64,000 nt of DNA, from positions 15,311-79,310 of the IMG/VR virus record IMGVR_UViG_3300025727_000603. One strand, written 5' to 3'. Every line of letters begins with the position of its first letter. Positions within the stretch are counted from its first letter, which is position 1. The stretch comes from a virus. Of the stretch, positions 1 to 64,000 are shown in pieces. A program made the position numbers and the translations under genes. The notes under the pieces were generated by a model. The model worked only from the letters and a program-made list of their open reading frames with translations, ran no database searches and was not told the DNA's origin.

Positions 1-612
1 GGACCAGTTGGTGGTTTTGGAGCGGACCCTCGTAATGAGTTAAGAGCTCATTATGTAGGAATATATAGAAGTCTTCAGGGTATTGATGCTTCTGATAAAT
101 TGCCAGATCAGGGTTCTTTTAGACAATTGGGTATTATAAAAGATGTTGCATTAAATACTAGTAATCATGCAGACACTTTGCGCATTTCTAAACAAATGAT
201 ATTTGGTTCTAGCATCCCAGCCTCAATAGTTGCAGGTATGCAGATAAAACAAACAATAACCACTACATCAGGTGGTGCTATAGTTAATCAGGCAGTAGGT
301 TATGTAGATGAAGTTATATCAGACGTAACTGCTGCTACATATTATATTTCTTATCATCAAACTGACGATTTAGGATTGCAACCATTCAGGCCCGAAAGTG
401 CAACTGAGTCAGTGAGTTGGTATACCAGATCTGTTCTTCAAGAAGGTGGTTACGGGGAACAAACATTAGTATCAGCGGTACCCGTTTTATCATCTATAGC
501 TGATTCGGAGGTAATAACAGATTCTGGTGATGTTATTTTTCTAGAAAATAGACATAAAGTTACTCGTACTAATGAACAGACAGAAAGAATTAAAATAGTA
601 ATAGAACTATAA
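1..612 (+). CDS. gp8: T4-like baseplate wedge subunit gp8, C-terminal part (5' end lies outside the window)
   Basis: Frame 1 is open from base 1 (GPVGGFGADPRNELRAHYVG...FRQLGIIKD) into the listed ORF. It ends SGDVIFLENRHKVTRTNEQTERIKIVIEL, the typical gp8 C-terminus of marine T4-like phages. Confidence 0.85.
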   Translation, partial: GPVGGFGADPRNELRAHYVGIYRSLQGIDASDKLPDQGSFRQLGIIKDVALNTSNHADTLRISKQMIFGSSIPASIVAGMQIKQTITTTSGGAIVNQAVGYVDEVISDVTAATYYISYHQTDDLGLQPFRPESATESVSWYTRSVLQEGGYGEQTLVSAVPVLSSIADSEVITDSGDVIFLENRHKVTRTNEQTERIKIVIEL

Positions 613-630
613 AAAATTAAGGATTAAAGA

Positions 631-3600
631 ATGTCAATCAATTTTAATGTACCACCCTATTTCGATGATTTTGAATCAGTTTCTGAATTTGACGGATCCG
701 ACGGTTTATCCCCAAAAGATAAATATCATAAATTACTATTCAGACCATCATATGCAGTTCAGGCACGGGAATTAACACAGCTCCAATCTGTTCTTCAAAA
801 CCAAATCACTAATCTTGGACATCATTTATTTGTAGAAGGGTCCTTAGTAATACCCGGTGATGTATCATTCTCTAATGATATAGACTATATTAAAGTTGAG
901 ATGGGGTCTATTCCGGACGTTAATGCAGATATAAATTATATAATGTCAAATCTGGATGACTCAGATTCTACTGGCCTTAAAGGAAAGTACTTAGTCCGTG
1001 CTATCGACCTTGACTTGACCGGAAATATAACTCTCCCAGAACCTACATTATCAGCTAAAATTTTAAAAGTAGTACCTGCTATAGGTACTGCTCCGGCTGT
1101 ACTATACATTCAATATTATGCAGCCTCTGCAGAGAAAACTGTAGATACTGGAGTTAATGTTAATGTTAATAAATTTAGGCCGTCTGATGAGCTTAAAGTT
1201 ATTGATAAAATGCCTTCAGTTTATGGTAGTAATAGTAATAGTAACCCGTCTCCAACTAGTCTGACACTTCAATTTCATCAGGCTGTACTAAAGATTCCGT
1301 CTGAATTAAAACAATCTGCTATTGGTAAAGCGTCCCTAGCATTTGTTGAAAAAGGTGTTTATTTTATAAAAGGTAACTTTGTACAGGTTCAAAATTCAAC
1401 ACTTATAGTTGCTCCTTTCTCAACTTCGGCATCTGCAGATATTGGATTTAGAATTAAAGAATCTGTTATATCTTCTGCAGAAGATCCTACATTAAGTGAT
1501 AATGCTACAGGATCACCTAACTTTGCGGCACCTGGGGCACACCGATATGAAATAAAAACAGAACTTATTGCTCTTGATATTAATACAGATATTGAAGGGA
1601 CTGATGACGATTTCCTTTTGCTTTGTAGGGTAGATGAATCCGCTGTTAAATGGAAAGTTAAGAGAACTGATTATAATATTATAGAAGATGAATTTGCTCG
1701 AAGAACGTTTGACGAGTCGGGTAACTATACAGTAAGACCCTTTCATATTGATATAACAGAAGATAGAGACAATGTAGATTTATTTCAAGCCCAGCTAGAG
1801 CCATCAAAGGCATATGTACAGGGATACGAAATTGAAACATTATCCTCTATAAGTGTTCCTATTGAAAAGGCGAGAAGAGCTGAGGATACAGATGCAAAAG
1901 AGTCCGTTACAGTATCTATAGGTGTAGGTAATTATATACTTGTATCACCTAGAGATTTTTCTAGTCTTCTTTCTTCTGGTATAGTACCACCTATAGATAC
2001 TTTTGCTAGAGTCGACTTAAAGAACTTTGATAACTCAACTATAGGGTATACTAGAATTAGATCTGTAACTCGTGTTTCACCTGGATATACTCATGACGAC
2101 CAGGGTGTTATTATCCGTGATACATCTTTGGATATTTATAAAGTATATCTATTTGATGTATTTCTTAATGAATTTCAAAATTTTTCTTCTGTAGCTTCAT
2201 TGTTATACTCATCGAATAATCACACATTTGATGTAAAATTGGTATCAACCCCTGCCGTTATAAAGGAAACTGATAAAAATTCACTTGTATATAAACTACC
2301 TTATGATCGTGTTAAAACATGCTCTATAGCTAAATTAAATACAACTGAAGAGGCAGATTATAATTACAGATTCAGAACTATTAAAATGTTTTCTCCTAAG
2401 CATGGAAATGGTAACTTTATTAATGCTACTGTTAATAATACGGAAACTGAATCTTTCGGTGCATTTAACCAATCTGATTGGATTCTTGAAAAGTTCATCC
2501 AGTCTGCAGGCACTACAATTATACCACTTACGTCAGCTATGGTAGGAGCAGCTGTTAGTGGGGATATGACATCAATTGCAATTGATTTATCATCATGGTC
2601 TGGAGTTGTTGGAGGTGGAAAATATAGATTAACTGCACCTGTAGACTCCACAGCTATACATAGAACTAAGGAAGTACGTGATATTGAATCTGAAAGATGG
2701 GTTTATGACCAGTACGTTACTGCTGACAGTACTGCATATAATTCTGCACACCATTATGATGTTATTACACTAGCTAAAAACGACGTATTTAAAATTAATT
2801 TTGTTAAAGAATATATCGGTGACGGTGATTTAGGCGAAACCGGCACCGCAATTTATATACAAAACAATCCGGAACAATTTAAAGATATCACAGAGCATTA
2901 TATACTAGATACTGGGATGACTGATAATTATTATGACAATTCTAAACTTCGTTTAAGGTCTGATTCAGATTATATACCTTCAAATGATATATTCTGTTCT
3001 TATAAATATTTTCATCACTACCCTGGTGATTTCTTTTCTATAGATTCGTACCCTCCAGAAATGTATGATGATATTCCTGTATTTAATTCGGATAATCAGG
3101 GTAAATTAATAGAATTAAGATCCTCTATAGATTTTAGACAATCTAAAGATATTGAAAGTAACGTAGGTACATGTCCTCACCCTAATTCTAAATTCCAAAC
3201 TGATCTTGAGTATTATCTCCCAAGAAAGGATATTATAGTAGTTGATGCTAAAGGTGATTTTAGATGTATTAAAGGTGTTTCTTCCCTAACACCTACATTA
3301 CCTGAGACTCCATCTAATTCAATGGTTCTATATAATTTACATCTTCAGGCATATACTTTTACTCCGTCCGAAATTCAATATGAAATGATTGACAACAAAC
3401 GCTATACAATGCGGGACATTGGTAAAATACAAAAAAGAGTAGATAATTTAGAATATTATACTTCCCTATCTCTCCTAGAATCGGAAGCTTCGAATAAAAT
3501 AGTAGTAGATTCTGAGGGATTTTTAAGATCTAAAGCAGGATTTGTTGTTGATTCATTTAAAAACCATTCAATAGGTAATACACTATCACCTGAATATAGA

Positions 3601-6600
3601 TGTGCGATTGACCGTAAAAGACGTACAATAAGACCTATCTTTCATGAGAATTCTATAGGGTTACAGTACGTCCCACCAACTTCTGAAATCAACCCTGCTG
3701 TATCAAGTCATGTTCAGAAAACAGGGGATCTTATTACACTTCCATGGTCTCCTGTAGAATTGTTCTCACAAGGGAAAGCCTCATCGACTATTAACATAAA
3801 CCCTTACGATGTATTTACATGGACAGGTTCTGTTAAACTTTCACCATCTCAAGATGACTGGAAAGATACAACTCATGTACCTGAATTAATAGTTAATCAG
3901 ACAGGTATATATGACGCCATGATGTCTATTATAGATGCGACAGATGCTCTTGGTACTGACTGGAATGAATGGGAGACAACTTTCTTTGGTTCCGAATCGA
4001 CTTCATGGGTATCTGCATCAGGACGTAATTGGCAAACAACTACTACTGAAACAAACACTACTGAAGATCAAGCAAGAGATGGTATTTTAACTGTTAATAA
4101 CCCTTTTGTTAATTATACAGAGCTAGGTGAGCGAGTAATAGAAATAGGGTTTGCTCCGTTTATAAGGGGTAGAAGAGTATCATTCTCTGCAGAGAGGCTT
4201 AAACCCAATACTATAATATATCCTTTTATTGATAATGTTAACATATCGGAATATGCTATTCGAGATAATGTATTTGTGGATTATTCATCTTCAGATGATG
4301 AGATTTTTAATCAAATGGTTGAAAATTATGGCGCACATCCATTTGATACTGAGAGACTGTCGCCAATGTTTTATCCAGATAAGCAGGACTCAGTTACTGG
4401 AAAAGGTACACACCCATATAGATATGATGCGAACTCTTTAGAAACTATTGCATGGAAATTGTACGGATTAAATGACGCACCAACATATGATAATATGTCA
4501 AATATGTATCCTAATACAGAATTAAAAACAGATGCTGCCGGTAGATTAACAGGGTCTTTTTGGTTTCCTAATGATGATGGTTTAAGGTTTAAAACCGGTA
4601 CTCGTACTTTCAGATTATCGGATTCACCTATTTCTGTAAATAGAGATGAAGAAACTACTTTTGCACAAACACAATATCACGCAAAAGGATTACTAGAAAC
4701 AAAGGAAAATTTGACAATAGCTACTAAACTTCCTATGTTATCACAGACACAGGTATTTGATGAAAGAACAATATATAATACTTCTAGAACAAACTCTACT
4801 AGATGGTGGGATCCTTTAGCTCAATCATTCCTAATAGATATTGATAAGCAACCACAAGGGGCTTTTATTACATCTATAGACTTATATTTTGCTAAAATAT
4901 CAGAAACTATACCAGTAGTTCTTCAGATTAGAGAAGTTATAGTAGGTCTTCCATCTGCTATTATTGTCCCACACTCAACCGTAACATTATATCCGTCTGA
5001 TATTAATGTAGATTCTAACCTAGGTCAGGCTGCTACTAAATTTGAATTTGAATCACCTGTCTATCTAGGGTCTGGTAAATCATACGCATTTGTTATTTTT
5101 GCTGATACTATCGATTATGAAGTCTGGATGGCGCGTACACAGGAAATAGATGTAGTTACTGATGCTGCTATTTCTAAAAATGTATTTGCGGGTGTATTAT
5201 TTAAATCACAGAACGGTTCGACATGGTCTCCTGACCATAACGCAGATCTTAAATTCGCTATACATCGTGCAAAATATGATATTTCACGACCAGGAAACCT
5301 AGTTTTAGTTAATAAAGAATTACCATTAAAAAGATTAAGAAATCATCCGTTCACAACTACTGAAACTAATGAGTTAAAAGTATATCATAAAAATCATGGT
5401 TTTGTTGAAAGTTCTTCTAGACAATCTTATGTTTCATTTTCTGGTATAGAGCGTAATCATCCTACTGAATCTCCGGAGACAGCTAATTTATATGGTATTG
5501 ATGCCAATAAAATTAATGCTATTTCTGAACACCCTTACTATGATGGATCAAACTTAGTCTCACCAACTGGTGCTGGAGTTTTCCCTGTATTTGATGTAAC
5601 ACAAGACGCATATTCTGTTAGACTTGGAATTGATGAAAATAATAGTGATGGTCGAACTCAATTTGGGATTGGTGGAGGAAAAACAATTGAAGCTTCTGAA
5701 AATTATGCATTCTCCACGTGGTATCATCATGCGGCTATAGTAAACCTACCAACTACTAATATAACTTGGGGGGTTAAAACTACTAACCTCGGGACTATTG
5801 GAGCTAACAATACAACGGTATATAGAAAATCAACTAACTATAAGGCCTATGTTCCGAATACTAACATACATGAACCTTTTCCGCAAGTTATAACCTCTAG
5901 AGAGAATCAATTACATAATGTTGATGTACACGATAACTTACCAAATAAATCGTTTGAGGTTATGGGACAACTAACATCTAATTCAGATTATGTCTCACCT
6001 TCTGTTGATATAGAACGATGTTCTGTAGTATGTATCCAGAATAGAATAGGTAACTTCACCGGATATGGTGAATTAACCTCAGTTAATTTTAACCCTACTA
6101 CACCAGAGTTAACAGGTCTAGGAAGGTTTAATGCAGGATTATATAAATTCGCTATTGACTCTAATAATGAAGCTAAAGGGGGTATACTTAACCTATCTAT
6201 TGAAGGAAAAGGCCCTATCTTATCTATAGACCATTTTATCTCAGCTTCTAATAAAACATTATTTGAGACAGATAAAGATTACTTAATGATAATAGAAAAC
6301 CCTTCTAGTTCTGATGCTACAAATGAAAATGTAGGAGTAATGAAGCTTAAGATTAACAAGTCAGATTCCGGAGCTGTAGTGTTTAATGATATTAAACTTA
6401 GCAGTGCTTCTACTCCTATTGCGGAATATGTTCCAGGTGTTTATGACTTTACAATTCTTGATAATAAGTCTAGATTTGGAGAGGCTACTCCTGATGCTAG
6501 TGGCCCAGGGCCTTACGGTTACGTTAATTTTAACTCTGGCTCTATGGATGTTGAATATGCAGCCAAAATAAGAGTAAGGGTAGATGCAGCCACATCAACA

Positions 6601-9600
6601 ATTGCCTGGACTGATGAAGATAATAACACAGTTGCAGATAATATTAAAGTCTTAGATAATGGCTCGTCTGATAATAAATTTCCTATAGGTACTGGTGTAG
6701 CACAGCCTGCAACCATTACACAAGATATTTCTTACTCACAGGCTCAAAAGTTAGGTATCCTATTTGATTCAGATAAAGCTTACGCACAGGATGAAACTAC
6801 TATAATATTTGCTAGTGGTAAATCGATAGCTTATAAGAGAAATGGCTCAAGTCTAAACACCAAGAATCTCCACCCAACCGAGCCACAGTATTGGGATCAA
6901 GTCCCAGGACAGGGGGTGCTGATTAATGTTACGGCCTCAAACACATTGTTTAAAAATACACCAAGTTCAACAGGAGTAGGTGCTAAATTTAAAATTAAAG
7001 ACTCGGGTTCGGGTATTGTTTCTGGTGAATATGTAGCGGATGTAGAACAAGTAAATGTATATAATATATTACCCATACCTCATGGGTCCACTACGGTACT
7101 TCTAAGGGAGTATACTCCTTATAATGAGAATTTGATGGGGACTAATGAAAAAGTGTCTTTACTGGTTAATCCAAATGCAACAGCAGATGAAGAGGGTAAT
7201 TTCGACTGGACTTTCAATTTAAAGGTAATAGTGAACTACCTGTATTCAGGAGCTTCAGGAGCGTCTAAAAGTGTCGGATTTAATATTAATGGTATTTCCA
7301 TGTCAGCTTTTAAGGATATACTTAAAGATGATCTGGGTCTGGACAGCATTCCGGCATTATCCGGTACTTATCCTAATGCTAGTTATAATACTTATGCTTT
7401 TAAAGAAGTCGCAAATAATCAATCAGATACTTTAACTACCTGGCTTAATGATCTTGTAGTAGATAGATGGCGATCTATACAAGCTTGGGCAATTTTATTA
7501 ACGGGCTCAGTAGACCTTTCTGACTCCTCTAATTTAACTGGTGACGGTGGATATATTGACCCTACTCTTTCAAACGGAGTGGCTGGAGATATTCTTAACA
7601 TACACATAGCTAACGTTAATGATCCATCAACTCTACAGCTTTCAAGTACAGGTACCTCGATATCTATGTCCACGGACAGTAACAGTAGTAAGATAGGCAT
7701 TTTTCTAGAAGATACTTGGAGCACAGCTGCGCACGGTACAACTGATCTTATATACTGGAATCTATCACCAGATGGACCTTACGAGTCTATACTGACTGAT
7801 TATTCTGGAACTCCCGATATAATGACACTATGGGCCGGCGGTACCGATGTTCGTATTGTTCTTAATGTATGTCAGGGTACACCATCAGCTGATAATGGAT
7901 GGGACAATGCAGATGCTGAGCATGAAGCAGGTAAAGTTAAAATTACCGTTAAATCAGACGCTTCACTAGAAGGAGCTGCACTTCTTAATGAAATCCAAAC
8001 GAATGCGTGGTCTAATGTTATGGGGTATAATGTGGTACCATTAGATAGTGACACTAACAAATGGTCATTTGACATTAATCAGTGGAAACATGTAAACGGT
8101 GGGGATACACATACTGTTACACTAAAACCACCCGAAGCAGTGACCGTTGACTTAGCTGAAGTGGGTATATGGGTTGATCCATATCTTGAACTCGGAAAGA
8201 TGGAACAAGATCTTGGTAATGAATCGAATCCTTCTGATAATAACATGCTCCAACCAGTAAAATGGAGATGGGGTTATGACAAATCCTACAATCCTACAAT
8301 TAATTATACTCAGATTGATGGAGATTTTGATGATAGCTTTACTAGTTTGATTCCTAACGGTTATTATTATAATTGTATGATACCAGCTTATAATGTAGTT
8401 CCTTTATATCAGGCGTCTGACATTACACCATTTTTTAATACTCATGCTCAACATTCCAATAGTGTCTATACCGGTCCTACTGGTATACCAATTAATGTAC
8501 CTATTACAAAGTCTACCTTAGGTTTAGGAAAAAAAGTTAATAATATCGATACAGAAGCTAATTGGTTAAAAGGACTGCTTAAATATAGTTTTAATCAGCA
8601 GCTGCAGCACTACACATTTACAAAATACGTCCCTTCTTCAACTAGGGTAGTTACTCAAGAAGATTTTACAAATGGAGCTGAATATATTGAAAAGACCTAT
8701 TCTGCAACAAATGCAACAACTGAAACAACGACTACAATTCCAATTACTGATTGGCAGAATGGAGTAACACGAACTGTACAGTCATATGAGTACGACTATA
8801 GTCCAGCATCAATTTCAGAAGGAGACATTGTATATTACCAAGATACTGATGAGAAAACGTTTTCGTTTTATGAATGTATAACTTCTCATGGTGATACCTC
8901 AATAGACAATAATTTAATTGACGGTCTCTTGAATGAGAATACGCACTGGCAAACAGTTTATGACTATAATATAGTACTTAATTTCCTAAATTATAATTTA
9001 ATTACATATACAGTAGTACCAGTAGAAGGTAAATTTCTAGCCTATGATAAGCTTAAAGTAAGAAAAGCACCTACTTCCTCTAACCTTTCATATGAATCTA
9101 AGGAAGTGAATGTACAAAGATTGAATTACAGTTTCTCTTCCGAAGGTTCGTTGGCAACTCCAACCTTTAGTGGATTATCACCAACATCAGAGAAACTATT
9201 ACAGCTCGAATATAATGGACAATTGGATACGGGTGGAAGTAACTGGAATACTGAACGATTTAGTAACGATGCAATTGCAGCCAATGATATCTTTGCTAAT
9301 CCTTCTATAATTAAAATACAATTAAAAAATTCACATCTTCCAAGTCATCATAGATTAAGAAAGATAGTTGCATCTCCGGGTGTACCTGATTACAATATTA
9401 TAATTAATGATAAAGTAACAGTATACGCAGATGCAGTTGAAGATACAGAAATGCCTACTCTCTATTATCAGGAAGGTATGTTTTTCTTAGAATCACCTGA
9501 TAACTCTAATAAGTTAACTTCGGAGAATAGAATAGACTTTTTACCTCCACAGTCACCATACACGGCCAAAACTACCGGACTCCCTGCTGATTATAACTCT

Positions 9601-12600
9601 TGCTTTTCGCTTCATACAAATGGGGAATCAGCATCGTCGGCTTTTAACACGCAAACAAATAGAGCTGCATTTACAGGAGATGCATATGGTATAGCTAAAA
9701 ATTTAAAAAATAACAACAGTTCAGACTTTCTTATCAATGAAGGAGATAATCGTATTCCGGATCTTCATGAATCAGGAACTATAAAACTAAGCCCATTAGA
9801 AGGAATAGAGGGTAATATAACACGTGATGGCTCTATTGTTCACTCAATAAATAGACCAAATGATGTAATGATAAATGCTGTAAATTATACTAAAGAAGAC
9901 TGTAGACTATATGATAACGGTCTTAGAGTAAATCTTCATCCTTATATAACTAACTTTGCGTTAAGGTCGTTTTTTCTTGAACTAAAGACTTCTAGTTTGA
10001 TTAATCACGTTGAAGATTGGCGAGCAAATCACGCCGACATTGCCGGATGGGAGGGCCTAGTAGATAATGAATATTATAGATATAATATAGACTCTGAATA
10101 CTATAACAATAAGATTACCGGTATACTTGGTAGTCTGGCAGCAAAAATTATTTTCCCTAAACTAGATGATAATGTAGACTCAGGTACAATAAACCACTAT
10201 CGTTCTGATGAGGGTAGTATTATTGGTGATGTAGCTATTGAAGAAAATTCTGAACAGACTAATATTGAATGGATGGCAGTAAGTTCAAATTTTGTTATTC
10301 CTGATGCTATATTAAGTTGTACAGGGACAATGCAATTTTGGGATAAAGCGGATTCTACGGCACCGGATACAATAACAACTGTTGACGGTTATTGGCCTCG
10401 TAAAGGGGACAATTATTCGAATATACATTCCGGTCGGCAAATTGAGTCATCTAAATACTTGTTTGATTGGAATAAACTAAAAGACGATGCGGCAAACATT
10501 AATATTAAATGGAATACTCATCAATACATAGAAGGGTTATACAATCAACCGGGTTTGTTACCTAATGATAGAAAATTATTAAGACGTGAATTCCCTTATA
10601 ATTATAACATATTACAGAATATTAACTCGACAACTAATCCGGTTGATTATAGTCAAACTAGATATTCTGAAGTTGATAATTTGGATAAGCTTATGTTATC
10701 TGCTTACTCAACTTTAGGATCTGGTGTATACGGACCACCGACGACCGGCAGCGGCAGAGCATGGACATTCGGAGATCAAGCATCAACGACATCAGTTGTG
10801 TTTAATGATATAGTAAAAATTGACCCATTAACATCTTGTACAAGCATATCTTATGTTAATGGGCCCCTCTCGATGGTTACTAGCTCTGATGGATCGGAAA
10901 CTAGCATTAGAATAAAGATACCCCATAATAAGATTCATAAATGGGTACACATGGCGTTGGCAAATCAATCAATAGCCAACAATACAGTAACAACTGCCTT
11001 TGATGCTAATAATAGTTCAATTCTACATAGACAATTACATAATCCTGAAATGTTTAATTTTAATTCATTCTTTACATTTGAAAGTTCAACGGAGTCATCA
11101 ACAATAACCTCAAAACTTATATATCTTAATGATGGTATGCGCGCGAGTGATGGTCTCAGTTCAGAATTTAATGTAATCTCTGGAACTGCCACTATTGGGG
11201 TTGAATATCGAATTTGGTATCCTAATGACTCTACAGGAGTCAGTGGTTTCAAAACATATGATTACCCAGACTGGTATGAGAATTCAGGTTGGGGAGTGGA
11301 TGATAACATTATTGTAGAGTTCTTAATACCATCAACACCAGGTGCTGATTTTATAAATTCATTAGTATCAGTTTCATTTACCCATTATCAGAATCTTCAT
11401 GTAGTTGCCCCCACTAGCACCGGTGCTAGTATTGCGGATTCCAGTAGCCAAGCTTGTGGATTTGGAGCACGGAGTATTATTTCATCTTCAACTGCGAGTA
11501 CTAACACCACCCTCACCGATCAATCAGATTACCATGGTAAATTCAAAGATGGTAACGGACTCTCATGGACAGATGAAAAATATAAACTAGAAGAGTATAG
11601 ACTATCCGATAATGCAACTGACTCTGATATTAAGGATAATACTACCACTTTATTATACTTACCAGTAGACAGTGGTGCAATCCTTAAAACAATTAATCAA
11701 TTTTCTGGAGTATCAACCTTAAAATTTACTGAGATTGGTAGTAACCCATATGAGTACTTTACAGGTATTATTACTAATATACAACTATCTCCCGCTAAAA
11801 CAGGGTTTGGGTATACAACTGCTACGGCTGTAGATTCTGGTGGTGCACAAATTCAAATAAAACCAAATTGGGGTAACATGATAAGTAGTGGTACCGCAGC
11901 TCCTAAAATATCATTTACTGCGTCCAACACGGGTGCTGTATCTATATTTGAAGTATATAAACCTGATAACGCTTCATCCGGCAATATTGTTTCAGGTCAG
12001 GATTCTATGGGTTATTGGGTAGGACAAAATTACAATATAGGGGAATTTGATGATCGACATTTAAGCGTTAATTGGCATTCAATTTATGATGTTAAGAATG
12101 CTGCCAACACAGGACTAAAATTTACTACTGATTCTGCAACTGAAAAGTCTTTACCATCTTTACAGTTTAGCGCAGACGGGACTAATGGTAAAATATCTAA
12201 AATTACAAGGAACACTCCGGCGAATGGAGTGGATAGTAGCTTCTATGTATGGAATCAGTCAGCTAGTAATAGTTCAGGGACATTTGGTCTTGGTATATGG
12301 GGTCTAACACTCAGTCTGGATGATAATACAAGTAAAACAATCAGGAATTCCGGTGTAACTAATCCCGATTTTGAAGTTGGAGAAAGCTCAATTGGAGCAT
12401 CTATAAGTGCTGTGCATATTTTAAAAACAGGATACGGATATGCTGGTAATATTAGTACCAGCTCAGCACTCACTCTGAACTCGTACATGGATTCTATAGC
12501 ACTACAAAAGATACTTAGTTTCGAAGATGCAGTTGCACAGGGAATGATATTGAATAGTAGTACTATTACTAATGTGACCTGGGATGCTGGAACGTGGTTA

Positions 12601-13638
12601 AATACCATTGGTTCGTATGATTTAGTAGATATTCAGTTTATATCAGATGTTGCACCAATAGTTAAATCTAATGTGGCAGCTCTGAATAATGTAGAATTAG
12701 AACTCTTATATGATGGAGGGCAGGACGCCGTTTTTACAAATAATGGTTCTTCGTTCTTTGAAGCTATAGATGGTAATAGACATATTACATTTGTTAGCTA
12801 TAGCGATAGTGGGTACAGTGATGATCGAATTAGGAATATTCGAGACAATATTAGTAATATAGCTCAGGACTCACGAACAACTATGGAGACAAACTATCTC
12901 GGATGGTACAGTGACCCAGAGAAAGCTGGTCTGCAAGACACAGCTAGATTGTTTAGTTGGGGTTCCGAAAATTCCGTTTACAATAATGTAACAATTAAGT
13001 CTATTTTTCAGAACGATTTATCCTTTCTTCAGTTAGTTGATAATGTAAGTGGTGTATTAGATTCAAACTCTGATGTATGGTTAGAAGCTTCAGGAAATGC
13101 TTACTCTTCAAATAATATTACTCTTACTCCAATTGGAGGTAATAGTACGTCGGATCATACTGCGTTAGCAGAGCACCTAAAAGATTTTATAACACTTGAT
13201 TTTAATTATATTGATAACACAGACGATGTGAATAATTTATCTACTCGGTTTATAGCTGAACTTCATCCTTCTAAAGGTACAGCATTAAACAAATATGTTA
13301 CAAGGAATATTAAGTTAAAGAACTCTTCTAATTTATTAAATATATTTTTAGATGTTAACAGACCTTTTGGGACAGATATTGAGGTATATTACAGAACACA
13401 TACAGAAGATGATATGATTGATGAGTCAAATTGGATTCTTGGAGAACCTGTAGGTGGTACAGACATACCATTTAATGATAATCCTAATGTTTTTACAGAG
13501 ACTGAGTATTATATAGATAATGTTATTTCCGCTAATAATATGTTCACAACATTTGCTATAAAAATAGTATTTAAATCCGCTAATAGTTCTGTTATACCTC
13601 AAGTTAGAGACTTAAGAGCAATTGCACTAAATGTATAG
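631..13638 (+). CDS. Giant virion structural protein, DUF4815/VrlC-like (4335 aa)
   Basis: N-terminal NFNVPPYFDDF...LFRPSYAVQARELTQLQSVLQNQI. Internal APGAHRY, RRTFDESGNYTV, RYTMRDIG, DPLAQSF. C-terminal KYVTRNIKL...FAIKIVFKS..PQVRDLRAIAL. Position after gp8 as in T4-like cyano/pelagiphages. Confidence 0.85.
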   Translation: MSINFNVPPYFDDFESVSEFDGSDGLSPKDKYHKLLFRPSYAVQARELTQLQSVLQNQITNLGHHLFVEGSLVIPGDVSFSNDIDYIKVEMGSIPDVNADINYIMSNLDDSDSTGLKGKYLVRAIDLDLTGNITLPEPTLSAKILKVVPAIGTAPAVLYIQYYAASAEKTVDTGVNVNVNKFRPSDELKVIDKMPSVYGSNSNSNPSPTSLTLQFHQAVLKIPSELKQSAIGKASLAFVEKGVYFIKGNFVQVQNSTLIVAPFSTSASADIGFRIKESVISSAEDPTLSDNATGSPNFAAPGAHRYEIKTELIALDINTDIEGTDDDFLLLCRVDESAVKWKVKRTDYNIIEDEFARRTFDESGNYTVRPFHIDITEDRDNVDLFQAQLEPSKAYVQGYEIETLSSISVPIEKARRAEDTDAKESVTVSIGVGNYILVSPRDFSSLLSSGIVPPIDTFARVDLKNFDNSTIGYTRIRSVTRVSPGYTHDDQGVIIRDTSLDIYKVYLFDVFLNEFQNFSSVASLLYSSNNHTFDVKLVSTPAVIKETDKNSLVYKLPYDRVKTCSIAKLNTTEEADYNYRFRTIKMFSPKHGNGNFINATVNNTETESFGAFNQSDWILEKFIQSAGTTIIPLTSAMVGAAVSGDMTSIAIDLSSWSGVVGGGKYRLTAPVDSTAIHRTKEVRDIESERWVYDQYVTADSTAYNSAHHYDVITLAKNDVFKINFVKEYIGDGDLGETGTAIYIQNNPEQFKDITEHYILDTGMTDNYYDNSKLRLRSDSDYIPSNDIFCSYKYFHHYPGDFFSIDSYPPEMYDDIPVFNSDNQGKLIELRSSIDFRQSKDIESNVGTCPHPNSKFQTDLEYYLPRKDIIVVDAKGDFRCIKGVSSLTPTLPETPSNSMVLYNLHLQAYTFTPSEIQYEMIDNKRYTMRDIGKIQKRVDNLEYYTSLSLLESEASNKIVVDSEGFLRSKAGFVVDSFKNHSIGNTLSPEYRCAIDRKRRTIRPIFHENSIGLQYVPPTSEINPAVSSHVQKTGDLITLPWSPVELFSQGKASSTININPYDVFTWTGSVKLSPSQDDWKDTTHVPELIVNQTGIYDAMMSIIDATDALGTDWNEWETTFFGSESTSWVSASGRNWQTTTTETNTTEDQARDGILTVNNPFVNYTELGERVIEIGFAPFIRGRRVSFSAERLKPNTIIYPFIDNVNISEYAIRDNVFVDYSSSDDEIFNQMVENYGAHPFDTERLSPMFYPDKQDSVTGKGTHPYRYDANSLETIAWKLYGLNDAPTYDNMSNMYPNTELKTDAAGRLTGSFWFPNDDGLRFKTGTRTFRLSDSPISVNRDEETTFAQTQYHAKGLLETKENLTIATKLPMLSQTQVFDERTIYNTSRTNSTRWWDPLAQSFLIDIDKQPQGAFITSIDLYFAKISETIPVVLQIREVIVGLPSAIIVPHSTVTLYPSDINVDSNLGQAATKFEFESPVYLGSGKSYAFVIFADTIDYEVWMARTQEIDVVTDAAISKNVFAGVLFKSQNGSTWSPDHNADLKFAIHRAKYDISRPGNLVLVNKELPLKRLRNHPFTTTETNELKVYHKNHGFVESSSRQSYVSFSGIERNHPTESPETANLYGIDANKINAISEHPYYDGSNLVSPTGAGVFPVFDVTQDAYSVRLGIDENNSDGRTQFGIGGGKTIEASENYAFSTWYHHAAIVNLPTTNITWGVKTTNLGTIGANNTTVYRKSTNYKAYVPNTNIHEPFPQVITSRENQLHNVDVHDNLPNKSFEVMGQLTSNSDYVSPSVDIERCSVVCIQNRIGNFTGYGELTSVNFNPTTPELTGLGRFNAGLYKFAIDSNNEAKGGILNLSIEGKGPILSIDHFISASNKTLFETDKDYLMIIENPSSSDATNENVGVMKLKINKSDSGAVVFNDIKLSSASTPIAEYVPGVYDFTILDNKSRFGEATPDASGPGPYGYVNFNSGSMDVEYAAKIRVRVDAATSTIAWTDEDNNTVADNIKVLDNGSSDNKFPIGTGVAQPATITQDISYSQAQKLGILFDSDKAYAQDETTIIFASGKSIAYKRNGSSLNTKNLHPTEPQYWDQVPGQGVLINVTASNTLFKNTPSSTGVGAKFKIKDSGSGIVSGEYVADVEQVNVYNILPIPHGSTTVLLREYTPYNENLMGTNEKVSLLVNPNATADEEGNFDWTFNLKVIVNYLYSGASGASKSVGFNINGISMSAFKDILKDDLGLDSIPALSGTYPNASYNTYAFKEVANNQSDTLTTWLNDLVVDRWRSIQAWAILLTGSVDLSDSSNLTGDGGYIDPTLSNGVAGDILNIHIANVNDPSTLQLSSTGTSISMSTDSNSSKIGIFLEDTWSTAAHGTTDLIYWNLSPDGPYESILTDYSGTPDIMTLWAGGTDVRIVLNVCQGTPSADNGWDNADAEHEAGKVKITVKSDASLEGAALLNEIQTNAWSNVMGYNVVPLDSDTNKWSFDINQWKHVNGGDTHTVTLKPPEAVTVDLAEVGIWVDPYLELGKMEQDLGNESNPSDNNMLQPVKWRWGYDKSYNPTINYTQIDGDFDDSFTSLIPNGYYYNCMIPAYNVVPLYQASDITPFFNTHAQHSNSVYTGPTGIPINVPITKSTLGLGKKVNNIDTEANWLKGLLKYSFNQQLQHYTFTKYVPSSTRVVTQEDFTNGAEYIEKTYSATNATTETTTTIPITDWQNGVTRTVQSYEYDYSPASISEGDIVYYQDTDEKTFSFYECITSHGDTSIDNNLIDGLLNENTHWQTVYDYNIVLNFLNYNLITYTVVPVEGKFLAYDKLKVRKAPTSSNLSYESKEVNVQRLNYSFSSEGSLATPTFSGLSPTSEKLLQLEYNGQLDTGGSNWNTERFSNDAIAANDIFANPSIIKIQLKNSHLPSHHRLRKIVASPGVPDYNIIINDKVTVYADAVEDTEMPTLYYQEGMFFLESPDNSNKLTSENRIDFLPPQSPYTAKTTGLPADYNSCFSLHTNGESASSAFNTQTNRAAFTGDAYGIAKNLKNNNSSDFLINEGDNRIPDLHESGTIKLSPLEGIEGNITRDGSIVHSINRPNDVMINAVNYTKEDCRLYDNGLRVNLHPYITNFALRSFFLELKTSSLINHVEDWRANHADIAGWEGLVDNEYYRYNIDSEYYNNKITGILGSLAAKIIFPKLDDNVDSGTINHYRSDEGSIIGDVAIEENSEQTNIEWMAVSSNFVIPDAILSCTGTMQFWDKADSTAPDTITTVDGYWPRKGDNYSNIHSGRQIESSKYLFDWNKLKDDAANINIKWNTHQYIEGLYNQPGLLPNDRKLLRREFPYNYNILQNINSTTNPVDYSQTRYSEVDNLDKLMLSAYSTLGSGVYGPPTTGSGRAWTFGDQASTTSVVFNDIVKIDPLTSCTSISYVNGPLSMVTSSDGSETSIRIKIPHNKIHKWVHMALANQSIANNTVTTAFDANNSSILHRQLHNPEMFNFNSFFTFESSTESSTITSKLIYLNDGMRASDGLSSEFNVISGTATIGVEYRIWYPNDSTGVSGFKTYDYPDWYENSGWGVDDNIIVEFLIPSTPGADFINSLVSVSFTHYQNLHVVAPTSTGASIADSSSQACGFGARSIISSSTASTNTTLTDQSDYHGKFKDGNGLSWTDEKYKLEEYRLSDNATDSDIKDNTTTLLYLPVDSGAILKTINQFSGVSTLKFTEIGSNPYEYFTGIITNIQLSPAKTGFGYTTATAVDSGGAQIQIKPNWGNMISSGTAAPKISFTASNTGAVSIFEVYKPDNASSGNIVSGQDSMGYWVGQNYNIGEFDDRHLSVNWHSIYDVKNAANTGLKFTTDSATEKSLPSLQFSADGTNGKISKITRNTPANGVDSSFYVWNQSASNSSGTFGLGIWGLTLSLDDNTSKTIRNSGVTNPDFEVGESSIGASISAVHILKTGYGYAGNISTSSALTLNSYMDSIALQKILSFEDAVAQGMILNSSTITNVTWDAGTWLNTIGSYDLVDIQFISDVAPIVKSNVAALNNVELELLYDGGQDAVFTNNGSSFFEAIDGNRHITFVSYSDSGYSDDRIRNIRDNISNIAQDSRTTMETNYLGWYSDPEKAGLQDTARLFSWGSENSVYNNVTIKSIFQNDLSFLQLVDNVSGVLDSNSDVWLEASGNAYSSNNITLTPIGGNSTSDHTALAEHLKDFITLDFNYIDNTDDVNNLSTRFIAELHPSKGTALNKYVTRNIKLKNSSNLLNIFLDVNRPFGTDIEVYYRTHTEDDMIDESNWILGEPVGGTDIPFNDNPNVFTETEYYIDNVISANNMFTTFAIKIVFKSANSSVIPQVRDLRAIALNV

Positions 13639-13650
13639 AGGTTAGAGGTT

Positions 13651-13863
13651 ATGGGAAATTTAATACCTGTTAAAGGTCATTCAGGGTTATATAGAGATTC
13701 AAACACAATGGCCATTATAAATACTAACAACACTTCTACTACTGATAGTAATATTAGATCAGCTAAAAGTAAGATGAAACAGAGGGATGATGATATTAAA
13801 ACATTACAGTCAGATGTTTCTGAAATTAAACATATTTTAAAACAGTTATTGGAGCTAAGATAA
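13651..13863 (+). CDS. Small conserved phage protein with C-terminal coiled coil
   Basis: VKGHSGLYRDSNTMAIIN motif and heptads DIKTLQSDVSEIKHILKQLL; GAGG RBS upstream. Such a gene usually follows the VrlC-like gene. Confidence 0.7.
   Translation: MGNLIPVKGHSGLYRDSNTMAIINTNNTSTTDSNIRSAKSKMKQRDDDIKTLQSDVSEIKHILKQLLELR
13716..13723 (+). promoter_or_regulatory. T4-type late promoter TATAAATA
   Basis: Exact consensus about 145 nt upstream of the 13867 fibre gene, but inside a small CDS, so chance occurrence is possible. Confidence 0.5.
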
Positions 13864-13866
13864 GAA

Positions 13867-16800
13867 ATGGTACATATCCTAGATAAATCGACAAGAATTA
13901 ATGTCACAGAATCAGACACATTTAATGAATGGCGTTTAAAAACAAATGAAATAGGCTCCTTTATTGGTGATAAGCACCATATTGCTAGATATTCTACTAT
14001 AAATTATGATTGGATTCCTTTATGGACTGATACAGAACTCTTAAACGGGAATGACGAGAATAGAAAACATCCCGATACTAAAGTCCCTTACAGGAAAGCT
14101 TTGGTTAATATAAAAATACAGGGTATGCATGCTCTAGAGTCAACCTCTACCGAAGATTGGGTCGCTATGCAGACAGAAACTACCCAATCGATTATCAAAC
14201 AAGAAATTGACTTTGGAGGTATGCTCACAGAAGAAAATATTAGAGTTACTATTAAAACACATCAGCCAGGTGCTGTTAATGATGATGATAGGTATTACTA
14301 TGGTGATGTTGGTACTGATTACCCTTATGGCTACGCTGATAATGACATTTTAACTATTCGTGGATCGTCTATAGGTGGTGTAGATGGGATAAATGATCTT
14401 AAGGTTAAGGTGGCAGTGACAGCGAGTCATGTTAATGAGGGTGTTACCTTTAAATATATTAGTAATGTAAAAATTTCAGGTCAGCCTATTAACGAATCAG
14501 AATATGGATCAGACTACATAACTCTGGCATTAACTAAATTACCTCCGGCCTCCATATATAACGAACTTCATCAGATTAGGTCCGATTTAGCCGGCGAACA
14601 GGAAAATCCAAACTTTATTCCTTTTACAAAATTAACAACTAATGCACAAACTATAGCATTAGCTATTAATGAAGTTAATGCAAAAATTCAAGGTACACAA
14701 GGTAATTTAACATTACTTAAAACTATTGATGACGAATTACAATCAATACCTTGGTCTAAATATTATAAACAATATACGATTGATGGTAATGGCAATACCA
14801 CAATCACTGATGGTTATAAAATAGATGATATTGTCTATGTAGACCCAACGATTATAAATGACATCGGGGATACCCTATATTTTAAATCTATTACTGAATA
14901 TAATGTAGACAATCCTGTATCCCGGGATAATGACGGAAACTTTGATCGTAGTTATAATCTAACACAACAAGGTCAGGGTAACCTCGTTGAAAATGGGGTT
15001 CCTGTCGATTCATCAATAACATGGTTTCAAGTTGACAGTACTGTATATTCCTCCATGTCATTGAATAAATCCTTAAATATAGTTAATACTAGTCTCGGTA
15101 TTACTAGTAATAACACACTAGCTTCATTAAAAAATAACCATCCTGACTATACCGGCCCACAAGATACTATATATCATTCCCTAAGAAATATTGATTCTTA
15201 TATAGGTAATTACTTAGGACTTAAATCTCAAGTATATAATAGATATGTTAACCCATACCGTACAGTAACATTAGATGGAGTTGCTACTAATAATATAGAC
15301 TATTCTAGTATAGGAACCGGAGATCCTGGTACTATAAAATTACCTACAGGTATGTTGCTTAGTCAGGCCTTTACGGATCCTAACGACTTGGAATATAATT
15401 TCTTACCTGTTGATGCTGACAAAAATGGCCTATATGCGCAATGGACTACACAAGTAACCGAACCCTATCAGTTATACACTAAATCTTATCATCCTGATAC
15501 CAACGTCTTCAACGGTTTTGTTGCAGCAGCTGATGACGACATTGTAGTAGCTCTAACTAAGCTTAGGTTAAGAGTAGATATGCTCACAGAAGAGATATAT
15601 CTAACTAAGCGTGACGCAGGAGATAGTTCGGCGGCATGGCAATGGGCTCAGAGAATTACTAAGAGTGATCAATTTGAGAATAACTTTTCCGGAATGCACG
15701 GTATTATTAATATTCTTAAGGGACTAGAAGATCTTGTATCTCCGATTACAGGAGATTCTTTGGATAGAGGGAAACTATCACGTTCTGGGTTTAAAACAGA
15801 CTACGCTGATACAGCTGGTTGGGATCAGTCTATACCAACTGGTTCTAAACAAGAGCAGTCACTGACTAATAATATTTATGAAGATTATGACTCTTCTCAT
15901 GTAGAAGGTCCTTTATGGGCTGGCTCCACTGATTCTGATGATAAGCCATTAGGTATTATTGCAGGTAGTATTACACGAATATCGGCGGATGGTGGTTATA
16001 AACCTCAATACTCATCTGATCTTCTAATACTAAGAACTGCAGGGGTAACTCCTGTTGATGGGACTAGCCACAATAATATTGATTTTCCAAGCACGGTAAC
16101 TGGAACCTCTAAATCGGCCGATATTAGGACATTATATCCAGAACGAATAGTTATTAATAACGGTAGTGAAACACAGGTAGCTATAGGTTATACTGAAACT
16201 GATCGTACAGATACTAATTTCTGGACTAATAACGACAACACATTTATTGACCACTCCAGTAACCCGAGTTGGGTCTGGGAAACCTCCTCTGGACTAAACT
16301 TACTTCAGCAGACAGCTACAGACCAACCAATGAACCTGGATGTTAAGGGGGATATAAGAGCAACTAATAAGATATATATTGGACCTTCTGATAACATAAG
16401 GTCAATTGACGATTTATACTTATCATCAGGTATTAGAGAAAAGGAAGCGAGTGAAAATGCACCTGTCCAAAATATATTTACTAAACCTATTTTCCGTGAA
16501 GGTTTAGTAGTCCACTCTGAAAAACCAATGAATGATTGGTATACCTTTACGGAGGATGGAAGAATACAGCCTGATGCTCAACTTCTGCAGAGAGAAATAG
16601 AGGATGTTGTAGGGGCTATGGTTACTGATAAAATCTCTGCAACCGGTACCCCAAGCACTCTTAATATGGAATCTGGTTTAAACGTTCGGTATGACAGTCT
16701 TAAAGCAGATACTAATAGTGGTCTAAGGTCTCCACATCAAGCAACTTTAAACTTTGAGGTTCATTCACCTGATATTTTAATTACAGGAGATATGTTAGGA

Positions 16801-18405
16801 AACACCAAGATGATGAGTTTATCCGATGTAGTAATTGATACTCATATCAATAAAGACTCAACGTATATCAAAAAAGTAGTTAAAGAACTTGTATATGACT
16901 CTTTAAATCCAGCTCATTGGGATTCAAGCGTTACAAACAAATATCATGACGGAATATCGGTCACTGATGCTCATAGTGGGATGGCTTCAAATAAATACTA
17001 TCGTGCTATGAAAATGGAACTTTTAGATGGGTTTGTATCTGGTGATACTCTGACATTTCATTACCATGACGGAGAGAATTTAAAAACTATTTCCATTTCG
17101 GTTCCGGATAACGTATCAACTGGTTTAAATACAAAGGGTATATATCCGGCCGGAGTAATATCACAGGATCAATACAACGATAATCCTGAATGGAAAAAAA
17201 CAGCACGGTTTGGTGCTTCTAAATGGTTATCTCAATATCTTAAAGCAGAGTCTACCCCTGAACTCGCTACCTTTAACAGCTATTGGGATGTAACCTTCGC
17301 AACATACTATGACGGTAATGCTGATGTTGTTCCTGTTATAGTATTTACAGAGAAAAACCCTCTTTCTGTCAGTAATGAAACAAATTCACCTAACAATCAG
17401 TCACAATTGTGGAAACTTGGTCTGGAGTCTACTAACGCTGGTACTATTGCCTCTGGAAATTTTGACAATAGCAATACTGACAAAGTAGCATATAATGAGA
17501 AATGGCACAGAGATGGCAACTACAATGACGAATTTAATCAATTTGATATATCTAAGGCAAACGATAGCAGTGGAATCTATACCAAAAATAAAACACCTCA
17601 GTATGCAGACAATTATATAACATCAATAGTAAATGTGCAAATTTCTGAACCTGAAATTATTAAAGATGATTTATCAGATACTCCTAAATTATCTTTAAAT
17701 ATAGCAGGACAGACATCTACTAACCACATAGGGTCTTTCACACCATCAATAAGTGTTAATTCAAACGGCGTGGCAGAATTAACAATTACAACTAGTGAGG
17801 ATTTGACACCTTGGAAGGACGAGGGATACCTTAAATCGGCACCTAATAATACATACTCGGCAAGCGCTACCGGTCATATGACTAAAAGTACAACCCAATG
17901 GGCCAGTGGAATTTTTAGCACAGATGCCGAACCTGGTACATCAACTGACTTCAAAGCAGGTAAAATTGTTTCTCGTAATGATTCGGGTGACTTCTATGCT
18001 AATATTATGAATGGTACAGCAACTAAAGCCCGATATGCAGATTTAGCGGAAAACTATGTTGCTGATAAACAATATGAAGTTGGTACAGTATTATCCTTAG
18101 GTGGTGAATTTGAGGTTACAGAATCAGATAGGATAATGGATTCTAGAATCGTAGGAGTCGTTTCTGAAAATCCTGCATACTTAATGAATTCATATTGTAC
18201 AGGTGAATTTATAGCTACTGTAGCACTAAGAGGAAGAGTACCTGTTAAAGTAGAAGGACCAGTTGATAAAGGTGACATTATTATATCATCTGGAAGAGGT
18301 ACAGGAGTTTCTAATAATAACCCTTCATTTGGTTCTATTATAGGAAAGGCTGTAGTATCTAAAACTTCTGAAGGTACCGAGTTAATAGAGGTAGTTATCA
18401 CCTAA
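13867..18405 (+). CDS. Fibritin/neck-appendage-like fibre (1512 aa) with C-terminal intramolecular chaperone (peptidase G2-like autocleavage) domain
   Basis: N-terminal INVTESDTFNEWRLKTNEIG virion-anchor motif and coiled-coil segment LTTNAQTIALAINEVNAKI. C-terminal YADLAENY...GTVLSLGG...IVGVVSENPAYLMN...VALRGRVPVKV...KGDII...IIGKA. Confidence 0.7.
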   Translation: MVHILDKSTRINVTESDTFNEWRLKTNEIGSFIGDKHHIARYSTINYDWIPLWTDTELLNGNDENRKHPDTKVPYRKALVNIKIQGMHALESTSTEDWVAMQTETTQSIIKQEIDFGGMLTEENIRVTIKTHQPGAVNDDDRYYYGDVGTDYPYGYADNDILTIRGSSIGGVDGINDLKVKVAVTASHVNEGVTFKYISNVKISGQPINESEYGSDYITLALTKLPPASIYNELHQIRSDLAGEQENPNFIPFTKLTTNAQTIALAINEVNAKIQGTQGNLTLLKTIDDELQSIPWSKYYKQYTIDGNGNTTITDGYKIDDIVYVDPTIINDIGDTLYFKSITEYNVDNPVSRDNDGNFDRSYNLTQQGQGNLVENGVPVDSSITWFQVDSTVYSSMSLNKSLNIVNTSLGITSNNTLASLKNNHPDYTGPQDTIYHSLRNIDSYIGNYLGLKSQVYNRYVNPYRTVTLDGVATNNIDYSSIGTGDPGTIKLPTGMLLSQAFTDPNDLEYNFLPVDADKNGLYAQWTTQVTEPYQLYTKSYHPDTNVFNGFVAAADDDIVVALTKLRLRVDMLTEEIYLTKRDAGDSSAAWQWAQRITKSDQFENNFSGMHGIINILKGLEDLVSPITGDSLDRGKLSRSGFKTDYADTAGWDQSIPTGSKQEQSLTNNIYEDYDSSHVEGPLWAGSTDSDDKPLGIIAGSITRISADGGYKPQYSSDLLILRTAGVTPVDGTSHNNIDFPSTVTGTSKSADIRTLYPERIVINNGSETQVAIGYTETDRTDTNFWTNNDNTFIDHSSNPSWVWETSSGLNLLQQTATDQPMNLDVKGDIRATNKIYIGPSDNIRSIDDLYLSSGIREKEASENAPVQNIFTKPIFREGLVVHSEKPMNDWYTFTEDGRIQPDAQLLQREIEDVVGAMVTDKISATGTPSTLNMESGLNVRYDSLKADTNSGLRSPHQATLNFEVHSPDILITGDMLGNTKMMSLSDVVIDTHINKDSTYIKKVVKELVYDSLNPAHWDSSVTNKYHDGISVTDAHSGMASNKYYRAMKMELLDGFVSGDTLTFHYHDGENLKTISISVPDNVSTGLNTKGIYPAGVISQDQYNDNPEWKKTARFGASKWLSQYLKAESTPELATFNSYWDVTFATYYDGNADVVPVIVFTEKNPLSVSNETNSPNNQSQLWKLGLESTNAGTIASGNFDNSNTDKVAYNEKWHRDGNYNDEFNQFDISKANDSSGIYTKNKTPQYADNYITSIVNVQISEPEIIKDDLSDTPKLSLNIAGQTSTNHIGSFTPSISVNSNGVAELTITTSEDLTPWKDEGYLKSAPNNTYSASATGHMTKSTTQWASGIFSTDAEPGTSTDFKAGKIVSRNDSGDFYANIMNGTATKARYADLAENYVADKQYEVGTVLSLGGEFEVTESDRIMDSRIVGVVSENPAYLMNSYCTGEFIATVALRGRVPVKVEGPVDKGDIIISSGRGTGVSNNNPSFGSIIGKAVVSKTSEGTELIEVVIT

Positions 18406-19151
18406 TGATCGGTATTCTTGGTTATGGTTTTGTTGGGAAAGCAGTTGATAAAGGGTTCACAAAAACAGATAAAATAATATCGGACCCTTTATATAATGAC
18501 GTATCTATTGAAGATATGATGGATACAGAATGTATATTTGTATGCCTTCCAACACCTACAGTAAACGGTAAAATAGAAGCAACAATACTATTAAATGCAC
18601 TCAAGCATCTAGAAGAACTCGAGTACTCTGGTCTTATAATAATAAAATCTACTGTTCTTCCAGACCTAATTAAAGGGTACTCTAATAATGTAGTATGTGT
18701 ACCGGAATTCTTATCTAGAGCAACAGCTCACCATGATTTCATTAACCCTCATGTATTAATAATAGGATCAAATTCTATTGTTACATCACACCATACTTTA
18801 GCTATATTTAAGAAATATTCTGAGGTTTCCACAAAGAATGTACATCTAACAGATATAAAAACAGCTTGTATATTAAAGTATACTATGAATACCTTTAATG
18901 CCCTAAAAATAACATATTTAAACGAGATATATAAAGTATGTGGGATAGAGGGTATAGATTACAAAGAAATAGTATCTGTATTAGAGCGAGTACCGAGAAT
19001 GGGTACAGGTCTTTTTGATGTTCCTGGTCCAGATGGTAAGTATGGATTTGGTGGTCCGTGTCTTCCTAAAGATGCTGAGTCTTTTGCCTCTGCATACTCT
19101 ATGGATTTAGTAAAAGGTATATTAGAGGTTAATTCGTTATTAAGACATTAA
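18405..19151 (+). CDS. UDP-glucose/GDP-mannose 6-dehydrogenase family protein (short form)
   Basis: Rossmann GILGYGFVGKA, CLPTP, IKSTV, PEFL and catalytic GFGGPCLPKD. TAATG overlap with the fibre gene stop. Confidence 0.9.
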   Translation: MIGILGYGFVGKAVDKGFTKTDKIISDPLYNDVSIEDMMDTECIFVCLPTPTVNGKIEATILLNALKHLEELEYSGLIIIKSTVLPDLIKGYSNNVVCVPEFLSRATAHHDFINPHVLIIGSNSIVTSHHTLAIFKKYSEVSTKNVHLTDIKTACILKYTMNTFNALKITYLNEIYKVCGIEGIDYKEIVSVLERVPRMGTGLFDVPGPDGKYGFGGPCLPKDAESFASAYSMDLVKGILEVNSLLRH

Positions 19152-20128
19152 ATGTTCTATTATCAGAAGGGTGTAATCTAAACTGCTCATATTGTGGAAT
19201 GGATAAATGGTCTAAAACCACTATATCTCAAGATTCTGTAATAAATAGATTTAAAGAACTTAGACTTGAGTACCCTAATGATCGTATACGAATAGACTTT
19301 TTTGGAGGTGAACCTCTTCTCCAAATGAAGATGGTTAAGTCAATTATATCAAAGATGAAGAAAGTTGATGATAATTATACCTTAGCTATGCCTACTAATG
19401 GGATATCTCTAACACCTGGAATACTAGATTACCTAAAAAAAGAAAAAGTCTCTGTATCTCTCTCATTCGATGGCTTATGGCAAAACGATAGGAGACCTAT
19501 TAGAGATTCCAATCTATCTTCTTTAAATGTACTGTACGCTAAACGAAAATTGTTTTCTGGATTAAAATGTCATTCTATGATATCCGGATCTGACTATAAT
19601 TTACTAGAAAATCATTTATATATAACTCAAAATTTTGGGATGAATCCTGAACTAACATTAGTTAGGGATAGAGGGACATGGACACCAGAATCAGTTAAAC
19701 TTCTTCAGATCGGTATTAACGAAATTTATGAGTGGTACAAAAATAATCTCTCTGAAGATATGCCTAATTTTATATTATTCTGGCTTCGCGATATATTAAG
19801 ATATCATTATAAAGGATTTACAGTTGAAGGATGTGGTGTAGGAAGAGATCTTCATGCATTAACAGAGACTGGAGAGTCCGTTACATGTGACAGATTTGCT
19901 GGGGATAAAGAAGCAGTTGAGAAGATAAATGAGTTTTACTCTATGCCTGAATGCTCAACTTGTCGTGTAAAGAATTATTGTCATAAAGGTTGTATGTATG
20001 AACAAATTAAGTCAAATGGGCCAATCCCTGAACTTTGTGATATATATAAGTATTGTTATGATAAAACAAAAGAAATACTACCCCTGATACCTAAAGATAT
20101 AATAAGGAGAGAATTGAATGATTCATGA
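19139..20128 (+). CDS. Radical SAM/SPASM enzyme 1 (true start upstream of the listed ORF, probably ATT at 19139)
   Basis: Upstream in-frame extension KTLNVLLSEGCNLNCSYCG supplies the CxxxCxxC motif (19172-19195). Also FFGGEPLL, PTNG, SFDG and SPASM cysteines GCGVG...TCDRF...CSTCRVKNYCHKGC...LC. Confidence 0.9.
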   Translation: MKTLNVLLSEGCNLNCSYCGMDKWSKTTISQDSVINRFKELRLEYPNDRIRIDFFGGEPLLQMKMVKSIISKMKKVDDNYTLAMPTNGISLTPGILDYLKKEKVSVSLSFDGLWQNDRRPIRDSNLSSLNVLYAKRKLFSGLKCHSMISGSDYNLLENHLYITQNFGMNPELTLVRDRGTWTPESVKLLQIGINEIYEWYKNNLSEDMPNFILFWLRDILRYHYKGFTVEGCGVGRDLHALTETGESVTCDRFAGDKEAVEKINEFYSMPECSTCRVKNYCHKGCMYEQIKSNGPIPELCDIYKYCYDKTKEILPLIPKDIIRRELNDS

Positions 20129-20348
20129 TATTACTGATATTAATCAGATTAATACAAGATTATTGAAGACTGTTACACACCTGATAGATGCGTCTAAATA
20201 TCTTTCGGATATACCTGAATTTCAAGAAGAATCCTATAAAATTGCTCTTCTGGCAAAATGTTTTATTGATGTAGTCGAACCTCAAAAAGAAAAAATTACA
20301 GAAGAAACAATTAATTCTATACTAGATGAGATATTAAATGCTCAATAA
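20118..20348 (+). CDS. Hypothetical protein (76 aa, helical) between the two SPASM enzymes
   Basis: AAGGAG RBS upstream; overlaps both neighbours. Confidence 0.7.
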   Translation: MIHDITDINQINTRLLKTVTHLIDASKYLSDIPEFQEESYKIALLAKCFIDVVEPQKEKITEETINSILDEILNAQ

Positions 20349-21474
20349 TAAAAGACAACAATTTACGTTTGAAATTACAACTACTGCTCTCTGTAATATG
20401 AATTGTACATATTGCTTTGAAGGTCTAAAAACAGATAAGCGTACTTTAAACAATGTACAGGTTTCTGTATTAAAGTCTAAAATAGAGGAAATATTAAAAT
20501 CCAATTGGTTTTTAAGAGATTATGGAGTCCTTAATATATCATTTTGGGGTGGAGAACCTACATTAAATGGACCATTAATTGTTGATATGATGAATACATT
20601 CGAGCTAAATGATTCTGTAACCTATCATATATATACTAATGGACTAGATAGAAAGAAACTTGATTATGTACTTGATTCAGTATCTACAGATAAACTTGCA
20701 ATTCAGGTATCTTGGGATGGTGATGTCATTAATAAAAAGTATAGAGTTCAGGGAGTAGATAAAGATACAACTGCACGAGTACTTAATAATTTAGAGTATC
20801 TAATAGAAAGGGGTATAAACGTCTCAATGAAAGCTACAATACCTCTAGAGTCTATGGACGATATTGAAGAAACATGGGATTCATACAAAACTTTATATGA
20901 CAAATTAGGGTCTAGAGCTAATATATCTTATGCCCCTACAATAGATTATGTAAATGAATTACCTGAGGAGACCCAAGAAGCTTCAATAGCTACATTTAGA
21001 TCAGCTATGATTAGAGTAGCAAAAAAGGAATTAGAATTTTATAAAGAGCATAATCATTTTTTATGCTCTTGGTTTGACGGTAATGAGCAGAAAGTACATT
21101 GTTCCTCGGGTGCTAATATGGTTGCTATAGATGTAACGGGTAAGTCTTATGCGTGTCATGGTTCATTATATTCTCCTAATAAAGAATCAATGGGTTCAGG
21201 ATCTATAACAGATGCTGAGTGGGTTAAGAATTTAGGTTCTGAAACTAAAAAATATAAAAAGGCTATTAAAACTGTACCTGAAACATGTGTAGATTGTGTT
21301 GCAACAACTTGTATGATTTGCCCTGTATCTTCCTTAGATAATTCAAAAAAATCAGATTTTATGGATAGGTGGACTGATAGATATATAAATAATATGTGTG
21401 GGTATTTTAAAACATTTGGTGAAATAGACCGAGCGGTTGTAACCAAAATAAACAGAGAAAGAGAAGAGGCATAG
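20338..21474 (+). CDS. Radical SAM/SPASM enzyme 2
   Basis: CNMNCTYC, FWGGEPTL, YTNG, SWDG. Auxiliary cysteines HCSSG...ACHG...CVDCVATTCMICP...MC. Confidence 0.92.
   Translation: MLNNKRQQFTFEITTTALCNMNCTYCFEGLKTDKRTLNNVQVSVLKSKIEEILKSNWFLRDYGVLNISFWGGEPTLNGPLIVDMMNTFELNDSVTYHIYTNGLDRKKLDYVLDSVSTDKLAIQVSWDGDVINKKYRVQGVDKDTTARVLNNLEYLIERGINVSMKATIPLESMDDIEETWDSYKTLYDKLGSRANISYAPTIDYVNELPEETQEASIATFRSAMIRVAKKELEFYKEHNHFLCSWFDGNEQKVHCSSGANMVAIDVTGKSYACHGSLYSPNKESMGSGSITDAEWVKNLGSETKKYKKAIKTVPETCVDCVATTCMICPVSSLDNSKKSDFMDRWTDRYINNMCGYFKTFGEIDRAVVTKINREREEA
21384..21391 (+). promoter_or_regulatory. Candidate T4-type late promoter TATAAATA for the Cys-tail gene
   Basis: Exact consensus ending 86 nt before the ATG at 21478. 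It lies within the upstream CDS, so it may be chance in AT-rich DNA. Confidence 0.45.
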
Positions 21475-21477
21475 ACT

Positions 21478-22266
21478 ATGACAAATACATACGGGACATC
21501 AACCTTTATACCAGAAGATAAGTGGCATACAGCTTCGACCGGTGGAAACGAATACAAATCAGTCAGTTCTACTTGTAGCGGTCATAGAGCTAATAATTCC
21601 CACAATAATGTAGACTGGAACCTATTTGGGACTGACACAATAATCAGCATAGGTGATTATAATACTATATACGATGCTGTTCAGACAGAACTAGAAGAAT
21701 GGTTAGCGTTTAAAAACTACAGTGGTACAAAGACATATTCGGATCTAAAAGGTTATAGAAATGTAGGTTCCAGAAAAACAACAGATAGTGTAATAGACGA
21801 TCAAGATCTTGTCGCTATCCATTCTATATTAGAGGCTATACTTGGAGAAAACGGAGCAAAACATACAAACACTAATTATGGAAATAGCGGTCAAGCTAAC
21901 CGAATAGGTACGGGATGGACTAACAGCTCAGGTACTGCTCCTACATCAACAAAAACAAGCGCTGAGAAAGTTAAAATCACTGATGTTACCTCTACTGCTA
22001 TTAGAAAAGGTGCTGTTAAAGGGGCGGGCATGATTGAAAAATCGTATAGTTCAGAATTTGGTGGTAAGGTAGAAGGTACGCTTATTCAAAACGAATTCTA
22101 CAATCCAACTGGTGCAGCTGAGTTTGATGGAAAAACGAGATGGGCAGACAATTCCATTGAGGAAAAATTTAACCGATGTCGTAGTAATTGTATTTGCGAT
22201 TCTGATTGTGCCTGTAATGCTGTTTGTAATTGTAACAATAACTGTGATTGTAATTATACTCAATAG
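21478..22266 (+). CDS. Putative virion protein / radical-SAM substrate with periodic Cys-rich C-terminal tail
   Basis: Thr/Ser/Gly/Asn-rich body like the structural proteins. Ends CRSNCICDSDCACNAVCNCNNNCDCNYTQ (9 Cys, period 6). Directly follows two SPASM enzymes. Confidence 0.75.
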   Translation: MTNTYGTSTFIPEDKWHTASTGGNEYKSVSSTCSGHRANNSHNNVDWNLFGTDTIISIGDYNTIYDAVQTELEEWLAFKNYSGTKTYSDLKGYRNVGSRKTTDSVIDDQDLVAIHSILEAILGENGAKHTNTNYGNSGQANRIGTGWTNSSGTAPTSTKTSAEKVKITDVTSTAIRKGAVKGAGMIEKSYSSEFGGKVEGTLIQNEFYNPTGAAEFDGKTRWADNSIEEKFNRCRSNCICDSDCACNAVCNCNNNCDCNYTQ

Positions 22267-22278
22267 GAGATGAAATAA

Positions 22279-22893
22279 ATGATGATATATAATATGGCAC
22301 TAGTGACAGATAAAGGAACACATTTTGAGATAAATGGGGTTACAACTAACGTAGCCTCTAATATAAAAAACAAAGAAGAGCACTATCTTAATCTTTCTTC
22401 AAAAGCAGCAGAAATTATTAAGGAAGCATTAAACTCTGGTAATAATAGAATTAATGTCTATAAACCATTAAAGTCTATGGAAGTTTTACCGGGAGAAGTT
22501 ATTATAGAGGATATAGATCCAGAAGATATCAGAAATGTTAAATCGTCAGAGATTAAAAGAATCAGGGTCCTAATAACACCCGAACTAGCTTCCATTTCAG
22601 GTATAGCACTCTATTCATGGATTATGCTTAATAATGAACTAAATTCTAAAGGATACTTTATATATGATGGTAATAGAGAAGAAGTATACCTAAGTATATT
22701 AGAAACTGGTGATGAAGAGCTTATTAACAAGCTGGAAGAATATTTAAATTATAAAGATGAGATTGCTAGAGTAGCTCAATTAAATTCTAAATTTTCTAAT
22801 ATTATTAAAGAAATAATGACTCTTACAGATAAAGATGAGATTATTGAGAAAGCTAACAAATTTATAGAAAATTATATGAAGTTAAATGATTAA
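22279..22893 (+). CDS. Hypothetical protein (204 aa, acidic helical C-terminal half)
   Basis: Strong AGGAG RBS and long ORF; no recognisable catalytic motif. Confidence 0.75.
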   Translation: MMIYNMALVTDKGTHFEINGVTTNVASNIKNKEEHYLNLSSKAAEIIKEALNSGNNRINVYKPLKSMEVLPGEVIIEDIDPEDIRNVKSSEIKRIRVLITPELASISGIALYSWIMLNNELNSKGYFIYDGNREEVYLSILETGDEELINKLEEYLNYKDEIARVAQLNSKFSNIIKEIMTLTDKDEIIEKANKFIENYMKLND

Positions 22894-22895
22894 TA

Positions 22896-23666
22896 ATGAG
22901 CAGGCGAATTGGTGTAGTATATAAATGGCAAATACATAATAAGATAAATGGATCTTTATTCTATGCATTTGAGTATGCAGTATACCTCAAAACTGAGCTA
23001 TACATAGTAGGAATCACAAAAGAAGATTTAAATCTAGTTAACAATATCTTCAGAGCAAAATACTCTATTTCTCCGGTGAATATTAAATCAATTAATGTAA
23101 CTAATTTATATAGCCTTGATCTCCAGAAAACTCTATTAGTTGATATTAAATCGTTCTATAATGTAAAGGAATTCCTGACAGGAGATGTTCATGTATTCTC
23201 CGATGTATCTCATCCTATGTTTAGATATAAGAATGAAAGGAGTGTAACATACTATGGATCATATGATTATCAGAATTATGATGTATTTAATTATCTTAAA
23301 TTAAACTTTTCTATATTTAAAGATATTATAAAGTCTGAAGATAAAACCTTTGTATCAGGGGTGTATCCATTCTTAGGATTCTCGAAATATCGGAATAAAG
23401 ATAATATTATAATGAAAGAACATTATGTGGGTCGTGGAGATTTATTTGAATTAATATCTTCAGTAGTATATGTACATAGCTCACGTGATACTAATAATAG
23501 AATAATTCCAGAAGCCTTTTATTACTCTAAGAAAATTAAAATCATTGAAGAACTAGAGAATATAATAGACTCTGTTACTCTTAGATATAATGATATTAAG
23601 ACTAATGGTCTTTCTAATTATACATTATCCCGTGACGATATGATGATACAAGGAATGCTAGGATGA
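22896..23666 (+). CDS. Divergent GT-B-fold glycosyltransferase-like protein A
   Basis: C-terminal DTNNRIIPE (D-x7-E) followed by AFYYSKKI; N-terminal INGSLFYAFEY loop; resembles the next gene. Confidence 0.45.
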   Translation: MSRRIGVVYKWQIHNKINGSLFYAFEYAVYLKTELYIVGITKEDLNLVNNIFRAKYSISPVNIKSINVTNLYSLDLQKTLLVDIKSFYNVKEFLTGDVHVFSDVSHPMFRYKNERSVTYYGSYDYQNYDVFNYLKLNFSIFKDIIKSEDKTFVSGVYPFLGFSKYRNKDNIIMKEHYVGRGDLFELISSVVYVHSSRDTNNRIIPEAFYYSKKIKIIEELENIIDSVTLRYNDIKTNGLSNYTLSRDDMMIQGMLG

Positions 23667-24619
23667 GTAAAATACTACAATTACCTAAAGAATATGAATT
23701 ATGGTTGACTTATTCATGGAGTAATGACAACCACGGCATATGTGGTCATACTTTTGAAGTCATTGATTACTACCATATATTAAAAAACCATTTTAAAGTT
23801 GGTATATTATTAGCTGAAGATATAGATATGAATATGTTTGTTCAGGCTATTCAAGAGAAATACGATTTTAATACTGATGAACTTAAAGATATAAAGCGAA
23901 ATACTCTTTTTAAAAAGAGACCTAGACTAGTATCAGGATCTAATATTATCTTTACTGATGGTGGTGTATTATCAACAAAAGATAGTACATTACTATTTGA
24001 TAATATCTTTCATATGGCTTGTGGTGATAAAGAAATAAAAGATAATACAAAAGAAAATGTGTGGATACTTCAAGATGATAGAGTTTATGACCCAGTAACT
24101 CTTAATGGTATTAATTACAAAAAGAAGATACTATTTTCTAGATTAAAACGACTTAAACGACCTGCATTATTCCCTGGCTGGTTAAGAACTATTATGCTAT
24201 ATTCTACTAAGAATTGTCGTAATATTCCAGAAGCTCAAATTAAAAAAATATCTAATAAGTATAAAGGATATCATATAATGGTGCTTACTAACTCAGAAAA
24301 TAAAGGTAAAGACTCTGAGTGGATTAAATATTATGAAGTACCTACAAAGGATCTATTTAATCGGTTTATTATGTATTATTATACACCTATAGAAAGGAAG
24401 CATGATTGTTCTCCTAGGTTTATAGCTGAGTGTAGGTATTATAATAAACAAGTTGTATACGATTCTAAAATAAACGATGAGTATCTTCAGACGGACTTAG
24501 GGTTAAAGTATAGAATGCAGGATATTGAAGAGGACTTTGAGTCTTTATACTTAGAGGAAAATGATGACATAATTAATATTATTAAGAATATTATATATAA
24601 TGAGCCCAATAAACTATAA
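23663..24619 (+). CDS. Divergent GT-B-fold glycosyltransferase-like protein B
   Basis: C-terminal DCSPRFIAE (D-x7-E) followed by CRYYNKQV; N-terminal ICGHTFEVIDY; ATGA overlap. Confidence 0.45.
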   Translation: MSKILQLPKEYELWLTYSWSNDNHGICGHTFEVIDYYHILKNHFKVGILLAEDIDMNMFVQAIQEKYDFNTDELKDIKRNTLFKKRPRLVSGSNIIFTDGGVLSTKDSTLLFDNIFHMACGDKEIKDNTKENVWILQDDRVYDPVTLNGINYKKKILFSRLKRLKRPALFPGWLRTIMLYSTKNCRNIPEAQIKKISNKYKGYHIMVLTNSENKGKDSEWIKYYEVPTKDLFNRFIMYYYTPIERKHDCSPRFIAECRYYNKQVVYDSKINDEYLQTDLGLKYRMQDIEEDFESLYLEENDDIINIIKNIIYNEPNKL

Positions 24620-25646
24620 CATTGTATCACATCATAAGATTCAGCCTGAAAATAAAGACAAACTATGTTCAAGAGCTAAGTTAGACACAGGTACTCATTG
24701 TAATTATGACTGTGAGTTCTGCTATTACGGAGAACAACTCCATATTCGTACTGATACTGATGTTATAAAGAAACGTATTGATTATCTCTGGGATACAGGT
24801 ATGGAAGAAATAGACTTCTCTGGAGGGGAATCTTCTATACATAAAGACTTTTTTGAGCTAATACAATATACCAAAGATAAAGGTTTCTCTAACATATCTA
24901 CACTATCTAATGGACACAAATTCTCCAAGATTGACTTTATGCGCAAGGCCTATGATGCTGGCCTAACAGAAATATTATTTTCTGTTCACGGCGCTAATGG
25001 AAGTATACATGATAAAATAGTAAGACGATCAGGAGCATTTAATCGTATTATTAAAGCTATTAATCTCTGTAGAGAAGTAGGTATTAAAGTTCGTATCAAT
25101 ACTACTGTTACTATGGAAAACTTTACTGCTTTATCAGAATTCTCTACACTAATTCAAAGTCTCGATGCTGATGTATTTGAGGTTAACTACTTACCCCTAA
25201 ATCATTGGGATGACGCTAAGACACAGATACCATTAGATTATAATGTAGTATGTACTGAAATAAAAAAGTCTATTGACATACTTAAATCAGCAGTTAAAAT
25301 AATTAATGTTAGATATACTCCATACTGTTACATGGGAGGGTATGAGAAATATGTATGCTCTACATATCAACATATATGGGATGTCTATGATTGGAATATC
25401 GGGGTATATGACTATTCTGTTGATCCTCAGGTATATAAAAAAGATCCTCTAAAACATCTACTTAAAGTAGCTAAAGAAAATAGAAATCAAACATATATGA
25501 AACCTAAATCATGTATGGGATGTAAGTATTTTTTTATATGTGATGGTATTGAGACTGAAAATAACTCTACTCTACCCTTAGCAATAAAAGGTGAATTGAT
25601 ATATAATCCTATACATTATCGTAAAGGATATTATGAATCTATTTGA
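24600..25646 (+). CDS. Radical SAM enzyme 3 with C-terminal CxxCx5C
   Basis: CNYDCEFC, FSGGESS, LSNG, FSVHG; C-terminal SCMGCKYFFICDG. Confidence 0.92.
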   Translation: MSPINYNIVSHHKIQPENKDKLCSRAKLDTGTHCNYDCEFCYYGEQLHIRTDTDVIKKRIDYLWDTGMEEIDFSGGESSIHKDFFELIQYTKDKGFSNISTLSNGHKFSKIDFMRKAYDAGLTEILFSVHGANGSIHDKIVRRSGAFNRIIKAINLCREVGIKVRINTTVTMENFTALSEFSTLIQSLDADVFEVNYLPLNHWDDAKTQIPLDYNVVCTEIKKSIDILKSAVKIINVRYTPYCYMGGYEKYVCSTYQHIWDVYDWNIGVYDYSVDPQVYKKDPLKHLLKVAKENRNQTYMKPKSCMGCKYFFICDGIETENNSTLPLAIKGELIYNPIHYRKGYYESI

Positions 25647-26694
25647 ATTAATACCAACAGATGAGTATCCTACATTCGACTTTAAAGTTACATTAAAACC
25701 CTCATTTAGATGTAATCAAGCTTGTTGGTTCTGTACTGAATATGATAATAATTCGTATGAATGGTCAAAAGTGGATTGTAATAAAGTATTAGATAAGCTT
25801 GATAATGTATTAAAACCTTATCAATCTATTTTTATATACTTCTATGGTGGTGAGCCTACTCTATCTAAATATTATGAGTATCTACATTATGAGATTACTA
25901 GAAGACACAGACATAAAAAATTATTTATACAGACACAAACTAATGGTTCTATGGAGACTGAGAGGTTAAAAACTTTTCTTAATACATTAGAATTATATGA
26001 TGGGCATACATTAGATATATCAACTTCTGTACATCTTAATAAACAGAAGATTGAAAATCTAATAGATAAGCTTAAAATATTAAGAGAGTATAATGTACTA
26101 GGTAATATATTTCCTTCTACTGAATACCTTCATGAAGAACAATTTATAGAAGAGTTGAAGTTAATGATACAGGAATTTGATAATAAAGTCAAGATAAAAT
26201 TCACAGAAATTGGTTTAGGAGTTATTAATTCAAGAGAAGCTCAATTATATCCTTTGGATCAAGGTGATATTAAATCATTTGAATTTAGATATTTTACACA
26301 GAAATATCCTTTTCTACTTAATCATCTTGAAGAGGGATTTAATTTTCAGGTAGATGATAAGGTTGTTAACTATTCTATGGTGAAAGCTAATGATATACAT
26401 AAACAAGTGAGATTTATGAAGTGTGAGTGCGGCACTAAGAATCTTGTTATAGACCATAACCTAAAGATGTATAGGTGTAATGACGACTTTTATAACAACA
26501 TAGGTATACAAGATATAACAGAGGATATAGAGATAAAAAATAAGTATTGTCTTAATAAGGCTTGTTATGATGGTCTAGAGTTTAGGAAATGGAAACCTAT
26601 CACTATACAACCTCAGAAGGATATACCAGAATTTTGTAAACCATGTACCTCGGCATATTGTTCATATAATTGTAGGAGAGATAATAATGAATAA
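25633..26694 (+). CDS. Radical SAM enzyme 4 (twitch-like domain plus extra Cys-rich tail)
   Basis: CNQACWFC, FYGGEPTL, QTNG, SVH; C-terminal CECG..YRC..CLNKAC and FCKPCTSAYCSYNC. Confidence 0.9.
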   Translation: MNLFELIPTDEYPTFDFKVTLKPSFRCNQACWFCTEYDNNSYEWSKVDCNKVLDKLDNVLKPYQSIFIYFYGGEPTLSKYYEYLHYEITRRHRHKKLFIQTQTNGSMETERLKTFLNTLELYDGHTLDISTSVHLNKQKIENLIDKLKILREYNVLGNIFPSTEYLHEEQFIEELKLMIQEFDNKVKIKFTEIGLGVINSREAQLYPLDQGDIKSFEFRYFTQKYPFLLNHLEEGFNFQVDDKVVNYSMVKANDIHKQVRFMKCECGTKNLVIDHNLKMYRCNDDFYNNIGIQDITEDIEIKNKYCLNKACYDGLEFRKWKPITIQPQKDIPEFCKPCTSAYCSYNCRRDNNE

Positions 26695-27532
26695 AGATTG
26701 TATTCAGGAACTAGAAATTGATTTAATTGATGCCTGTAACCTATCATGCCCTTTATGTAATAGGAATGTATTAAAGTCTAAAGATGGTTATATCCCTTTA
26801 GATGAATGGATCTCTATTTTTGATCAGTACAAATATCTAAAGGCTATATTCCTCATTGGAACTAGATCTGAACACACATTATATCCAGAATTTTTAAACC
26901 TCATGAGGTACTTTAAGAGTAGAGGATTATCAATTATTATATCGACTAATGGTTGTACTAATAAATTAAATTTTTGGTCTGAATTAAAAGATATACTACA
27001 AGTCGAAGATGAAGTTCGATTTGCCGTTGATGGTATTACCCAAGATATATATGAGCAATATAGAGTTGGTGGTAATCTAGAAAAATTAATGAATAATCAT
27101 AAAGCTTTTAAATCAGAGAAAGATAATGATATAATGCAATATATTAGATTTGAGCATAACCAGCATGAAGACATTACTGAGTTCCTTCAGCAGTTCTCTG
27201 GATTAAGAACTACTAATTCCTCTTTTGAAGGTAATCATGATGGTTCTATTGTTAAACAAACTCCTCAGGATTCTAAGAGATATAACTTAGTTACAAAAAT
27301 TATACGGAATAGAAAACCAAATATAAGCTGTGAAACTAAGGGTAAGATGCACTTTATTAACCACAGAGGTCAGACTTCTCCTTGTTGTTATTATAATGAA
27401 GATGTTGTACTTCAGGGTGGTGAATGGGATGGGACATATGAAGATATTGAAGCAGCTAAATTTGACTTTTGTACAATAATGTGTGATAAGTTTTGTACGA
27501 ATCTGTTAAAGTCGTTAGATATAGAATTATGA
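26687..27532 (+). CDS. Radical SAM enzyme 5 (twitch/SPASM-like)
   Basis: CNLSCPLC, STNG, FAVDG..YEQYRVGG, FEHNQH; C-terminal ISCE..PCCY..FCTIMCDKFC. The usual GGE motif is replaced by GTRSE. Confidence 0.88.
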   Translation: MNKDCIQELEIDLIDACNLSCPLCNRNVLKSKDGYIPLDEWISIFDQYKYLKAIFLIGTRSEHTLYPEFLNLMRYFKSRGLSIIISTNGCTNKLNFWSELKDILQVEDEVRFAVDGITQDIYEQYRVGGNLEKLMNNHKAFKSEKDNDIMQYIRFEHNQHEDITEFLQQFSGLRTTNSSFEGNHDGSIVKQTPQDSKRYNLVTKIIRNRKPNISCETKGKMHFINHRGQTSPCCYYNEDVVLQGGEWDGTYEDIEAAKFDFCTIMCDKFCTNLLKSLDIEL

Positions 27533-28092
27533 GAGTATCTATATTAATACTAACACATAATAGACCTCTCTTATTTAAGCGGTGTATTTCATCAGTATTA
27601 TTAAATAAACCAGAGAATGTAGAAATATTAGTTAATAATGATTCAAAAGATATAAAGGAGATTGCTGGTGCGACATATTATTATAAAACTCATTCGGATC
27701 TAAGTGATACTTATAAGTATCTATTTAATAAGGCCTCAGGTGAATTTATATATTTTTTAGAAGACGATGATTATGTATCTTCTGACTTTTGGAAGATACT
27801 ATCTCAGGTTAAAGAGAATACAGTATTTAGATATATCCCTGAGAAGAGTATTAAGTTATACTATGAATACTTTATACATAACCCTTCATTTGAAGAACAT
27901 TTTCAATTAGGGCAACTGGTATTTAAAAAGAAATCATTAACCTCCTTTCCAAAAGGTAATAATATACACAATGATTATCAACTATATAAATCTCTTTCGG
28001 GTTCGATAATGAATGATCGAAGACCAATTTATACACAAACTACTGATGGTAACGACAATATAAGTTTTGATGAATATCCAGAAACAATATGA
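27529..28092 (+). CDS. Glycosyltransferase family 2 (GT-A fold)
   Basis: MRVSILILTHNR...EILVNND...GEFIYFLEDDDY (DxD). Start reassigned to ATG 27529 (ATGA overlap). Confidence 0.88.
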   Translation: MRVSILILTHNRPLLFKRCISSVLLNKPENVEILVNNDSKDIKEIAGATYYYKTHSDLSDTYKYLFNKASGEFIYFLEDDDYVSSDFWKILSQVKENTVFRYIPEKSIKLYYEYFIHNPSFEEHFQLGQLVFKKKSLTSFPKGNNIHNDYQLYKSLSGSIMNDRRPIYTQTTDGNDNISFDEYPETI

Positions 28093-29017
28093 TGTAAAGC
28101 ATAAAATGCAAAGACTCTATGTACATTGGGATGTATCTACTCAATGTCAATTAGAGTGTTCGTATTGTTATGCCATAAAAGACTATGGTTCAGAGTGGGG
28201 TAATATTGATTCATGGGTACGTCAAAAGTTAGTAATTAGGAATATAGCCCACTCAACTCTTCCTGTCTTTCTTGGCCTCCTAGGAGGTGAACCTACAATA
28301 CATCCTCGTTATAATGAGTTAGTAGCTCTTTGCCATGAAGCTATATCTAAACACAAAGATGGTAGACTATATATTACTACTAATGGTTTAAATCCTACTC
28401 GTTGGTTTGAGAAATTAAAGTACTATGATAATATGTATTTTTTATGGTCAGCTCATTTCGAATATGAAGATAAATATGGTACTGGGTTTCAAAGGATTAT
28501 AGATAATATAAAGGTGGTAACAGACAAAGGGTTTAGATCTAAGATAAATGTAATGTTAAATCCTGACCCAAAAACTTGGCCTAAGATACATGCTCTGGTA
28601 GACCAATTAGAAAAGATAGAGGGTCTAGAGATACATCCACATTTCTTATATAACGAGGGGAATGTACATGATCTTTATAAATATTCACCTGAGTTTTATG
28701 AAGAGTTTAAGAGATTTGAGGATTATCCCAATTATCTAGTGTTTGAGGATAATGGTGAAAAGACTATATATAATGACTACACCATATTTAATAATAAGAA
28801 GACTTCATTTACTGGATGGGATTGTTACAATAATAACTATGAAATTGATTATAAAGGAAGTGTAAATAGATTCTGTTTTGATGAGTCAGATGATCTAATT
28901 ACTAACTTTAACTTTTTTCGTGACATAGGAAAGGTGACACCAGTTAAATGTCCCCACTCAACATGCAACTGTGATGGATTACTAAAGATATGCAAAGTGA
29001 ATCGAAAAAACTTGTAA
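28070..29017 (+). CDS. Radical SAM enzyme 6
   Basis: CQLECSYC, LLGGEPTIHP, TTNG, SAHFE; C-terminal WDC..FC..CPHSTCNCDG. Confidence 0.92.
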   Translation: MNIQKQYDVKHKMQRLYVHWDVSTQCQLECSYCYAIKDYGSEWGNIDSWVRQKLVIRNIAHSTLPVFLGLLGGEPTIHPRYNELVALCHEAISKHKDGRLYITTNGLNPTRWFEKLKYYDNMYFLWSAHFEYEDKYGTGFQRIIDNIKVVTDKGFRSKINVMLNPDPKTWPKIHALVDQLEKIEGLEIHPHFLYNEGNVHDLYKYSPEFYEEFKRFEDYPNYLVFEDNGEKTIYNDYTIFNNKKTSFTGWDCYNNNYEIDYKGSVNRFCFDESDDLITNFNFFRDIGKVTPVKCPHSTCNCDGLLKICKVNRKNL

Positions 29018-29907
29018 AGTCCGGCCGAGCAAAAGCTGATGTCTATATTGGGTATGATATAACTTATAGATGTAATTTAAGATGTGAGTATTGTTATGTA
29101 CTACATAAGCTTGATAACAAATTAACGGGTAACAAGTTTATAGCTACCATGGTTTTATTAAAATTAAAACGATTTCTCTCAGAGAATAAAGATAAAACTG
29201 TAGAATTTGATATTTTAGGAGGTGAGCCTTTATCGTTCGAGGGACTTACTGAATATGTACATAAACTAGAAGATATTCGACTAGAATATAACAATCTTAA
29301 AATTATAACAATTACAACTAACGGAGTATTCCCTACACTCCCTAATTTTAATGATATTGAATATAATAATAATATTCAATTTCAGGTGTCGTATCATAAC
29401 TACTCAAATAATATCAAACTTTTAAAGGAGAACCTACTAAAGTTTCTAAGAATTACAGATCTAGTTACATTAACAATTCATTTATATGATGATAAATTAA
29501 GAATTCAAGAGATTAGAGATATTATAGAGTTCTGTAATTCTAATCATATACATACTTGTACTATAGATATTAACGACCTTGGTAATGATTTTAAAATGGT
29601 AAATAATTCTGTATTCACTGAGATATCAGACTTAACTTCTCTAGATAATATTAAAAATTATCAAGTAGGTAACACAGAGATGTCAAGAAAGAATATACAT
29701 GACATAAACTGGATAAAGGACTCAATGAAATACTGTAATCTTTCTTGTTTTAATATAGATTACTACGGTGACATTACAGCGGATTGTAATTATACTTTAG
29801 ATAGAAAAAATATTACAACATCTGATATAGAACTCTATAAAGTATACTGTAAACATATATCGTGTATGGGTGGTTCTGGTTTAGACCAGAAGAAGGAATA
29901 TGTATGA
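28990..29907 (+). CDS. Radical SAM enzyme 7
   Basis: CNLRCEYC, ILGGEPL, TTNG, SYH; C-terminal YC..DC..CKHISC. Confidence 0.92.
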   Translation: MQSESKKLVKSGRAKADVYIGYDITYRCNLRCEYCYVLHKLDNKLTGNKFIATMVLLKLKRFLSENKDKTVEFDILGGEPLSFEGLTEYVHKLEDIRLEYNNLKIITITTNGVFPTLPNFNDIEYNNNIQFQVSYHNYSNNIKLLKENLLKFLRITDLVTLTIHLYDDKLRIQEIRDIIEFCNSNHIHTCTIDINDLGNDFKMVNNSVFTEISDLTSLDNIKNYQVGNTEMSRKNIHDINWIKDSMKYCNLSCFNIDYYGDITADCNYTLDRKNITTSDIELYKVYCKHISCMGGSGLDQKKEYV

Positions 29908-30653
29908 TAATTAACCAGCTTAAACTATATAGGCGATGGGAACGTATAATGTCTAAGGGTCATTCTCTATCTCCCACGATGTTTAGTCTAAAGAAAACAC
30001 TCTACTTTAATAATAAAGTATCAAAACTTCTATATAAAGACACAGGTGTGTTGGTTGACGTAAAATCAATTATTCCTTTAGTAAGTCATGAAAACAAGTT
30101 TACATATAATTGTGTCATTAACTCTAAAAAATATGTATTAAAGAATGAGCTACGGCGTAATATAGAATCAACTCTTATATATCAATTTTACTATTTTGAT
30201 AAATTGAAAAAGAGATATCCATTTGTTTTTGAGAGATTTAGGACAAAGGAAGATGTTCTAAAGTATAATTCGATTAAGGCAAAAGAATTAATTAATTTTA
30301 TAGGCTCCTACGAATACTCTATACAAGAACACCTTCCAGAGTTATTAGAGGAAACTGATAATTTTTTTGTATTTAAATACTATGATATTATAGAGTATTC
30401 AGAGGATGAATATAAGAATAATATGCATACCTTATTAAATATATTTAATAATGATATTGTACCTATAGTTTTAGCGCGCCAGAATGTCGCGAAGTTAGTA
30501 GACTCAGATAAGTTTATAATGTATGATATTGATATATTAAATAAAGATCCTATAATTAATTGGCCACGCGAGGGAGTTTGTACGATAGCTCCCTCTGGAA
30601 TGGATGATAACAATTGTGATGGTCTTCTCAAAATATATAAGGAGAAGAAATGA
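29904..30653 (+). CDS. Hypothetical protein, possibly degenerate kinase-like fold
   Basis: Start reassigned to ATG 29904 (ATGA overlap, AAGGA RBS). Weak kinase-like elements KYVLK, LARQN, FIMYDID. C-terminus copies that of rSAM 6. Confidence 0.55.
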   Translation: MIINQLKLYRRWERIMSKGHSLSPTMFSLKKTLYFNNKVSKLLYKDTGVLVDVKSIIPLVSHENKFTYNCVINSKKYVLKNELRRNIESTLIYQFYYFDKLKKRYPFVFERFRTKEDVLKYNSIKAKELINFIGSYEYSIQEHLPELLEETDNFFVFKYYDIIEYSEDEYKNNMHTLLNIFNNDIVPIVLARQNVAKLVDSDKFIMYDIDILNKDPIINWPREGVCTIAPSGMDDNNCDGLLKIYKEKK

Positions 30654-31528
30654 AAATACAGGTTAAATTAGCTGGTGCGGTATCTCATTATAATTTATTT
30701 AAATTATTAAAAAAATCTATTCAGAGGTATCAAGGGATATTTGATTTTACTGTTTATGATGCACCCAATCTTTGTAAATGGAATGCTGGTCGTGTAAATC
30801 GTGATATAACAATAACGCCGGAAATGGTAAGGTGGTATAATGACGCAGGGATAGGGGTGGCATTTACATTCACAAATGATATTATTGATGTCACTGATCC
30901 GGTGGGTATTGACTTATTAGAGATGCTTGATCACAATCCATTGAATTCTATAATACTAATAAACGATGACTTCAGGGAATTTTTGCGTGAGTCATACCCA
31001 AAATATAAATTAACTTTCTCTATTACTGGGCATCCGAATGATATAACTATAACAAATAAATTATTACAACATTATCTCAATTTAGAATCTAAGTATGATG
31101 TTATTGTTCCTAGATTTGAAATGACCTTTAATTCAGAATTTCTTTCGGCCATTGATTCTAAAAAATATGAACCTATAACAAATGACACTTGCATATATGG
31201 ATGTAATATATTGAGAGAGCATATGTCTACCATAGCAGATAAGAATAGGATGTATGATAACCCTTGGGTAGACATGGAACATGGTGAGGCATTTAAGGTA
31301 GAGGAGTGTTGGATAAAACATTTTGATCCTGATGTCGGGTCAGATAAAGATAGAGAAGAATATGGAGAAGAACTTGGGATGGATTTTACAAAGAGTATGT
31401 ATACAAGGGCTCTAAAATCTGGGTATCGTAGATTTAAAGTTATGGGCCGTGAACTTGGTAGTTTAGAACTTCGTACTGAAATTATAAACAATCTTAAATT
31501 ATTAAAAGAAGCATATGAAGAAATCTAA
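30650..31528 (+). CDS. Peptidase U32-like Fe-S protein (UbiU/UbiV/TrhP superfamily)
   Basis: CKWNAGR, FTFTN, NDTCIYGC..H, EECW and C-terminal GYRRFKVMGRE (cf. the U32 LKIEGR motif). Confidence 0.7.
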   Translation: MKIQVKLAGAVSHYNLFKLLKKSIQRYQGIFDFTVYDAPNLCKWNAGRVNRDITITPEMVRWYNDAGIGVAFTFTNDIIDVTDPVGIDLLEMLDHNPLNSIILINDDFREFLRESYPKYKLTFSITGHPNDITITNKLLQHYLNLESKYDVIVPRFEMTFNSEFLSAIDSKKYEPITNDTCIYGCNILREHMSTIADKNRMYDNPWVDMEHGEAFKVEECWIKHFDPDVGSDKDREEYGEELGMDFTKSMYTRALKSGYRRFKVMGRELGSLELRTEIINNLKLLKEAYEEI

Positions 31529-32369
31529 CAGTAGGATTCCTATCAGATCTGTTGAATGGTTGGTCACAGAAAATTGTAATTATACTTGTGACTATTGTGC
31601 TTTATATAACTCTAATAAGCCATCCAGAGATTTGAATGAGATAAGAAAATTTCTAATTGGGATAGCAAGGAAACAAATTATATATGACTTTACTTTTTTC
31701 GTATTCGGTGGGGAACCATTTCTTCATCCATCAATAAAAGAAATTATAGTAATGATGAATGAACTACATATTGATTATGTCTTCCAAACAAATCTTTCTA
31801 ATAAGAGTGTAAAGAAAATTACTGATATACTTGATTCTGGAGTCACGATACAGGGGATTAATATCTCTGTCCATTTCTCTCAGCAATCACTATCTCAGTA
31901 CATAAAAAATATTAGGAGTATGATAAATCTTTCTGCTAATATTAAAATAATAGATGTGATGTATGATGGGTTTTATAATGTAGAATTATATAGACAATTA
32001 GTAAAAGAATTGAAGCACTTTAAGTACTTTAATGATATAGCTATATTTCTAGTACCTGTATCTGATTTTTTGGTCACTGGATTTGGTGATCATCTTCGGG
32101 AGTATAATAAATTAGTTATTGATTCAAAGTATAATGATATTAAATTTGAAGAAGAGTTTATGGTGCATCCTATTACAGGAAAGGATACTGAACGAAGAAT
32201 TATTTGGGAAGAATTTGTAAATAAAGAATGGTCACCAAGGGGTAAAGAATGTCTTATGAAAAAGAGTTTTGAGATGTATGATTCTAATCTAAAATTATTT
32301 AATTGTTGTTTCCATGATTATATTGAGGAACCATATATTTGTCCTTATGATAAATGCTTTTTGAGTTAG
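31515..32369 (+). CDS. Radical SAM enzyme 8
   Basis: CNYTCDYC, VFGGEPFLHP, QTN, SVH; C-terminal ECL..NCC..ICPYDKC. Confidence 0.92.
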   Translation: MKKSNSRIPIRSVEWLVTENCNYTCDYCALYNSNKPSRDLNEIRKFLIGIARKQIIYDFTFFVFGGEPFLHPSIKEIIVMMNELHIDYVFQTNLSNKSVKKITDILDSGVTIQGINISVHFSQQSLSQYIKNIRSMINLSANIKIIDVMYDGFYNVELYRQLVKELKHFKYFNDIAIFLVPVSDFLVTGFGDHLREYNKLVIDSKYNDIKFEEEFMVHPITGKDTERRIIWEEFVNKEWSPRGKECLMKKSFEMYDSNLKLFNCCFHDYIEEPYICPYDKCFLS

Positions 32370-32379
32370 AGTACTGAGA

Positions 32380-33066
32380 ATGAAAAAGGAATTACTTACC
32401 TACTCATATGAACAGGGATTATCTCATATCCCATCTGCCTTATCTATGCTTGATTATGTTGACACACTATTCTCTAATAGATTAGTAACTCCAGAAGACT
32501 ATATAATAATAGGTAAACCGTTTGGATCTCAAGCATATTATCTGGTATGGGAGAAGCTTGGTTATTTAGATAATATAGAATCTCTAAGTCCTGGTCTTAA
32601 ACATGATGAAATAGATTTTGTGGATTATTCAGAAGAAACTATAGGCAATGCTCTTGGTGTAGCATCAGGTATCGCACTTACTACTGATAGACTGATATGG
32701 GTTAATATAACAGATGGAGCACTTCAAATGGGTAATACCCTAGAAGCTATACAGTTTATTGGAGCTAAATGTCAGAATAATATATTACTTACAGTTGATT
32801 ATAACGGATCTCAAGTGACAGGGAGAACGGATGATATTATTACAGTAGATCCAGTAATACAGATGCTATCTTTATATGGATGGGATGTACATTATGATAG
32901 TCTAGATAATTTTAAGATATCAAGTAAGCCGTGTGCCTTTATAATGAATACAGTAAAGGGTGATGGGGTTGATACTATGATACAGGATGAGAAGAAATGG
33001 CATTACAAGAAAATAGAAACATTGAAAGAATTACAATCGTTGGTGGTGGAACTTCAGGTTATCTAA
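32380..33066 (+). CDS. Transketolase-like, N-terminal ThDP-binding subunit
   Basis: SHIPSALS, GNALGVASGIAL, TDGALQMG..EA, VDYNGSQ, YGWDV, TVKGDG, WHY. Confidence 0.85.
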   Translation: MKKELLTYSYEQGLSHIPSALSMLDYVDTLFSNRLVTPEDYIIIGKPFGSQAYYLVWEKLGYLDNIESLSPGLKHDEIDFVDYSEETIGNALGVASGIALTTDRLIWVNITDGALQMGNTLEAIQFIGAKCQNNILLTVDYNGSQVTGRTDDIITVDPVIQMLSLYGWDVHYDSLDNFKISSKPCAFIMNTVKGDGVDTMIQDEKKWHYKKIETLKELQSLVVELQVI

Positions 33067-34238
33067 GTGCTTTATTTTTAGGTAAAACATACCCAGAGAA
33101 ATCTATTACATGGATATATCCAGAAGATAATAATCCTATAGGTGTAGGGGAGGCATTAGTACCTCCTGTATCTAAGTTCCTTTATAATTTAGGTATTTCA
33201 CATGAAGATATTCTTAAACATTGTAACGGAACATTAAAGCTTGGAATAAAACTTGAAGATTTTAGTCTGAAAGAATGTGTATTTCCTTTTGGTATTGGGG
33301 CCTCTGAAGAAAATAGTATATTAAATATAATTAAATCTAATAAGATACCTTCTAATATATTAGATTACCAAGATATATCAGTACATTTAAGAACAACAGA
33401 AGCATTAACATTTATAGAGAAGTTAATACCATCTAATGTAAGTATCTCTAGAGATAAAGTAGATAGAGTAGAGGGATATGACTTATTAGTGGATTGTACA
33501 GGATTTACTCGTAAATTTAGTTATCTTAAAGATAATCACAAATCTATATCACATATAATACCAAATAATAGAGCCTTATCTTACAGAGCGGAATATACTA
33601 ATCTCAAAGAACAAATGCTCCCGTATTCCATATTTAAAGCAATGGATTTTGGTTGGGTATGGAATATACCCTTAGGTGATCAATTAGCTATGGGATATGT
33701 ACATAATAGTAAATATGATGTCCAATCTGAGTTTATTTCTTACATTAAAGATAAAATGGGTATTATTGTAGAGAAGGATGATATTGATGAAATAGATATG
33801 GTAACCGGACGTAATAAAATACATCTTCATAATAATATAGTCCCTATAGGACTTTCATCAGGGTTTATAGAACCATTAGAATCAACTGGGTTATATCTAA
33901 CAACATACGCTCTTGAAACATTAAGTAAATATATTAACTCAGAGATATCTGAAAAACAATATAATGAATCTATTAACTCCACCTTTGATGGTATTACTGA
34001 TTTTATAGGAGCTCATTATAAGTTCTCTAATAGAGATAATGAATACTGGAATATGTATAAAGATATTGATATTAATCTATATAATGAAATAGATATATTT
34101 CCAAAGGAAGCATGGGATTATATTCTTTCTGGATTTGGTATGACCGAACGACCAAAAGAACAGTTGGATATAAAAGAGATGATAAAGATATCAAAAGGTA
34201 TAAATTACACAGAATGGTATGAGAGCAACTTTAAATAA
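32997..34238 (+). CDS. Flavin-dependent tryptophan-halogenase family protein
   Basis: IVGGGTSG, IGVGEA, GTLKLGI (catalytic Lys position), DCTGF, GWVWNIPL (WxWxIP), GFIEPLESTGL. Confidence 0.88.
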   Translation: MALQENRNIERITIVGGGTSGYLSALFLGKTYPEKSITWIYPEDNNPIGVGEALVPPVSKFLYNLGISHEDILKHCNGTLKLGIKLEDFSLKECVFPFGIGASEENSILNIIKSNKIPSNILDYQDISVHLRTTEALTFIEKLIPSNVSISRDKVDRVEGYDLLVDCTGFTRKFSYLKDNHKSISHIIPNNRALSYRAEYTNLKEQMLPYSIFKAMDFGWVWNIPLGDQLAMGYVHNSKYDVQSEFISYIKDKMGIIVEKDDIDEIDMVTGRNKIHLHNNIVPIGLSSGFIEPLESTGLYLTTYALETLSKYINSEISEKQYNESINSTFDGITDFIGAHYKFSNRDNEYWNMYKDIDINLYNEIDIFPKEAWDYILSGFGMTERPKEQLDIKEMIKISKGINYTEWYESNFK

Positions 34239-34680
34239 ATTTATAAGACGTACCGATAACACTATACTACTTCATTGTGATATGTGGGGTTTTGATTGTC
34301 CTTCAATCAATGTAGGTATACAAGAACCTAATATGGTTAATATAGCAGCTGGTCTTGCATCACAAGGTAAGAAAGTAGTTATATACGGTGTTGCTGGATT
34401 TGTATTGTATAAAGCATATGAACAAATAAAACTCAATATAAAGGGTTGGTCTGAGAACTATGGATCTATAGTATTTGTTAATGCAGGCCGTAATGGTTGT
34501 TATTCTATATGTGGTCGTGGCCACTTAGTAGAAGATGACCAAGATCTTTGTAAGGCATTAGATCTAGATTTATATACACCTGCAACAAGAAAGGAATTTC
34601 TAAGAGTTCTTAAAGAAGGACTTCAAGTAAATGGATCTAGATTTATTAGATTAGGGTATGACGGTGAGGTATGGGGATGA
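34219..34680 (+). CDS. Transketolase-like pyrimidine-binding subunit
   Basis: NVGIQEPNMVNIAAGLA, YKAYEQIK, GRGH, FIRLG; lacks the third (C-terminal) domain. Confidence 0.85.
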   Translation: MRATLNKFIRRTDNTILLHCDMWGFDCPSINVGIQEPNMVNIAAGLASQGKKVVIYGVAGFVLYKAYEQIKLNIKGWSENYGSIVFVNAGRNGCYSICGRGHLVEDDQDLCKALDLDLYTPATRKEFLRVLKEGLQVNGSRFIRLGYDGEVWG

Positions 34681-35282
34681 GATGTCTAGTTACTGGATAT
34701 AACGGATTCTTAATGAGTTATCTGATACCCTGTTTAAAGTATGATATTGTATATTATGAGGTTGATAAGGAATACAAGGATATTGATATTGTAATACATT
34801 TTGCATCACCATCAGATGATTTTGATTTCCTTGATAAATCTAAAACTGCACATAGTATGATAGATATGACTATAGAACTATTAAATATAGCTAGAAAGAA
34901 CAATGCTAAGTTTATATTCTCTTCTTCAATGGCATCTCAAGAGATTACAAATGAATACTCTGTATATAAGCTTGCAATGGAACACTATATACAAAGTACA
35001 TATAATAATCATTGTATTCTTAGAATACCAAGAGTATATGGTCAACTGAAGAAAAAGGGATTAATGAGAAAGTTTAGAGAAGATTTAGTACCTCCCTCTG
35101 ATATGAACTTATCTATAGAATATATAGACATACATGAATGGTTATTACAAACTATTCAGTACATAAAAGGTCCTTTAGGACTTTTTGAATATAACAATTT
35201 AACAATAGATACATTATATAACATTAAACATGAATATATTAATACTAGGCGGGACAGGATTTATAGGAACACATCTAGCTAG
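34677..35282 (+). CDS. NAD-dependent epimerase/dehydratase/reductase (SDR, short)
   Basis: LVTGYNGF, VIHFAS, FIFSSS, YSVYK (YxxxK), LRIPRVYG; ATGA overlap at 34677. Confidence 0.85.
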   Translation: MRCLVTGYNGFLMSYLIPCLKYDIVYYEVDKEYKDIDIVIHFASPSDDFDFLDKSKTAHSMIDMTIELLNIARKNNAKFIFSSSMASQEITNEYSVYKLAMEHYIQSTYNNHCILRIPRVYGQLKKKGLMRKFREDLVPPSDMNLSIEYIDIHEWLLQTIQYIKGPLGLFEYNNLTIDTLYNIKHEYINTRRDRIYRNTSS

Positions 35283-36129
35283 ATCATATGAAGAATCAGG
35301 TGACTCTGTAACTGTAATAGATAACTATTCTACATCAAATTCTGGTGGTCTTAAAGTACTTAAGAACATTGATATAGTCTATAATGATATAACAAAGATG
35401 GATGATTCCATACTTTACCCATATATTGGAAATGCAGATAAGATTTATTTTCTTGCAGGATCTGTTGGTGTATCTAATATAGACTCTAATCCCTATCAAA
35501 CTCTTTTGAATAATGTTGATATCTGTAGAAAACTTATCCCCCTATTTGAAAAGGCTCAGAGGCATGTAATATTCACATCATCCTCTGAAATATATGGTTC
35601 TGCTGAGTATGCATTTTCTGAAGACGATCCAGCATCTATACCCTCATCACTTAATACAAGAGGTGGGTATGCAACCTCTAAGTTATTAACAGAGTTTATG
35701 ATAACATCCTCTTCTTTTCCATATTCTATAGCACGTCTATTTAATGTAGTAGGATCTGGTCAGTTATCTAAGTATGGTATGGTCCTACCAAGATTTATTG
35801 AAAAGGCAAAAAAGAATAAACCTTTAGCTATATATGGTACAGGAGAGCAAATAAGATCATTTTGTCATGTCTCAGATGCTGTAAGTCTTCTACAAAAGAT
35901 AACACCTGAAGATAAATTAATTAATATAGGTAATTCTGAGGACCCTATTACTATGACAACACTAGCTATGTTAGTTATTAAACTTCTTCACTCAAAATCT
36001 ATAATTTCCTATAAAAATCCAAGGTCTGGTGAGATTATGTATAGAATACCCGATATGTCTATGGCAATTAATAAGTATGATTATAAACCTAGATATGATT
36101 TAGGTGATATAATAAAGGAAATGATGTGA
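35230..36129 (+). CDS. NAD-dependent nucleotide-sugar epimerase/decarboxylase (extended SDR)
   Basis: ILGGTGFIG, VIDNYST, FTSSSEIYG, YATSK, RLFNVVG, YGTGEQIRSFCHVSD. Confidence 0.9.
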   Translation: MNILILGGTGFIGTHLARSYEESGDSVTVIDNYSTSNSGGLKVLKNIDIVYNDITKMDDSILYPYIGNADKIYFLAGSVGVSNIDSNPYQTLLNNVDICRKLIPLFEKAQRHVIFTSSSEIYGSAEYAFSEDDPASIPSSLNTRGGYATSKLLTEFMITSSSFPYSIARLFNVVGSGQLSKYGMVLPRFIEKAKKNKPLAIYGTGEQIRSFCHVSDAVSLLQKITPEDKLINIGNSEDPITMTTLAMLVIKLLHSKSIISYKNPRSGEIMYRIPDMSMAINKYDYKPRYDLGDIIKEMM

Positions 36130-36767
36130 TACTTTTTATATTTGCTCACCCAGATGATGAATCGTATGGGCCATCAGGTACAATATCAAAATTATCTGAT
36201 AATAATAAAGTTGTAGTTATTTCACTATGTAAAGGTGATAAACCGCATGCAACACATGTATCTTCCGATCGAATATTAGCATTTAAAGAGTCATGTCGTC
36301 TCTTAAATGCCCAACCTATTATATTCGATCAGTCAGATTGTAATATGGATTATTCTGAAACTCTTGAAACAATTGAAACTGTTATTGAAACATACAAACC
36401 TGAAGAAGTATACACACATAATATATCAGATATACATAAGGATCATAGAATAGTATCGGAAGCTTGTATGGTAGCATGCAGACCTAAGACCCAGAGTACA
36501 GTACGTGCTCTATACATGTTAGAAATACCGTCTTCTACAGATTGGAGTTTTGGACAAATTGAACCTGTATTTGTACCAAATTATTATGTTGATGTAACAG
36601 ATAAGATAGTGCTTAAACAACGTGTAATGTCATTATATTCAACTGAACTCTATAATTACCCTGATTGCAGATCTATAGAATCTATGGAGGCCTTAGCTAT
36701 GTACCGTGGAAAGCAAGTAGGAGTACATAGGGCAGAGGCGTTTAAACAAGTATATCGTCTATGTTAA
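36126..36767 (+). CDS. PIG-L/LmbE family N-deacetylase
   Basis: FAHPDDE, YTH..D.HKDH, YYVDVT, AEAF; GTG start. Confidence 0.92.
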   Translation: MILFIFAHPDDESYGPSGTISKLSDNNKVVVISLCKGDKPHATHVSSDRILAFKESCRLLNAQPIIFDQSDCNMDYSETLETIETVIETYKPEEVYTHNISDIHKDHRIVSEACMVACRPKTQSTVRALYMLEIPSSTDWSFGQIEPVFVPNYYVDVTDKIVLKQRVMSLYSTELYNYPDCRSIESMEALAMYRGKQVGVHRAEAFKQVYRLC

Positions 36768-37269
36768 TACGTTCTGAACCATAAAAGTCAGTAAAGCCGT
36801 ATGATTTTGAGAGTATTGCCTTATATAGACCATCAAGATCATCATTATAAGGAAAACAGAATGATGTAGGTACTGAGTTAAAATATTTTAACCAGAATTC
36901 TAACATTTCATCTGTATCTTGTTTTATCCAAGATATCTTATCTACTAATCTCTCAAACTTATTAAGATTTTGATGATAATGTGAATGGGCTCCAAGAGGT
37001 AATTCAAGCATTTGATCAAGAGTCATATAATTTTCCATATTACCCCTAAATGCTTCTTTATGAGCATTTCCACATGTTATAAATCTAGAGGATTGTATTG
37101 ACTTCTCTGGACAAATAATTCCAGACGATATAAAGAATATCTTTTGATTCTTAAGATGTCTTGCATATTCATATTGTGTGTATAGACCATCATCAAACGT
37201 TAAAAATAGATTTGGATCTATTATAAGAGGCTTTCTTAATTCGTGTATCATTAGGGTCTTATTAGTCAT
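36742..37269 (-). CDS. NodB-type polysaccharide deacetylase domain protein
   Basis: LTFDDG, GAHSHYH, FCFPY motifs. It is the only credible minus-strand gene. Confidence 0.85.
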   Translation of the reverse strand: MTNKTLMIHELRKPLIIDPNLFLTFDDGLYTQYEYARHLKNQKIFFISSGIICPEKSIQSSRFITCGNAHKEAFRGNMENYMTLDQMLELPLGAHSHYHQNLNKFERLVDKISWIKQDTDEMLEFWLKYFNSVPTSFCFPYNDDLDGLYKAILSKSYGFTDFYGSERINIDDILV

Positions 37270-37286
37270 ATAAATATATATAAATA
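37269..37286 (+). promoter_or_regulatory. Tandem T4-type late promoters TATAAATA (37269-37276 and 37279-37286)
   Basis: Two exact copies, essentially intergenic, 36-54 nt upstream of ATG 37323. Confidence 0.8.
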
Positions 37287-37322
37287 GTAATAACGATACT
37301 TATACCGAGAGAAACCACAGTT

Positions 37323-37727
37323 ATGGCCGCAATTAGCAATTTAAATATAGATCAGGGGACTGATTTTGAAGTCTCAGTATCCTTATTCGATAAAGATTTA
37401 AATCCTTTTGATCTTAGAGAATATGTTTTGGATGCTGAGAATATCCCAACTTTCCAGACACCTGGTACATATCCAGTTATTGAAGGTCAGATTAGAAAAT
37501 CCTTTAATTCAATCAAATCTTATGAATTTGATATTCAAGTAATTGATGCAATAAATGGTGTTGTAGTTCTTAGGTTACCTTATACTGTATCAAATACAAT
37601 GAAACCAGGCCGGTATATTTATGATATTGAGGTTAAATCGTTTAATGTGGTAATAGGACAGCCAATGGTTGAAAGGATTTTGCAGGGAAATATATTACTT
37701 TCCGGTAATGTAACCAAACTCATATAG
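37323..37727 (+). CDS. Conserved virion beta-sandwich protein (BppU-N/LtfC-like fibre adaptor)
   Basis: MAAISNLNIDQGTDF...QIRKS...GRYIYDIE...RILQG...VTK pattern common in marine T4-like phages. Confidence 0.7.
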   Translation: MAAISNLNIDQGTDFEVSVSLFDKDLNPFDLREYVLDAENIPTFQTPGTYPVIEGQIRKSFNSIKSYEFDIQVIDAINGVVVLRLPYTVSNTMKPGRYIYDIEVKSFNVVIGQPMVERILQGNILLSGNVTKLI

Positions 37728-37744
37728 ACTGGGAGTAGAGAAAG

Positions 37745-37963
37745 ATGAGTACAATAGATTATATAAAGGTAGGAACAGCTACACAGAATATCCAACTTAC
37801 ATCTACTATTAACAATTCAGGTAGATTGGATACTTTAAATGATGTAGATATAACAGAAAAGATAGATGGGTCCGTTATTGTATGGGACGAACAATCAAAT
37901 AGATATAAAGTAAAACCAAAATTAGAACATTCTAATTTATTCATTATAGGTGGAACGTTTTAG
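37745..37963 (+). CDS. Small fibre-associated protein
   Basis: LDTLNDVDITEKIDGSVIVWD fibre repeat; ends IGGTF. Confidence 0.65.
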   Translation: MSTIDYIKVGTATQNIQLTSTINNSGRLDTLNDVDITEKIDGSVIVWDEQSNRYKVKPKLEHSNLFIIGGTF

Positions 37964-38034
37964 TCTTATATAAGACAGATAACCCTACCGACAATAAAGC
38001 AAATATAAATTAAATAGAATTAGGAGTTCTAACA

Positions 38035-40080
38035 ATGGCAACAGTAATAAAAATTAAACAATCTGGGAAACAGGCGGCCGCGGCTGAGGATTTAGCACAA
38101 GGTGAATTAGGATACACTTTTGGGGAGGCAACGGTAGTTGCAAGCGAGCTCCAATCAGCTGCTCCTGGTGGCTCTAGATTATATATAGGTTATGGCGATA
38201 CCAATGCCGAGAATTTAGTTATTGGTGGGTCATATTTTACCAATATGCTCGACCATGTTCATGGTGAATTAATCCTAAATTCAGCAATTATAGTAGATGG
38301 AAATAAAAAAATTAATGAGTTAAATGTAGATAATATTACATTAGATGGGAATGCAATATCTATTACAGATACTAATGGTGATTTAACATTAGGTGCAAAT
38401 GGTACCGGTAAGATTAAATTTATATCAGATCAGGAATTTGCTGGTGATTTAGAGATTGGTAACACAACAACAATCCAACATCTTAAAGTATATGGCTCGG
38501 CAATAGTTGATAATCTTAAGATCGATGGTAATACAATAAATGCAGAAGGTGGTCTTTTTGACCAAACTGCTAATCAATCTATTACTATAACACCTAAAGG
38601 TGCTGGTGATGTTGAACTTGGAACATCAGGAGCAGGTGTTCTTCGAATTCCTGCAGGCCCTACTCTTACTAGAAAAGAAGCATCATCTGCAACAGTTAGT
38701 GATACTGAAGCAATGACTGGTTCTATGAGATACAATACAAGTACTCATAGATTTGAAGGTATAGTTAATGGTAGTTGGACTGGTCTTGGTGGTGTAATAG
38801 ATAATGACCAAGATACATATATCACCGCAGAAGAAGATAATGCAGGAGATTCTACAGGAAATCCAAGTCACGTTATAGTTGATGATACACTAAGATTCTT
38901 TATAGCTAATACTGAAGAAATGAGACTTAACTCAACTGAACTTCAAGTTGATGTAATTAATGGTAGGACTGCACAAGCATCAAGTGGTCAAGTTAAAGTA
39001 GATACTAACTTATTAGTATCAGGTGATCTAACCGTAGAGGGAACTACTACTACTGTAGAATCTACTGTTGTAACTATAGCTGATCCTGTAATGCATCTCG
39101 GTGAAGGTTCATTAGTAGCCAATGATGGTCTTGATCGTGGGGTTAGTTTTGATTATGGTAATGGTACTGCAGTCAAAACTGGTTTCTTTGGTTTTGATAT
39201 CCAGACTTCAAAGTTTGTATTTAAACCCGATACTTCGGTTGCAACGGCACCTGTTGCAGTGACTGTTACTGCAAGTACAAGAGTACCAACACTTGTAGAT
39301 TGGACACAAAGAGCCTACTCAGGTATTACAGAGGTACAGTACAATAATGGTTCAGGGGCATCTATTGCAATAGCTGAGTATACATACACTCCTGAAGACT
39401 TTAGTTCCACTTGGGGTGATGTTGCTTTTGGTAATATGGCACTATCTGCATCCGCTACAATTGGAACATCTGCAACAATTGGAACAACTTTAGGTGTTAC
39501 TGGAGCAACTACATTAACTGGTCTATTAACAGCGAATGGTGGTATCACATGTGATTCTGGTGTATTTTCTGTCGCGGATACTACTGGTGATGTAGTAACT
39601 ACAGGCACATTAACTGCTAGTGGACTATCTACACTTAATGGTGGTATAGTCGTTGATACTGATAAGTTTACTGTCGCGGATACTACTGGTGATGTAGTAA
39701 CCAAAGGTACATTAGATGTTACCGAAGCATCTAGTTTTAATAAAAAAACAGGCCTTGTAACTGTTGCTACACAGAATGACAACAAAGTAACCATAGGAAC
39801 CGAACCTGAATTATGGAATGGTTCTGACTCAGCTGTGTATAATGCATACTCAGAGGGAGTTGTTGTTAAACATGCAACTAAATATTATAGATATAAAGCT
39901 GCTTCTGAGTACATAAATATGAATCCTGCCAATACACCACCTGGCGATACCTCTACGGCCGTAGACCTCAATGCATGGGCAGAGATTAATTATAAGGCAC
40001 CAATGGTTATAGATTTTGCAGGTAGGATGACAGATGGTGTTATAACAGGAGCTACTATCATTGATTGTGGATCATTCTAA
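38035..40080 (+). CDS. Tail fibre, proximal-type (Mtd-N-like N-terminus)
   Basis: MATVIKIK..LAQGELGY..RLYIG; beta-repeat segments (NVDNITLDGNAIS, MRYNTSTHRFEG, GDLTVEGTTTTV); ends IDCGSF; AGGAG RBS. Confidence 0.8.
   Translation: MATVIKIKQSGKQAAAAEDLAQGELGYTFGEATVVASELQSAAPGGSRLYIGYGDTNAENLVIGGSYFTNMLDHVHGELILNSAIIVDGNKKINELNVDNITLDGNAISITDTNGDLTLGANGTGKIKFISDQEFAGDLEIGNTTTIQHLKVYGSAIVDNLKIDGNTINAEGGLFDQTANQSITITPKGAGDVELGTSGAGVLRIPAGPTLTRKEASSATVSDTEAMTGSMRYNTSTHRFEGIVNGSWTGLGGVIDNDQDTYITAEEDNAGDSTGNPSHVIVDDTLRFFIANTEEMRLNSTELQVDVINGRTAQASSGQVKVDTNLLVSGDLTVEGTTTTVESTVVTIADPVMHLGEGSLVANDGLDRGVSFDYGNGTAVKTGFFGFDIQTSKFVFKPDTSVATAPVAVTVTASTRVPTLVDWTQRAYSGITEVQYNNGSGASIAIAEYTYTPEDFSSTWGDVAFGNMALSASATIGTSATIGTTLGVTGATTLTGLLTANGGITCDSGVFSVADTTGDVVTTGTLTASGLSTLNGGIVVDTDKFTVADTTGDVVTKGTLDVTEASSFNKKTGLVTVATQNDNKVTIGTEPELWNGSDSAVYNAYSEGVVVKHATKYYRYKAASEYINMNPANTPPGDTSTAVDLNAWAEINYKAPMVIDFAGRMTDGVITGATIIDCGSF
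39569..39701 (+). repeat. Exact 31-bp direct repeat within the fibre gene (39569-39599, 39671-39701; period 102 nt)
   Basis: ctgtcgcggatactactggtgatgtagtaac occurs twice, encoding VADTTGDVVT. Confidence 0.9.
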
Positions 40081-40129
40081 AACAACTAAATAAGAGTATA
40101 TTAAATAATATATAAAGAGACCCATATAT

Positions 40130-42592
40130 ATGGCTACTAGATTAAAAATAAAACAAACTGCTGTACCAGGTAAGAAACCTGTTGCTTCCCCATCAACTGA
40201 TTCTGCCTACATAGAGCAGGGTGAGTTGGCATTAAACACAGCCGATAAAAAACTCTGGACAAATGATGGTTCTGCAATAGTTGAATTAACTACTAACGAT
40301 ATAGCATCAATTCTGTTTCCAGGATTAATTAAAATAGGATTTACGGAGAATGGTAGGGATTATCCACTTGAATTAGATAGTTCTAATAAGGCTTATGTTA
40401 ATGTACCTTGGACTGATACAGATACTCTTGCAGGTTTAACAGATACTGATACTGCTGGAGCCGTTAATGATTCTATTCTTAAATATGATAGTAGTACATC
40501 TAAATGGGAAATTGCTGAAAATACTATTGACCTTTTAGAAGATACTGATACTACTGGAATCAATCACAACGCTATTCTTAAATATGATATTATTGCTGGG
40601 AAATGGGTTATTGGAACTAATGCTACAGCAGGTGCTACATCATCAGCCATATTACCAGTTGCTTATGCTAGATTATTTACAACATATTCTGGTACAGGAA
40701 CAGGTATAAATTGGAGTGCCTATAATTCTAGTAACGGACAAATTCAATTTTATTTTAATACTGTACAACCAGATTTCAATTACTCTGTAGTTACAGATTC
40801 AGAAGGATATGATAACTTACAAATACAAACTATTAATAAAACTACTACTGGGTTTAAAATAGTATCAGCTGATGCATCAGGTTCATATGTACCACCATCA
40901 ACATTTCCATTTTCATTAATTGTATATCCAAGTAACCCATTACAAACTATAACGTCAGATTCATATACCGGTTCCGGATTAATTTCTATATCTGGTTCCG
41001 GTGCTATATCAACTACTGCTGAAACTAATGTTCAATCTGATTGGACTGCTACTTCTGGTGATGCAGCTATTCTGAATAAACCCACTGACTTTTCCACTGG
41101 TACCAGTGGATTTGTAGCGGGCCCATCTACTGCTGATGAGTCAGCTGGTAGAATATTAGATGCTAATAATACCTGGGTAGATAAACCAACTAACGGTACT
41201 GACGGTAATGGTATTACAGGATCTAGTTATAATGCAAGTGACGGTAAGGTTACACTAACATTTGATACTACAGCTGATTTTACTACTGGTGATTTAAGAC
41301 GTCCTGTAGGTGCTATAGCTTCTGGCTCTAATGATATTGTATCATCAGGTACATTACACGCCGAGTTTTTGGGATACGCTACATCGTCTCATGGTATACA
41401 TGTACCTAGTTCTACAACTCAAGGTGATGTATTAACTGCTGGAGCTACTGCCGGAGCATTAACATGGGCAGCTCCTTCTTCCTCCTCTGTTGAAATATCT
41501 GATGATGTACCAATTTCTCCAAGTGCTGGGGATCTTTGGATTGATTCTGCATCGATGAGTTTAAATGCTTATTATGCTGATGGTACTTCATCACAATGGG
41601 TAGGAATATCCGGTTCAAGTGGTGGTGGCAGCGGTGGTTTCAATGGAGTTATGGATGATCATATGATACCAACTACCAATGATACATATGATATTGGTTC
41701 TGCAGAATACAAGATAAGAGATCTTTATGTATCAGATAACTCTCTTTGGATTGGTGACGATCATAAGGTGAGTGTCGAAGGTGGGAAACAAAAGAATAAG
41801 AAGCGGAAGCAGGGTAAGACCCCCAAGAAAGTATTTGATGCTTTAATTGGTGACGCCCCTAAACCATTTCCTACTGAAGCTGATTTAAAGGCTAAGTTTA
41901 AAATAGATATACATGACCCTGCACCAGATCCTACAGTAGATCCTGATCACGTAGATTTTCAACCATTAACGCATCAATGGTTACATTTTGCTATAATTAA
42001 TGGAATGGCAGGGGCTATTACCCCAGAAAATATATTTGATAATACTGATGATTTTGCAGATGATTCTGATACTACGACATCAACAACTGGCCCGCTCACC
42101 ACATCAAACCCAGGGAGTGTAGGACACTTCTGGATTAACTCAACATCTGGTGAGGCATACGTTTGTACTGATGCTTCTACGGATGCGAATGTTTGGACGG
42201 GTATTAGTGCCGATCTTAGCAACTATGTTTCAACATCTTCACCCGCTTTTAATGCAAGGCTAAATGGTAATGGGAACGACTATTACAATTTTCATCCGCG
42301 AGTCTATAACGCTTACCCGACAACCGGTCAAGTACATTCATTAAATTTTCTATATCCCCAATATAGGCTAATATTTAGCGGCGATGCTACATTGACTTAT
42401 ACCGCTAGTATATTTGGCTCAACAATGATGTTGATGCTAAAACCCAATGGACATACAATTACTTGGTCAGGCAGCGCATTTAAATGGGCCGGGGGTACGG
42501 AACCGACATGGTCGGAGCATACCTGGTGGTTGATTGGTTTGACGTATGTCGATTCCGGTTATGTTTTTTGTAGTCCGACAGGTGCGACGTGA
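40130..42592 (+). CDS. Mosaic tail fibre protein (820 aa)
   Basis: Mtd-N-like MATRLKIK..QGELALNTADKKLW; tandem LxDTDTxGxxxxxILKYD repeats; NVQSDW..ILNKP; PSAGDLW; C-terminal KWAGGTEPTW. Confidence 0.8.
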   Translation: MATRLKIKQTAVPGKKPVASPSTDSAYIEQGELALNTADKKLWTNDGSAIVELTTNDIASILFPGLIKIGFTENGRDYPLELDSSNKAYVNVPWTDTDTLAGLTDTDTAGAVNDSILKYDSSTSKWEIAENTIDLLEDTDTTGINHNAILKYDIIAGKWVIGTNATAGATSSAILPVAYARLFTTYSGTGTGINWSAYNSSNGQIQFYFNTVQPDFNYSVVTDSEGYDNLQIQTINKTTTGFKIVSADASGSYVPPSTFPFSLIVYPSNPLQTITSDSYTGSGLISISGSGAISTTAETNVQSDWTATSGDAAILNKPTDFSTGTSGFVAGPSTADESAGRILDANNTWVDKPTNGTDGNGITGSSYNASDGKVTLTFDTTADFTTGDLRRPVGAIASGSNDIVSSGTLHAEFLGYATSSHGIHVPSSTTQGDVLTAGATAGALTWAAPSSSSVEISDDVPISPSAGDLWIDSASMSLNAYYADGTSSQWVGISGSSGGGSGGFNGVMDDHMIPTTNDTYDIGSAEYKIRDLYVSDNSLWIGDDHKVSVEGGKQKNKKRKQGKTPKKVFDALIGDAPKPFPTEADLKAKFKIDIHDPAPDPTVDPDHVDFQPLTHQWLHFAIINGMAGAITPENIFDNTDDFADDSDTTTSTTGPLTTSNPGSVGHFWINSTSGEAYVCTDASTDANVWTGISADLSNYVSTSSPAFNARLNGNGNDYYNFHPRVYNAYPTTGQVHSLNFLYPQYRLIFSGDATLTYTASIFGSTMMLMLKPNGHTITWSGSAFKWAGGTEPTWSEHTWWLIGLTYVDSGYVFCSPTGAT

Positions 42593-43545
42593 GTTTGCCG
42601 CATACTTTCTACGCGGCGACTTTTGCGGGTGCATTGCCGGCCCCAGAGGGGTCCACATGTGAATTCTCTAACACATTCACTAATGCAGGACAAATAGGTA
42701 GGACTGGACCTTCTCAAAGTCAAATTAATCAAGCATATTCAGATGTAACTGTTACTAATGGTATTCAAGAATGGATAGTTCCTTGCACCTCTACCTATAG
42801 TATCACTGTAGCTGGAGCATCAGCTGACGGGACGAGAAAAGGACTAGGGGCGATTATAAAAGGGGAGTTTTATCTTACAGAAGGGGATACTATAAAAATA
42901 ATTGTTGGCCAACAAGGTACTCTAGAGGGAGAACCACAGCACAATGACATGTCTAGTTCTGGAGGAGGAGGTAGTTTTGTGTGGAATTCAAATATTGGAA
43001 CCCCCTCAAGTTCAAATACCCCTCTGATAGCAGCTGGTGGAGGAGGAGGAGGAAGTGGCATCGTCGGAAACCACACCGGAACAAACGCTTCATACTCTAC
43101 ATCTGGTGCCCTTGGAACAGGTGGCTGTCCTGGAAGTGGAGGTACAAGTGGAGGGGCTGGAGCTCCAGGAGGTTGTGATGGTAATTGGTGGGATGGAACA
43201 GGTGGAGCAGGTTGGCATCAAGACTCTGTAACCTCTGGACAAAATTCTGGACTAGGAGCTCCCCCAGTTTCAGTTGCAAATGGTGCGGTAGGTGGACTTG
43301 GGCATTATCAGTCGACTGTCGAAGGTGTTGGTGGCTTTGGATGCGGTGCAGGAGCTACCGGAGATGGTATTTGGGGTGTTGGTGGCGGTGGCGGTGGCTA
43401 CTCAGGCGGTGGCGGTGGCGGTAATACTGGTACTGATAGTGATAGAGGAAGTGGTGGCGGTGGCGGTTCATATAACAACGGTCAAAATACCACCACTCTT
43501 GGTTATCAGACTGGTCATGGCTACGTCATAATCGAAACTCTTTAG
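42589..43545 (+). CDS. Glycine-rich adhesin-like protein (ALK/LTK-like Gly-rich domain)
   Basis: FTNAGQIGRTGP..GIQEWIVP..YSITVAGA..IIVGQQG..GGGGSFV..PLIAAGGGGG..GGGGGYSGGGGG..GGGGGSYN..GHGYVII. Confidence 0.8.
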   Translation: MSLPHTFYAATFAGALPAPEGSTCEFSNTFTNAGQIGRTGPSQSQINQAYSDVTVTNGIQEWIVPCTSTYSITVAGASADGTRKGLGAIIKGEFYLTEGDTIKIIVGQQGTLEGEPQHNDMSSSGGGGSFVWNSNIGTPSSSNTPLIAAGGGGGGSGIVGNHTGTNASYSTSGALGTGGCPGSGGTSGGAGAPGGCDGNWWDGTGGAGWHQDSVTSGQNSGLGAPPVSVANGAVGGLGHYQSTVEGVGGFGCGAGATGDGIWGVGGGGGGYSGGGGGGNTGTDSDRGSGGGGGSYNNGQNTTTLGYQTGHGYVIIETL

Positions 43546-43546
43546 C

Positions 43547-43612
43547 TTAGATGATAATAAATATATGTGGAACGAAGAAACTAGTAACTGGCACTTAACA
43601 GAGGTTGAATAA
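43547..43612 (+). pseudogene. Orphan 3' gene fragment (LDDNKYMWNEETSNWHLTEVE*)
   Basis: Short open frame in the intergenic gap resembling the YxWNEETxxW C-terminus of small fibre-cassette proteins; no RBS-supported start. Confidence 0.55.
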
Positions 43613-43614
43613 GA

Positions 43615-44976
43615 ATGGCGATTAATTTTCCAAGTAGTAATTTATATAACGGGTACACCCATGTAGTAGGGGATGTAACATTTACCTACAATTCAACTAA
43701 AACCTTATGGGAACCATCGACGGCTGCTGCAACTATTCATGATACTCCAGTTGATGGTTCTAGTACAATCGCCATTTCTTCAAATTGGGCATTTGATTCT
43801 GTAAAAACGAATGTACCTACAGGTGCATTGTTTACAGATACTACAGGATCATCAGTTGATATTGATGATAACCCACCAACTTCTCCAAGCGCTGGGGATC
43901 TTTGGATTAATTCAACATCGATGAAGTTGAGTGTATATTATGATGATGGGGGTTCATTACAATGGGTTGAAACTAATACTGCTGGATCTAACAATTATGT
44001 TGATGGAGTATCACTAGTAGGGGGATCGACTCTAACCTTAACTAGATCCGGTACACTAGGAGATCTAACTACAGATTTATCATCTTTGTCTGGGCTTGAA
44101 GGTATGGTGACGGATGCTACATTTGTTGGTAGAGATTTAACATTACTTAGAAGTGGAGGTGTGGGTAACTTAACAGTTAATATACCAGCAGCTACAAATA
44201 CATCTGCTATAAACGAGGTTGAATATATAGTAGGTACAGCGTCTGGAAATTATGATGGTATCAGTACAAGTGCATTTCCAATGGCATATGATCCGACAGA
44301 GGATACTTTAACACTTTACATAAATGGTGTAAAACAGGCAGCGTCCACATATACAGCTGTATTGGGTACCGGCACCGCCAATAATATAAATCTTACCGTA
44401 GGCAATGAAGCCAGTGCTACTGATGAGGTAACAATTGTTGTAGTATCCACATTATTTGTTAATGAACAAATAGTTGGCAAGTCTGGGAATAATGGTCAAG
44501 CATTTATACCAGCAGGAACTACAGCACAAAGAACAACGCATACGACAGCCCAGGGAGGGATGACTGGTCATTTAAGATTTAACACGGATAACATCAATCT
44601 AGAGGTTTACGATCAGTATGGGTGGTGGCGTCAGATATTACAATCTGGCACTAATTTTGAGTATGAGAAAATTCATCCAAAATCAGTAACAATGACAAAT
44701 ACTACTATTGATTTGGATAATAATAATATATTTAAGGTATTAACAGGTACTACATCTTTTGGTTTTACCAATTATACTAGTGCTGGTAGAACTACAATAC
44801 TCCATATAGATAGAACTACCTCAGGATATACTTTTAATTGGCCAGGAGTAGTAAGATGGATAGGCGGGACAGAACCTACATGGACGGATCATAGAGATTG
44901 GATTATTAATATGTTTTGTTCCGGAGCTAATGCATCTAATTATGTATTCTGTTCAGCTACAGGATATAATAGATGA
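43615..44976 (+). CDS. Tail fibre protein (453 aa)
   Basis: MAINFPS...TFTYNSTKTLW N-terminus; PSAGDLW..YYDDG..QWV; IPAGTTAQR..LRFNTD; C-terminal RWIGGTEPTW. Confidence 0.78.
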   Translation: MAINFPSSNLYNGYTHVVGDVTFTYNSTKTLWEPSTAAATIHDTPVDGSSTIAISSNWAFDSVKTNVPTGALFTDTTGSSVDIDDNPPTSPSAGDLWINSTSMKLSVYYDDGGSLQWVETNTAGSNNYVDGVSLVGGSTLTLTRSGTLGDLTTDLSSLSGLEGMVTDATFVGRDLTLLRSGGVGNLTVNIPAATNTSAINEVEYIVGTASGNYDGISTSAFPMAYDPTEDTLTLYINGVKQAASTYTAVLGTGTANNINLTVGNEASATDEVTIVVVSTLFVNEQIVGKSGNNGQAFIPAGTTAQRTTHTTAQGGMTGHLRFNTDNINLEVYDQYGWWRQILQSGTNFEYEKIHPKSVTMTNTTIDLDNNNIFKVLTGTTSFGFTNYTSAGRTTILHIDRTTSGYTFNWPGVVRWIGGTEPTWTDHRDWIINMFCSGANASNYVFCSATGYNR

Positions 44977-45818
44977 GTTTACCTCATACTTTTCTTAATG
45001 CTCGAGGAATGCCTGCTGCTGGTGGTGGTGGGTTGGCACCTGTATTTACTTATTCAGCATCTTATTTACCGTCACCTCTTAGCACTTCAATAAGCTCATT
45101 AACAACGTGGAATTATACGTTTACTAATGTTCCATCAGTTACGACAGCAGGAAAGAGGTATATTATTGTAGTTACTGGTAACCGCGACTGGAATGGTAAT
45201 AGCTATAATACATATAGTCAGCAGTTCTTAACTACATCAAGTGGTAGTATTGTAGTAAATGATGGAAGTGGTAACACTATGTCGATGACAAAAGCCAACA
45301 ATAGTAGTCTAATTGAGGGTCATAGTGCTTATAATGCAACAGTTATTTCTGGTGGATTTGTTGATGCAGCCGGTAATATTACAGTTACGTTTAATAGAGC
45401 AGCAGGTCAGGTTAGTGGTGGTGGTGATCAGTATACATCAATATTTGTTTTTGATGATATTACAACTATATCATATATAGCAAATAATATCGTTAATTCC
45501 AACACCTCGGGTGATAATTCCCAGACTTTAAATGTGACTGCAAATAATAGTACTAATGCTTCAGCTGTATTTAGAGTGGTAGGAGGTAACAGCAGTAATA
45601 GCGGTAATGCGTTTCCAGTTTATATGAAAGCTACCTCTGAGCCAGCTTATACAAAGCTTTTTGATGGTATGAACGGGACTTCGGAAAATTTTGGAGTGTA
45701 TTACTATTGGAATGGTACACATGGAACACAAGTTAATTTAGACGGTCAAATAACATTAACAACAACACCAGCTAATAACGGGCTTGCTGGCGCTGCGGCT
45801 ATATTCGGATTTGAATAA
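44973..45818 (+). CDS. Putative fibre-tip adhesin (281 aa)
   Basis: Starts MSLPHTF like the 42589 gene; Ser/Thr/Asn/Gly beta-rich body; ATGA overlap with the fibre. Confidence 0.6.
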   Translation: MSLPHTFLNARGMPAAGGGGLAPVFTYSASYLPSPLSTSISSLTTWNYTFTNVPSVTTAGKRYIIVVTGNRDWNGNSYNTYSQQFLTTSSGSIVVNDGSGNTMSMTKANNSSLIEGHSAYNATVISGGFVDAAGNITVTFNRAAGQVSGGGDQYTSIFVFDDITTISYIANNIVNSNTSGDNSQTLNVTANNSTNASAVFRVVGGNSSNSGNAFPVYMKATSEPAYTKLFDGMNGTSENFGVYYYWNGTHGTQVNLDGQITLTTTPANNGLAGAAAIFGFE

Positions 45819-45847
45819 AAAGATAAATACAAAAGGATAATAACACT

Positions 45848-46477
45848 ATGGCAATAAATTTTCCAAATGCACCTACTCATGGACAATCATTCGCAGGTGA
45901 TGATGATACTTGGATATGGGATAGTATAAATTCCAAATGGGGTCTTCAAGATTCTGGGCAGGTACATTATACGGCCGGAAACGGTATAGTATTAGTAGGT
46001 ACTGCCCTTTCTGCTAATGTTGGTACCTCACCTTTACAGATAATTCAATTAGACAATAGTTCTAAACTACCAGCCGTTGATGGTTCACAATTAACAGGTA
46101 TTGCAACTGGTTATTCATATACTGGAGAGACTCCAGTCAATAATAATACTATATTAGCAGATTCAGATAACTCTTATTATCTTATAAATAATTATGAGGT
46201 TGTCGCTTTTACAATTACTATTGCTGCAGTAAGGGGAACTGCAGCTGCAGCTTGGAAAATTGAAGGATTGGCTAGACGAACTGACTATGTTAGTACTGTA
46301 ATAGTAAATTCTAACATAACAGTTATAAGCAACACTTGGGTTACGAATGACCCAAGTGTTACTATTACCGGTGGTAATGATGCTCCCAACTATATTCAAA
46401 TATTAGCGACAGGAAATTCAACTGGCTCTACTATTAAATGGGCAGCATCGATGTCGACAACCATAGTAAGCGCATAA
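45848..46477 (+). CDS. Short fibre-like protein (209 aa)
   Basis: MAINFPNAP..WIWD..W N-terminus; YTAGNGI; QLDNSSKLPAVDGSQLTGI motif; AAGGA RBS. Confidence 0.72.
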   Translation: MAINFPNAPTHGQSFAGDDDTWIWDSINSKWGLQDSGQVHYTAGNGIVLVGTALSANVGTSPLQIIQLDNSSKLPAVDGSQLTGIATGYSYTGETPVNNNTILADSDNSYYLINNYEVVAFTITIAAVRGTAAAAWKIEGLARRTDYVSTVIVNSNITVISNTWVTNDPSVTITGGNDAPNYIQILATGNSTGSTIKWAASMSTTIVSA

Positions 46478-46650
46478 TGTCTATTAAGATAGATCATTCT
46501 AATAATACTAACACTATATTATCTACAGGATCACCTGTAACTATGCCATCAGAGATGGCAACATATCGTCAAGTACTTAGAGACTTACCCGAAACTATAG
46601 ATATTAACAATCAAATATTTCCAGAAAATCCAATTACAAAGACTAGTTAA
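46477..46650 (+). pseudogene. Internally deleted fusion ORF ending in a tail-fibre-assembly chaperone C-terminus (57 aa)
   Basis: TAATG-coupled start MSIKIDH... joined to VTMPSEMATYRQVLRDLP..FPENP. Lacks the R..RN..L..D half seen in the intact 51580 chaperone. Confidence 0.55.
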
Positions 46651-46655
46651 AATAA

Positions 46656-46663
46656 TATAAATA
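46656..46663 (+). promoter_or_regulatory. T4-type late promoter TATAAATA
   Basis: Exact consensus, intergenic, 36 nt before ATG 46700. Confidence 0.8.
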
Positions 46664-46699
46664 CTAACATACACTTAAAGTACTTACTACGAGAATAAT

Positions 46700-47503
46700 A
46701 TGTCAAAATCAAGAGACTTAGCTAAAGTAATTAATTCGGATGGGGGAATAACTCTTCGCGGTAATACCCTATTTGAGTCGGATAATGCTTTTGATATAGG
46801 ATCGGCGGAATTTAAGGTTAGAGATTTATTTGTATCTGAAAATTCACTTTGGATAGGGGATGAACATAAATTATCCATTGACTCCACAACAAAGAAGTTT
46901 AAAACCCGTAAAAGAAAGAAGGGTAAAACTCCTAAAAAACTTAGAGATAGGTTAGTAGGGTCTGGTAAACAATTCAATACAGAAGCCGAAATGAAGGCTG
47001 ATTTTAAAAGTAGATATTTTACTGGCGTCTCAAATCAGAAAGATAAAAACAATCCAGATCATGCTGATTTTAATCCAAATACTAAAAAATGGGTTCGGTT
47101 TTTAAATGATCTTGAGATCAAAAAAGATGATGGATCAAATAAAGATTATGAAACTCCAGAAGATGTTATGGATGATGATGAGGATTTTGATGAGGATAGG
47201 GATGATGATAAAGTAGAATCAACACAAACTGCAACAACAGATACTCTTGGTTTAGTTAAGATTGGGTATACTGAATCGGGTAAGAATTATCCTGTTGAAC
47301 TGTCTTCTGAGCAAATGTACGTTAATGTACCTTGGACAGATACGCAAGTAACAGTAAATGATACATTAACATCTACATCCACATCAGAAGCTCTGAGTGC
47401 TAATCAAGGTAAAGAATTAAAAGCTTTAGTTGATGCTGCAGGTGGTAGTGGTAGTGGAGTTTCAACAGGAAAGGCGATTGCAATGGCAATTGTCTTTGGT
47501 TAA
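46700..47503 (+). CDS. Mosaic fibre-associated protein (267 aa)
   Basis: MSKSRDLA start; shares FDIGSAEFKVRDLFVSENSLWIGDEHK and GLVKIG..YVNVPWTDT modules with the 40130 gene; NDTLTSTSTSEALSANQGKEL repeat; ends STGKAIAMAIVFG. Confidence 0.72.
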   Translation: MSKSRDLAKVINSDGGITLRGNTLFESDNAFDIGSAEFKVRDLFVSENSLWIGDEHKLSIDSTTKKFKTRKRKKGKTPKKLRDRLVGSGKQFNTEAEMKADFKSRYFTGVSNQKDKNNPDHADFNPNTKKWVRFLNDLEIKKDDGSNKDYETPEDVMDDDEDFDEDRDDDKVESTQTATTDTLGLVKIGYTESGKNYPVELSSEQMYVNVPWTDTQVTVNDTLTSTSTSEALSANQGKELKALVDAAGGSGSGVSTGKAIAMAIVFG

Positions 47504-47520
47504 TAAATAGGAAAAAATAA

Positions 47521-47874
47521 ATGGCAAATCCAAATATAGTCAATGTAACAAGTATCTACGGCAGAACAATATCAGCTGCATTAACAACTGCATCAAGTAC
47601 ATTATTAAGCCCCTCATCGGGTACTGTTAGAAAAATCAATAGTATTACTGTTGCAAATAAAGATGGTACAAATGATGCCGATGTTACTGTATATGCATTA
47701 ATCGATGGAAACGTTAGATACCTTGCATATGCAATAACAGTTCCTGCGAAATCAACATTAGTTGTTTCTTCTAAGGACACATCTTTCTATCTGGAAGAAG
47801 CAGATATACTTTCTGCAAATGGTAGTGCTTCAAACGATTTAGACATAATCGTTTCGTATGACGAAATTTCTTAA
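47521..47874 (+). CDS. Conserved small fibre-cassette beta-sandwich protein
   Basis: MANPNIVNVTSIYG...VANKDG...ITVPAKSTL..YLEE.D..SYDEIS; a family that typically follows genes ending KAIAMAIVFG. Confidence 0.75.
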   Translation: MANPNIVNVTSIYGRTISAALTTASSTLLSPSSGTVRKINSITVANKDGTNDADVTVYALIDGNVRYLAYAITVPAKSTLVVSSKDTSFYLEEADILSANGSASNDLDIIVSYDEIS

Positions 47875-47885
47875 TAGTTACATAT

Positions 47886-49238
47886 ATGGGTTACTTTTCA
47901 AAAAATAGTGGGTTAATAGGCACAGGTCAGAACAAACGTGTAGGCGTGCATGATATTATATCCAGTAAACTTAATAATAGTGGATCATTCTTTTCATCAG
48001 GTGAGAATTTAATATTTACAACATCCAGAATGGTTGGTCCTATTGGTCCATCCAAACAAATGACCGATGCCTTTTATGGAGACTATTACACAGCTGGTGT
48101 TATGGATCTATTTGATACGCAACCATACAACGGTATACAACGATTCAATGTACCTGCGTCGGGTGATTATAGGTTTTATATGATGGGTGCTTATGCTGGA
48201 GGTAATAGATATCAAGGGTACAGCAATAGCGATATATTTGACACAACTTTAGCTATATCTAATGAGCAGGCAATAACTAGCAGTACTAACTTAAATTATA
48301 CATTTGGATGTCCAGGTCTTCTAGTATGCGATATTACTCTAACAGAAGGCGATGTTCTCGACATACTAGTGGGGCAGTCTGGTAATCAATCCTTTTTTAG
48401 TAACAGGTTTTCTGTTGCTGGTTCTGGCGGTGGTGCTTCAGCAGTTTGGGTTGGTGGGCATGGATCGTCTACGTGGGCTATTGCTGGCGGTGGCGGATCT
48501 GATCGTGATGCCGGAACCGGCTATAACAATGGAAAGGGGAATGCGCCATATAGCACAACGGGCGGTTCTGGTGGTTCTGGTTTGGGTGGTACTAACGGCG
48601 CTGGTGGTGCTTCGAGTGATAATCATGGTGCTGCTGGTGCAGGTCTAACGGGAAATGGTTCTAGTCACAACGATAACCGAGGGAATTTTTACGCATTATC
48701 TCCGTATGCGCATGCATTAGGTGGTTCTGGTTGGGGTAGAGGTGCTGCTTCAGCGGCTCAATATTGTGATCCTTGGGATGGTACAGATTCGGGTGGTATA
48801 TATTGTTATATAGATCCTACGACATATAAAGTTACACAAACAGGTATTTTTAGAACTGGCCTGGACAATAGCGACGAGGCCACATTTACCAGTTATTATA
48901 ATGGTACAGCCAATACCATATCTGGTTATATTCCATCAAACGGTGCTCACGGTGGCTTTGGTGGAGGTGCTGCTGGTAACTGGGGTGGCGCTGGTGGCGC
49001 CGGTGGTTACTCTGGCGGTGGTGGTGGTGGTAATGGTACGGCTGGTGGTGGTGGTTCATCATACGTGAGTGGGTTCACTTATGTATCTCACACCGTATAT
49101 GATAAAAACACCTCATATAATTCAGTCCGTTGTCCGATTCAATTAGTGTCTGGAAGTATCTCATTGTCAAGTTCAAATGTGGACATACCAACTGGAGTAG
49201 TTAAAGGAGACGGATTTGTGGTTATGGAGAGGATATAA
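47886..49238 (+). CDS. Glycine-rich adhesin-like protein 2 (ALK/LTK-like Gly-rich domain)
   Basis: GPIGP..GIQRFNVPASGDY..GA..LDILVGQSG..GSGGGAS..IAGGGG..GGFGGG..GGYSGGGGG..GGGGSSY..GDGFV. Confidence 0.8.
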   Translation: MGYFSKNSGLIGTGQNKRVGVHDIISSKLNNSGSFFSSGENLIFTTSRMVGPIGPSKQMTDAFYGDYYTAGVMDLFDTQPYNGIQRFNVPASGDYRFYMMGAYAGGNRYQGYSNSDIFDTTLAISNEQAITSSTNLNYTFGCPGLLVCDITLTEGDVLDILVGQSGNQSFFSNRFSVAGSGGGASAVWVGGHGSSTWAIAGGGGSDRDAGTGYNNGKGNAPYSTTGGSGGSGLGGTNGAGGASSDNHGAAGAGLTGNGSSHNDNRGNFYALSPYAHALGGSGWGRGAASAAQYCDPWDGTDSGGIYCYIDPTTYKVTQTGIFRTGLDNSDEATFTSYYNGTANTISGYIPSNGAHGGFGGGAAGNWGGAGGAGGYSGGGGGGNGTAGGGGSSYVSGFTYVSHTVYDKNTSYNSVRCPIQLVSGSISLSSSNVDIPTGVVKGDGFVVMERI

Positions 49239-51556
49239 TGAGAAGAAACTCAGGAATTATAGGACCAAAAGTGAAAACAACTGAAACAGATGCTTCTGGG
49301 GTTCATGACACCTTTGATAATTATAATGCTATGAAAGATGGAAATTGGCCTTTAACGTTAAATGTTTCGAGTATATCAATATCATTCAATAACACTAGTA
49401 CCACGTCAGATTTCCTTTGGGGTGATACTATAACAATTACCGTAAATGGGACTGGATTTACCTCATCTCTATACTACACAATGGATGCACCTTCTGGGTC
49501 CAATAGCACAAGCTATTGGGCAGACAGCTTGATCACTGGTCAGCTATCGGGTACTACATCATCACAAGCTTTCTCTAAAAGATTAAAATTTCAACTATCT
49601 CCTGTATCATCATTTACCTTTGCCTTTCAATTTAGAATAGGATCCGCGACTGGTCCAATAGTCGGAACCTCTGCTCCTATCACTGTAGCAGAGTTAATAT
49701 ATGATGTTGCTATGCCGAATGGTACGGAAGGAAGTACTTATTACTATAAACCAAATTTTTCAGGACTGACAACAGCAGGCACAGCTTATTTTTATAGTAG
49801 TGGTAGTAGTTGGACATCATCAGAATGGTCTTCCACATCTACCAGATATTATTATGGATATCAAGCAAATGGTGCTACTTCTCAAAATCATGGTGTTTTG
49901 TCTAGGGATCTTACCACCGAAGGGACTAGTCATTATGCAGGATATCTGAAAGTTAGGTTTAATAACAATACGGATCAGGCGTATAATTATGTGAACTTTA
50001 CTAAAAATGGTTATTGGAACTATGCAGGCAATAACCAAACCATATATGTAAATGATACATCATTGGCCCCAACATTTAATATAAGTGATACGACCCCCAA
50101 CGAAGGCGATACGATTACTATTACAGTTCAGGCTGTAACACCATCCGGAACGCAATTTAATGTTGCTATGGTAAATACAACCGCTGAGGTGACTGATTAC
50201 GGGGCACTATCCGCGACTACAATTTATATGAATAGTTCAGCGGGTGGTGGACAATATTATGGTCAGTTTACTCATACAATAAATAGGGACTTTGTGACGG
50301 AAGGAAGTGAAAGTTTTTATTATCAAATAACTGCAGTTGAAGATGGAATACCTCACAATTCCCCAACAGTTACAATTCAAGATACTACAACATTATCAAA
50401 TATTACTGTTTCTCCTACTTCAGTAAATGAAGGGAGTTCTGTAACATTTACTGTTAATACTACTGGTGCCGTTTCTGGTCAGACGTACCCTTATCTTTAT
50501 CGAATGAAATCAGATACAGGATTTATGGGTGATCATGATTTTACTGACGGTACAACAACCGGATCCTTTACAATATCAGGTACTTCTAATAGTGGGTCAT
50601 TTACCAAAACCTTATCAGCTGATGGATATACTGAAGGTATAGAAGTAATAAAAGCTGAAGTTGCCCCGATTCAAAATGGACCATGGGTATCTTCCCCTAC
50701 AGTTTTAGTGGCAGATACTTCTAGCGGAGCTACAGAGCCTGTAGCTCAAATGTTTGATGATTTAATATCATTAGCCTCAACCTTAAACGGTGCAACAGTT
50801 CCCTCACCAAGCAATTTAGGATCAGTTCAGAGCTTAATAGAATCGGCAAATCCTGCATTTAACGTCTTTGCTGTTGTTGGGACTAATGATTATTCCGAAT
50901 CTCTTCCTGGTACTGGTGTCGCTGGTGGAAAGAGAACTCACACCGCAAAAGGATTTAATTATAACACTTCAGCATCTAATACACTTTCAACCGGAAATAT
51001 TATTGAACCGATGGTGGGAGGTTCTTCCTCGGGTTTGTCGGTAATTGACCAAAAGAAGTGGATGGCAATGGCTCAATTTGATGGTACAAGTTTTGATGGT
51101 ATATTATTATGGATATTTACAGGAGATCAGGTCAGTACTAGTGGAACGGTAACTTCGGGAACGAGAACGGTAACAAACGCGTCAACCATCTTTTATCCCA
51201 ATGGAGTTGGAAATAGTAATCTTCATCATATATATCCAATTGCAATTGCAGCTAATGGTTCATCATTTGCTAGTAATACGACCTCGGGTGCTAATGGTTG
51301 GAATTTCAGTAATAACCAGCAGGCTACCGCTCTGGGATATTATCAGACTGGTAGATTTGGTTCTGATGATGGTCAATGGGGGTTCAAGATACCCGGATAT
51401 AGTGACGGAAATAGTCCCGGACCTTCTATATTTGGTACATACGGATACGGAATGGGAAATTATGACTCTAATGATTCGAATACTAAAAATTATTGGAATG
51501 GAGTAACCACTAACAGTAACAATAATATGGGATTTGTATTTACTGGCGACGCCTAA
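49238..51556 (+). CDS. Putative adhesin/fibre with Calx-beta/Ig-like repeats (772 aa)
   Basis: Repeated (P/V)NEGxxxT.TV...D..TEG.E units; N-terminal NSGIIG..GVHD shared with the 47886 gene. Confidence 0.65.
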   Translation: MRRNSGIIGPKVKTTETDASGVHDTFDNYNAMKDGNWPLTLNVSSISISFNNTSTTSDFLWGDTITITVNGTGFTSSLYYTMDAPSGSNSTSYWADSLITGQLSGTTSSQAFSKRLKFQLSPVSSFTFAFQFRIGSATGPIVGTSAPITVAELIYDVAMPNGTEGSTYYYKPNFSGLTTAGTAYFYSSGSSWTSSEWSSTSTRYYYGYQANGATSQNHGVLSRDLTTEGTSHYAGYLKVRFNNNTDQAYNYVNFTKNGYWNYAGNNQTIYVNDTSLAPTFNISDTTPNEGDTITITVQAVTPSGTQFNVAMVNTTAEVTDYGALSATTIYMNSSAGGGQYYGQFTHTINRDFVTEGSESFYYQITAVEDGIPHNSPTVTIQDTTTLSNITVSPTSVNEGSSVTFTVNTTGAVSGQTYPYLYRMKSDTGFMGDHDFTDGTTTGSFTISGTSNSGSFTKTLSADGYTEGIEVIKAEVAPIQNGPWVSSPTVLVADTSSGATEPVAQMFDDLISLASTLNGATVPSPSNLGSVQSLIESANPAFNVFAVVGTNDYSESLPGTGVAGGKRTHTAKGFNYNTSASNTLSTGNIIEPMVGGSSSGLSVIDQKKWMAMAQFDGTSFDGILLWIFTGDQVSTSGTVTSGTRTVTNASTIFYPNGVGNSNLHHIYPIAIAANGSSFASNTTSGANGWNFSNNQQATALGYYQTGRFGSDDGQWGFKIPGYSDGNSPGPSIFGTYGYGMGNYDSNDSNTKNYWNGVTTNSNNNMGFVFTGDA

Positions 51557-51579
51557 TTACACAAAAATAGAGAAAAATT

Positions 51580-52077
51580 ATGACATTATATTCATATAAA
51601 ACACAATATCCAGACTCTAATATTCCAGAAAGAATCAGATTATCAGATGGGAATACCAGAACAGATTCTTCAACTTTTACACCAGAAGAATTAATTGATG
51701 CTGGTTATATAATAGTAGAAGATCCTCCAATATATGATGAGGAAACCCATAAACTTATTTGGAGTGGAACTGCATTCGAAAGAGTGGGACTAACCGACCT
51801 TGAGATTGCTGCTAAAACTGTTAGGAGATGGGCGGAAATTAGAGAAGTTCGAAATTCTAAAATTCGTGAGGTTGAGTGGAGGATTCTTAGAAATCAAAGT
51901 GAATCCCGACTTGGATTAGAGCCTACTGATGATATTCAATTAGTGGATACCTATATACAGGCACTTAGAGATCTTACAAAACAGTCCGATGATCCATTAG
52001 AGATTGTTTGGCCACATGAGAGTCATGCACATGATGAATCTACTGAATCTACTCATACACATGATGATGGTACCTAA
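51580..52077 (+). CDS. Tail fibre assembly chaperone-like protein
   Basis: WAEIREVRNSKI...YIQALRDLT...IVWP signature; N-terminal P.RIRLSDG.TRTD. Confidence 0.75.
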   Translation: MTLYSYKTQYPDSNIPERIRLSDGNTRTDSSTFTPEELIDAGYIIVEDPPIYDEETHKLIWSGTAFERVGLTDLEIAAKTVRRWAEIREVRNSKIREVEWRILRNQSESRLGLEPTDDIQLVDTYIQALRDLTKQSDDPLEIVWPHESHAHDESTESTHTHDDGT

Positions 52078-52409
52078 TGACCGGAATAGTTAGAGTAGAA
52101 CTTGATAAACATGCAGGACATGCGTCAAAGACACCTAATCCACACCATCAGTATGCTTATGCAACAGGATCTACTAATGTGCTTACTAATAACAAACATA
52201 CTGTAAGAATAGGTGATACAGTGAATAAGCCAGAAGATGCTGATGATGATTTGCCTTCATGTGGAGATCCGGCTGCTGCTGGTTCAAAAAATGTACACAT
52301 TAATAACATAGCTGTTCATCGTAAAGGTGATGCAACTAAAGGCCACGATTCATGGCCAGCAAACTCTGCAGAGACTGGGTCAGGGAATGTTTTTGCAAAT
52401 GGAGAATAA
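52077..52409 (+). CDS. PAAR-repeat spike tip protein (T4 gp5.4-like)
   Basis: GH...GSTNVLTN..VRIGD...CGDPAAAGSKNVHINNIAVHRKGDAT.GH...GSGNVFANG. Confidence 0.9.
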   Translation: MTGIVRVELDKHAGHASKTPNPHHQYAYATGSTNVLTNNKHTVRIGDTVNKPEDADDDLPSCGDPAAAGSKNVHINNIAVHRKGDATKGHDSWPANSAETGSGNVFANGE

Positions 52410-52596
52410 TATTGATTATATTCAAGTGGCTTCTGATTTAGCGGCCGCCAAAGAAAACGATCCGGATAATACAGAACTCCATGAGACATTAAGAAAGAAG
52501 TTATTTACCTTTAATAGAGCACTTTCTCCAGAGGAACAGGAGATATATAATTGTATAAATGACGGTTATGTGTCAGAGAAAGGATATGTTGGATAA
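52399..52596 (+). CDS. Hypothetical protein (65 aa)
   Basis: ATG 52399 is in frame with the listed ORF, has AGGGA upstream and overlaps the PAAR stop. Confidence 0.55.
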   Translation: MENNIDYIQVASDLAAAKENDPDNTELHETLRKKLFTFNRALSPEEQEIYNCINDGYVSEKGYVG

Positions 52597-52664
52597 TAAT
52601 ACCTATTGATATAAATCTAATAAATATAGTTATAATAGCTATTAATTTTTGGAAATAGGGTAAT

Positions 52665-55600
52665 ATGAGCAAATTAACATATAGATTAGATAAAGAATCT
52701 TCTTTAACATACCAGGAACTTGATGATAATTTTCGTTATTTTACAGAATCTCCGGGTGTTAATGCATTAACTATATCTACCCCGCTTGAAAATTCAGAAT
52801 TATACCCACTAGGTTCTCTAGTAGGGTTCTTAAACTATAACCCACAGCTTTCTAGAGTTGAGCCTAATACAGGTCACAGATTATTTGTAAAAGTTAAAGA
52901 GGATTTATGGGATCCTATTATTACAGATACTGTTAATACGGATACAGTAGTAGAACCTGGTAGAGGTTTAGTTTTAGATACGGAAGGTGTACTTTCATTA
53001 GATTCTAGAATCAATTTAATATGGAATAGACAAGTATCTGATGTTCATCGTTATAGGATAAAAGCAGATAAAGATGAGATATTTAATTTTACAATAAATG
53101 AAACAGTACAACAGCTTAACGATGATGGTACCTATACAAGAGGGATAATATCTTCTATACATTATATTAATTCTGATTCGGATATTATAGAACTTGAAGC
53201 AGATTTATATATACACTCAATATATAACTCAGAAACCCGTAAAGCGTCCGAGTTTATAACAGAAAAATACCCTTTTTATATTGACTCAGGTACATTAAAT
53301 ACTACATTTCAGGATACATCCGTCAATCTTCTAGAATCTTTATCTACTGGATCTGGGTCACGAGCAAGATTAGTATTCGACCACTCCTTAGCTATTGGTG
53401 CTTCTAAGAATATAGTAAAGGAATTAGACTCTGATGATTTAATTTCAACTGCATCTCAATTGAAATTTATGGTTGTTCCAGAGGCAACATATTCACATAA
53501 TCTCCAGTCTGGTTTATCATCTATATTTGAGACTAATTCTGAGAATATAGAATCCTTATACAATACACCACCGTCTGCTCTAGACCTTGAAGAAATTGCA
53601 CGTGATACTTCAGATATAACATATAACACATCAACTATTGCTTTTATAAGAGATGAAGTTTTTCTTATAGATGATGTTATACTTTTATCAGTTGCTCAAG
53701 AACTCCTAGCTCTTTCATCAGGAATTCCTACTAATAATACTGTATTATATAATATTTTAGTAACCCCAATATACATTTCTCATGAAGAAAAATCTAGATA
53801 TGTATGGGACTTCCAAGCTAAATATAGAAATTACAGTGATCCTATTCCTTCAATTTCCGAATTTGAACGTCTGTTTGAGCACGTTCTTGGTATTAAGAAA
53901 CTTACTGAAAGTCAATTATCTTGGTATTCTACCCACTTATTACCTATCATTAAAAGATCTTCTAACCCTACTCTGAAATACCTAACAACGTATGGTATTG
54001 ATGCTTCACGACTTCCTAATGATATATTAATAAAGTTTTCGGAGGAATACCCAGAGTTATCTAATTCAGAATACATAGGTTCTTCTGTTAGACTATACTC
54101 AGATAAAATACTTAAAGGATATAATGATATCTGGCCATTCTTTAATAAACCTAATATATTAATAGAATCGTCACAGATTAATCTTTCAGGAGAAGATATA
54201 TTTGTAGGTAACCCATTGGTAGTAAATCATGGGTTAAATTCTACAGAAAAAGAAAAGGTAAGGGAAAATGTATTTCCTCGTAATATATTCCTTACATCTA
54301 AGGCCTTAAAAATAGGTACCGATTATACTAAATTCGATGAAGATGGTAGGTCTGTTGTAAAGAATTCTGCAGATACTGCGCTGTACGGTAAGTATTTAGA
54401 TTCGCGTATTCCATTAGATGCTATGGCTACTGAAGAAGTAGTAATATCTACAGGAGAAACAGGGTCACTTTATATTGATTCCGCTACTACTTTTGATACT
54501 TCTAGGGGTATTAATATAACAGGGACTTATGTTAATGATGACAATAAAATTGCTAATACAGTTCTAGGTTCTGTAAGAGCAGATAGTCGAAAAACATGCT
54601 CCTCTAACATTATTGAAATGAGAGATGATGGTTATAATAAACCTGAACATACAGCTACTCATTCTGTATTAAATTGGTGGGCAGATAAAGCTTCATGGTT
54701 TTCAGTTCAAACAGGGGAAACACCACTTACACATAAATATCTCCATTTAAAAACAAATCTTTTTTCTGGTCTATATACTGACGCTGGTGGTGCAACTCTT
54801 AGTTACGATAACGGTTCAATATCGTATGGTATTCTTGACACACACAATATTGAATATAAAACTCTATCTTTTAAAGAAAATGATCTAGACTCAGAAGGTT
54901 TAAGAATACCTAATATGTCTTTTGAACCAGACTTTGATTATGCTCTTAAAGTATATGAAGAGAAGGGGTATGATGTATTCGATGTAATATTCCCTAAAAT
55001 GTATATACTGCTTCAAGCTATTTACCAGACAGTAATATCAGAAATGAATTGGGTAGTGGATGCTTCACCAACATCGAAAAGACCAATGTCGGTCTTTGCT
55101 CCATTTAATAATACAGGAAACAGCAACAGTTCATATATGAAACTTAACAGGGATGCAGGATATAACCATTACCCATCTCAGGATAATTGGTGGATCGGTC
55201 AAGATCCTGATGCTCTTTATTTTGACCGAGGACTATATCCAGATTTAGCGGATTGGCTCTTTGAGGATATTGAGGACACTACATTACCTAAAGACAAAAA
55301 TAATAATACATTAAAAATAGGTAATGTACTAAATGCAGGTATGTATGATCCTGCAGATACTATAGATCCTTATGACTATAAGTCTCTTGAAACAGGAGAT
55401 AGATCTGAGCAATGGCATCTTTGGACATATAGAGCTCTTTCTATGGTGCTTGAACCACCAGTTGAAATAACTGAATTTGAATTCCCATACACTTGGAATC
55501 AACAGTCCGGTTATACTTGTTCTGGTACTTATTTTCATAATAATTATATAAATCACACAGTTTCTACCTTAAATGAGCTTATAAAAATATGTGACCATCA

Positions 55601-58600
55601 GAGCTATAAAGATTTAGATAATTATACTCCTGGTATGACTCATGGGACATATTCATCCGCAATATTATATGGTGCTGACATACCTATTTGGTACTACAGC
55701 AGTAATTATTGGACTGGAATTCCAGATATTTTTCAAGTAAAGTCTTACTATATTTTTAATGCTTTTGGTTATTATTTTCATGCAAAATATTCCGGATCCG
55801 GGGCTGAAGACCTAGACGCGTATGGAGATCAAGATGCGACTGCAACCGTCAATGATAATGCAACCGGCTGGCCAAATAGAGGGTTTAGATTCCCGGTTGA
55901 TGACATTCCTATTACTGAACTAGATGTTGATATTGGCCATTGTGCCTTTGGTCCTAAGATTTGGTCGTTGCAACAGGATTACAATACACCGGATGACTGG
56001 ACCCTTAACACCAACACAGGTAGATCAGATAAAATAATACACTTTATTGGGGATGCAACAACTCGGCAAAGATATAATTCTTCTGTGAGAGTACCAAGTT
56101 CCCTTTGGAGAAGATATATCTGGCGATATGAAAGTTATAACCGTGGCTGGGACTGGTTAAAGGGAATGGAAGTTTATTCGCTAGGAGAACACTATACATG
56201 TATTAAAGATCATCGAGGTGATGAATACGGTCTTAAGTTCCCTAAAGATAACGAAGAGGCATGGAAGAAATCAACATTCAATAAGGATGTGTATGATTGG
56301 TTCCTAGAGCATCTGTATAAACCTAAAATTAAACCTCTTCAAGATCAGCTTAAATCATCAGAAATATCTATACCGGACCCAGATGGTAATTCAGAAGAAT
56401 TAATAGCTAAGGCTAAAGTAATAGAACTTTCAGGGGTTAAAGCCAAATCACCTGGTGATGAATACGGACATAAAAGTTCTCTTCAATTTGATAATTCGGT
56501 TCAATATCTTTGGAACATAGGCGTATCTAAACGTATTAGACATATATGCTTTCCTAATCAACAAACTGAGCGTGAAGAAACAGGTATTGCAAATTCATCG
56601 ATATCCTTTCTTGGGGGCTCTATGAGTAGGTCTTGGAATAAAGTGCCTACATACACACCTACTATTATTAAATCTGATGTAGACTTTTTTGGAAACGGGA
56701 ATTTCTATGGAGAAACTCTACTCTCAACTGAAGAATCATTAAATTTATTTGATCCTCTAAATGAAGCTACTAACTGGCCAAATAAATCTATATTAGTAGG
56801 TGAAACTCAAGTAAATCGCACAAAGGAGCGTATTCCTGGATCTGGAATAACTATGTTTTGGGATAATTACCCAGCATCCAACTCTGGAGAAATAGAAGCA
56901 TTAAAATTTGCAGAAGAATCTTATAATCCTTTATTTGTAGGTACAGACCCTTTAGTAATAAAAGAAAAGGATATAACATATTCTATATCGTTTATTAAAG
57001 ATTACCTTAACAATTTAAAATCCGGAACTAGAAAAATATTATTAGACGAAAATCAGGATCAAGCCTATATTGAAATTAATAAGCTACCTGCAAATAAATT
57101 ATTAGATTATATTGAAGAACACAATGTTTTGCCAGAACATATTAGCATTGATACGCATAGAGTCATTAAGGATATAAACCCGTTCTTTTATGATTGGTAT
57201 AGTCAACATAGAACCAAATCACAGCGTCAAAGACAAGAAGGTGAACTTCATAATCATAACTGGCCCAAAATTAAAGACGATGCATGGGAAGAAGTTTTAT
57301 TGGTTTCCTTAAACGGTGTTTCTGTAAGATGTCCTATTAAATCTGTTAGATGGGGTAAGTATTTATTTAATTCTGTAGAAATTAATACAGCAAATGCTAA
57401 TAATCTCGGAGGAACAGTTAAACCAGATTTTGAGGTTGGTCCTACATCAGAATATATTTACGAAAATCCAGATCATCCGGATCCTAATTTTAGAATCAGA
57501 TCAGCACGTTTTAATACGGCAGAAGGTAGATTATATGCAGTTTTAGATGCAATAAGTCAAAATCCTTCTACTAAACATGTCCTCAATACACACAATGTAA
57601 TTCTAGAGGAATCAGCCTCGCCTTCAATTTATTCTTCTGTAAGAATACCTACATTTAATGATTATACTAAAGCACTTAAAGAACTGTTTATAGTAAAAGA
57701 GAACGGTTCACATGCTTATAAGTACATTTTCGAGACTATTGGTATTAGTAACCAAAATGAACTGGCTACTGATACATTTGCTTTACCTTATGTATCAGGA
57801 TCTTGGTCACTTGACGTCTATAACACAAGTGTGACACCAAATGTTTTACTAGTGGAGGGTACTGACTATACAGTTTCCGATTTAGATCCTACAGCTGACC
57901 CAAGTGGTAATGCCTTTGGTCAGCCTTTAAGACCTTCAATAATATCCTCGTTTATTGATTTGTTTCCTGTAATTGTCGGGATGGTTCAAGGGAATATTGA
58001 TGTTTCTCCAGCTGTTAATAATAATACAATAACTGATGTTACAGACATAAAGGCCTATTCTTATAAGACTGATTGGAATGAAGTTAAAGAAACTTATGAG
58101 TCTAATGAAATTAATAGAATGGATTCATCTTATTCGTTTTCAACAATCTTAGTCCCAACGTATACTTCCCCAGAAAAGGACAAAACGTGGTCTGTAAAAT
58201 TTACAGACAAGTATCTAAATAACATACTTCCTACCTATTATGCTAAAGTTGTAAATGAGAATCAAGATGTGATTAAAACAGAATTTAAATTATCTTATTC
58301 TGTTACTAATAAAACAATTGAAGAAGGTGTAGAGAATCCATTCTTTTATCTTAATCATGATGTATTAATAGACTCCAACTATGATGATACTGAACTACAG
58401 AATTTAACAGATTCGTGGCGTACTAATATATTATCAATTAAAGATTATGCTTGGTCAACACTTCCAAATGTTGCCGCCGCGACTTATACTACATACACCC
58501 AGAATAACACAGGGACCAATGGACCCATATTATTTACCAATGATTATGAAAATTCTAGAGATTATATACTCCAGAAACTTAATTCAGAAGAAGAAAAAGC

Positions 58601-61600
58601 TTCTCTAATTAATCTTTTTCAGGTAAGATATGATATAATAAATGAGGATGAGCGTAGTCTAGATACATCTATAAATCACTACCTTTCTGACATTAATATA
58701 CAATCTATTGAAGATTATAACTACATGGAGTTCTATTCCATAGAAGATTATGACGTACCTTTTCGTAAAAATCTTCAACCGAAAGCACGTTATATGATGT
58801 TTAAAGATGAAAACCCAGACGATCAGATACAGATATATAAAAACGGAACCCTTCTAGAACAATCTACATACGATGTTTCGGATAATCAGTGGTTATATCG
58901 CATATTTAATCAGACAGCAGATTATCTGCCAGGTGGTACGGCTACACCAATTGTTACGGGTTCTGAAGGATCTATTGTATCATATGCTAAATTAGCTAAA
59001 AGAGCTTTTACAAAATTAAACACAAACCCATCATACGCTATACATTGGCAGGATATGACTATAGGGGACGTTAAGGATGATTTAAAACTAGCAACTGACG
59101 CTTGGAAAAGCGGAGCTTTAAATAATGTTAGTCATTTAGATCAGTCTTCTATACCAGATCGTTATATTATCGATTGGACTTATGATAAACAAGGTAATAC
59201 ACATGTTAATATATATGACGAATTATTTGTTGAGTATCAAAATAATTTTATAAAAACTGGGTTTGCTGATGATCTTATACAATATGAAATAGGTGTTACT
59301 CCTACACTAGCTACAGCTACAACAACTAGTGCAGCTTACGCAGCTTCTGTTAATTATCAGTCATCTGAAATATCTATGCAGAATTTGGTTGAGCCAACAG
59401 AGATACCCTTTGCTGATATTATAGAGGGAGAAGAATATGTAATTTCAAATATAGGGGATGGTAATGATGTATTAGATTTAATGGATAAGTGGGCTCAATT
59501 AGACGGTAGGAATGAGATCATTACTGGTGATTATATAGTAACAGAACAAAAGAAAGCTATAACATACCTTGAGGTAAGTCTTGGAATAAAAACTGAAGAA
59601 CAAATGTTTACAGCTGTGTTTAACTGGTTTCAGAAAGAATATACAGGATCCACAAGAATACCAACCCAATTCGATATATGGAATTATGCAGCTATGGCTG
59701 GAACCATCCCAGACCTTCCGTCGACGGATTATCAAGGCAATCCTGTTGCTGCCGCACTGTCATCTTCCAATTGGTCAGCTGGAGCTACAGATATTACTAG
59801 TACAACTCCGGTTGCTATTCCGACATATACAGGACATAATTTTTATCGTGCTCAGTCGTATTATCAAACTTATATCCAAGGATATACAGTTCCTGCTACT
59901 GACCTTGAAAACAATCCAATTCAGTTTTATAATAATCAGTTTCCCTCCGGAGGGGCGGAATTATATGATACAGCCGAGGGTAATACGTCTTCATTTAATA
60001 ATACTTTTACTAATGGGCAAGGAACTAGGCTTGGAGAAGCTGGTGCTTATGATCCGACAGCTGGTGATGTAATGAAGGTATATGTGAATAAAGTTCTTCA
60101 GGTAGAGGGTGTTGACTACACAGCAACTCCTGATGGAGTTGGTTTTGGTGCGGCACTTATATCAGACGAAAAAGTAGTAGTCAATCTTATTAAATATTAC
60201 GAATTTGAAGCTGGAATGGTGGGTAAAACATTTGTAGCTAGAGCAAATGGGTCTACTGTAACTAATATCCCAGGTGCTACTGTTTGGAAACCTGTATTTG
60301 AGAAGGACTCTGGTGGTAATGATCTAATAGACATATCAGATATGGTAGAAGGTCTTAGATATTCTATTGCCGATATGGGAGACTTAAAGTGGTTTACAAA
60401 ATACACTTCTAAGGATGATGACAAAAAAATAGCTTGTGTATATCCAGAAAGTGAAGATGGTAATAGTCCTCTGGACTTATTTAATGTTGAATTTTATGGT
60501 TATTTTGGGAATAAAGCTACTGTATCCAAAGAATACCTTATACCGTCAATACTTTCAGAAAACGATTATAATTTAATAGATATTGGAGCGGAACCTCTAA
60601 TAGATAATGAAATGTTGTCACTGTCATACTTTTATCCAGATGGCCGGAGAAATTTTTTCACTCTTGGTGATAAAATAACAGCTATTAACCCAGATGTTTA
60701 TAAATCAGAACCTTTTCTGTCTTCCGGAGCTAAAGTAAGACTTCTTAAACATTCATCAGTACAGACAAGAGAATCATATATACCAGGGAAAATACCCGGA
60801 AAAGTATGGCCGGCAGTAACACTAAACAATTCTCCTAATGAGGATGGAGCAACTTGGACTGATTGGTTTGAAGGAACAACCCACATCTTTGATTCATCAT
60901 CAGCTAAGACAACACTATCAAGGCCTTTTCATCCAAATCTTTCAGGAGTAGATAACCTTGACTTTACTGTAGGACCGACCCCATCATATCTAGGTACATC
61001 ATGGCAGACTGCCTCTAGAAAGGATATACTTAATTTAAGATCTATTCATTACCAAGATGCACTACTACCTTCTCTCCATTATGAAGATACAGAGAACTAT
61101 CAATATGGGGTAACTGACCTAACGGATCTTAAACCTCACCCATCTTCTCTTCGTGGATTTCTCTTCGCGGATAAAATAAATCCTTATAGGATTTTATTTG
61201 ATACTAATGGTAACTATGCTATGAACCCTGATATAAGAGAATGGGATATAGCTAGAGTATATGAGAAAGGTGATGTAATTTGGGATAAAAACAAAGTATG
61301 GACGTCTGTAGTATGTGCAGGTAATGGGTTATCTAATTTTGACGGGTTATGGATCCGTAATGAAGTTGATACATCTGTTAGTAATAATGCTGGAGTTCAG
61401 CCTTCTACTCCAGGTACTGACTGGACTGAACTTGATATGACATATACAAATAACTCTGGAGGGTATTATTTATCAGAATACCCTAAAACTACACTATATA
61501 AAAGAGGCTTACCCTATTCTGTAGGTGATACAGTATTATATGTATCTCACTCCTACGATTTTAACACAACTAAAGAAACTGAAGATTATGATTCATGTAT

Positions 61601-62618
61601 GGGTCCATGGTCTTCAGGGTTCTATAAATGTATACAATCTATACCTTCATCGGAACCTACAGGATGGGCAGATCCTAAAATGACATCAAATGGTCATTAT
61701 GAATTATTAGATACTAGGTATTGGGTTCATATAGCACCAAAGGCTGATGCTAAAACAAAGAAACAGCAACAGCAATTAGGGTTGCCAGCTGGGATGGCTT
61801 TTCCTGAAGACCCGAGTATCAATGATACACATTTAGATAATTGGAGATGGAATGGTACATTTTGGGAAAACATAATAATTCCTAAAAATATATATAAACG
61901 TAGCATACCACACAATGACCCATTAAAACCTTATTGGTTTATTGATATGGCAGCTGAAACTTCTACACCGAACGACAAGTATGAAATTATAACAAATGGT
62001 ATAATCAAAACACGACTTGATATGTCCTCTCTTGAACAATCTAGAGTGGGTTATCCTACCACAAGAACAGCTCATACACCTGTAGGTGCTACTACAGATT
62101 ATGTTCTAGATGATGGTAAAATAGAAACTGGGTCAACTCAATCCATATTAGATCTAGATCAGTACTCTATAGAGATACCGTATAACCAGAAAAAGCATGA
62201 AATAATGTTAAAGATTAAAACACTTTCCACTGATTTTGTAATGTCTGAACAGACAATATCTATTCGGAATAGAAGCTCTAATCTTACTGCGGATATAGGA
62301 TCTGTAAGATATATTGGAGCTCCTCACACATCGTCACAGCATGAAGCTTATATTGGTCAAGATGGTTATTGGTATATTAGACTGCAAATTCATGGAGATG
62401 GTACTGGTACTGCAGATAATTGGTCGTCTTATTGGATTGATCTATACCAATCGCTTCATCATAATGCTTTCGACCTTAAAGTAGTTGATAGATTTGTTAC
62501 AGGACCTGCTGTTGTAACAGGTCCTGGTTATCATGATAACAACTATATTAGACTTCCGTTTAAATATAAATATAAAATAGAATCTTATATGGCACAGCTT
62601 AAGAACCAAGAAGACTAA
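52665..62618 (+). CDS. Giant fibre-like virion protein (3317 aa)
   Basis: N-terminal LTYRLDKESSLTYQELDDNF anchor motif; CBM5/12-like segments (WDIARVYEKGDVIW, YSVGDTVLY, YTCIKDH); LVEGTDYTV/QVEGVDYT repeats; late-promoter-like AATAAATA upstream. Confidence 0.65.
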   Translation: MSKLTYRLDKESSLTYQELDDNFRYFTESPGVNALTISTPLENSELYPLGSLVGFLNYNPQLSRVEPNTGHRLFVKVKEDLWDPIITDTVNTDTVVEPGRGLVLDTEGVLSLDSRINLIWNRQVSDVHRYRIKADKDEIFNFTINETVQQLNDDGTYTRGIISSIHYINSDSDIIELEADLYIHSIYNSETRKASEFITEKYPFYIDSGTLNTTFQDTSVNLLESLSTGSGSRARLVFDHSLAIGASKNIVKELDSDDLISTASQLKFMVVPEATYSHNLQSGLSSIFETNSENIESLYNTPPSALDLEEIARDTSDITYNTSTIAFIRDEVFLIDDVILLSVAQELLALSSGIPTNNTVLYNILVTPIYISHEEKSRYVWDFQAKYRNYSDPIPSISEFERLFEHVLGIKKLTESQLSWYSTHLLPIIKRSSNPTLKYLTTYGIDASRLPNDILIKFSEEYPELSNSEYIGSSVRLYSDKILKGYNDIWPFFNKPNILIESSQINLSGEDIFVGNPLVVNHGLNSTEKEKVRENVFPRNIFLTSKALKIGTDYTKFDEDGRSVVKNSADTALYGKYLDSRIPLDAMATEEVVISTGETGSLYIDSATTFDTSRGINITGTYVNDDNKIANTVLGSVRADSRKTCSSNIIEMRDDGYNKPEHTATHSVLNWWADKASWFSVQTGETPLTHKYLHLKTNLFSGLYTDAGGATLSYDNGSISYGILDTHNIEYKTLSFKENDLDSEGLRIPNMSFEPDFDYALKVYEEKGYDVFDVIFPKMYILLQAIYQTVISEMNWVVDASPTSKRPMSVFAPFNNTGNSNSSYMKLNRDAGYNHYPSQDNWWIGQDPDALYFDRGLYPDLADWLFEDIEDTTLPKDKNNNTLKIGNVLNAGMYDPADTIDPYDYKSLETGDRSEQWHLWTYRALSMVLEPPVEITEFEFPYTWNQQSGYTCSGTYFHNNYINHTVSTLNELIKICDHQSYKDLDNYTPGMTHGTYSSAILYGADIPIWYYSSNYWTGIPDIFQVKSYYIFNAFGYYFHAKYSGSGAEDLDAYGDQDATATVNDNATGWPNRGFRFPVDDIPITELDVDIGHCAFGPKIWSLQQDYNTPDDWTLNTNTGRSDKIIHFIGDATTRQRYNSSVRVPSSLWRRYIWRYESYNRGWDWLKGMEVYSLGEHYTCIKDHRGDEYGLKFPKDNEEAWKKSTFNKDVYDWFLEHLYKPKIKPLQDQLKSSEISIPDPDGNSEELIAKAKVIELSGVKAKSPGDEYGHKSSLQFDNSVQYLWNIGVSKRIRHICFPNQQTEREETGIANSSISFLGGSMSRSWNKVPTYTPTIIKSDVDFFGNGNFYGETLLSTEESLNLFDPLNEATNWPNKSILVGETQVNRTKERIPGSGITMFWDNYPASNSGEIEALKFAEESYNPLFVGTDPLVIKEKDITYSISFIKDYLNNLKSGTRKILLDENQDQAYIEINKLPANKLLDYIEEHNVLPEHISIDTHRVIKDINPFFYDWYSQHRTKSQRQRQEGELHNHNWPKIKDDAWEEVLLVSLNGVSVRCPIKSVRWGKYLFNSVEINTANANNLGGTVKPDFEVGPTSEYIYENPDHPDPNFRIRSARFNTAEGRLYAVLDAISQNPSTKHVLNTHNVILEESASPSIYSSVRIPTFNDYTKALKELFIVKENGSHAYKYIFETIGISNQNELATDTFALPYVSGSWSLDVYNTSVTPNVLLVEGTDYTVSDLDPTADPSGNAFGQPLRPSIISSFIDLFPVIVGMVQGNIDVSPAVNNNTITDVTDIKAYSYKTDWNEVKETYESNEINRMDSSYSFSTILVPTYTSPEKDKTWSVKFTDKYLNNILPTYYAKVVNENQDVIKTEFKLSYSVTNKTIEEGVENPFFYLNHDVLIDSNYDDTELQNLTDSWRTNILSIKDYAWSTLPNVAAATYTTYTQNNTGTNGPILFTNDYENSRDYILQKLNSEEEKASLINLFQVRYDIINEDERSLDTSINHYLSDINIQSIEDYNYMEFYSIEDYDVPFRKNLQPKARYMMFKDENPDDQIQIYKNGTLLEQSTYDVSDNQWLYRIFNQTADYLPGGTATPIVTGSEGSIVSYAKLAKRAFTKLNTNPSYAIHWQDMTIGDVKDDLKLATDAWKSGALNNVSHLDQSSIPDRYIIDWTYDKQGNTHVNIYDELFVEYQNNFIKTGFADDLIQYEIGVTPTLATATTTSAAYAASVNYQSSEISMQNLVEPTEIPFADIIEGEEYVISNIGDGNDVLDLMDKWAQLDGRNEIITGDYIVTEQKKAITYLEVSLGIKTEEQMFTAVFNWFQKEYTGSTRIPTQFDIWNYAAMAGTIPDLPSTDYQGNPVAAALSSSNWSAGATDITSTTPVAIPTYTGHNFYRAQSYYQTYIQGYTVPATDLENNPIQFYNNQFPSGGAELYDTAEGNTSSFNNTFTNGQGTRLGEAGAYDPTAGDVMKVYVNKVLQVEGVDYTATPDGVGFGAALISDEKVVVNLIKYYEFEAGMVGKTFVARANGSTVTNIPGATVWKPVFEKDSGGNDLIDISDMVEGLRYSIADMGDLKWFTKYTSKDDDKKIACVYPESEDGNSPLDLFNVEFYGYFGNKATVSKEYLIPSILSENDYNLIDIGAEPLIDNEMLSLSYFYPDGRRNFFTLGDKITAINPDVYKSEPFLSSGAKVRLLKHSSVQTRESYIPGKIPGKVWPAVTLNNSPNEDGATWTDWFEGTTHIFDSSSAKTTLSRPFHPNLSGVDNLDFTVGPTPSYLGTSWQTASRKDILNLRSIHYQDALLPSLHYEDTENYQYGVTDLTDLKPHPSSLRGFLFADKINPYRILFDTNGNYAMNPDIREWDIARVYEKGDVIWDKNKVWTSVVCAGNGLSNFDGLWIRNEVDTSVSNNAGVQPSTPGTDWTELDMTYTNNSGGYYLSEYPKTTLYKRGLPYSVGDTVLYVSHSYDFNTTKETEDYDSCMGPWSSGFYKCIQSIPSSEPTGWADPKMTSNGHYELLDTRYWVHIAPKADAKTKKQQQQLGLPAGMAFPEDPSINDTHLDNWRWNGTFWENIIIPKNIYKRSIPHNDPLKPYWFIDMAAETSTPNDKYEIITNGIIKTRLDMSSLEQSRVGYPTTRTAHTPVGATTDYVLDDGKIETGSTQSILDLDQYSIEIPYNQKKHEIMLKIKTLSTDFVMSEQTISIRNRSSNLTADIGSVRYIGAPHTSSQHEAYIGQDGYWYIRLQIHGDGTGTADNWSSYWIDLYQSLHHNAFDLKVVDRFVTGPAVVTGPGYHDNNYIRLPFKYKYKIESYMAQLKNQED

Positions 62619-62621
62619 ATG

Positions 62622-62629
62622 TATAAATA
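62622..62629 (+). promoter_or_regulatory. T4-type late promoter TATAAATA
   Basis: Exact consensus, intergenic, 30 nt before the gp13 ATG. Confidence 0.85.
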
Positions 62630-62659
62630 CCTTTATATAGATAAGGTAATGGACCAATT

Positions 62660-63409
62660 ATGACTTTACAACCAAATTCAAGGGAGACCCTAGTTAACTA
62701 TTGTTTAAGAGAACTAGGGGAACCTGTACTTGAAGTAAATGTGGATGAAGATCAATTAGAAGATCGTTTAGATGAAGCTTTCGAGTTCTGGCAAGAATAC
62801 CATTCTGATGCTACAAAAAAGGTATACTTTAAACATCTAATAACAGCTGAGGATAAAGAGAACAAATATCTTGATCTATCTAATCAGATTTTATGGGTAG
62901 ATAGGATATTACCTATAGATGCTTCTGGGTCTAATTTCCTCTTTGATATTGAGTATCAAATGAGATTAGCTGATATGAACAGACTTATGTCGATGGGTGG
63001 TATTGCAGAATATACTATGATGCAATCATCATTAGCCCTCTATGATATGAAATTAGGATCTGGTACAACAGAGGCTATTAGATTTTCTAGACATGAACAC
63101 AAGTTATTTTTAGATGTAGATGATGATGAGTTAAAAGTAGGAAGTTATCTACTAGTAGCTGCATGGTCTACTATAGACCCAGAAACTGCTACATCCTTAT
63201 ATAATGATCGTCTGTTGAAAAAATATCTTACACAGCTTATAAAGAAGCAATGGGGTCAGAATTTAATTAAATTTGATGGTATGGTTTTACCGGGTGGAAT
63301 TACTTTAAACGGTAGGCAATTGTATGATGATGCTATTGCGGAGATTGAAAAGATAGAAGCAGATATTAGGTTATCGTACGAGCTCCCTATTGACTTTATG
63401 ATAGGTTAA
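62660..63409 (+). CDS. gp13: Neck protein gp13 (head-tail adaptor)
   Basis: SRETLVNYCLRELGEPVLEVNVDEDQLEDR..EYHSD...KKQWGQNLIKF.G..LPGGITLNG..YELPIDFMIG. Confidence 0.95.
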   Translation: MTLQPNSRETLVNYCLRELGEPVLEVNVDEDQLEDRLDEAFEFWQEYHSDATKKVYFKHLITAEDKENKYLDLSNQILWVDRILPIDASGSNFLFDIEYQMRLADMNRLMSMGGIAEYTMMQSSLALYDMKLGSGTTEAIRFSRHEHKLFLDVDDDELKVGSYLLVAAWSTIDPETATSLYNDRLLKKYLTQLIKKQWGQNLIKFDGMVLPGGITLNGRQLYDDAIAEIEKIEADIRLSYELPIDFMIG

Positions 63410-63415
63410 TAAGTT

Positions 63416-64000
63416 ATGGCAACTAATACACACTTTAACCATAAAGTAAAATCAGAACAGAATCTGTATGAAGATATTATTATCGAATCTCTTCAGATGT
63501 TTGGGCAAGATGTTATGTATCTACCTAGACATGTTATAACAAAAGATGATATATTAAATGAAGATTATGCTAAGTTTGAGAATGCCTATTCTATAGAAAT
63601 GTATATAGAAAATACAGAAGGATGGGGTGGTGAAGGTGATCTTATGTCTAAATTCGGACTTCAGATTAGAGATCAAGCTACATTTATTGTATCTAAATCA
63701 AGATGGGAAAAGATACTTCATACAGAAAATCAGATTCGTCCTTTTGAGGGTGATCTTATATATATGCCATTATCTAATGCTATGTTTGAGATATCTCATG
63801 TAGAACATGAACTTCCTTTTTATGCCCTTGGTAATCTACCTACATATCAGTTACATTGTAACCTCTTCGAGTACGCTTCAGAAGAGTTTAATACATCTGT
63901 TCCAGCTATAGACCAATTTGAGTCTCTTCATGCTAATTATGATGTATTCGGTATTGAGAAGTCAATAGCCCAGTTATTTACTGTAGGTGAAATAGTAACA
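63416..64000 (+). CDS. gp14: Neck protein gp14 (head closure), 3' end outside the window; absent from the ORF track
   Basis: Manual translation: MATNTHFNHKVKSEQNLYEDIIIESLQMFGQDVMYLPR...IEMYIENTEGWGGEGDLMSKFGLQIRDQATF...RPFEGDLIY. Confidence 0.93.
   Translation, partial: MATNTHFNHKVKSEQNLYEDIIIESLQMFGQDVMYLPRHVITKDDILNEDYAKFENAYSIEMYIENTEGWGGEGDLMSKFGLQIRDQATFIVSKSRWEKILHTENQIRPFEGDLIYMPLSNAMFEISHVEHELPFYALGNLPTYQLHCNLFEYASEEFNTSVPAIDQFESLHANYDVFGIEKSIAQLFTVGEIVT

Follow-up and report, generated by a model that had tools for sequence, protein, structure and literature searches.

Several characterized systems bear on radical-SAM genes found beside fibre genes. In NxxC motifs, Cys-Asn beta-thioethers are installed by NxxcB (PMC9389541), and CrpC, a SPASM enzyme, cross-links CrpA, a 28.8-kDa Cys-repeat protein (PMC13692751). 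Peptidase_S74 is a self-cleaving chaperone-protease that enforces trimerization of phage spikes and fibres (PMC10769870). We analysed a 64,000-nucleotide stretch of a viral record (the window), in which an island of about 19 kb is located among the tail-fibre genes of a marine T4-like phage. Judging from sequence, we consider it an evenly balanced call that this island serves to mature a single small fibre-type protein carrying a Cys repeat. Within this reading, the proposed cross-linking of the protein, drawn by analogy, is well supported by context.

Organization of the island

The island (18405-37269) comprised 24 ORFs in our survey of the window, 23 on the plus strand and one on the minus strand (Table 1). 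A sequence-only reading had described about 24 nearly all overlapping genes, the first of them coupled to a fibre stop by TAATG. Both observations were confirmed: 20 of the 24 junctions overlap, counting the one with the fibre stop, the other gaps measure 2-12 nt, and the fibre stop and first island ATG have one base in common (...ACC TAA TG...). The island has a G+C of about 0.30, compared with 0.34-0.38 for the flanks. On either side lie structural genes of T4 type (baseplate wedge, giant fibre-like ORFs, fibre assembly proteins, PAAR, and gp13/gp14-like neck proteins), matching the claimed insertion among structural genes after a fibre gene.

The C-terminal ~150 residues of that fibre protein (about 17956-18402) form a conserved domain found directly before the island in relatives, with 91% identity in G001 and 38-42% in G003, G005, and G006, and no convincing terminator was detected between the fibre gene and the island. 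Five of the ten plus-strand copies of TATAAATA fall within intergenic DNA, which represents 1.8% of the window. In G001, G003, and G006, the orthologous Cys-repeat gene is preceded by a copy at a distance of 87-250 nt, and in the latter two it is the sole copy on that strand in the entire contig. The motif precedes the Cys-repeat gene in two lineages, and also the fibre gene; any expression timing suggested for the island comes from these promoter-like motifs alone.

Table 1. Features of the island and its upstream fibre region, in window positions.
Feature	Position	Strand	Evidence
TATAAATA, T4-late-promoter-like motif	13716..13723	+	in gap ahead of fibre gene
Fibre gene, 1512 aa	13867..18405	+	PHROG 22593/6427 matched at residues 1373-1506
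Short NDP-sugar dehydrogenase-like protein, 248 aa	18405..19151	+	Pfam UDPG_MGDP_dh central + N domains
Radical SAM/SPASM enzyme 1, probable ATT start	19139..20128	+	CNLNCSYC upstream of first ATG
76-aa protein between both SPASM enzymes	20118..20348	+	conserved, without family
Radical SAM/SPASM enzyme 2	20338..21474	+	Pfam Radical_SAM 48.5 bits
TATAAATA, second copy	21384..21391	+	within enzyme 2, 94 nt ahead of Cys-repeat gene
Cys-repeat fibre-type protein, 262 aa	21478..22266	+	four CxC[ND]xx hexads at 22189-22251
Conserved 204-aa protein	22279..22893	+	PHROG 25260; 34% identical to CP220 gp015
Conserved 256-aa protein, possibly Rossmann-like	22896..23666	+	AF2 pLDDT 68.5; Atlas virus-dominated clusters of hypothetical proteins
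GT-B-fold protein, 318 aa	23663..24619	+	AF2 model pLDDT 86.5
Radical SAM enzyme, most conserved island gene	24600..25646	+	Pfam 73 bits
Radical SAM enzyme, Cys-rich C-terminus	25633..26694	+	Pfam 42.6 bits; PHROG 24890 E 3e-56; CKPCTSAYCSYNC motif
Radical SAM enzyme, swappable module begins here (about 26636)	26687..27532	+	Pfam 38.7 bits
GT2 glycosyltransferase, 199 aa	27493..28092	+	Pfam Glycos_transf_2 38.3 bits
Radical SAM enzyme	28067..29017	+	Pfam 44.4 bits
Radical SAM enzyme	28990..29907	+	Pfam 40.1 bits; CNLRCEYC motif
263-aa protein	29862..30653	+	ORF only
292-aa protein	30650..31528	+	ORF; 39% identical in Bdellovibrionales MAG
Radical SAM enzyme	31515..32369	+	Pfam 39.1 bits; CNYTCDYC motif
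Transketolase-like ThDP-binding half	32380..33066	+	Transketolase_N 22.1 bits, cut-off 22; NCBIfam transketolase E 1e-11
Flavin-dependent halogenase-like gene	32997..34238	+	Pfam Trp_halogenase 218 bits; GxGxxG + WxWxIP
Transketolase-like pyrimidine-binding half	34219..34680	+	Pfam Transket_pyr 19.6 bits, cut-off 27; NCBIfam E 1e-3
Short SDR/epimerase-like protein, 203 aa	34671..35282	+	Pfam Epimerase 40.3 bits, partial
Full-length NAD-dependent sugar epimerase/dehydratase	35230..36129	+	Pfam Epimerase 128 bits
PIG-L family deacetylase	36126..36767	+	Pfam PIG-L 71.5 bits; homologue CP220 gp157
NodB-type polysaccharide deacetylase, sole minus-strand gene	36742..37269	-	PHROG 26430 E 3e-27

The Cys-repeat protein and the neighbouring SPASM enzymes

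The eight radical-SAM enzymes recognized earlier all carry CxxxCxxC inside their first 34 residues. When enzymes and sugar genes were scored against Pfam, NCBIfam, and PHROGs profiles, every radical-SAM curated-family score was far under cut-off. Given that its cysteine motif precedes the first ATG, enzyme 1 must start upstream of that codon, probably at the ATT at 19139, the position where the aligned orthologues of G003 and G006 have their ATG start. Enzyme 1 has a Cx2Cx5Cx3C SPASM motif, PapB as best family (98.7 bits, cut-off 340), and CteB (5wgg, E 5e-13, over CteB residues 95-420) as best solved relative, but the N-terminal RRE of CteB is absent from it. Enzyme 2 resembles PapB from end to end (77.5 bits, cut-off 340) and has the CVDCVATTCMIC motif. 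The 76-aa protein had no match in family profile searches but has counterparts of 33-55% identity in G001, G003, G006, and Peredibacter.

The Cys-tailed protein noted from sequence does contain four hexads, and its ORF ends in ...CNYTQ. Its membership of a fibre-type family is supported, because three diverged homologues carry Peptidase_S74 (28.6-40.9 bits, Pfam cut-off 22) beginning directly after ...CxCNY, and the family alignment has a common architecture along its whole length. While the Cys-repeat genes of most relatives continue into Peptidase_S74, the gene of this phage stops there. Between sister phages, the Cys-repeat gene has a dN/dS of 0.83 and the fibre gene one of 0.80, versus 0.08-0.25 for most island enzymes; by this comparison the Cys-repeat gene is evolving like tail fibres. 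In G001, the N-terminal part of the protein is replaced and the tail retained.

We propose that, as a first step, the RRE-less SPASM enzymes 1 and 2, perhaps with the 76-aa protein, would act on the four hexads, a step suggested by gene context and family resemblance. By analogy, thioether links that join the sulfur of Cys to a carbon in the side chain of Asn or Asp would be the most probable product, since each hexad boundary gives NxxC or DxxC spacing, as NxxcB uses. As a second step, in most relatives the repeat would end the mature protein once the S74 domain, having assisted the folding of the trimer, has cleaved itself away. Given that the gene of this phage stops where the S74 of relatives cleaves off, the modified repeat would be a terminus, exposed or stapled, of a trimeric fibre-like protein joining the virion.

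In the Campylobacter phages of Firehammervirus, the counterpart is a Cys-repeat protein encoded at CP220 160932-162536. Its IBB_35 orthologue (gene 3-9, 60,318 Da) was detected in virions, appearing in the published MS list as one old gel-MS entry of 2.6% coverage. The repeat of this distant relative consists of CTCDCNY heptads, in contrast to the hexads of the window protein, and the two proteins appear to correspond by architecture and context, without significant alignment. Virion evidence from a distant relative with a differing repeat counts against the firmness of the fibre-maturation reading. The 204-aa protein encoded next is syntenic in G001, G003-G006, and Peredibacter, and its IBB_35 orthologue (26,976 Da) is absent from the published virion list, another point against that reading.

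Linkage across phages and bacterial genomes

Anchored on enzyme 2, our neighbourhood census covered 39 IMG/VR phage loci with a full-length homologue. A Cys-repeat ORF lies beside the homologue at 36 of these loci, directly downstream at 33 and about 3 kb upstream in three Firehammervirus records (CP220, CPt10, and CP21, whose enzyme-2 match is partial). Other Cys-repeat families (L074, L090, and L053) likewise adjoin SPASM enzymes. The conserved fibre domain precedes the island at 24 of the 39 loci. In CP220, about 14 island genes have homologues, dispersed among replication and structural genes, so that their position does not identify the target in that phage.

G003-G006, CP220 (at scattered positions), and two Bdellovibrio-like genomes all have sugar enzymes and glycosyltransferases along with the Cys-repeat gene; in the Bdellovibrio-like genomes, the island has no phage structural genes nearby. 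Because they co-occur in this way, enzymes, sugar genes, and Cys-repeat gene probably form one system. The same island is present in the chromosome of Peredibacter sp. HCB2-198, where phage structural genes were not found around it and no signal peptide was found in its Cys-repeat protein. As this chromosomal island is without virion genes, the system is not bound to virions, and what the enzymes are tied to, on this distribution, is the Cys-repeat protein and not the virion itself. The Cys-repeat protein could therefore function without a virion. The earlier proposal of virion post-translational modification survives in part: the fibre-type Cys-tailed ORF, its S74 homologues, the virion listing, and the SPASM linkage favour it, whereas Peredibacter argues against an exclusive tie to virions.

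Sugar enzymes and further radical-SAM enzymes

The first island gene had been called a UDP-sugar dehydrogenase. It keeps the dehydrogenase motifs GxGxxG and GGxCxxKD (GYGFVG and GGPCLPKD; NCBIfam TIGR03026 117 bits, cut-off 190) but lacks the C-terminal UDP-binding domain, and it is not a fragment, because all relatives and CP220 (gp019) have the same short form. Of two proposed GT-B-like proteins, the one at 23663-24619 (32% identical to CP220 gp184) is a probable glycosyltransferase on its structural model, with all top Foldseek matches being GT-B and VIA Z of 15-16 over ~265 residues to BshA, PimA, HepE, TarM, GtfA, and SdgB; for the other (model pLDDT 68), the matches were generic Rossmann ones with Z no higher than 8.3. 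Profile matches bore out the GT2, two SDRs, PIG-L (all Pfam), and NodB (PHROGs). In G004, a single ORF of 485 aa joins the GT2 to a radical-SAM domain. The shorter SDR is 28% identical to CP220 gp012, the longer is 96% identical in G001 with CP220 gp158 as homologue, and the NodB protein is 35% identical to CP220 gp156. For the U32-like label given to the 292-aa protein, the only lead is one Atlas cluster in which 20% of the members are Peptidase_U32; Pfam, NCBIfam, and PHROGs gave no match to this protein or to the 263-aa protein.

The split transketolase was recovered as N and Pyr halves, at or under the Pfam cut-off. In G004 the halves are adjacent, the ThDP-binding one 65% and the pyrimidine-binding one 88% identical to those of the window. 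The ThDP-binding half of the window is 37% identical to CP220 gp072 and its pyrimidine-binding half 43% to CP220 ORF 160309-160770, which adjoins the CP220 Cys-repeat gene. In the window, the halogenase-like gene sits between them, its motifs present and its product 27-35% identical to those of genes with a halogenase annotation in cyanophages, pelagiphages, and Campylobacter phages. One seawater contig weakly joins 33051 to 34220, its shorter side being 25 letters.

Among the six further radical-SAM enzymes, the one at 24600-25646 is 45% identical to CP220 gp163, matches 416 metagenome protein clusters at E <= 1e-10, and has BlsE (7vob, E 4e-13) and viperin-like enzymes as best solved relatives. 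The 26687-27532 family is triplicated, with three paralogues each in CP220, G005, G006, and Peredibacter, and the 28067-29017 enzyme has a 57% identical counterpart in G004 and a 69% identical one in a Bdellovibrionales MAG. The central 8.5 kb forms an exchangeable module, with DNA similarity to G001 ending at 26636 and returning at the 35230 gene; CP220 and CPt10 differ by the same kind of exchange.

More tentatively, the GT-B, GT2, short dehydrogenase, SDRs, both deacetylases, and transketolase pair might build an unusual sugar-derived group, joined by the six further SPASM/twitch-like radical-SAM enzymes. This group might be attached to the Cys-repeat protein or another virion protein, with the exchangeable module and optional halogenase varying the decoration between strains. 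The GT-B fold is also that of T4 DNA glucosyltransferases, so the sugar branch could serve another target. Also counting against the fibre-maturation reading, the 24600 enzyme is nearest to enzymes acting on nucleoside sugars and nucleotides, and 8-11 radical-SAM enzymes are more than four hexads seem to need. No membrane segment was found in any island protein, which makes a pathway assembling LPS or capsule improbable. Cross-linking of the Cys repeat, if true, would explain the radical-SAM genes of Campylobacter phages.

Gene chain, flanking genes and island enzymes

The island consists of 24 ORFs (23 on the + strand, one on the − strand), and 20 of its 24 junctions overlap when the junction with the fibre stop is included, at which the fibre TAA shares one base with the first island ATG. 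This agrees with the sequence-only reading, which had described about 24 mostly overlapping genes, the first of them coupled to the fibre stop. The source record is linear, 79,310 bp long and about 35% complete according to CheckV, and the window covers its positions 15311-79310. The flanking genes are of T4-type structural kinds, encoding a baseplate wedge fragment, tail-fibre and fibre-assembly proteins, a PAAR protein and gp13/gp14-like neck proteins, and ORFs of 4335, 1512 and 3317 aa belong to the same structural flanks; a neck protein is about 40% identical to pelagimyophage, cyanomyophage and one Stenotrophomonas phage counterparts. The G+C content is about 0.30 in the island vs 0.34-0.38 in the flanks. 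DNA near-identical to the window occurs in marine metagenomes from several studies, and a search for near-identical DNA with the island against 50,697 phage records returned no match. Parts of the 4335-aa giant ORF are 25-46% identical to giant ORFs of three related phage contigs (G001, G003 and G006). The last ~150 residues of the fibre protein form one domain that is 39% identical to CP220 gp036 and precedes the island in many phages.

Positions of the features discussed (window positions unless another locus is named)
Feature	Position	Remark
Giant ORF	631-13638	4335 aa, structural region
Late-promoter core before fibre gene	13716	+ strand
Fibre gene	13867-18405	
Fibre C-terminal domain	17956-18402	...ARYADLAENY...
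DNA in common with sister contig G001	18007-26636; 35233 onward	
Island	18405-37269	
Weak hairpin	18990-19006	
Stretch around the start of enzyme 1	19124-19201	
Enzyme 1	19139-20128	SPASM pair
76-aa protein	20118-20348	between the pair
Enzyme 2	20338-21474	SPASM pair
Cys-repeat protein	21478-22266	262 aa
204-aa protein	22279-22893	
256-aa protein	22896-23666	
318-aa protein	23663-24619	
Radical SAM 24600	24600-25646	
Middle module	~26636-35233	8.5 kb, swappable
ORF labelled U32-like	30650-31528	
Transketolase halves	32380-33066; 34219-34680	
Halogenase	32997-34238	
Paired late-promoter cores	37269-37286	10 nt apart
Giant ORF	52665-62618	3317 aa, structural region
Middle-module counterpart in sister phage	L003:12040-20388	
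GT2-radical-SAM fusion, contig G004	L109:1700-3154	485 aa
C-H-S-[ND] repeat	L149 ~8139-8642	
Island of Peredibacter sp. HCB2-198	NZ_CP174607.1, ~1,270.6-1,287.7 kb	

The T4 late-promoter core TATAAATA has ten + strand copies, five of which fall within the intergenic 1.8% of the window, namely before the fibre gene, before the genes at 37323 and 46700 and before the neck gene. The divergent NodB gene and the fibre-assembly-like gene 37323 are 53 nt apart, and two copies fall in this gap. One copy lies 94 nt ahead of the Cys-repeat gene and 87-250 nt ahead of its orthologue in G001, G003 and G006, and in the last two contigs it is the sole copy on that strand. As promoter motifs, these would fit late transcription and a higher expression of the Cys-repeat gene. 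Sigma-70-like promoters were not enriched, and a terminator scan from the fibre gene to the island gave one weak hairpin, with a site count no higher than in shuffled sequence. One metatranscriptome run contained three 200-nt contigs, on enzyme 1, the Cys-repeat gene and radical SAM 24600, which are too few to bear on transcription or its timing and may stem from DNA carry-over; stretches that no RNA contig covers carry no information.

The families named by the sequence-only reading were largely recovered, including a GT2, a halogenase, SDRs, PIG-L and NodB deacetylases, a short NDP-sugar dehydrogenase, two weakly scoring transketolase halves and eight radical-SAM enzymes. All eight carry CxxxCxxC at residues 12-34; seven score 38.7-73.3 bits against PF04055 (cut-off 29.5), and enzyme 1, read from upstream of its ATG, scores 51.4 bits. 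No ATG, GTG or TTG stands ahead of the CxxxCxxC of enzyme 1. At precisely the position where the G003 and G006 orthologues have their start ATG, the window has an ATT (19139), located 9 nt downstream of AGAGGT; this ATT is kept in the sister contigs G001 and G002. The C-terminal SPASM motif of enzyme 1 is canonical (Cx2Cx5Cx3C; CSTCRVKNYCHKGC), enzyme 2 and radical SAM 25633 have variants of it, and the other five have five to seven C-terminal Cys at non-canonical spacing; the Pfam SPASM profile matched no window protein and one enzyme of the G001 module. The best matches of the SPASM pair were the PapB maturase family of NCBIfam (NF047865), with full-length alignments of 98.7 and 77.5 bits that lie far below the cut-off of 340 and place both proteins outside that family, and CteB (5wgg), to which enzyme 1 aligned at E 5e-13 from CteB residue 95 onward, excluding the RRE. 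Enzyme 2 likewise falls outside the CrpC family TIGR04463 (31.6 bits, cut-off 525). Given that CxxxCxxC begins at residues 12 and 19, there is no room for an N-terminal RRE in either SPASM enzyme. The nearest relative of radical SAM 24600 is BlsE, which acts on a nucleoside sugar; this most conserved enzyme of the island occurs in 416 metagenome protein clusters, some on contigs up to 331 kb.

Among the sugar-related proteins, the halogenase belongs to PF04820 (218 bits, cut-off 21), with GGGTSG at residue 16, KLGI at 81 and WVWNIP at 220. The short dehydrogenase retains the N-terminal and central domains with GGPCLPKD and has no C-terminal UDP-binding domain, and its 117 bits to TIGR03026 (cut-off 190) set it apart from full-length dehydrogenases. 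The transketolase halves scored 22.1 bits for the N domain (cut-off 22) and 19.6 bits for the Pyr domain (cut-off 27) and are 65% and 88% identical in the diverged contig G004; no transketolase C-terminal domain was found among the island proteins with Pfam and NCBIfam. One SDR/epimerase is partial and one is full. A pseudogene reading of the short dehydrogenase, short SDR and transketolase halves was rejected because the same short forms are kept across phages and the dehydrogenase has a dN/dS of 0.15. The transketolase halves are adjacent in G004, and one seawater contig joins window positions 33051 and 34220 with only TT between them and 25 letters on the shorter side; from this arrangement the halogenase gene appears to be an optional insertion between the halves. 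G004 also encodes a single ORF in which a GT2 domain (residues 3-90) is fused to a radical-SAM domain (residues 210-312), which points to a functional link of the GT2 with 28067-type radical-SAM enzymes.

Two proteins had been taken for GT-B-like, of which one kept that assignment. The model of the 318-aa protein does have GT-B topology (pLDDT 86.5; Z 15-16, rmsd 3.6-3.9 Å and ~265 aligned residues to GT4 enzymes), which makes it a probable glycosyltransferase, and UDP-GlcNAc 2-epimerases share this fold (Z 14); that of the 256-aa protein (pLDDT 68.5, best Z 8.3) matched generic Rossmann domains. Profile searches with both proteins against PDB sequences returned nothing below E 0.1. The U32-like label proved insecure, as the ORF had no Pfam, NCBIfam or PHROG match and the lead to PF01136 (Peptidase U32) comes from a single Atlas cluster, 20% of whose proteins belong to it. 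No membrane segment was predicted in any island protein.

The Cys-repeat protein and its SPASM partners

The Cys-repeat protein ends in four CxC[ND]xx hexads followed by NYTQ (...CNYTQ). A homologue search with the whole protein returned only its own sequence and the copy in the sister contig G002; its N-terminal part changes too quickly to be followed by sequence comparison. Relatives were sought in IMG/VR with a degenerate IUPAC DNA pattern, which gave 82 matches, mostly wrong-frame repeat DNA and about 20 of them real. In the diverged contigs G003, G004 and G005, the repeat is directly followed by Peptidase_S74 (PF13884; 28.6-40.9 bits, cut-off 22), a chaperone domain that cuts itself off and makes phage spikes and fibres fold as trimers (PMC10769870). 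The window ORF has no S74 domain and represents a natural S74-less form of this S74-linked family, and its end coincides with the mature end that S74 cleavage would leave. Alignment of the family gives an N-terminal Cys-containing motif, a conserved helix, a variable middle and a helix before the repeat. The G001 protein has retained the tail but has a different sequence over its first 140 residues. Between the window and G002, dN/dS is 0.83 for the Cys-repeat gene and 0.80 for the upstream fibre vs 0.08-0.25 for flanking enzymes, with the exception of one poorly diverged radical-SAM gene (0.72). A predicted three-copy complex scored 0.00 with the protein's own fold uncertain, and is evidence neither for nor against a trimer.

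The sequence-only reading had listed a Cys-tailed protein, and a Cys-repeat ORF was present in 36 of 39 IMG/VR loci with a full-length enzyme-2 homologue and lay immediately downstream of enzyme 2 in 33; two loci were without it and one was incomplete. In the remaining three, the Firehammervirus records CP220, CPt10 and CP21, whose enzyme-2 match is partial, the Cys-repeat ORF lies ~3 kb upstream. Other Cys-repeat families also abut SPASM enzymes, and the pairing persists while the repeat type changes with lineage, from CxCNxx hexads to CTCNCNY heptads and CHSN units. At one locus, L149, four-residue C-H-S-[ND] units replace the CxCN hexads, and their Cys-His pairs may point to metal binding.

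Two enzymes offer precedents, as NxxcB forms Cys-Asn beta-thioethers in NxxC motifs (PMC9389541), and CrpC, a SPASM enzyme of Methanococcus voltae, introduces cross-links into CrpA, a Cys-repeat protein of 28.8 kDa (Dieter et al. 2026, PMC13692751). Given these precedents and the persisting SPASM-repeat pairing, the most economical reading, by gene context and analogy, is that the SPASM pair would cross-link the Cys repeat. Family and membrane-segment searches found no leader, RRE, protease or transporter/exporter among the island proteins, and the candidate substrate is a 262-aa protein; in its presumed working the island resembles RiPP maturation, and it is no RiPP cluster in the usual sense.

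Improbable in our view, but drawing on the same repeat, is the reading that its Cys residues bind metal or form disulfides as a structural element of a trimeric fibre, with no need of an enzymatic cross-link, the SPASM enzymes acting elsewhere or only delivering Fe-S or metal. The T4 gp37 needle binds iron at His-x-His sites, and the strict six-residue period of the repeat, with paired Cys two residues apart, recalls them. The Asn after each CxC could form a beta-helix Asn ladder instead of serving as cross-link acceptor, and a metal-binding role was suggested for CrpA by its authors (PMC13692751). Against this stand the position of the repeat gene beside SPASM genes in nearly all census loci and in several independent repeat families, and the fact that Cys motifs of just this sort are known targets of PapB-, CteB- and CrpC-type SPASM enzymes.

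Exchangeable modules in phages and a bacterial copy

In the diverged contigs G003/G006, G004 and G005 (30-55% identity, G+C 0.29-0.40), sugar enzymes, glycosyltransferases and radical-SAM genes cluster with the Cys-repeat gene, and in the G003/G006 type and G005 the conserved C-terminal domain of a fibre gene immediately precedes this cluster. This conservation bears on the idea that the island remodels host surface glycans (LPS, capsule or flagellin sugars) to block superinfection or lessen sticking to debris, as in the cyanophage 'LPS genes' proposal, an idea we regard as the least probable of those considered here. The dehydrogenase, SDRs, deacetylases, GT2 and GT-B protein are typical of surface-polysaccharide loci, and T4-like marine phages often carry sugar-nucleotide and surface-polysaccharide genes. 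Yet the island has no initiating transferase, flippase, polymerase or other membrane protein, host-glycan remodelling leaves eight radical-SAM enzymes and the Cys-repeat protein without a role, and the same set is conserved across phages differing in G+C and habitat.

The window and its sister G001 have DNA in common on both sides of unrelated 8.5-kb middles, and that of G001 is syntenic with CP220 gp084-gp088. Apart from this exchange, the sister phages are 87-97% identical. The Cys-repeat protein has a swapped N-terminal part as well; two types were seen, which are too few to establish that module and N-terminal type co-vary. A 355-aa ORF of G001 is 40% identical to CP220 gp086, annotated there as Pentein / possible glycine amidinotransferase; with Pfam it had no hit at E <= 0.001, and the name amidinotransferase rests on the identity to gp086.

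About 14 island proteins have homologues in the Firehammervirus CP220, at 25-45% identity and scattered over its 177-kb genome: the short sugar dehydrogenase, both SPASM enzymes, the 204-aa protein, the GT-B protein, radical SAM 24600, the 26687 radical-SAM family (in three copies), both transketolase halves, both SDRs, PIG-L and NodB. Firehammerviruses were reported to carry 11-12 radical-SAM genes, five of which lie, with an amidinotransferase, in a central module that can be interchanged (Timms et al. 2010, PMC2853527). The CP220 Cys-repeat protein is 534 aa long, with six CTCDCNY heptads and further CxCN units, and its gene, conserved in 15 of 15 Firehammervirus records, adjoins the transketolase-Pyr homologue near that of enzyme 2. 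Its orthologue in phage IBB_35 is gene 3-9 (computed 60,317 Da, published 60,318 Da), and the published MS analysis of IBB_35 virions lists its product with 2.6% coverage (Carvalho et al. 2012, PMC3322345). This entry is the only evidence, and an indirect one, that the Cys-repeat protein of the window would be a virion protein. The 204-aa protein was rejected as a virion candidate, its IBB_35 orthologue (26,976 Da) being missing from the published list.

Firehammerviruses, with these ~14 common genes, have dG fully replaced by 7-amido-7-deazaguanine, and several CP220 homologues have thyX, nrdB, tk and a clamp-loader gene as neighbours, which would suit sugar and radical-SAM genes that hypermodify phage DNA by glycosylating or decorating its bases and came to lie among fibre genes by chance insertion. 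GT-B is also the fold of the T4 glucosyltransferases. Phage glycosyltransferases often glycosylate DNA, according to work cited in PMC12619734. We nevertheless consider DNA modification quite unlikely. The CP220 base is explained by a 7-deazaguanine pathway with DpdA3, and adjacency to nucleotide-metabolism genes says little there because the homologues are scattered genome-wide. The 24 island proteins of this ~35% complete record include no base-activating enzyme of a DNA hypermodification cluster (hydroxymethylase, DpdA-type DNA transglycosylase or DNA kinase) and no DNA-binding family, and in a bacterial chromosome, too, the genes stay with a fibre-type protein.

When prokaryotes were screened with one genome for each species, two bacteria proved to carry the island: Peredibacter sp. 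HCB2-198, in its complete chromosome, and a Bdellovibrionales MAG. The Peredibacter island has eight radical-SAM genes at 40-51% identity and lies between respiratory-chain-like and pilin-like genes, and no homologue of the window structural genes was found within 30 kb of it. Its G+C is 0.38-0.40 vs 0.425 in the flanks (loci L194 and L201-L204), and the S74 and repeat parts of its Cys-repeat gene lie in different frames, which represents a frameshift, a sequencing error or decay. Given the lack of structural genes nearby, the enzymes go with the Cys-repeat protein and not with the virion as such; this copy strengthens a reading of one system with one substrate, weakens DNA modification and leaves room for a role of the Cys-repeat system independent of the virus particle.

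The presence of the island in a bacterial chromosome without virion genes also favours two systems in one island, in which the SPASM pair would mature the Cys-repeat protein while the sugar enzymes, glycosyltransferases, amidinotransferase/aminotransferase modules and most radical-SAM enzymes would make a soluble sugar-derived small molecule. Such an aminocyclitol-, aminoglycoside- or nucleoside-sugar-like product could be used in infection, for example against competitors or on host metabolism. The alternative middle module (G001, G005, CP220 gp084-gp088 and Peredibacter) contains pentein/amidinotransferase-like, DegT-type and class I/II aminotransferase, P-loop and GT-A genes, a similar trio in cyanophage S-SCSM2R was read by its authors as antibiotic-synthesis genes (PMC12801897), and the kinship of radical SAM 24600 with BlsE fits a nucleoside-sugar product. 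However, the island has no transporter, resistance gene, regulator or membrane segment, its position within the late structural operon is conserved, and the sugar genes remain linked to the Cys-repeat gene at 30-55% identity across phages, and in bacteria. We therefore hold such a division into two systems to be unlikely, albeit worth serious consideration.

Overall reading and comparison with known systems

The sequence-only reading had proposed post-translational modification of the virion by cross-linking and an unusual glycan. This is partly supported, in that several independent kinds of context evidence speak for the cross-linking branch and a fibre-type substrate, while the glycan branch and its target are putative. 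As a tentative proposal, to which we give somewhat less than even weight, many large T4-like phages and at least some Bdellovibrio-like predators would staple and glycosylate a trimeric fibre tip by radical-SAM thioether chemistry, and swappable modules would diversify the decoration between strains, amounting to a post-translational control of host range or stability in virions that would explain the many radical-SAM genes of Campylobacter phages. Radical-SAM thioether chemistry is so far known from peptide antibiotics. Of the alternatives, a soluble product derived from sugar has the most weight, followed by a metal or disulfide motif formed without an enzyme, then by modification of the DNA and last by remodelling of host glycans.

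No description of radical-SAM cross-linking and decoration of a structural protein by a phage was found in the literature searched. If the proposal is true, phages have radical-SAM enzymes dedicated to the cross-linking and decoration of a structural protein, RiPP-type chemistry extends to virion proteins, and fibre tips could vary via enzyme modules, beyond sequence alone. It would also assign a role to genes that have been a puzzle in Campylobacter-phage genomics since 2010, in phages used in biocontrol. The 24600-type enzyme system is widespread, as its metagenome clusters indicate, and cultured carriers for testing exist in the Firehammerviruses and Peredibacter sp. HCB2-198.

Among known systems, CrpC/CrpA likewise has a SPASM enzyme beside a protein-sized substrate with a C-terminal Cys repeat, and ranthionine (thioether) links were shown there by MS (PMC13692751). 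In contrast to the RRE-less window enzymes, CrpC has an RRE, and the CrpA repeat spans 17 residues with CxxQ/D in an archaeal, not viral, protein without fibre, S74 or sugar context. The systems PapB/PapA, CteB/SCIFF and NxxcB/NxxcA provided the best family and solved-structure matches of enzyme 1, and the NxxC spacing, in which NxxcB links Cys to the Asn beta-carbon, recurs at each hexad boundary of the window tail. These thioether RiPP maturases act on short secreted leader peptides, whereas the candidate substrate of the SPASM pair is a protein of 167-286 aa.

Homologues of the Cys-repeat protein likewise end in Peptidase_S74, as do the S74-terminated fibres and spikes and Bdellovibrio MAT fibres (K1F endosialidase, T5 pb1 and Bd3182; PMC10769870), with an S74 domain that opens with SDxxLKxxI right after the repeat. 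They differ from these fibres in their small size (150-290 aa) and, for the window copy, in lacking S74, and neither a Cys repeat nor dedicated modifying enzymes are described for K1F, T5 pb1 or Bd3182 (PMC10769870). Mycobacteriophage capsid and tail-tube glycans offer a parallel in that soluble phage glycosyltransferases near structural genes decorate C-terminal ends of virion proteins (Freeman et al. 2023, as cited in PMC12619734); no radical-SAM enzymes figure in that cited account, and glycosylation in the window is putative. The window halogenase resembles the 'tryptophan halogenase' of marine T4-like phages such as cyanophages Syn10 and syn9, with GxGxxG and WxWxIP, and is 27-35% identical to cyanophage, pelagiphage and CP21 genes, but unlike these it sits between transketolase halves and is absent from relatives.

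The closest overall comparison of gene content is with the Firehammerviruses, although their radical-SAM set is scattered in CP220 and forms one 19-kb block behind the fibre gene in the window, their CTCDCNY heptad lies inside a much longer protein, unlike the window hexads, and both hosts and habitat differ, chicken gut vs sea water. An interchangeable multi-radical-SAM middle module is common to the window type and the Campylobacter group II phages CP220, CPt10, CP21 and IBB_35.

Follow-up and report, generated by a model that had tools for sequence, protein, structure and literature searches.

A conserved cysteine-array protein family encoded beside radical-SAM/SPASM enzymes in large aquatic phages

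Here, we report that a viral gene, P0001, encodes a protein that ends in a strictly periodic array of cysteines, that this array is conserved across a family of phage proteins, and that the gene is linked to enzymes of the radical-SAM (rSAM)/SPASM class. What we observe directly is the array together with its conservation, its linkage to the enzyme genes and the class to which those enzymes belong. We consider it an even bet (probability about 0.5) that P0001 is a fibre-like protein whose cysteine array is crosslinked by the adjacent rSAM enzyme, and within this reading the thioether detail is less certain than the enzyme-substrate relation itself. The gene lies in a 64,000-nucleotide stretch of DNA (hereafter the window), which is part of a 79-kb IMG/VR virus record (IMGVR_UViG_3300025727_000603) estimated to be 35% complete. 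The features discussed below are, in window coordinates:

19139..20128, + strand: rSAM 1, an rSAM/SPASM enzyme of approximately 329 aa when read from the ATT at 19139 (called ATG at 19199), recognised by its SPASM motif
20118..20348, + strand: acidic helical protein of 76 aa between rSAM 1 and rSAM 2, conserved in 16 loci
20338..21474, + strand: rSAM 2, an rSAM/SPASM enzyme of 378 aa and the proposed modifier, recognised by a Radical_SAM Pfam hit, its SPASM cysteines and its adjacency
21478..22266, + strand: P0001, the Cys-array protein gene, supported by its open reading frame, its translation, a 79%-identical orthologue and about 70 remoter relatives
21571..21588, + strand: remnant of an N-terminal Cys/His motif, TCSGHR, residues 32-37, from the family alignment
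21580..21852, + strand: predicted helical core, approximately residues 35-125, from the AF2 model
22177..22179, + strand: codon of C234, the ninth tail cysteine, on the six-residue lattice and not family-conserved
22189..22257, + strand: family-conserved (CxCxxx)4 array, residues 238-260, CICDSDCACNAVCNCNNNCDCNY, from an alignment of 68 sequences
22279..22893, + strand: protein of 204 aa, the invariant downstream neighbour, PHROG 25260 (unknown function)

Results

A periodic cysteine array at the C-terminus of P0001

Translation of P0001 gives a protein of 262 aa whose C-terminal end reads CRSNCICDSDCACNAVCNCNNNCDCNYTQ and whose cysteines fall at residues 33, 234, 238, 240, 244, 246, 250, 252, 256 and 258. 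The initial annotation of this DNA had described nine tail cysteines in six-residue periodicity and a remainder with one cysteine that is rich in Thr, Ser, Gly and Asn. Both descriptions are borne out: the tail holds four CxC pairs spaced exactly six residues apart, with C234 on the same lattice, and the sequence outside the tail contains a single cysteine and consists of 12.4% Thr, 10.3% Gly, 9.9% Ser and 8.6% Asn. When all six frames were scanned, the pattern C.C...C.C...C.C was found nowhere else in the window. No DNA tandem repeat was found beneath the array, which argues that the periodicity is maintained at the protein level and, together with the conservation of the array throughout the family, rules out that the repeat arose by chance or slippage. 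Asn or Asp stands three residues before six of the nine tail cysteines, as had been counted, but within P0001 alone this placement is not significant (shuffle p = 0.15), because half of the tail is Asn or Asp; its weight therefore comes from family conservation and not from the single sequence.

The P0001 gene was recovered with zero differences from independent marine metagenomes of another year. Three short segments of the module are matched by metatranscriptome contigs at 100% identity, a result that we do not count as expression since DNA carry-over is possible. An internal T4-type late promoter, TATAAATA, 94 nt upstream of the gene, was rejected as a candidate, the element being present in close relatives only and its motif not enriched in the window.

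An AF2 model of P0001, built from an alignment of 60 sequences, is confident only for the helical core (pLDDT 77-94, with helices at residues 58-77, 87-95 and 108-122), and the cysteine array is modelled in the monomer at a pLDDT of approximately 40. A trimer prediction with three P0001 copies and the family alignment scored 0.00 and is uninformative in either direction. Fold searches with the P0001 model returned nothing convincing (best E 2.5 for Foldseek against the PDB and 0.32 against BFVD, best Z 5.4 with VIA-align), and a PDB sequence search with the 40-aa tail gave no match.

The array defines a family of fibre-like proteins

On the basis of sequence, P0001 is a member of an undescribed family of fibre-like proteins of 150-300 aa. 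Word-based search found a sole close relative, P0003, which is 79% identical over the whole protein and comes from a phage contig with full synteny (L002); between the two genes, the final 126 nt are 100% identical, and the rest has diverged. Exhaustive phmmer over 1.8 billion representatives yielded 25 remote relatives of 74-272 aa, and further members came from scans of IMG/VR, metagenomes and species genomes. The family now comprises approximately 70 distinct relatives with a near-invariant array, plus remoter array types with up to 35 cysteines, and its hosts are large T4-like aquatic phages and, once, a Halobacteriovorax chromosome; no P0001 relative was found among 50,697 isolate phage records. 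Each member combines a short Cys/His motif at the N-terminus with a helical core, a middle region that is variable and rich in Thr, Ser and Gly, and the C-terminal (CxCxxx)4 array.

The shared array pattern, [D/N]-C-x-C-N-x-D-C-x-C-N-x-V-C-x-C-[H/N]-x-[D/N]-C-x-C-N-Y, takes the form [D/N]-C-[IVL]-C-N-[ST]-D-C-[AS]-C-N-x-V-C-x-C-[HN]-[NG]-[DN]-C-G-C-N-Y as the consensus of 68 aligned unique sequences. Seven of its eight cysteine columns are invariant and the eighth, the second cysteine of pair 2, is Cys in 63/68, while one cysteine of one pair has been lost in each of four loci (L012, L013, L018 and L055). Across the same 68 sequences Y260 is invariant, and D243 and N247 are kept as Asp and Asn, respectively, in 65 each. 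The D/N before and the N/H after each CxC are conserved nearly as well as the cysteines, and these flanking positions interchange between Asn, His and Asp across the alignment. The column of C234 is mostly Leu, Ile or Met, leaving eight of the nine tail cysteines family-conserved. At the other end of the protein, most relatives carry a fuller motif, MACSGxHCxxHxTGTxTCxGHRxxCxTNR, of which P0001 keeps TCSGHR only; its C33 is conserved in at least 90% of family sequences.

No Pfam, NCBIfam or PHROG model matches P0001, and P0001 and eight relatives were without a Pfam or NCBIfam hit at E values up to 1. The PF27846 cluster in the Atlas (score 0.83), PF27846 being counted like the TIGR04463 partners among Cxxx-repeat or Cys-rich modification targets, is a lead only, and the Pfam copy searched may omit the PF27846 model.

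Most orthologues continue into a Peptidase_S74 chaperone

Peptidase_S74 (PF13884) was detected in 7/9 orthologues tested, with E values of 4e-5 to 3e-10, and in these proteins the array runs directly into Y-S-D-x-R-L-K and this intramolecular chaperone domain. In endosialidases and T5 pb1, Peptidase_S74 trimerises fibre or spike proteins and then cleaves itself off at this Ser, which in the orthologues would be that of NY|SD. Some family members retain a 12-residue stub only (SDERLKxxIxYC), and P0001 and its kin L014 terminate at NYTQ and NYTA, the point of the expected S74 cleavage. No Peptidase_S74 domain was found in P0001 or across the whole 79-kb record, and P0001 would correspond to the already-trimmed form of its S74-bearing orthologues. 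The domain in relatives suggests that the Cys-array family is fibre-like and probably trimeric, and the members that are without it indicate that the chaperone is dispensable for the array. A match between an S74-bearing relative and a protein of Brucella phage Tb was set aside, as it covers the S74 domain only and the Tb protein is without a Cys array.

Two SPASM enzymes resemble thioether synthases

Two SPASM enzymes had been proposed beside the array gene, and both are real. In rSAM 2, which carries CNMNCTYC, C19, C23, C26 and the seven cysteines of its SPASM region (CX12GX4C ... CX2CX4CX2C ... C) are invariant across 27 orthologues. The SPASM region of rSAM 1 is canonical (CX12GX4C ... CX2CX5CX3C ... 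C) and its CxxxCxxC motif, CNLNCSYC, is found in frame but ahead of the called ATG; since no ATG, GTG or TTG follows the preceding stop, the ATT at 19139 is the likely start of this gene. The two enzymes are 24% identical over the core.

Against NCBIfam, rSAM 1 and rSAM 2 both score best with the ranthipeptide maturase PapB (NF047865; 75.3 and 77.5 bits, respectively, with a cut-off of 340), and the next models are the SCIFF, QhpD and CcpM maturases. The SCIFF maturase model (TIGR03974) gives 59.4 and 35.8 bits, respectively, at a cut-off of 425, and QhpD (TIGR03906) is matched with E values of 1e-13 and 2e-14, far under its 453-bit cut-off. Among solved structures, CteB (5WGG; E 1e-12 for rSAM 1) is nearest to both. 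In addition, rSAM 2 aligns over almost the full length with the anaerobic sulfatase maturase model (E 2e-15) and hits the anSME structures 4K36 and 4K37. Taken together, these scores would place rSAM 1 and rSAM 2 in the peptide-modifying SPASM group, outside every characterised family. A ranthipeptide-like relation, suggested at the outset, stands insofar as CteB and PapB are the nearest characterised enzymes. It falls insofar as it supposed a peptide core fused onto a known structural protein, as the whole 150-300 aa protein, from the N-terminal Cys/His motif through the helical core to the array, is one family. The rSAM core starts within approximately 20 residues of both N-termini, and the alignments with CteB begin after the RRE of CteB, which would leave no apparent room for an N-terminal RRE in either enzyme; the 76-aa neighbour matched no RRE, and neither it nor the 204-aa neighbour matched a family of known function.

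The array gene and the adjacent enzyme form a conserved, mobile module

Genes in the window run in the order 1512-aa structural protein, UDP-sugar-dehydrogenase-like protein, rSAM 1, 76-aa protein, rSAM 2, array protein, 204-aa, 256-aa and 318-aa proteins, rSAM 3 and further genes. All 18 viral contigs that were retrieved first show this order, and each has 5-13 radical-SAM genes; contigs of the lineage carry 5-16. Upstream flank of at least 1 kb is available for 37 distinct array genes, and in 36 of them an rSAM 2 orthologue (30-99% identical) lies directly upstream, the exception being the second gene of a tandem pair in L057. The 204-aa gene lies downstream at every one of the 39 loci with downstream flank. 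The co-occurrence of tail and SPASM enzymes in other phages, which the initial annotation had put forward as a check, holds at every locus with enough flank and extends to a bacterial chromosome and, with remodelled arrays, to remoter phages. The opposite case, an array tail in a genome that is without the enzymes, which the initial annotation had named as a refuting observation, was sought in IMG/VR, in metagenomes, in one genome each of 185,579 species and in the 50,697 isolate phage records, and none was found.

Two Halobacteriovorax assemblies carry the module. In the one examined with its 60-kb surroundings, it occupies approximately 20 kb of the chromosome beside chorismate synthase (aroC) and aroA/aroB and includes a type-IV-pilin-like protein with an S74 domain of its own. 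No phage structural genes matching the window were found within these 60 kb, which argues that the module moves as a unit, independently of the phage tail operon.

Of the two small neighbours, the 76-aa protein has no conserved cysteine (the window copy has one) and no Pfam, NCBIfam or PHROG hit. The 204-aa protein is modelled by AF2 at a pLDDT of 89 as a beta domain with a helical bundle, and a fold search returned only generic helical-bundle rows (Z at most 8.9) and weak rows to the Hsp70 substrate-binding domain (E approximately 0.1); a PDB profile search gave no match. The immediate neighbours of the array gene are 97-99% identical to their counterparts, compared with 79% for the array protein, whose middle is the fastest-evolving part of the island. 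This island spans 19 kb (18405-37269) and encodes eight rSAMs in all, a GT2 glycosyltransferase, a tryptophan-halogenase-like protein, epimerases/dehydratases and a PIG-L deacetylase, and it has the appearance of a biosynthetic gene cluster set within a phage structural region.

Arrays are remodelled beside remoter enzyme relatives

A reverse search with a profile of the 27 rSAM 2 orthologues retrieved 79 viral loci. The remoter rSAM 2 relatives among them (26-35% identity) belong to other phages of 190-315 kb with 6-16 rSAM genes, and they are followed by arrays of a different build: (CNYxCTC[N/D])n with 16-35 cysteines in six loci (L086, L087, L091, L092, L103 and L106), (CHS[N/D])n in L093, a complete 315-kb genome, and other variants elsewhere. 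Several of these remodelled proteins retain the MAC..GH N-terminus and the NYSDxRLK ending. When array types were mapped onto the enzyme tree, 13 label changes were counted against a shuffle mean of 34, related rows sharing labels; from sequence, this clustering would indicate co-inheritance with remodelling and is not proof of co-evolution. The deepest branches of the tree have no adjacent array. The Campylobacter CP220 group, which has no array beside the enzyme, falls among the array-bearing lineages, joined to L086, a join flagged as a possible long-branch artefact. Phage CP220 itself was rejected as a further case: its rSAM 2 relative is 27% identical and has no adjacent array, and its gp140 weakly matches the middle region of the family (E 6e-4).

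Discussion

The pairing of a SPASM enzyme with a Cys-repeat protein is invariant, deeply conserved and mobile, and its most economical reading is that of an enzyme and its substrate. We propose that the array is the dedicated substrate of rSAM 2, possibly acting together with rSAM 1. By analogy to CteB, PapB, NxxcB, QhpD and CrpC, the enzyme would bind each cysteine thiol on an auxiliary Fe-S cluster and abstract a hydrogen from a nearby residue, for which the Asn or Asp that the hexad D-C-x-C-N-x places three residues before most cysteines would be the obvious acceptors. A thioether would then form, and the resulting stack of small covalent rings could lock and rigidify the C-terminal tip. 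Unlike disulfides, thioethers can be made under the reducing conditions of the cytoplasm, the site of virion assembly, and would not be reducible afterwards. In most orthologues, the S74 chaperone that follows the array would trimerise the fibre and cut itself off at its cleavage site. Losses of single cysteines would be more easily tolerated if each cysteine reacts alone than if cysteines acted as symmetric pairs. From this setting we infer a modified protein with a thioether product, trimeric in form and located in the virion.

The systems closest to the one proposed here share some of its properties. PapB links Cys to Asp or Glu. NxxcB makes a beta-thioether to Asn in NxxC, the Asn of NxxcA being the acceptor (PMC9389541), and the ranthipeptide systems CteB/SCIFF, PapB/freyrasin and NxxcB/NxxcA have both the nearest enzymes and repeated Cys motifs with Asn or Asp partners a few residues away. 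In contrast to these systems, the phage enzymes score far below the family cut-offs and appear to be without an RRE, and the candidate substrate is a protein of 150-300 aa with a predicted helical domain and a Cys region that is conserved and not variable. P0001 has the cysteines with N/D at i-3, yet at 262 aa and with a modelled helical domain it is not a short leader-core precursor. In QhpD/QhpC, a SPASM enzyme likewise introduces thioethers from Cys to Asp or Glu within a protein that stays in a larger assembly (QhpC being the small subunit of quinohemoprotein amine dehydrogenase), whereas no dehydrogenase partner is present here and the Cys pattern differs. A precedent at the level of whole proteins is CrpC, a SPASM enzyme that crosslinks the whole Cys-repeat protein CrpA of Methanococcus voltae (PMC13692751). 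In that pair, too, a full-size protein with a repetitive C-terminal Cys region adjoins a three-cluster SPASM enzyme and has its cysteines near Asp/Gln-type acceptors. However, we found no sequence relation (rSAM 2 scores 31.6 bits against TIGR04463, cut-off 525), and CrpC has an RRE and belongs to TIGR04463, CrpA has a 17-residue repeat, the host is archaeal and S74 plays no part. That SPASM enzymes can introduce thioethers into full-size proteins is already known; new are the occurrence in phages, the connection to S74 and the candidate substrate family.

Several observations speak against crosslinking. The scores to PapB and CteB are so far below the cut-offs that the reaction type is a guess within the peptide-modifying SPASM group, and neither the enzymes nor the 76-aa neighbour provide a recognisable RRE. 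The part that would serve as the core is conserved more strongly than the rest of the protein, and RiPP precursors typically show the opposite. With S74 present a folded trimer is to be expected, but rSAM maturases work on peptides in an extended state, so that modification would have to precede folding. The N/H/D swaps and the (CHSN)n arrays look more like ligands of metals or hydrogen bonds than like carbon acceptors. Moreover, all loci lie in multi-rSAM islands with conserved gene order, and the adjacency could in part be inherited synteny.

There is a serious rival, which we regard as unlikely on balance and which is compatible with crosslinking: in a homotrimer, the array may fold into a narrow triple beta-helix whose formation S74 would nucleate in most orthologues. 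Its axial CxC pairs would bind metal ions or form inter-chain disulfides in the way that HxH motifs hold iron in T4 gp37, and the rSAMs would act on sugars or other proteins. The metal-binding alternative raised by the initial annotation gained ground from the S74 domain after the array in most orthologues and from the N/H/D interchange. HxH iron sites are established for T4 gp37 and have been proposed for marine phages (PMC11705849), and gp37 shares with our family periodic x-residue-x pairs near the C-terminal tip of a fibre-like protein. Yet gp37 uses His (HxH) and not Cys (CxC), shows no sequence or fold match and has no associated modifying enzyme. Peptidase_S74 directly after the array (Pfam E 1e-5 to 3e-10 in most orthologues) is a domain known from trimeric fibres and spikes such as K1F endosialidase and T5 pb1, whose S74 likewise starts with S-D-x-R-L-K and at whose cleavage point P0001 ends; P0001 and others, however, are without the domain, the family members are small and modelled as mostly helical, and the Cys array that precedes S74 has no counterpart among PDB sequences. 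CxC would set both thiols on the same face of a strand, the (CHSN)n variant would suit metal ligation, and the sugar-pathway genes of the island could occupy the other rSAMs. Against this, disulfides would not form in the cytoplasm, and octahedral sites made of six thiolates are not a known arrangement. This explanation leaves unaccounted for the pairing of the array with one particular enzyme, which persists at 30% identity, through remodelling of the array and on transfer to a bacterium.

Two further explanations seem improbable to us, to a similar degree. The array might serve as a helper or scaffold that holds Fe-S clusters, iron or electrons for the eight radical-SAM enzymes, or that carries a small molecule built on its C-terminus and then released. 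The 5-16 rSAM genes per contig in the lineage and the biosynthetic look of the island, with its halogenase-like gene, GT2, epimerases and PIG-L, would fit such a role, as would the Fe-S assembly genes that T4-like marine phages with 12 rSAMs also encode (PMC5332604). An S74 fibre chaperone on a cofactor carrier would nevertheless be odd, and a fast-evolving middle (79% against 97-99%) suits an exposed protein better than a housekeeping helper. CxC hexads are not known to bind Fe-S clusters. Alternatively, the enzyme may act on the array by chemistry other than thioether formation, such as oxidation of Cys to formylglycine, the reaction of anaerobic sulfatase maturases, or epimerisation, methylation or C-C crosslinks. 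The alignment of rSAM 2 with the anaerobic sulfatase maturase model and with 4K36/4K37 is in line with this, and the low scores to every characterised family would allow several reaction types, but the best matches of both enzymes are thioether synthases, and repeats that contain many cysteines and a conserved N/D at i-3 resemble established thioether substrates (PMC9389541, PMC13692751). Crosslinking of the array by the adjacent enzyme is our leading reading.

Marine T4-like phages whose genomes encode 12 rSAMs were described in 2017 with no substrate assigned (PMC5332604), and we found no literature linking phage rSAMs to a Cys-array protein. Our finding gives these multi-rSAM phages a conserved candidate enzyme-substrate pair, and the Cys-array family, which Pfam and NCBIfam do not annotate, would be of use as a new query in searches for rSAM substrates. 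A metal-binding array would be the thiolate equivalent of the HxH iron sites that have been discussed in connection with marine phages and iron cycling. A crosslinked array would carry RiPP-type chemistry beyond secreted peptides into the proteins of virus particles and would offer a way to lock a fibre tip in a reducing cytoplasm. More broadly, large aquatic phages may covalently staple a virion fibre protein with radical-SAM thioether synthases of their own, the 19-kb island being a cluster that decorates the virus particle, a view that we hold tentatively and that is rather doubtful as it stands. Were it true, RiPP-type modification would be seen for the first time on a viral structural protein, and part of the multi-rSAM sets of T4-like marine and Campylobacter phages would gain a function.

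Divergence of the array gene within the island

We found that the array gene (window 21478-22266, +), which encodes the protein with the C-terminal Cys array, is the most diverged gene of its island when the window is compared with L002, a syntenic and otherwise near-identical phage contig. The two array proteins (L002 10001-10789) share 79% amino acid identity, the immediate neighbours share 97-99%, and the next most diverged island genes stand at 84-86%. Since the final 126 nt of the array gene are nevertheless identical in the two phages, the sequence comparison suggests that its middle region is fast-evolving or recombining. The gene can also occur in tandem: at locus L057 (1168-2124), a single orthologue of the SPASM enzyme rSAM 2 is followed by two paralogous array genes of 157 aa each.

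The features of the surrounding region are as follows.

Window 18405-37269: 19-kb island within the structural region
Window 32997-34238: tryptophan-halogenase-like gene in the island
Window 631-13638 and 52665-62618: two giant ORFs, 4335 aa and 3317 aa long, on either side of the region
Window 19124-19201: rSAM 1 start region, with CNLNCSYC in frame 5' of the called ATG at 19199
Window 13716, 21384, 37269-37286, 46656 and 62622: T4-type late-promoter-like TATAAATA motifs

The island further carries eight radical-SAM genes, one GT2 gene, a PIG-L deacetylase gene and two epimerase/dehydratase genes, together with a truncated UDP-glucose-dehydrogenase-like gene and transketolase-like sequence that is split into pieces.

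Possible expression signals and flanking genes

Several of the TATAAATA motifs lie in intergenic gaps ahead of structural genes, and the one 94 nt upstream of the array gene is common only to close relatives. Three segments (window 19677-19899, 21298-21526 and 21714-21914) match contigs of two marine metatranscriptome libraries at 100% identity, one such contig spanning the junction of rSAM 2 and the array gene, although DNA carry-over is possible for all of these matches.

The CxxxCxxC motif of rSAM 1 (CNLNCSYC) is in frame but upstream of the called ATG. Because the preceding TAA is followed by no ATG, GTG or TTG, translation likely begins at a non-canonical ATT at 19139. This start would make rSAM 1 overlap the 3' end of the dehydrogenase-like gene upstream.

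The 204-aa protein (window 22279-22893), an invariant downstream neighbour, was modelled confidently (pLDDT 89) as a predicted small beta domain with a helical bundle. We found no convincing structural relative of this model; a few weak matches suggested the Hsp70 substrate-binding domain.

Relatives in phages and in Halobacteriovorax

The nearest isolate relatives of rSAM 2 are in Campylobacter phages of the CP220 group (CP220 itself is L021), whose genome also contains radical-SAM genes. The 1512-aa protein (window 13867-18405) has a C-terminal domain of 130 aa whose nearest isolate relatives are likewise in this group, and also in Pseudomonas PA5oct-like phages. In other large phages, much longer Cys arrays follow the rSAM 2 relative (about 4100-4900 in each locus), taking the form (CNYxCTCN)n, with as many as 35 Cys, in L086, L091, L092, L103 and L106, and (CHSN)n in L093, a complete 315-kb genome.

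Finally, the entire module is present in the chromosome of the predatory bacterium Halobacteriovorax (L060-L065; contig G019:C1, about 1.70-1.76 Mb), where rSAM 1, the 76-aa gene, rSAM 2, the array gene, the 204-aa gene and more rSAM genes are accompanied by a DegT aminotransferase and adjoined by aroC and aroA/B. Alongside it lies P0031, a type-IV-pilin-like protein with a terminal Peptidase_S74 domain.
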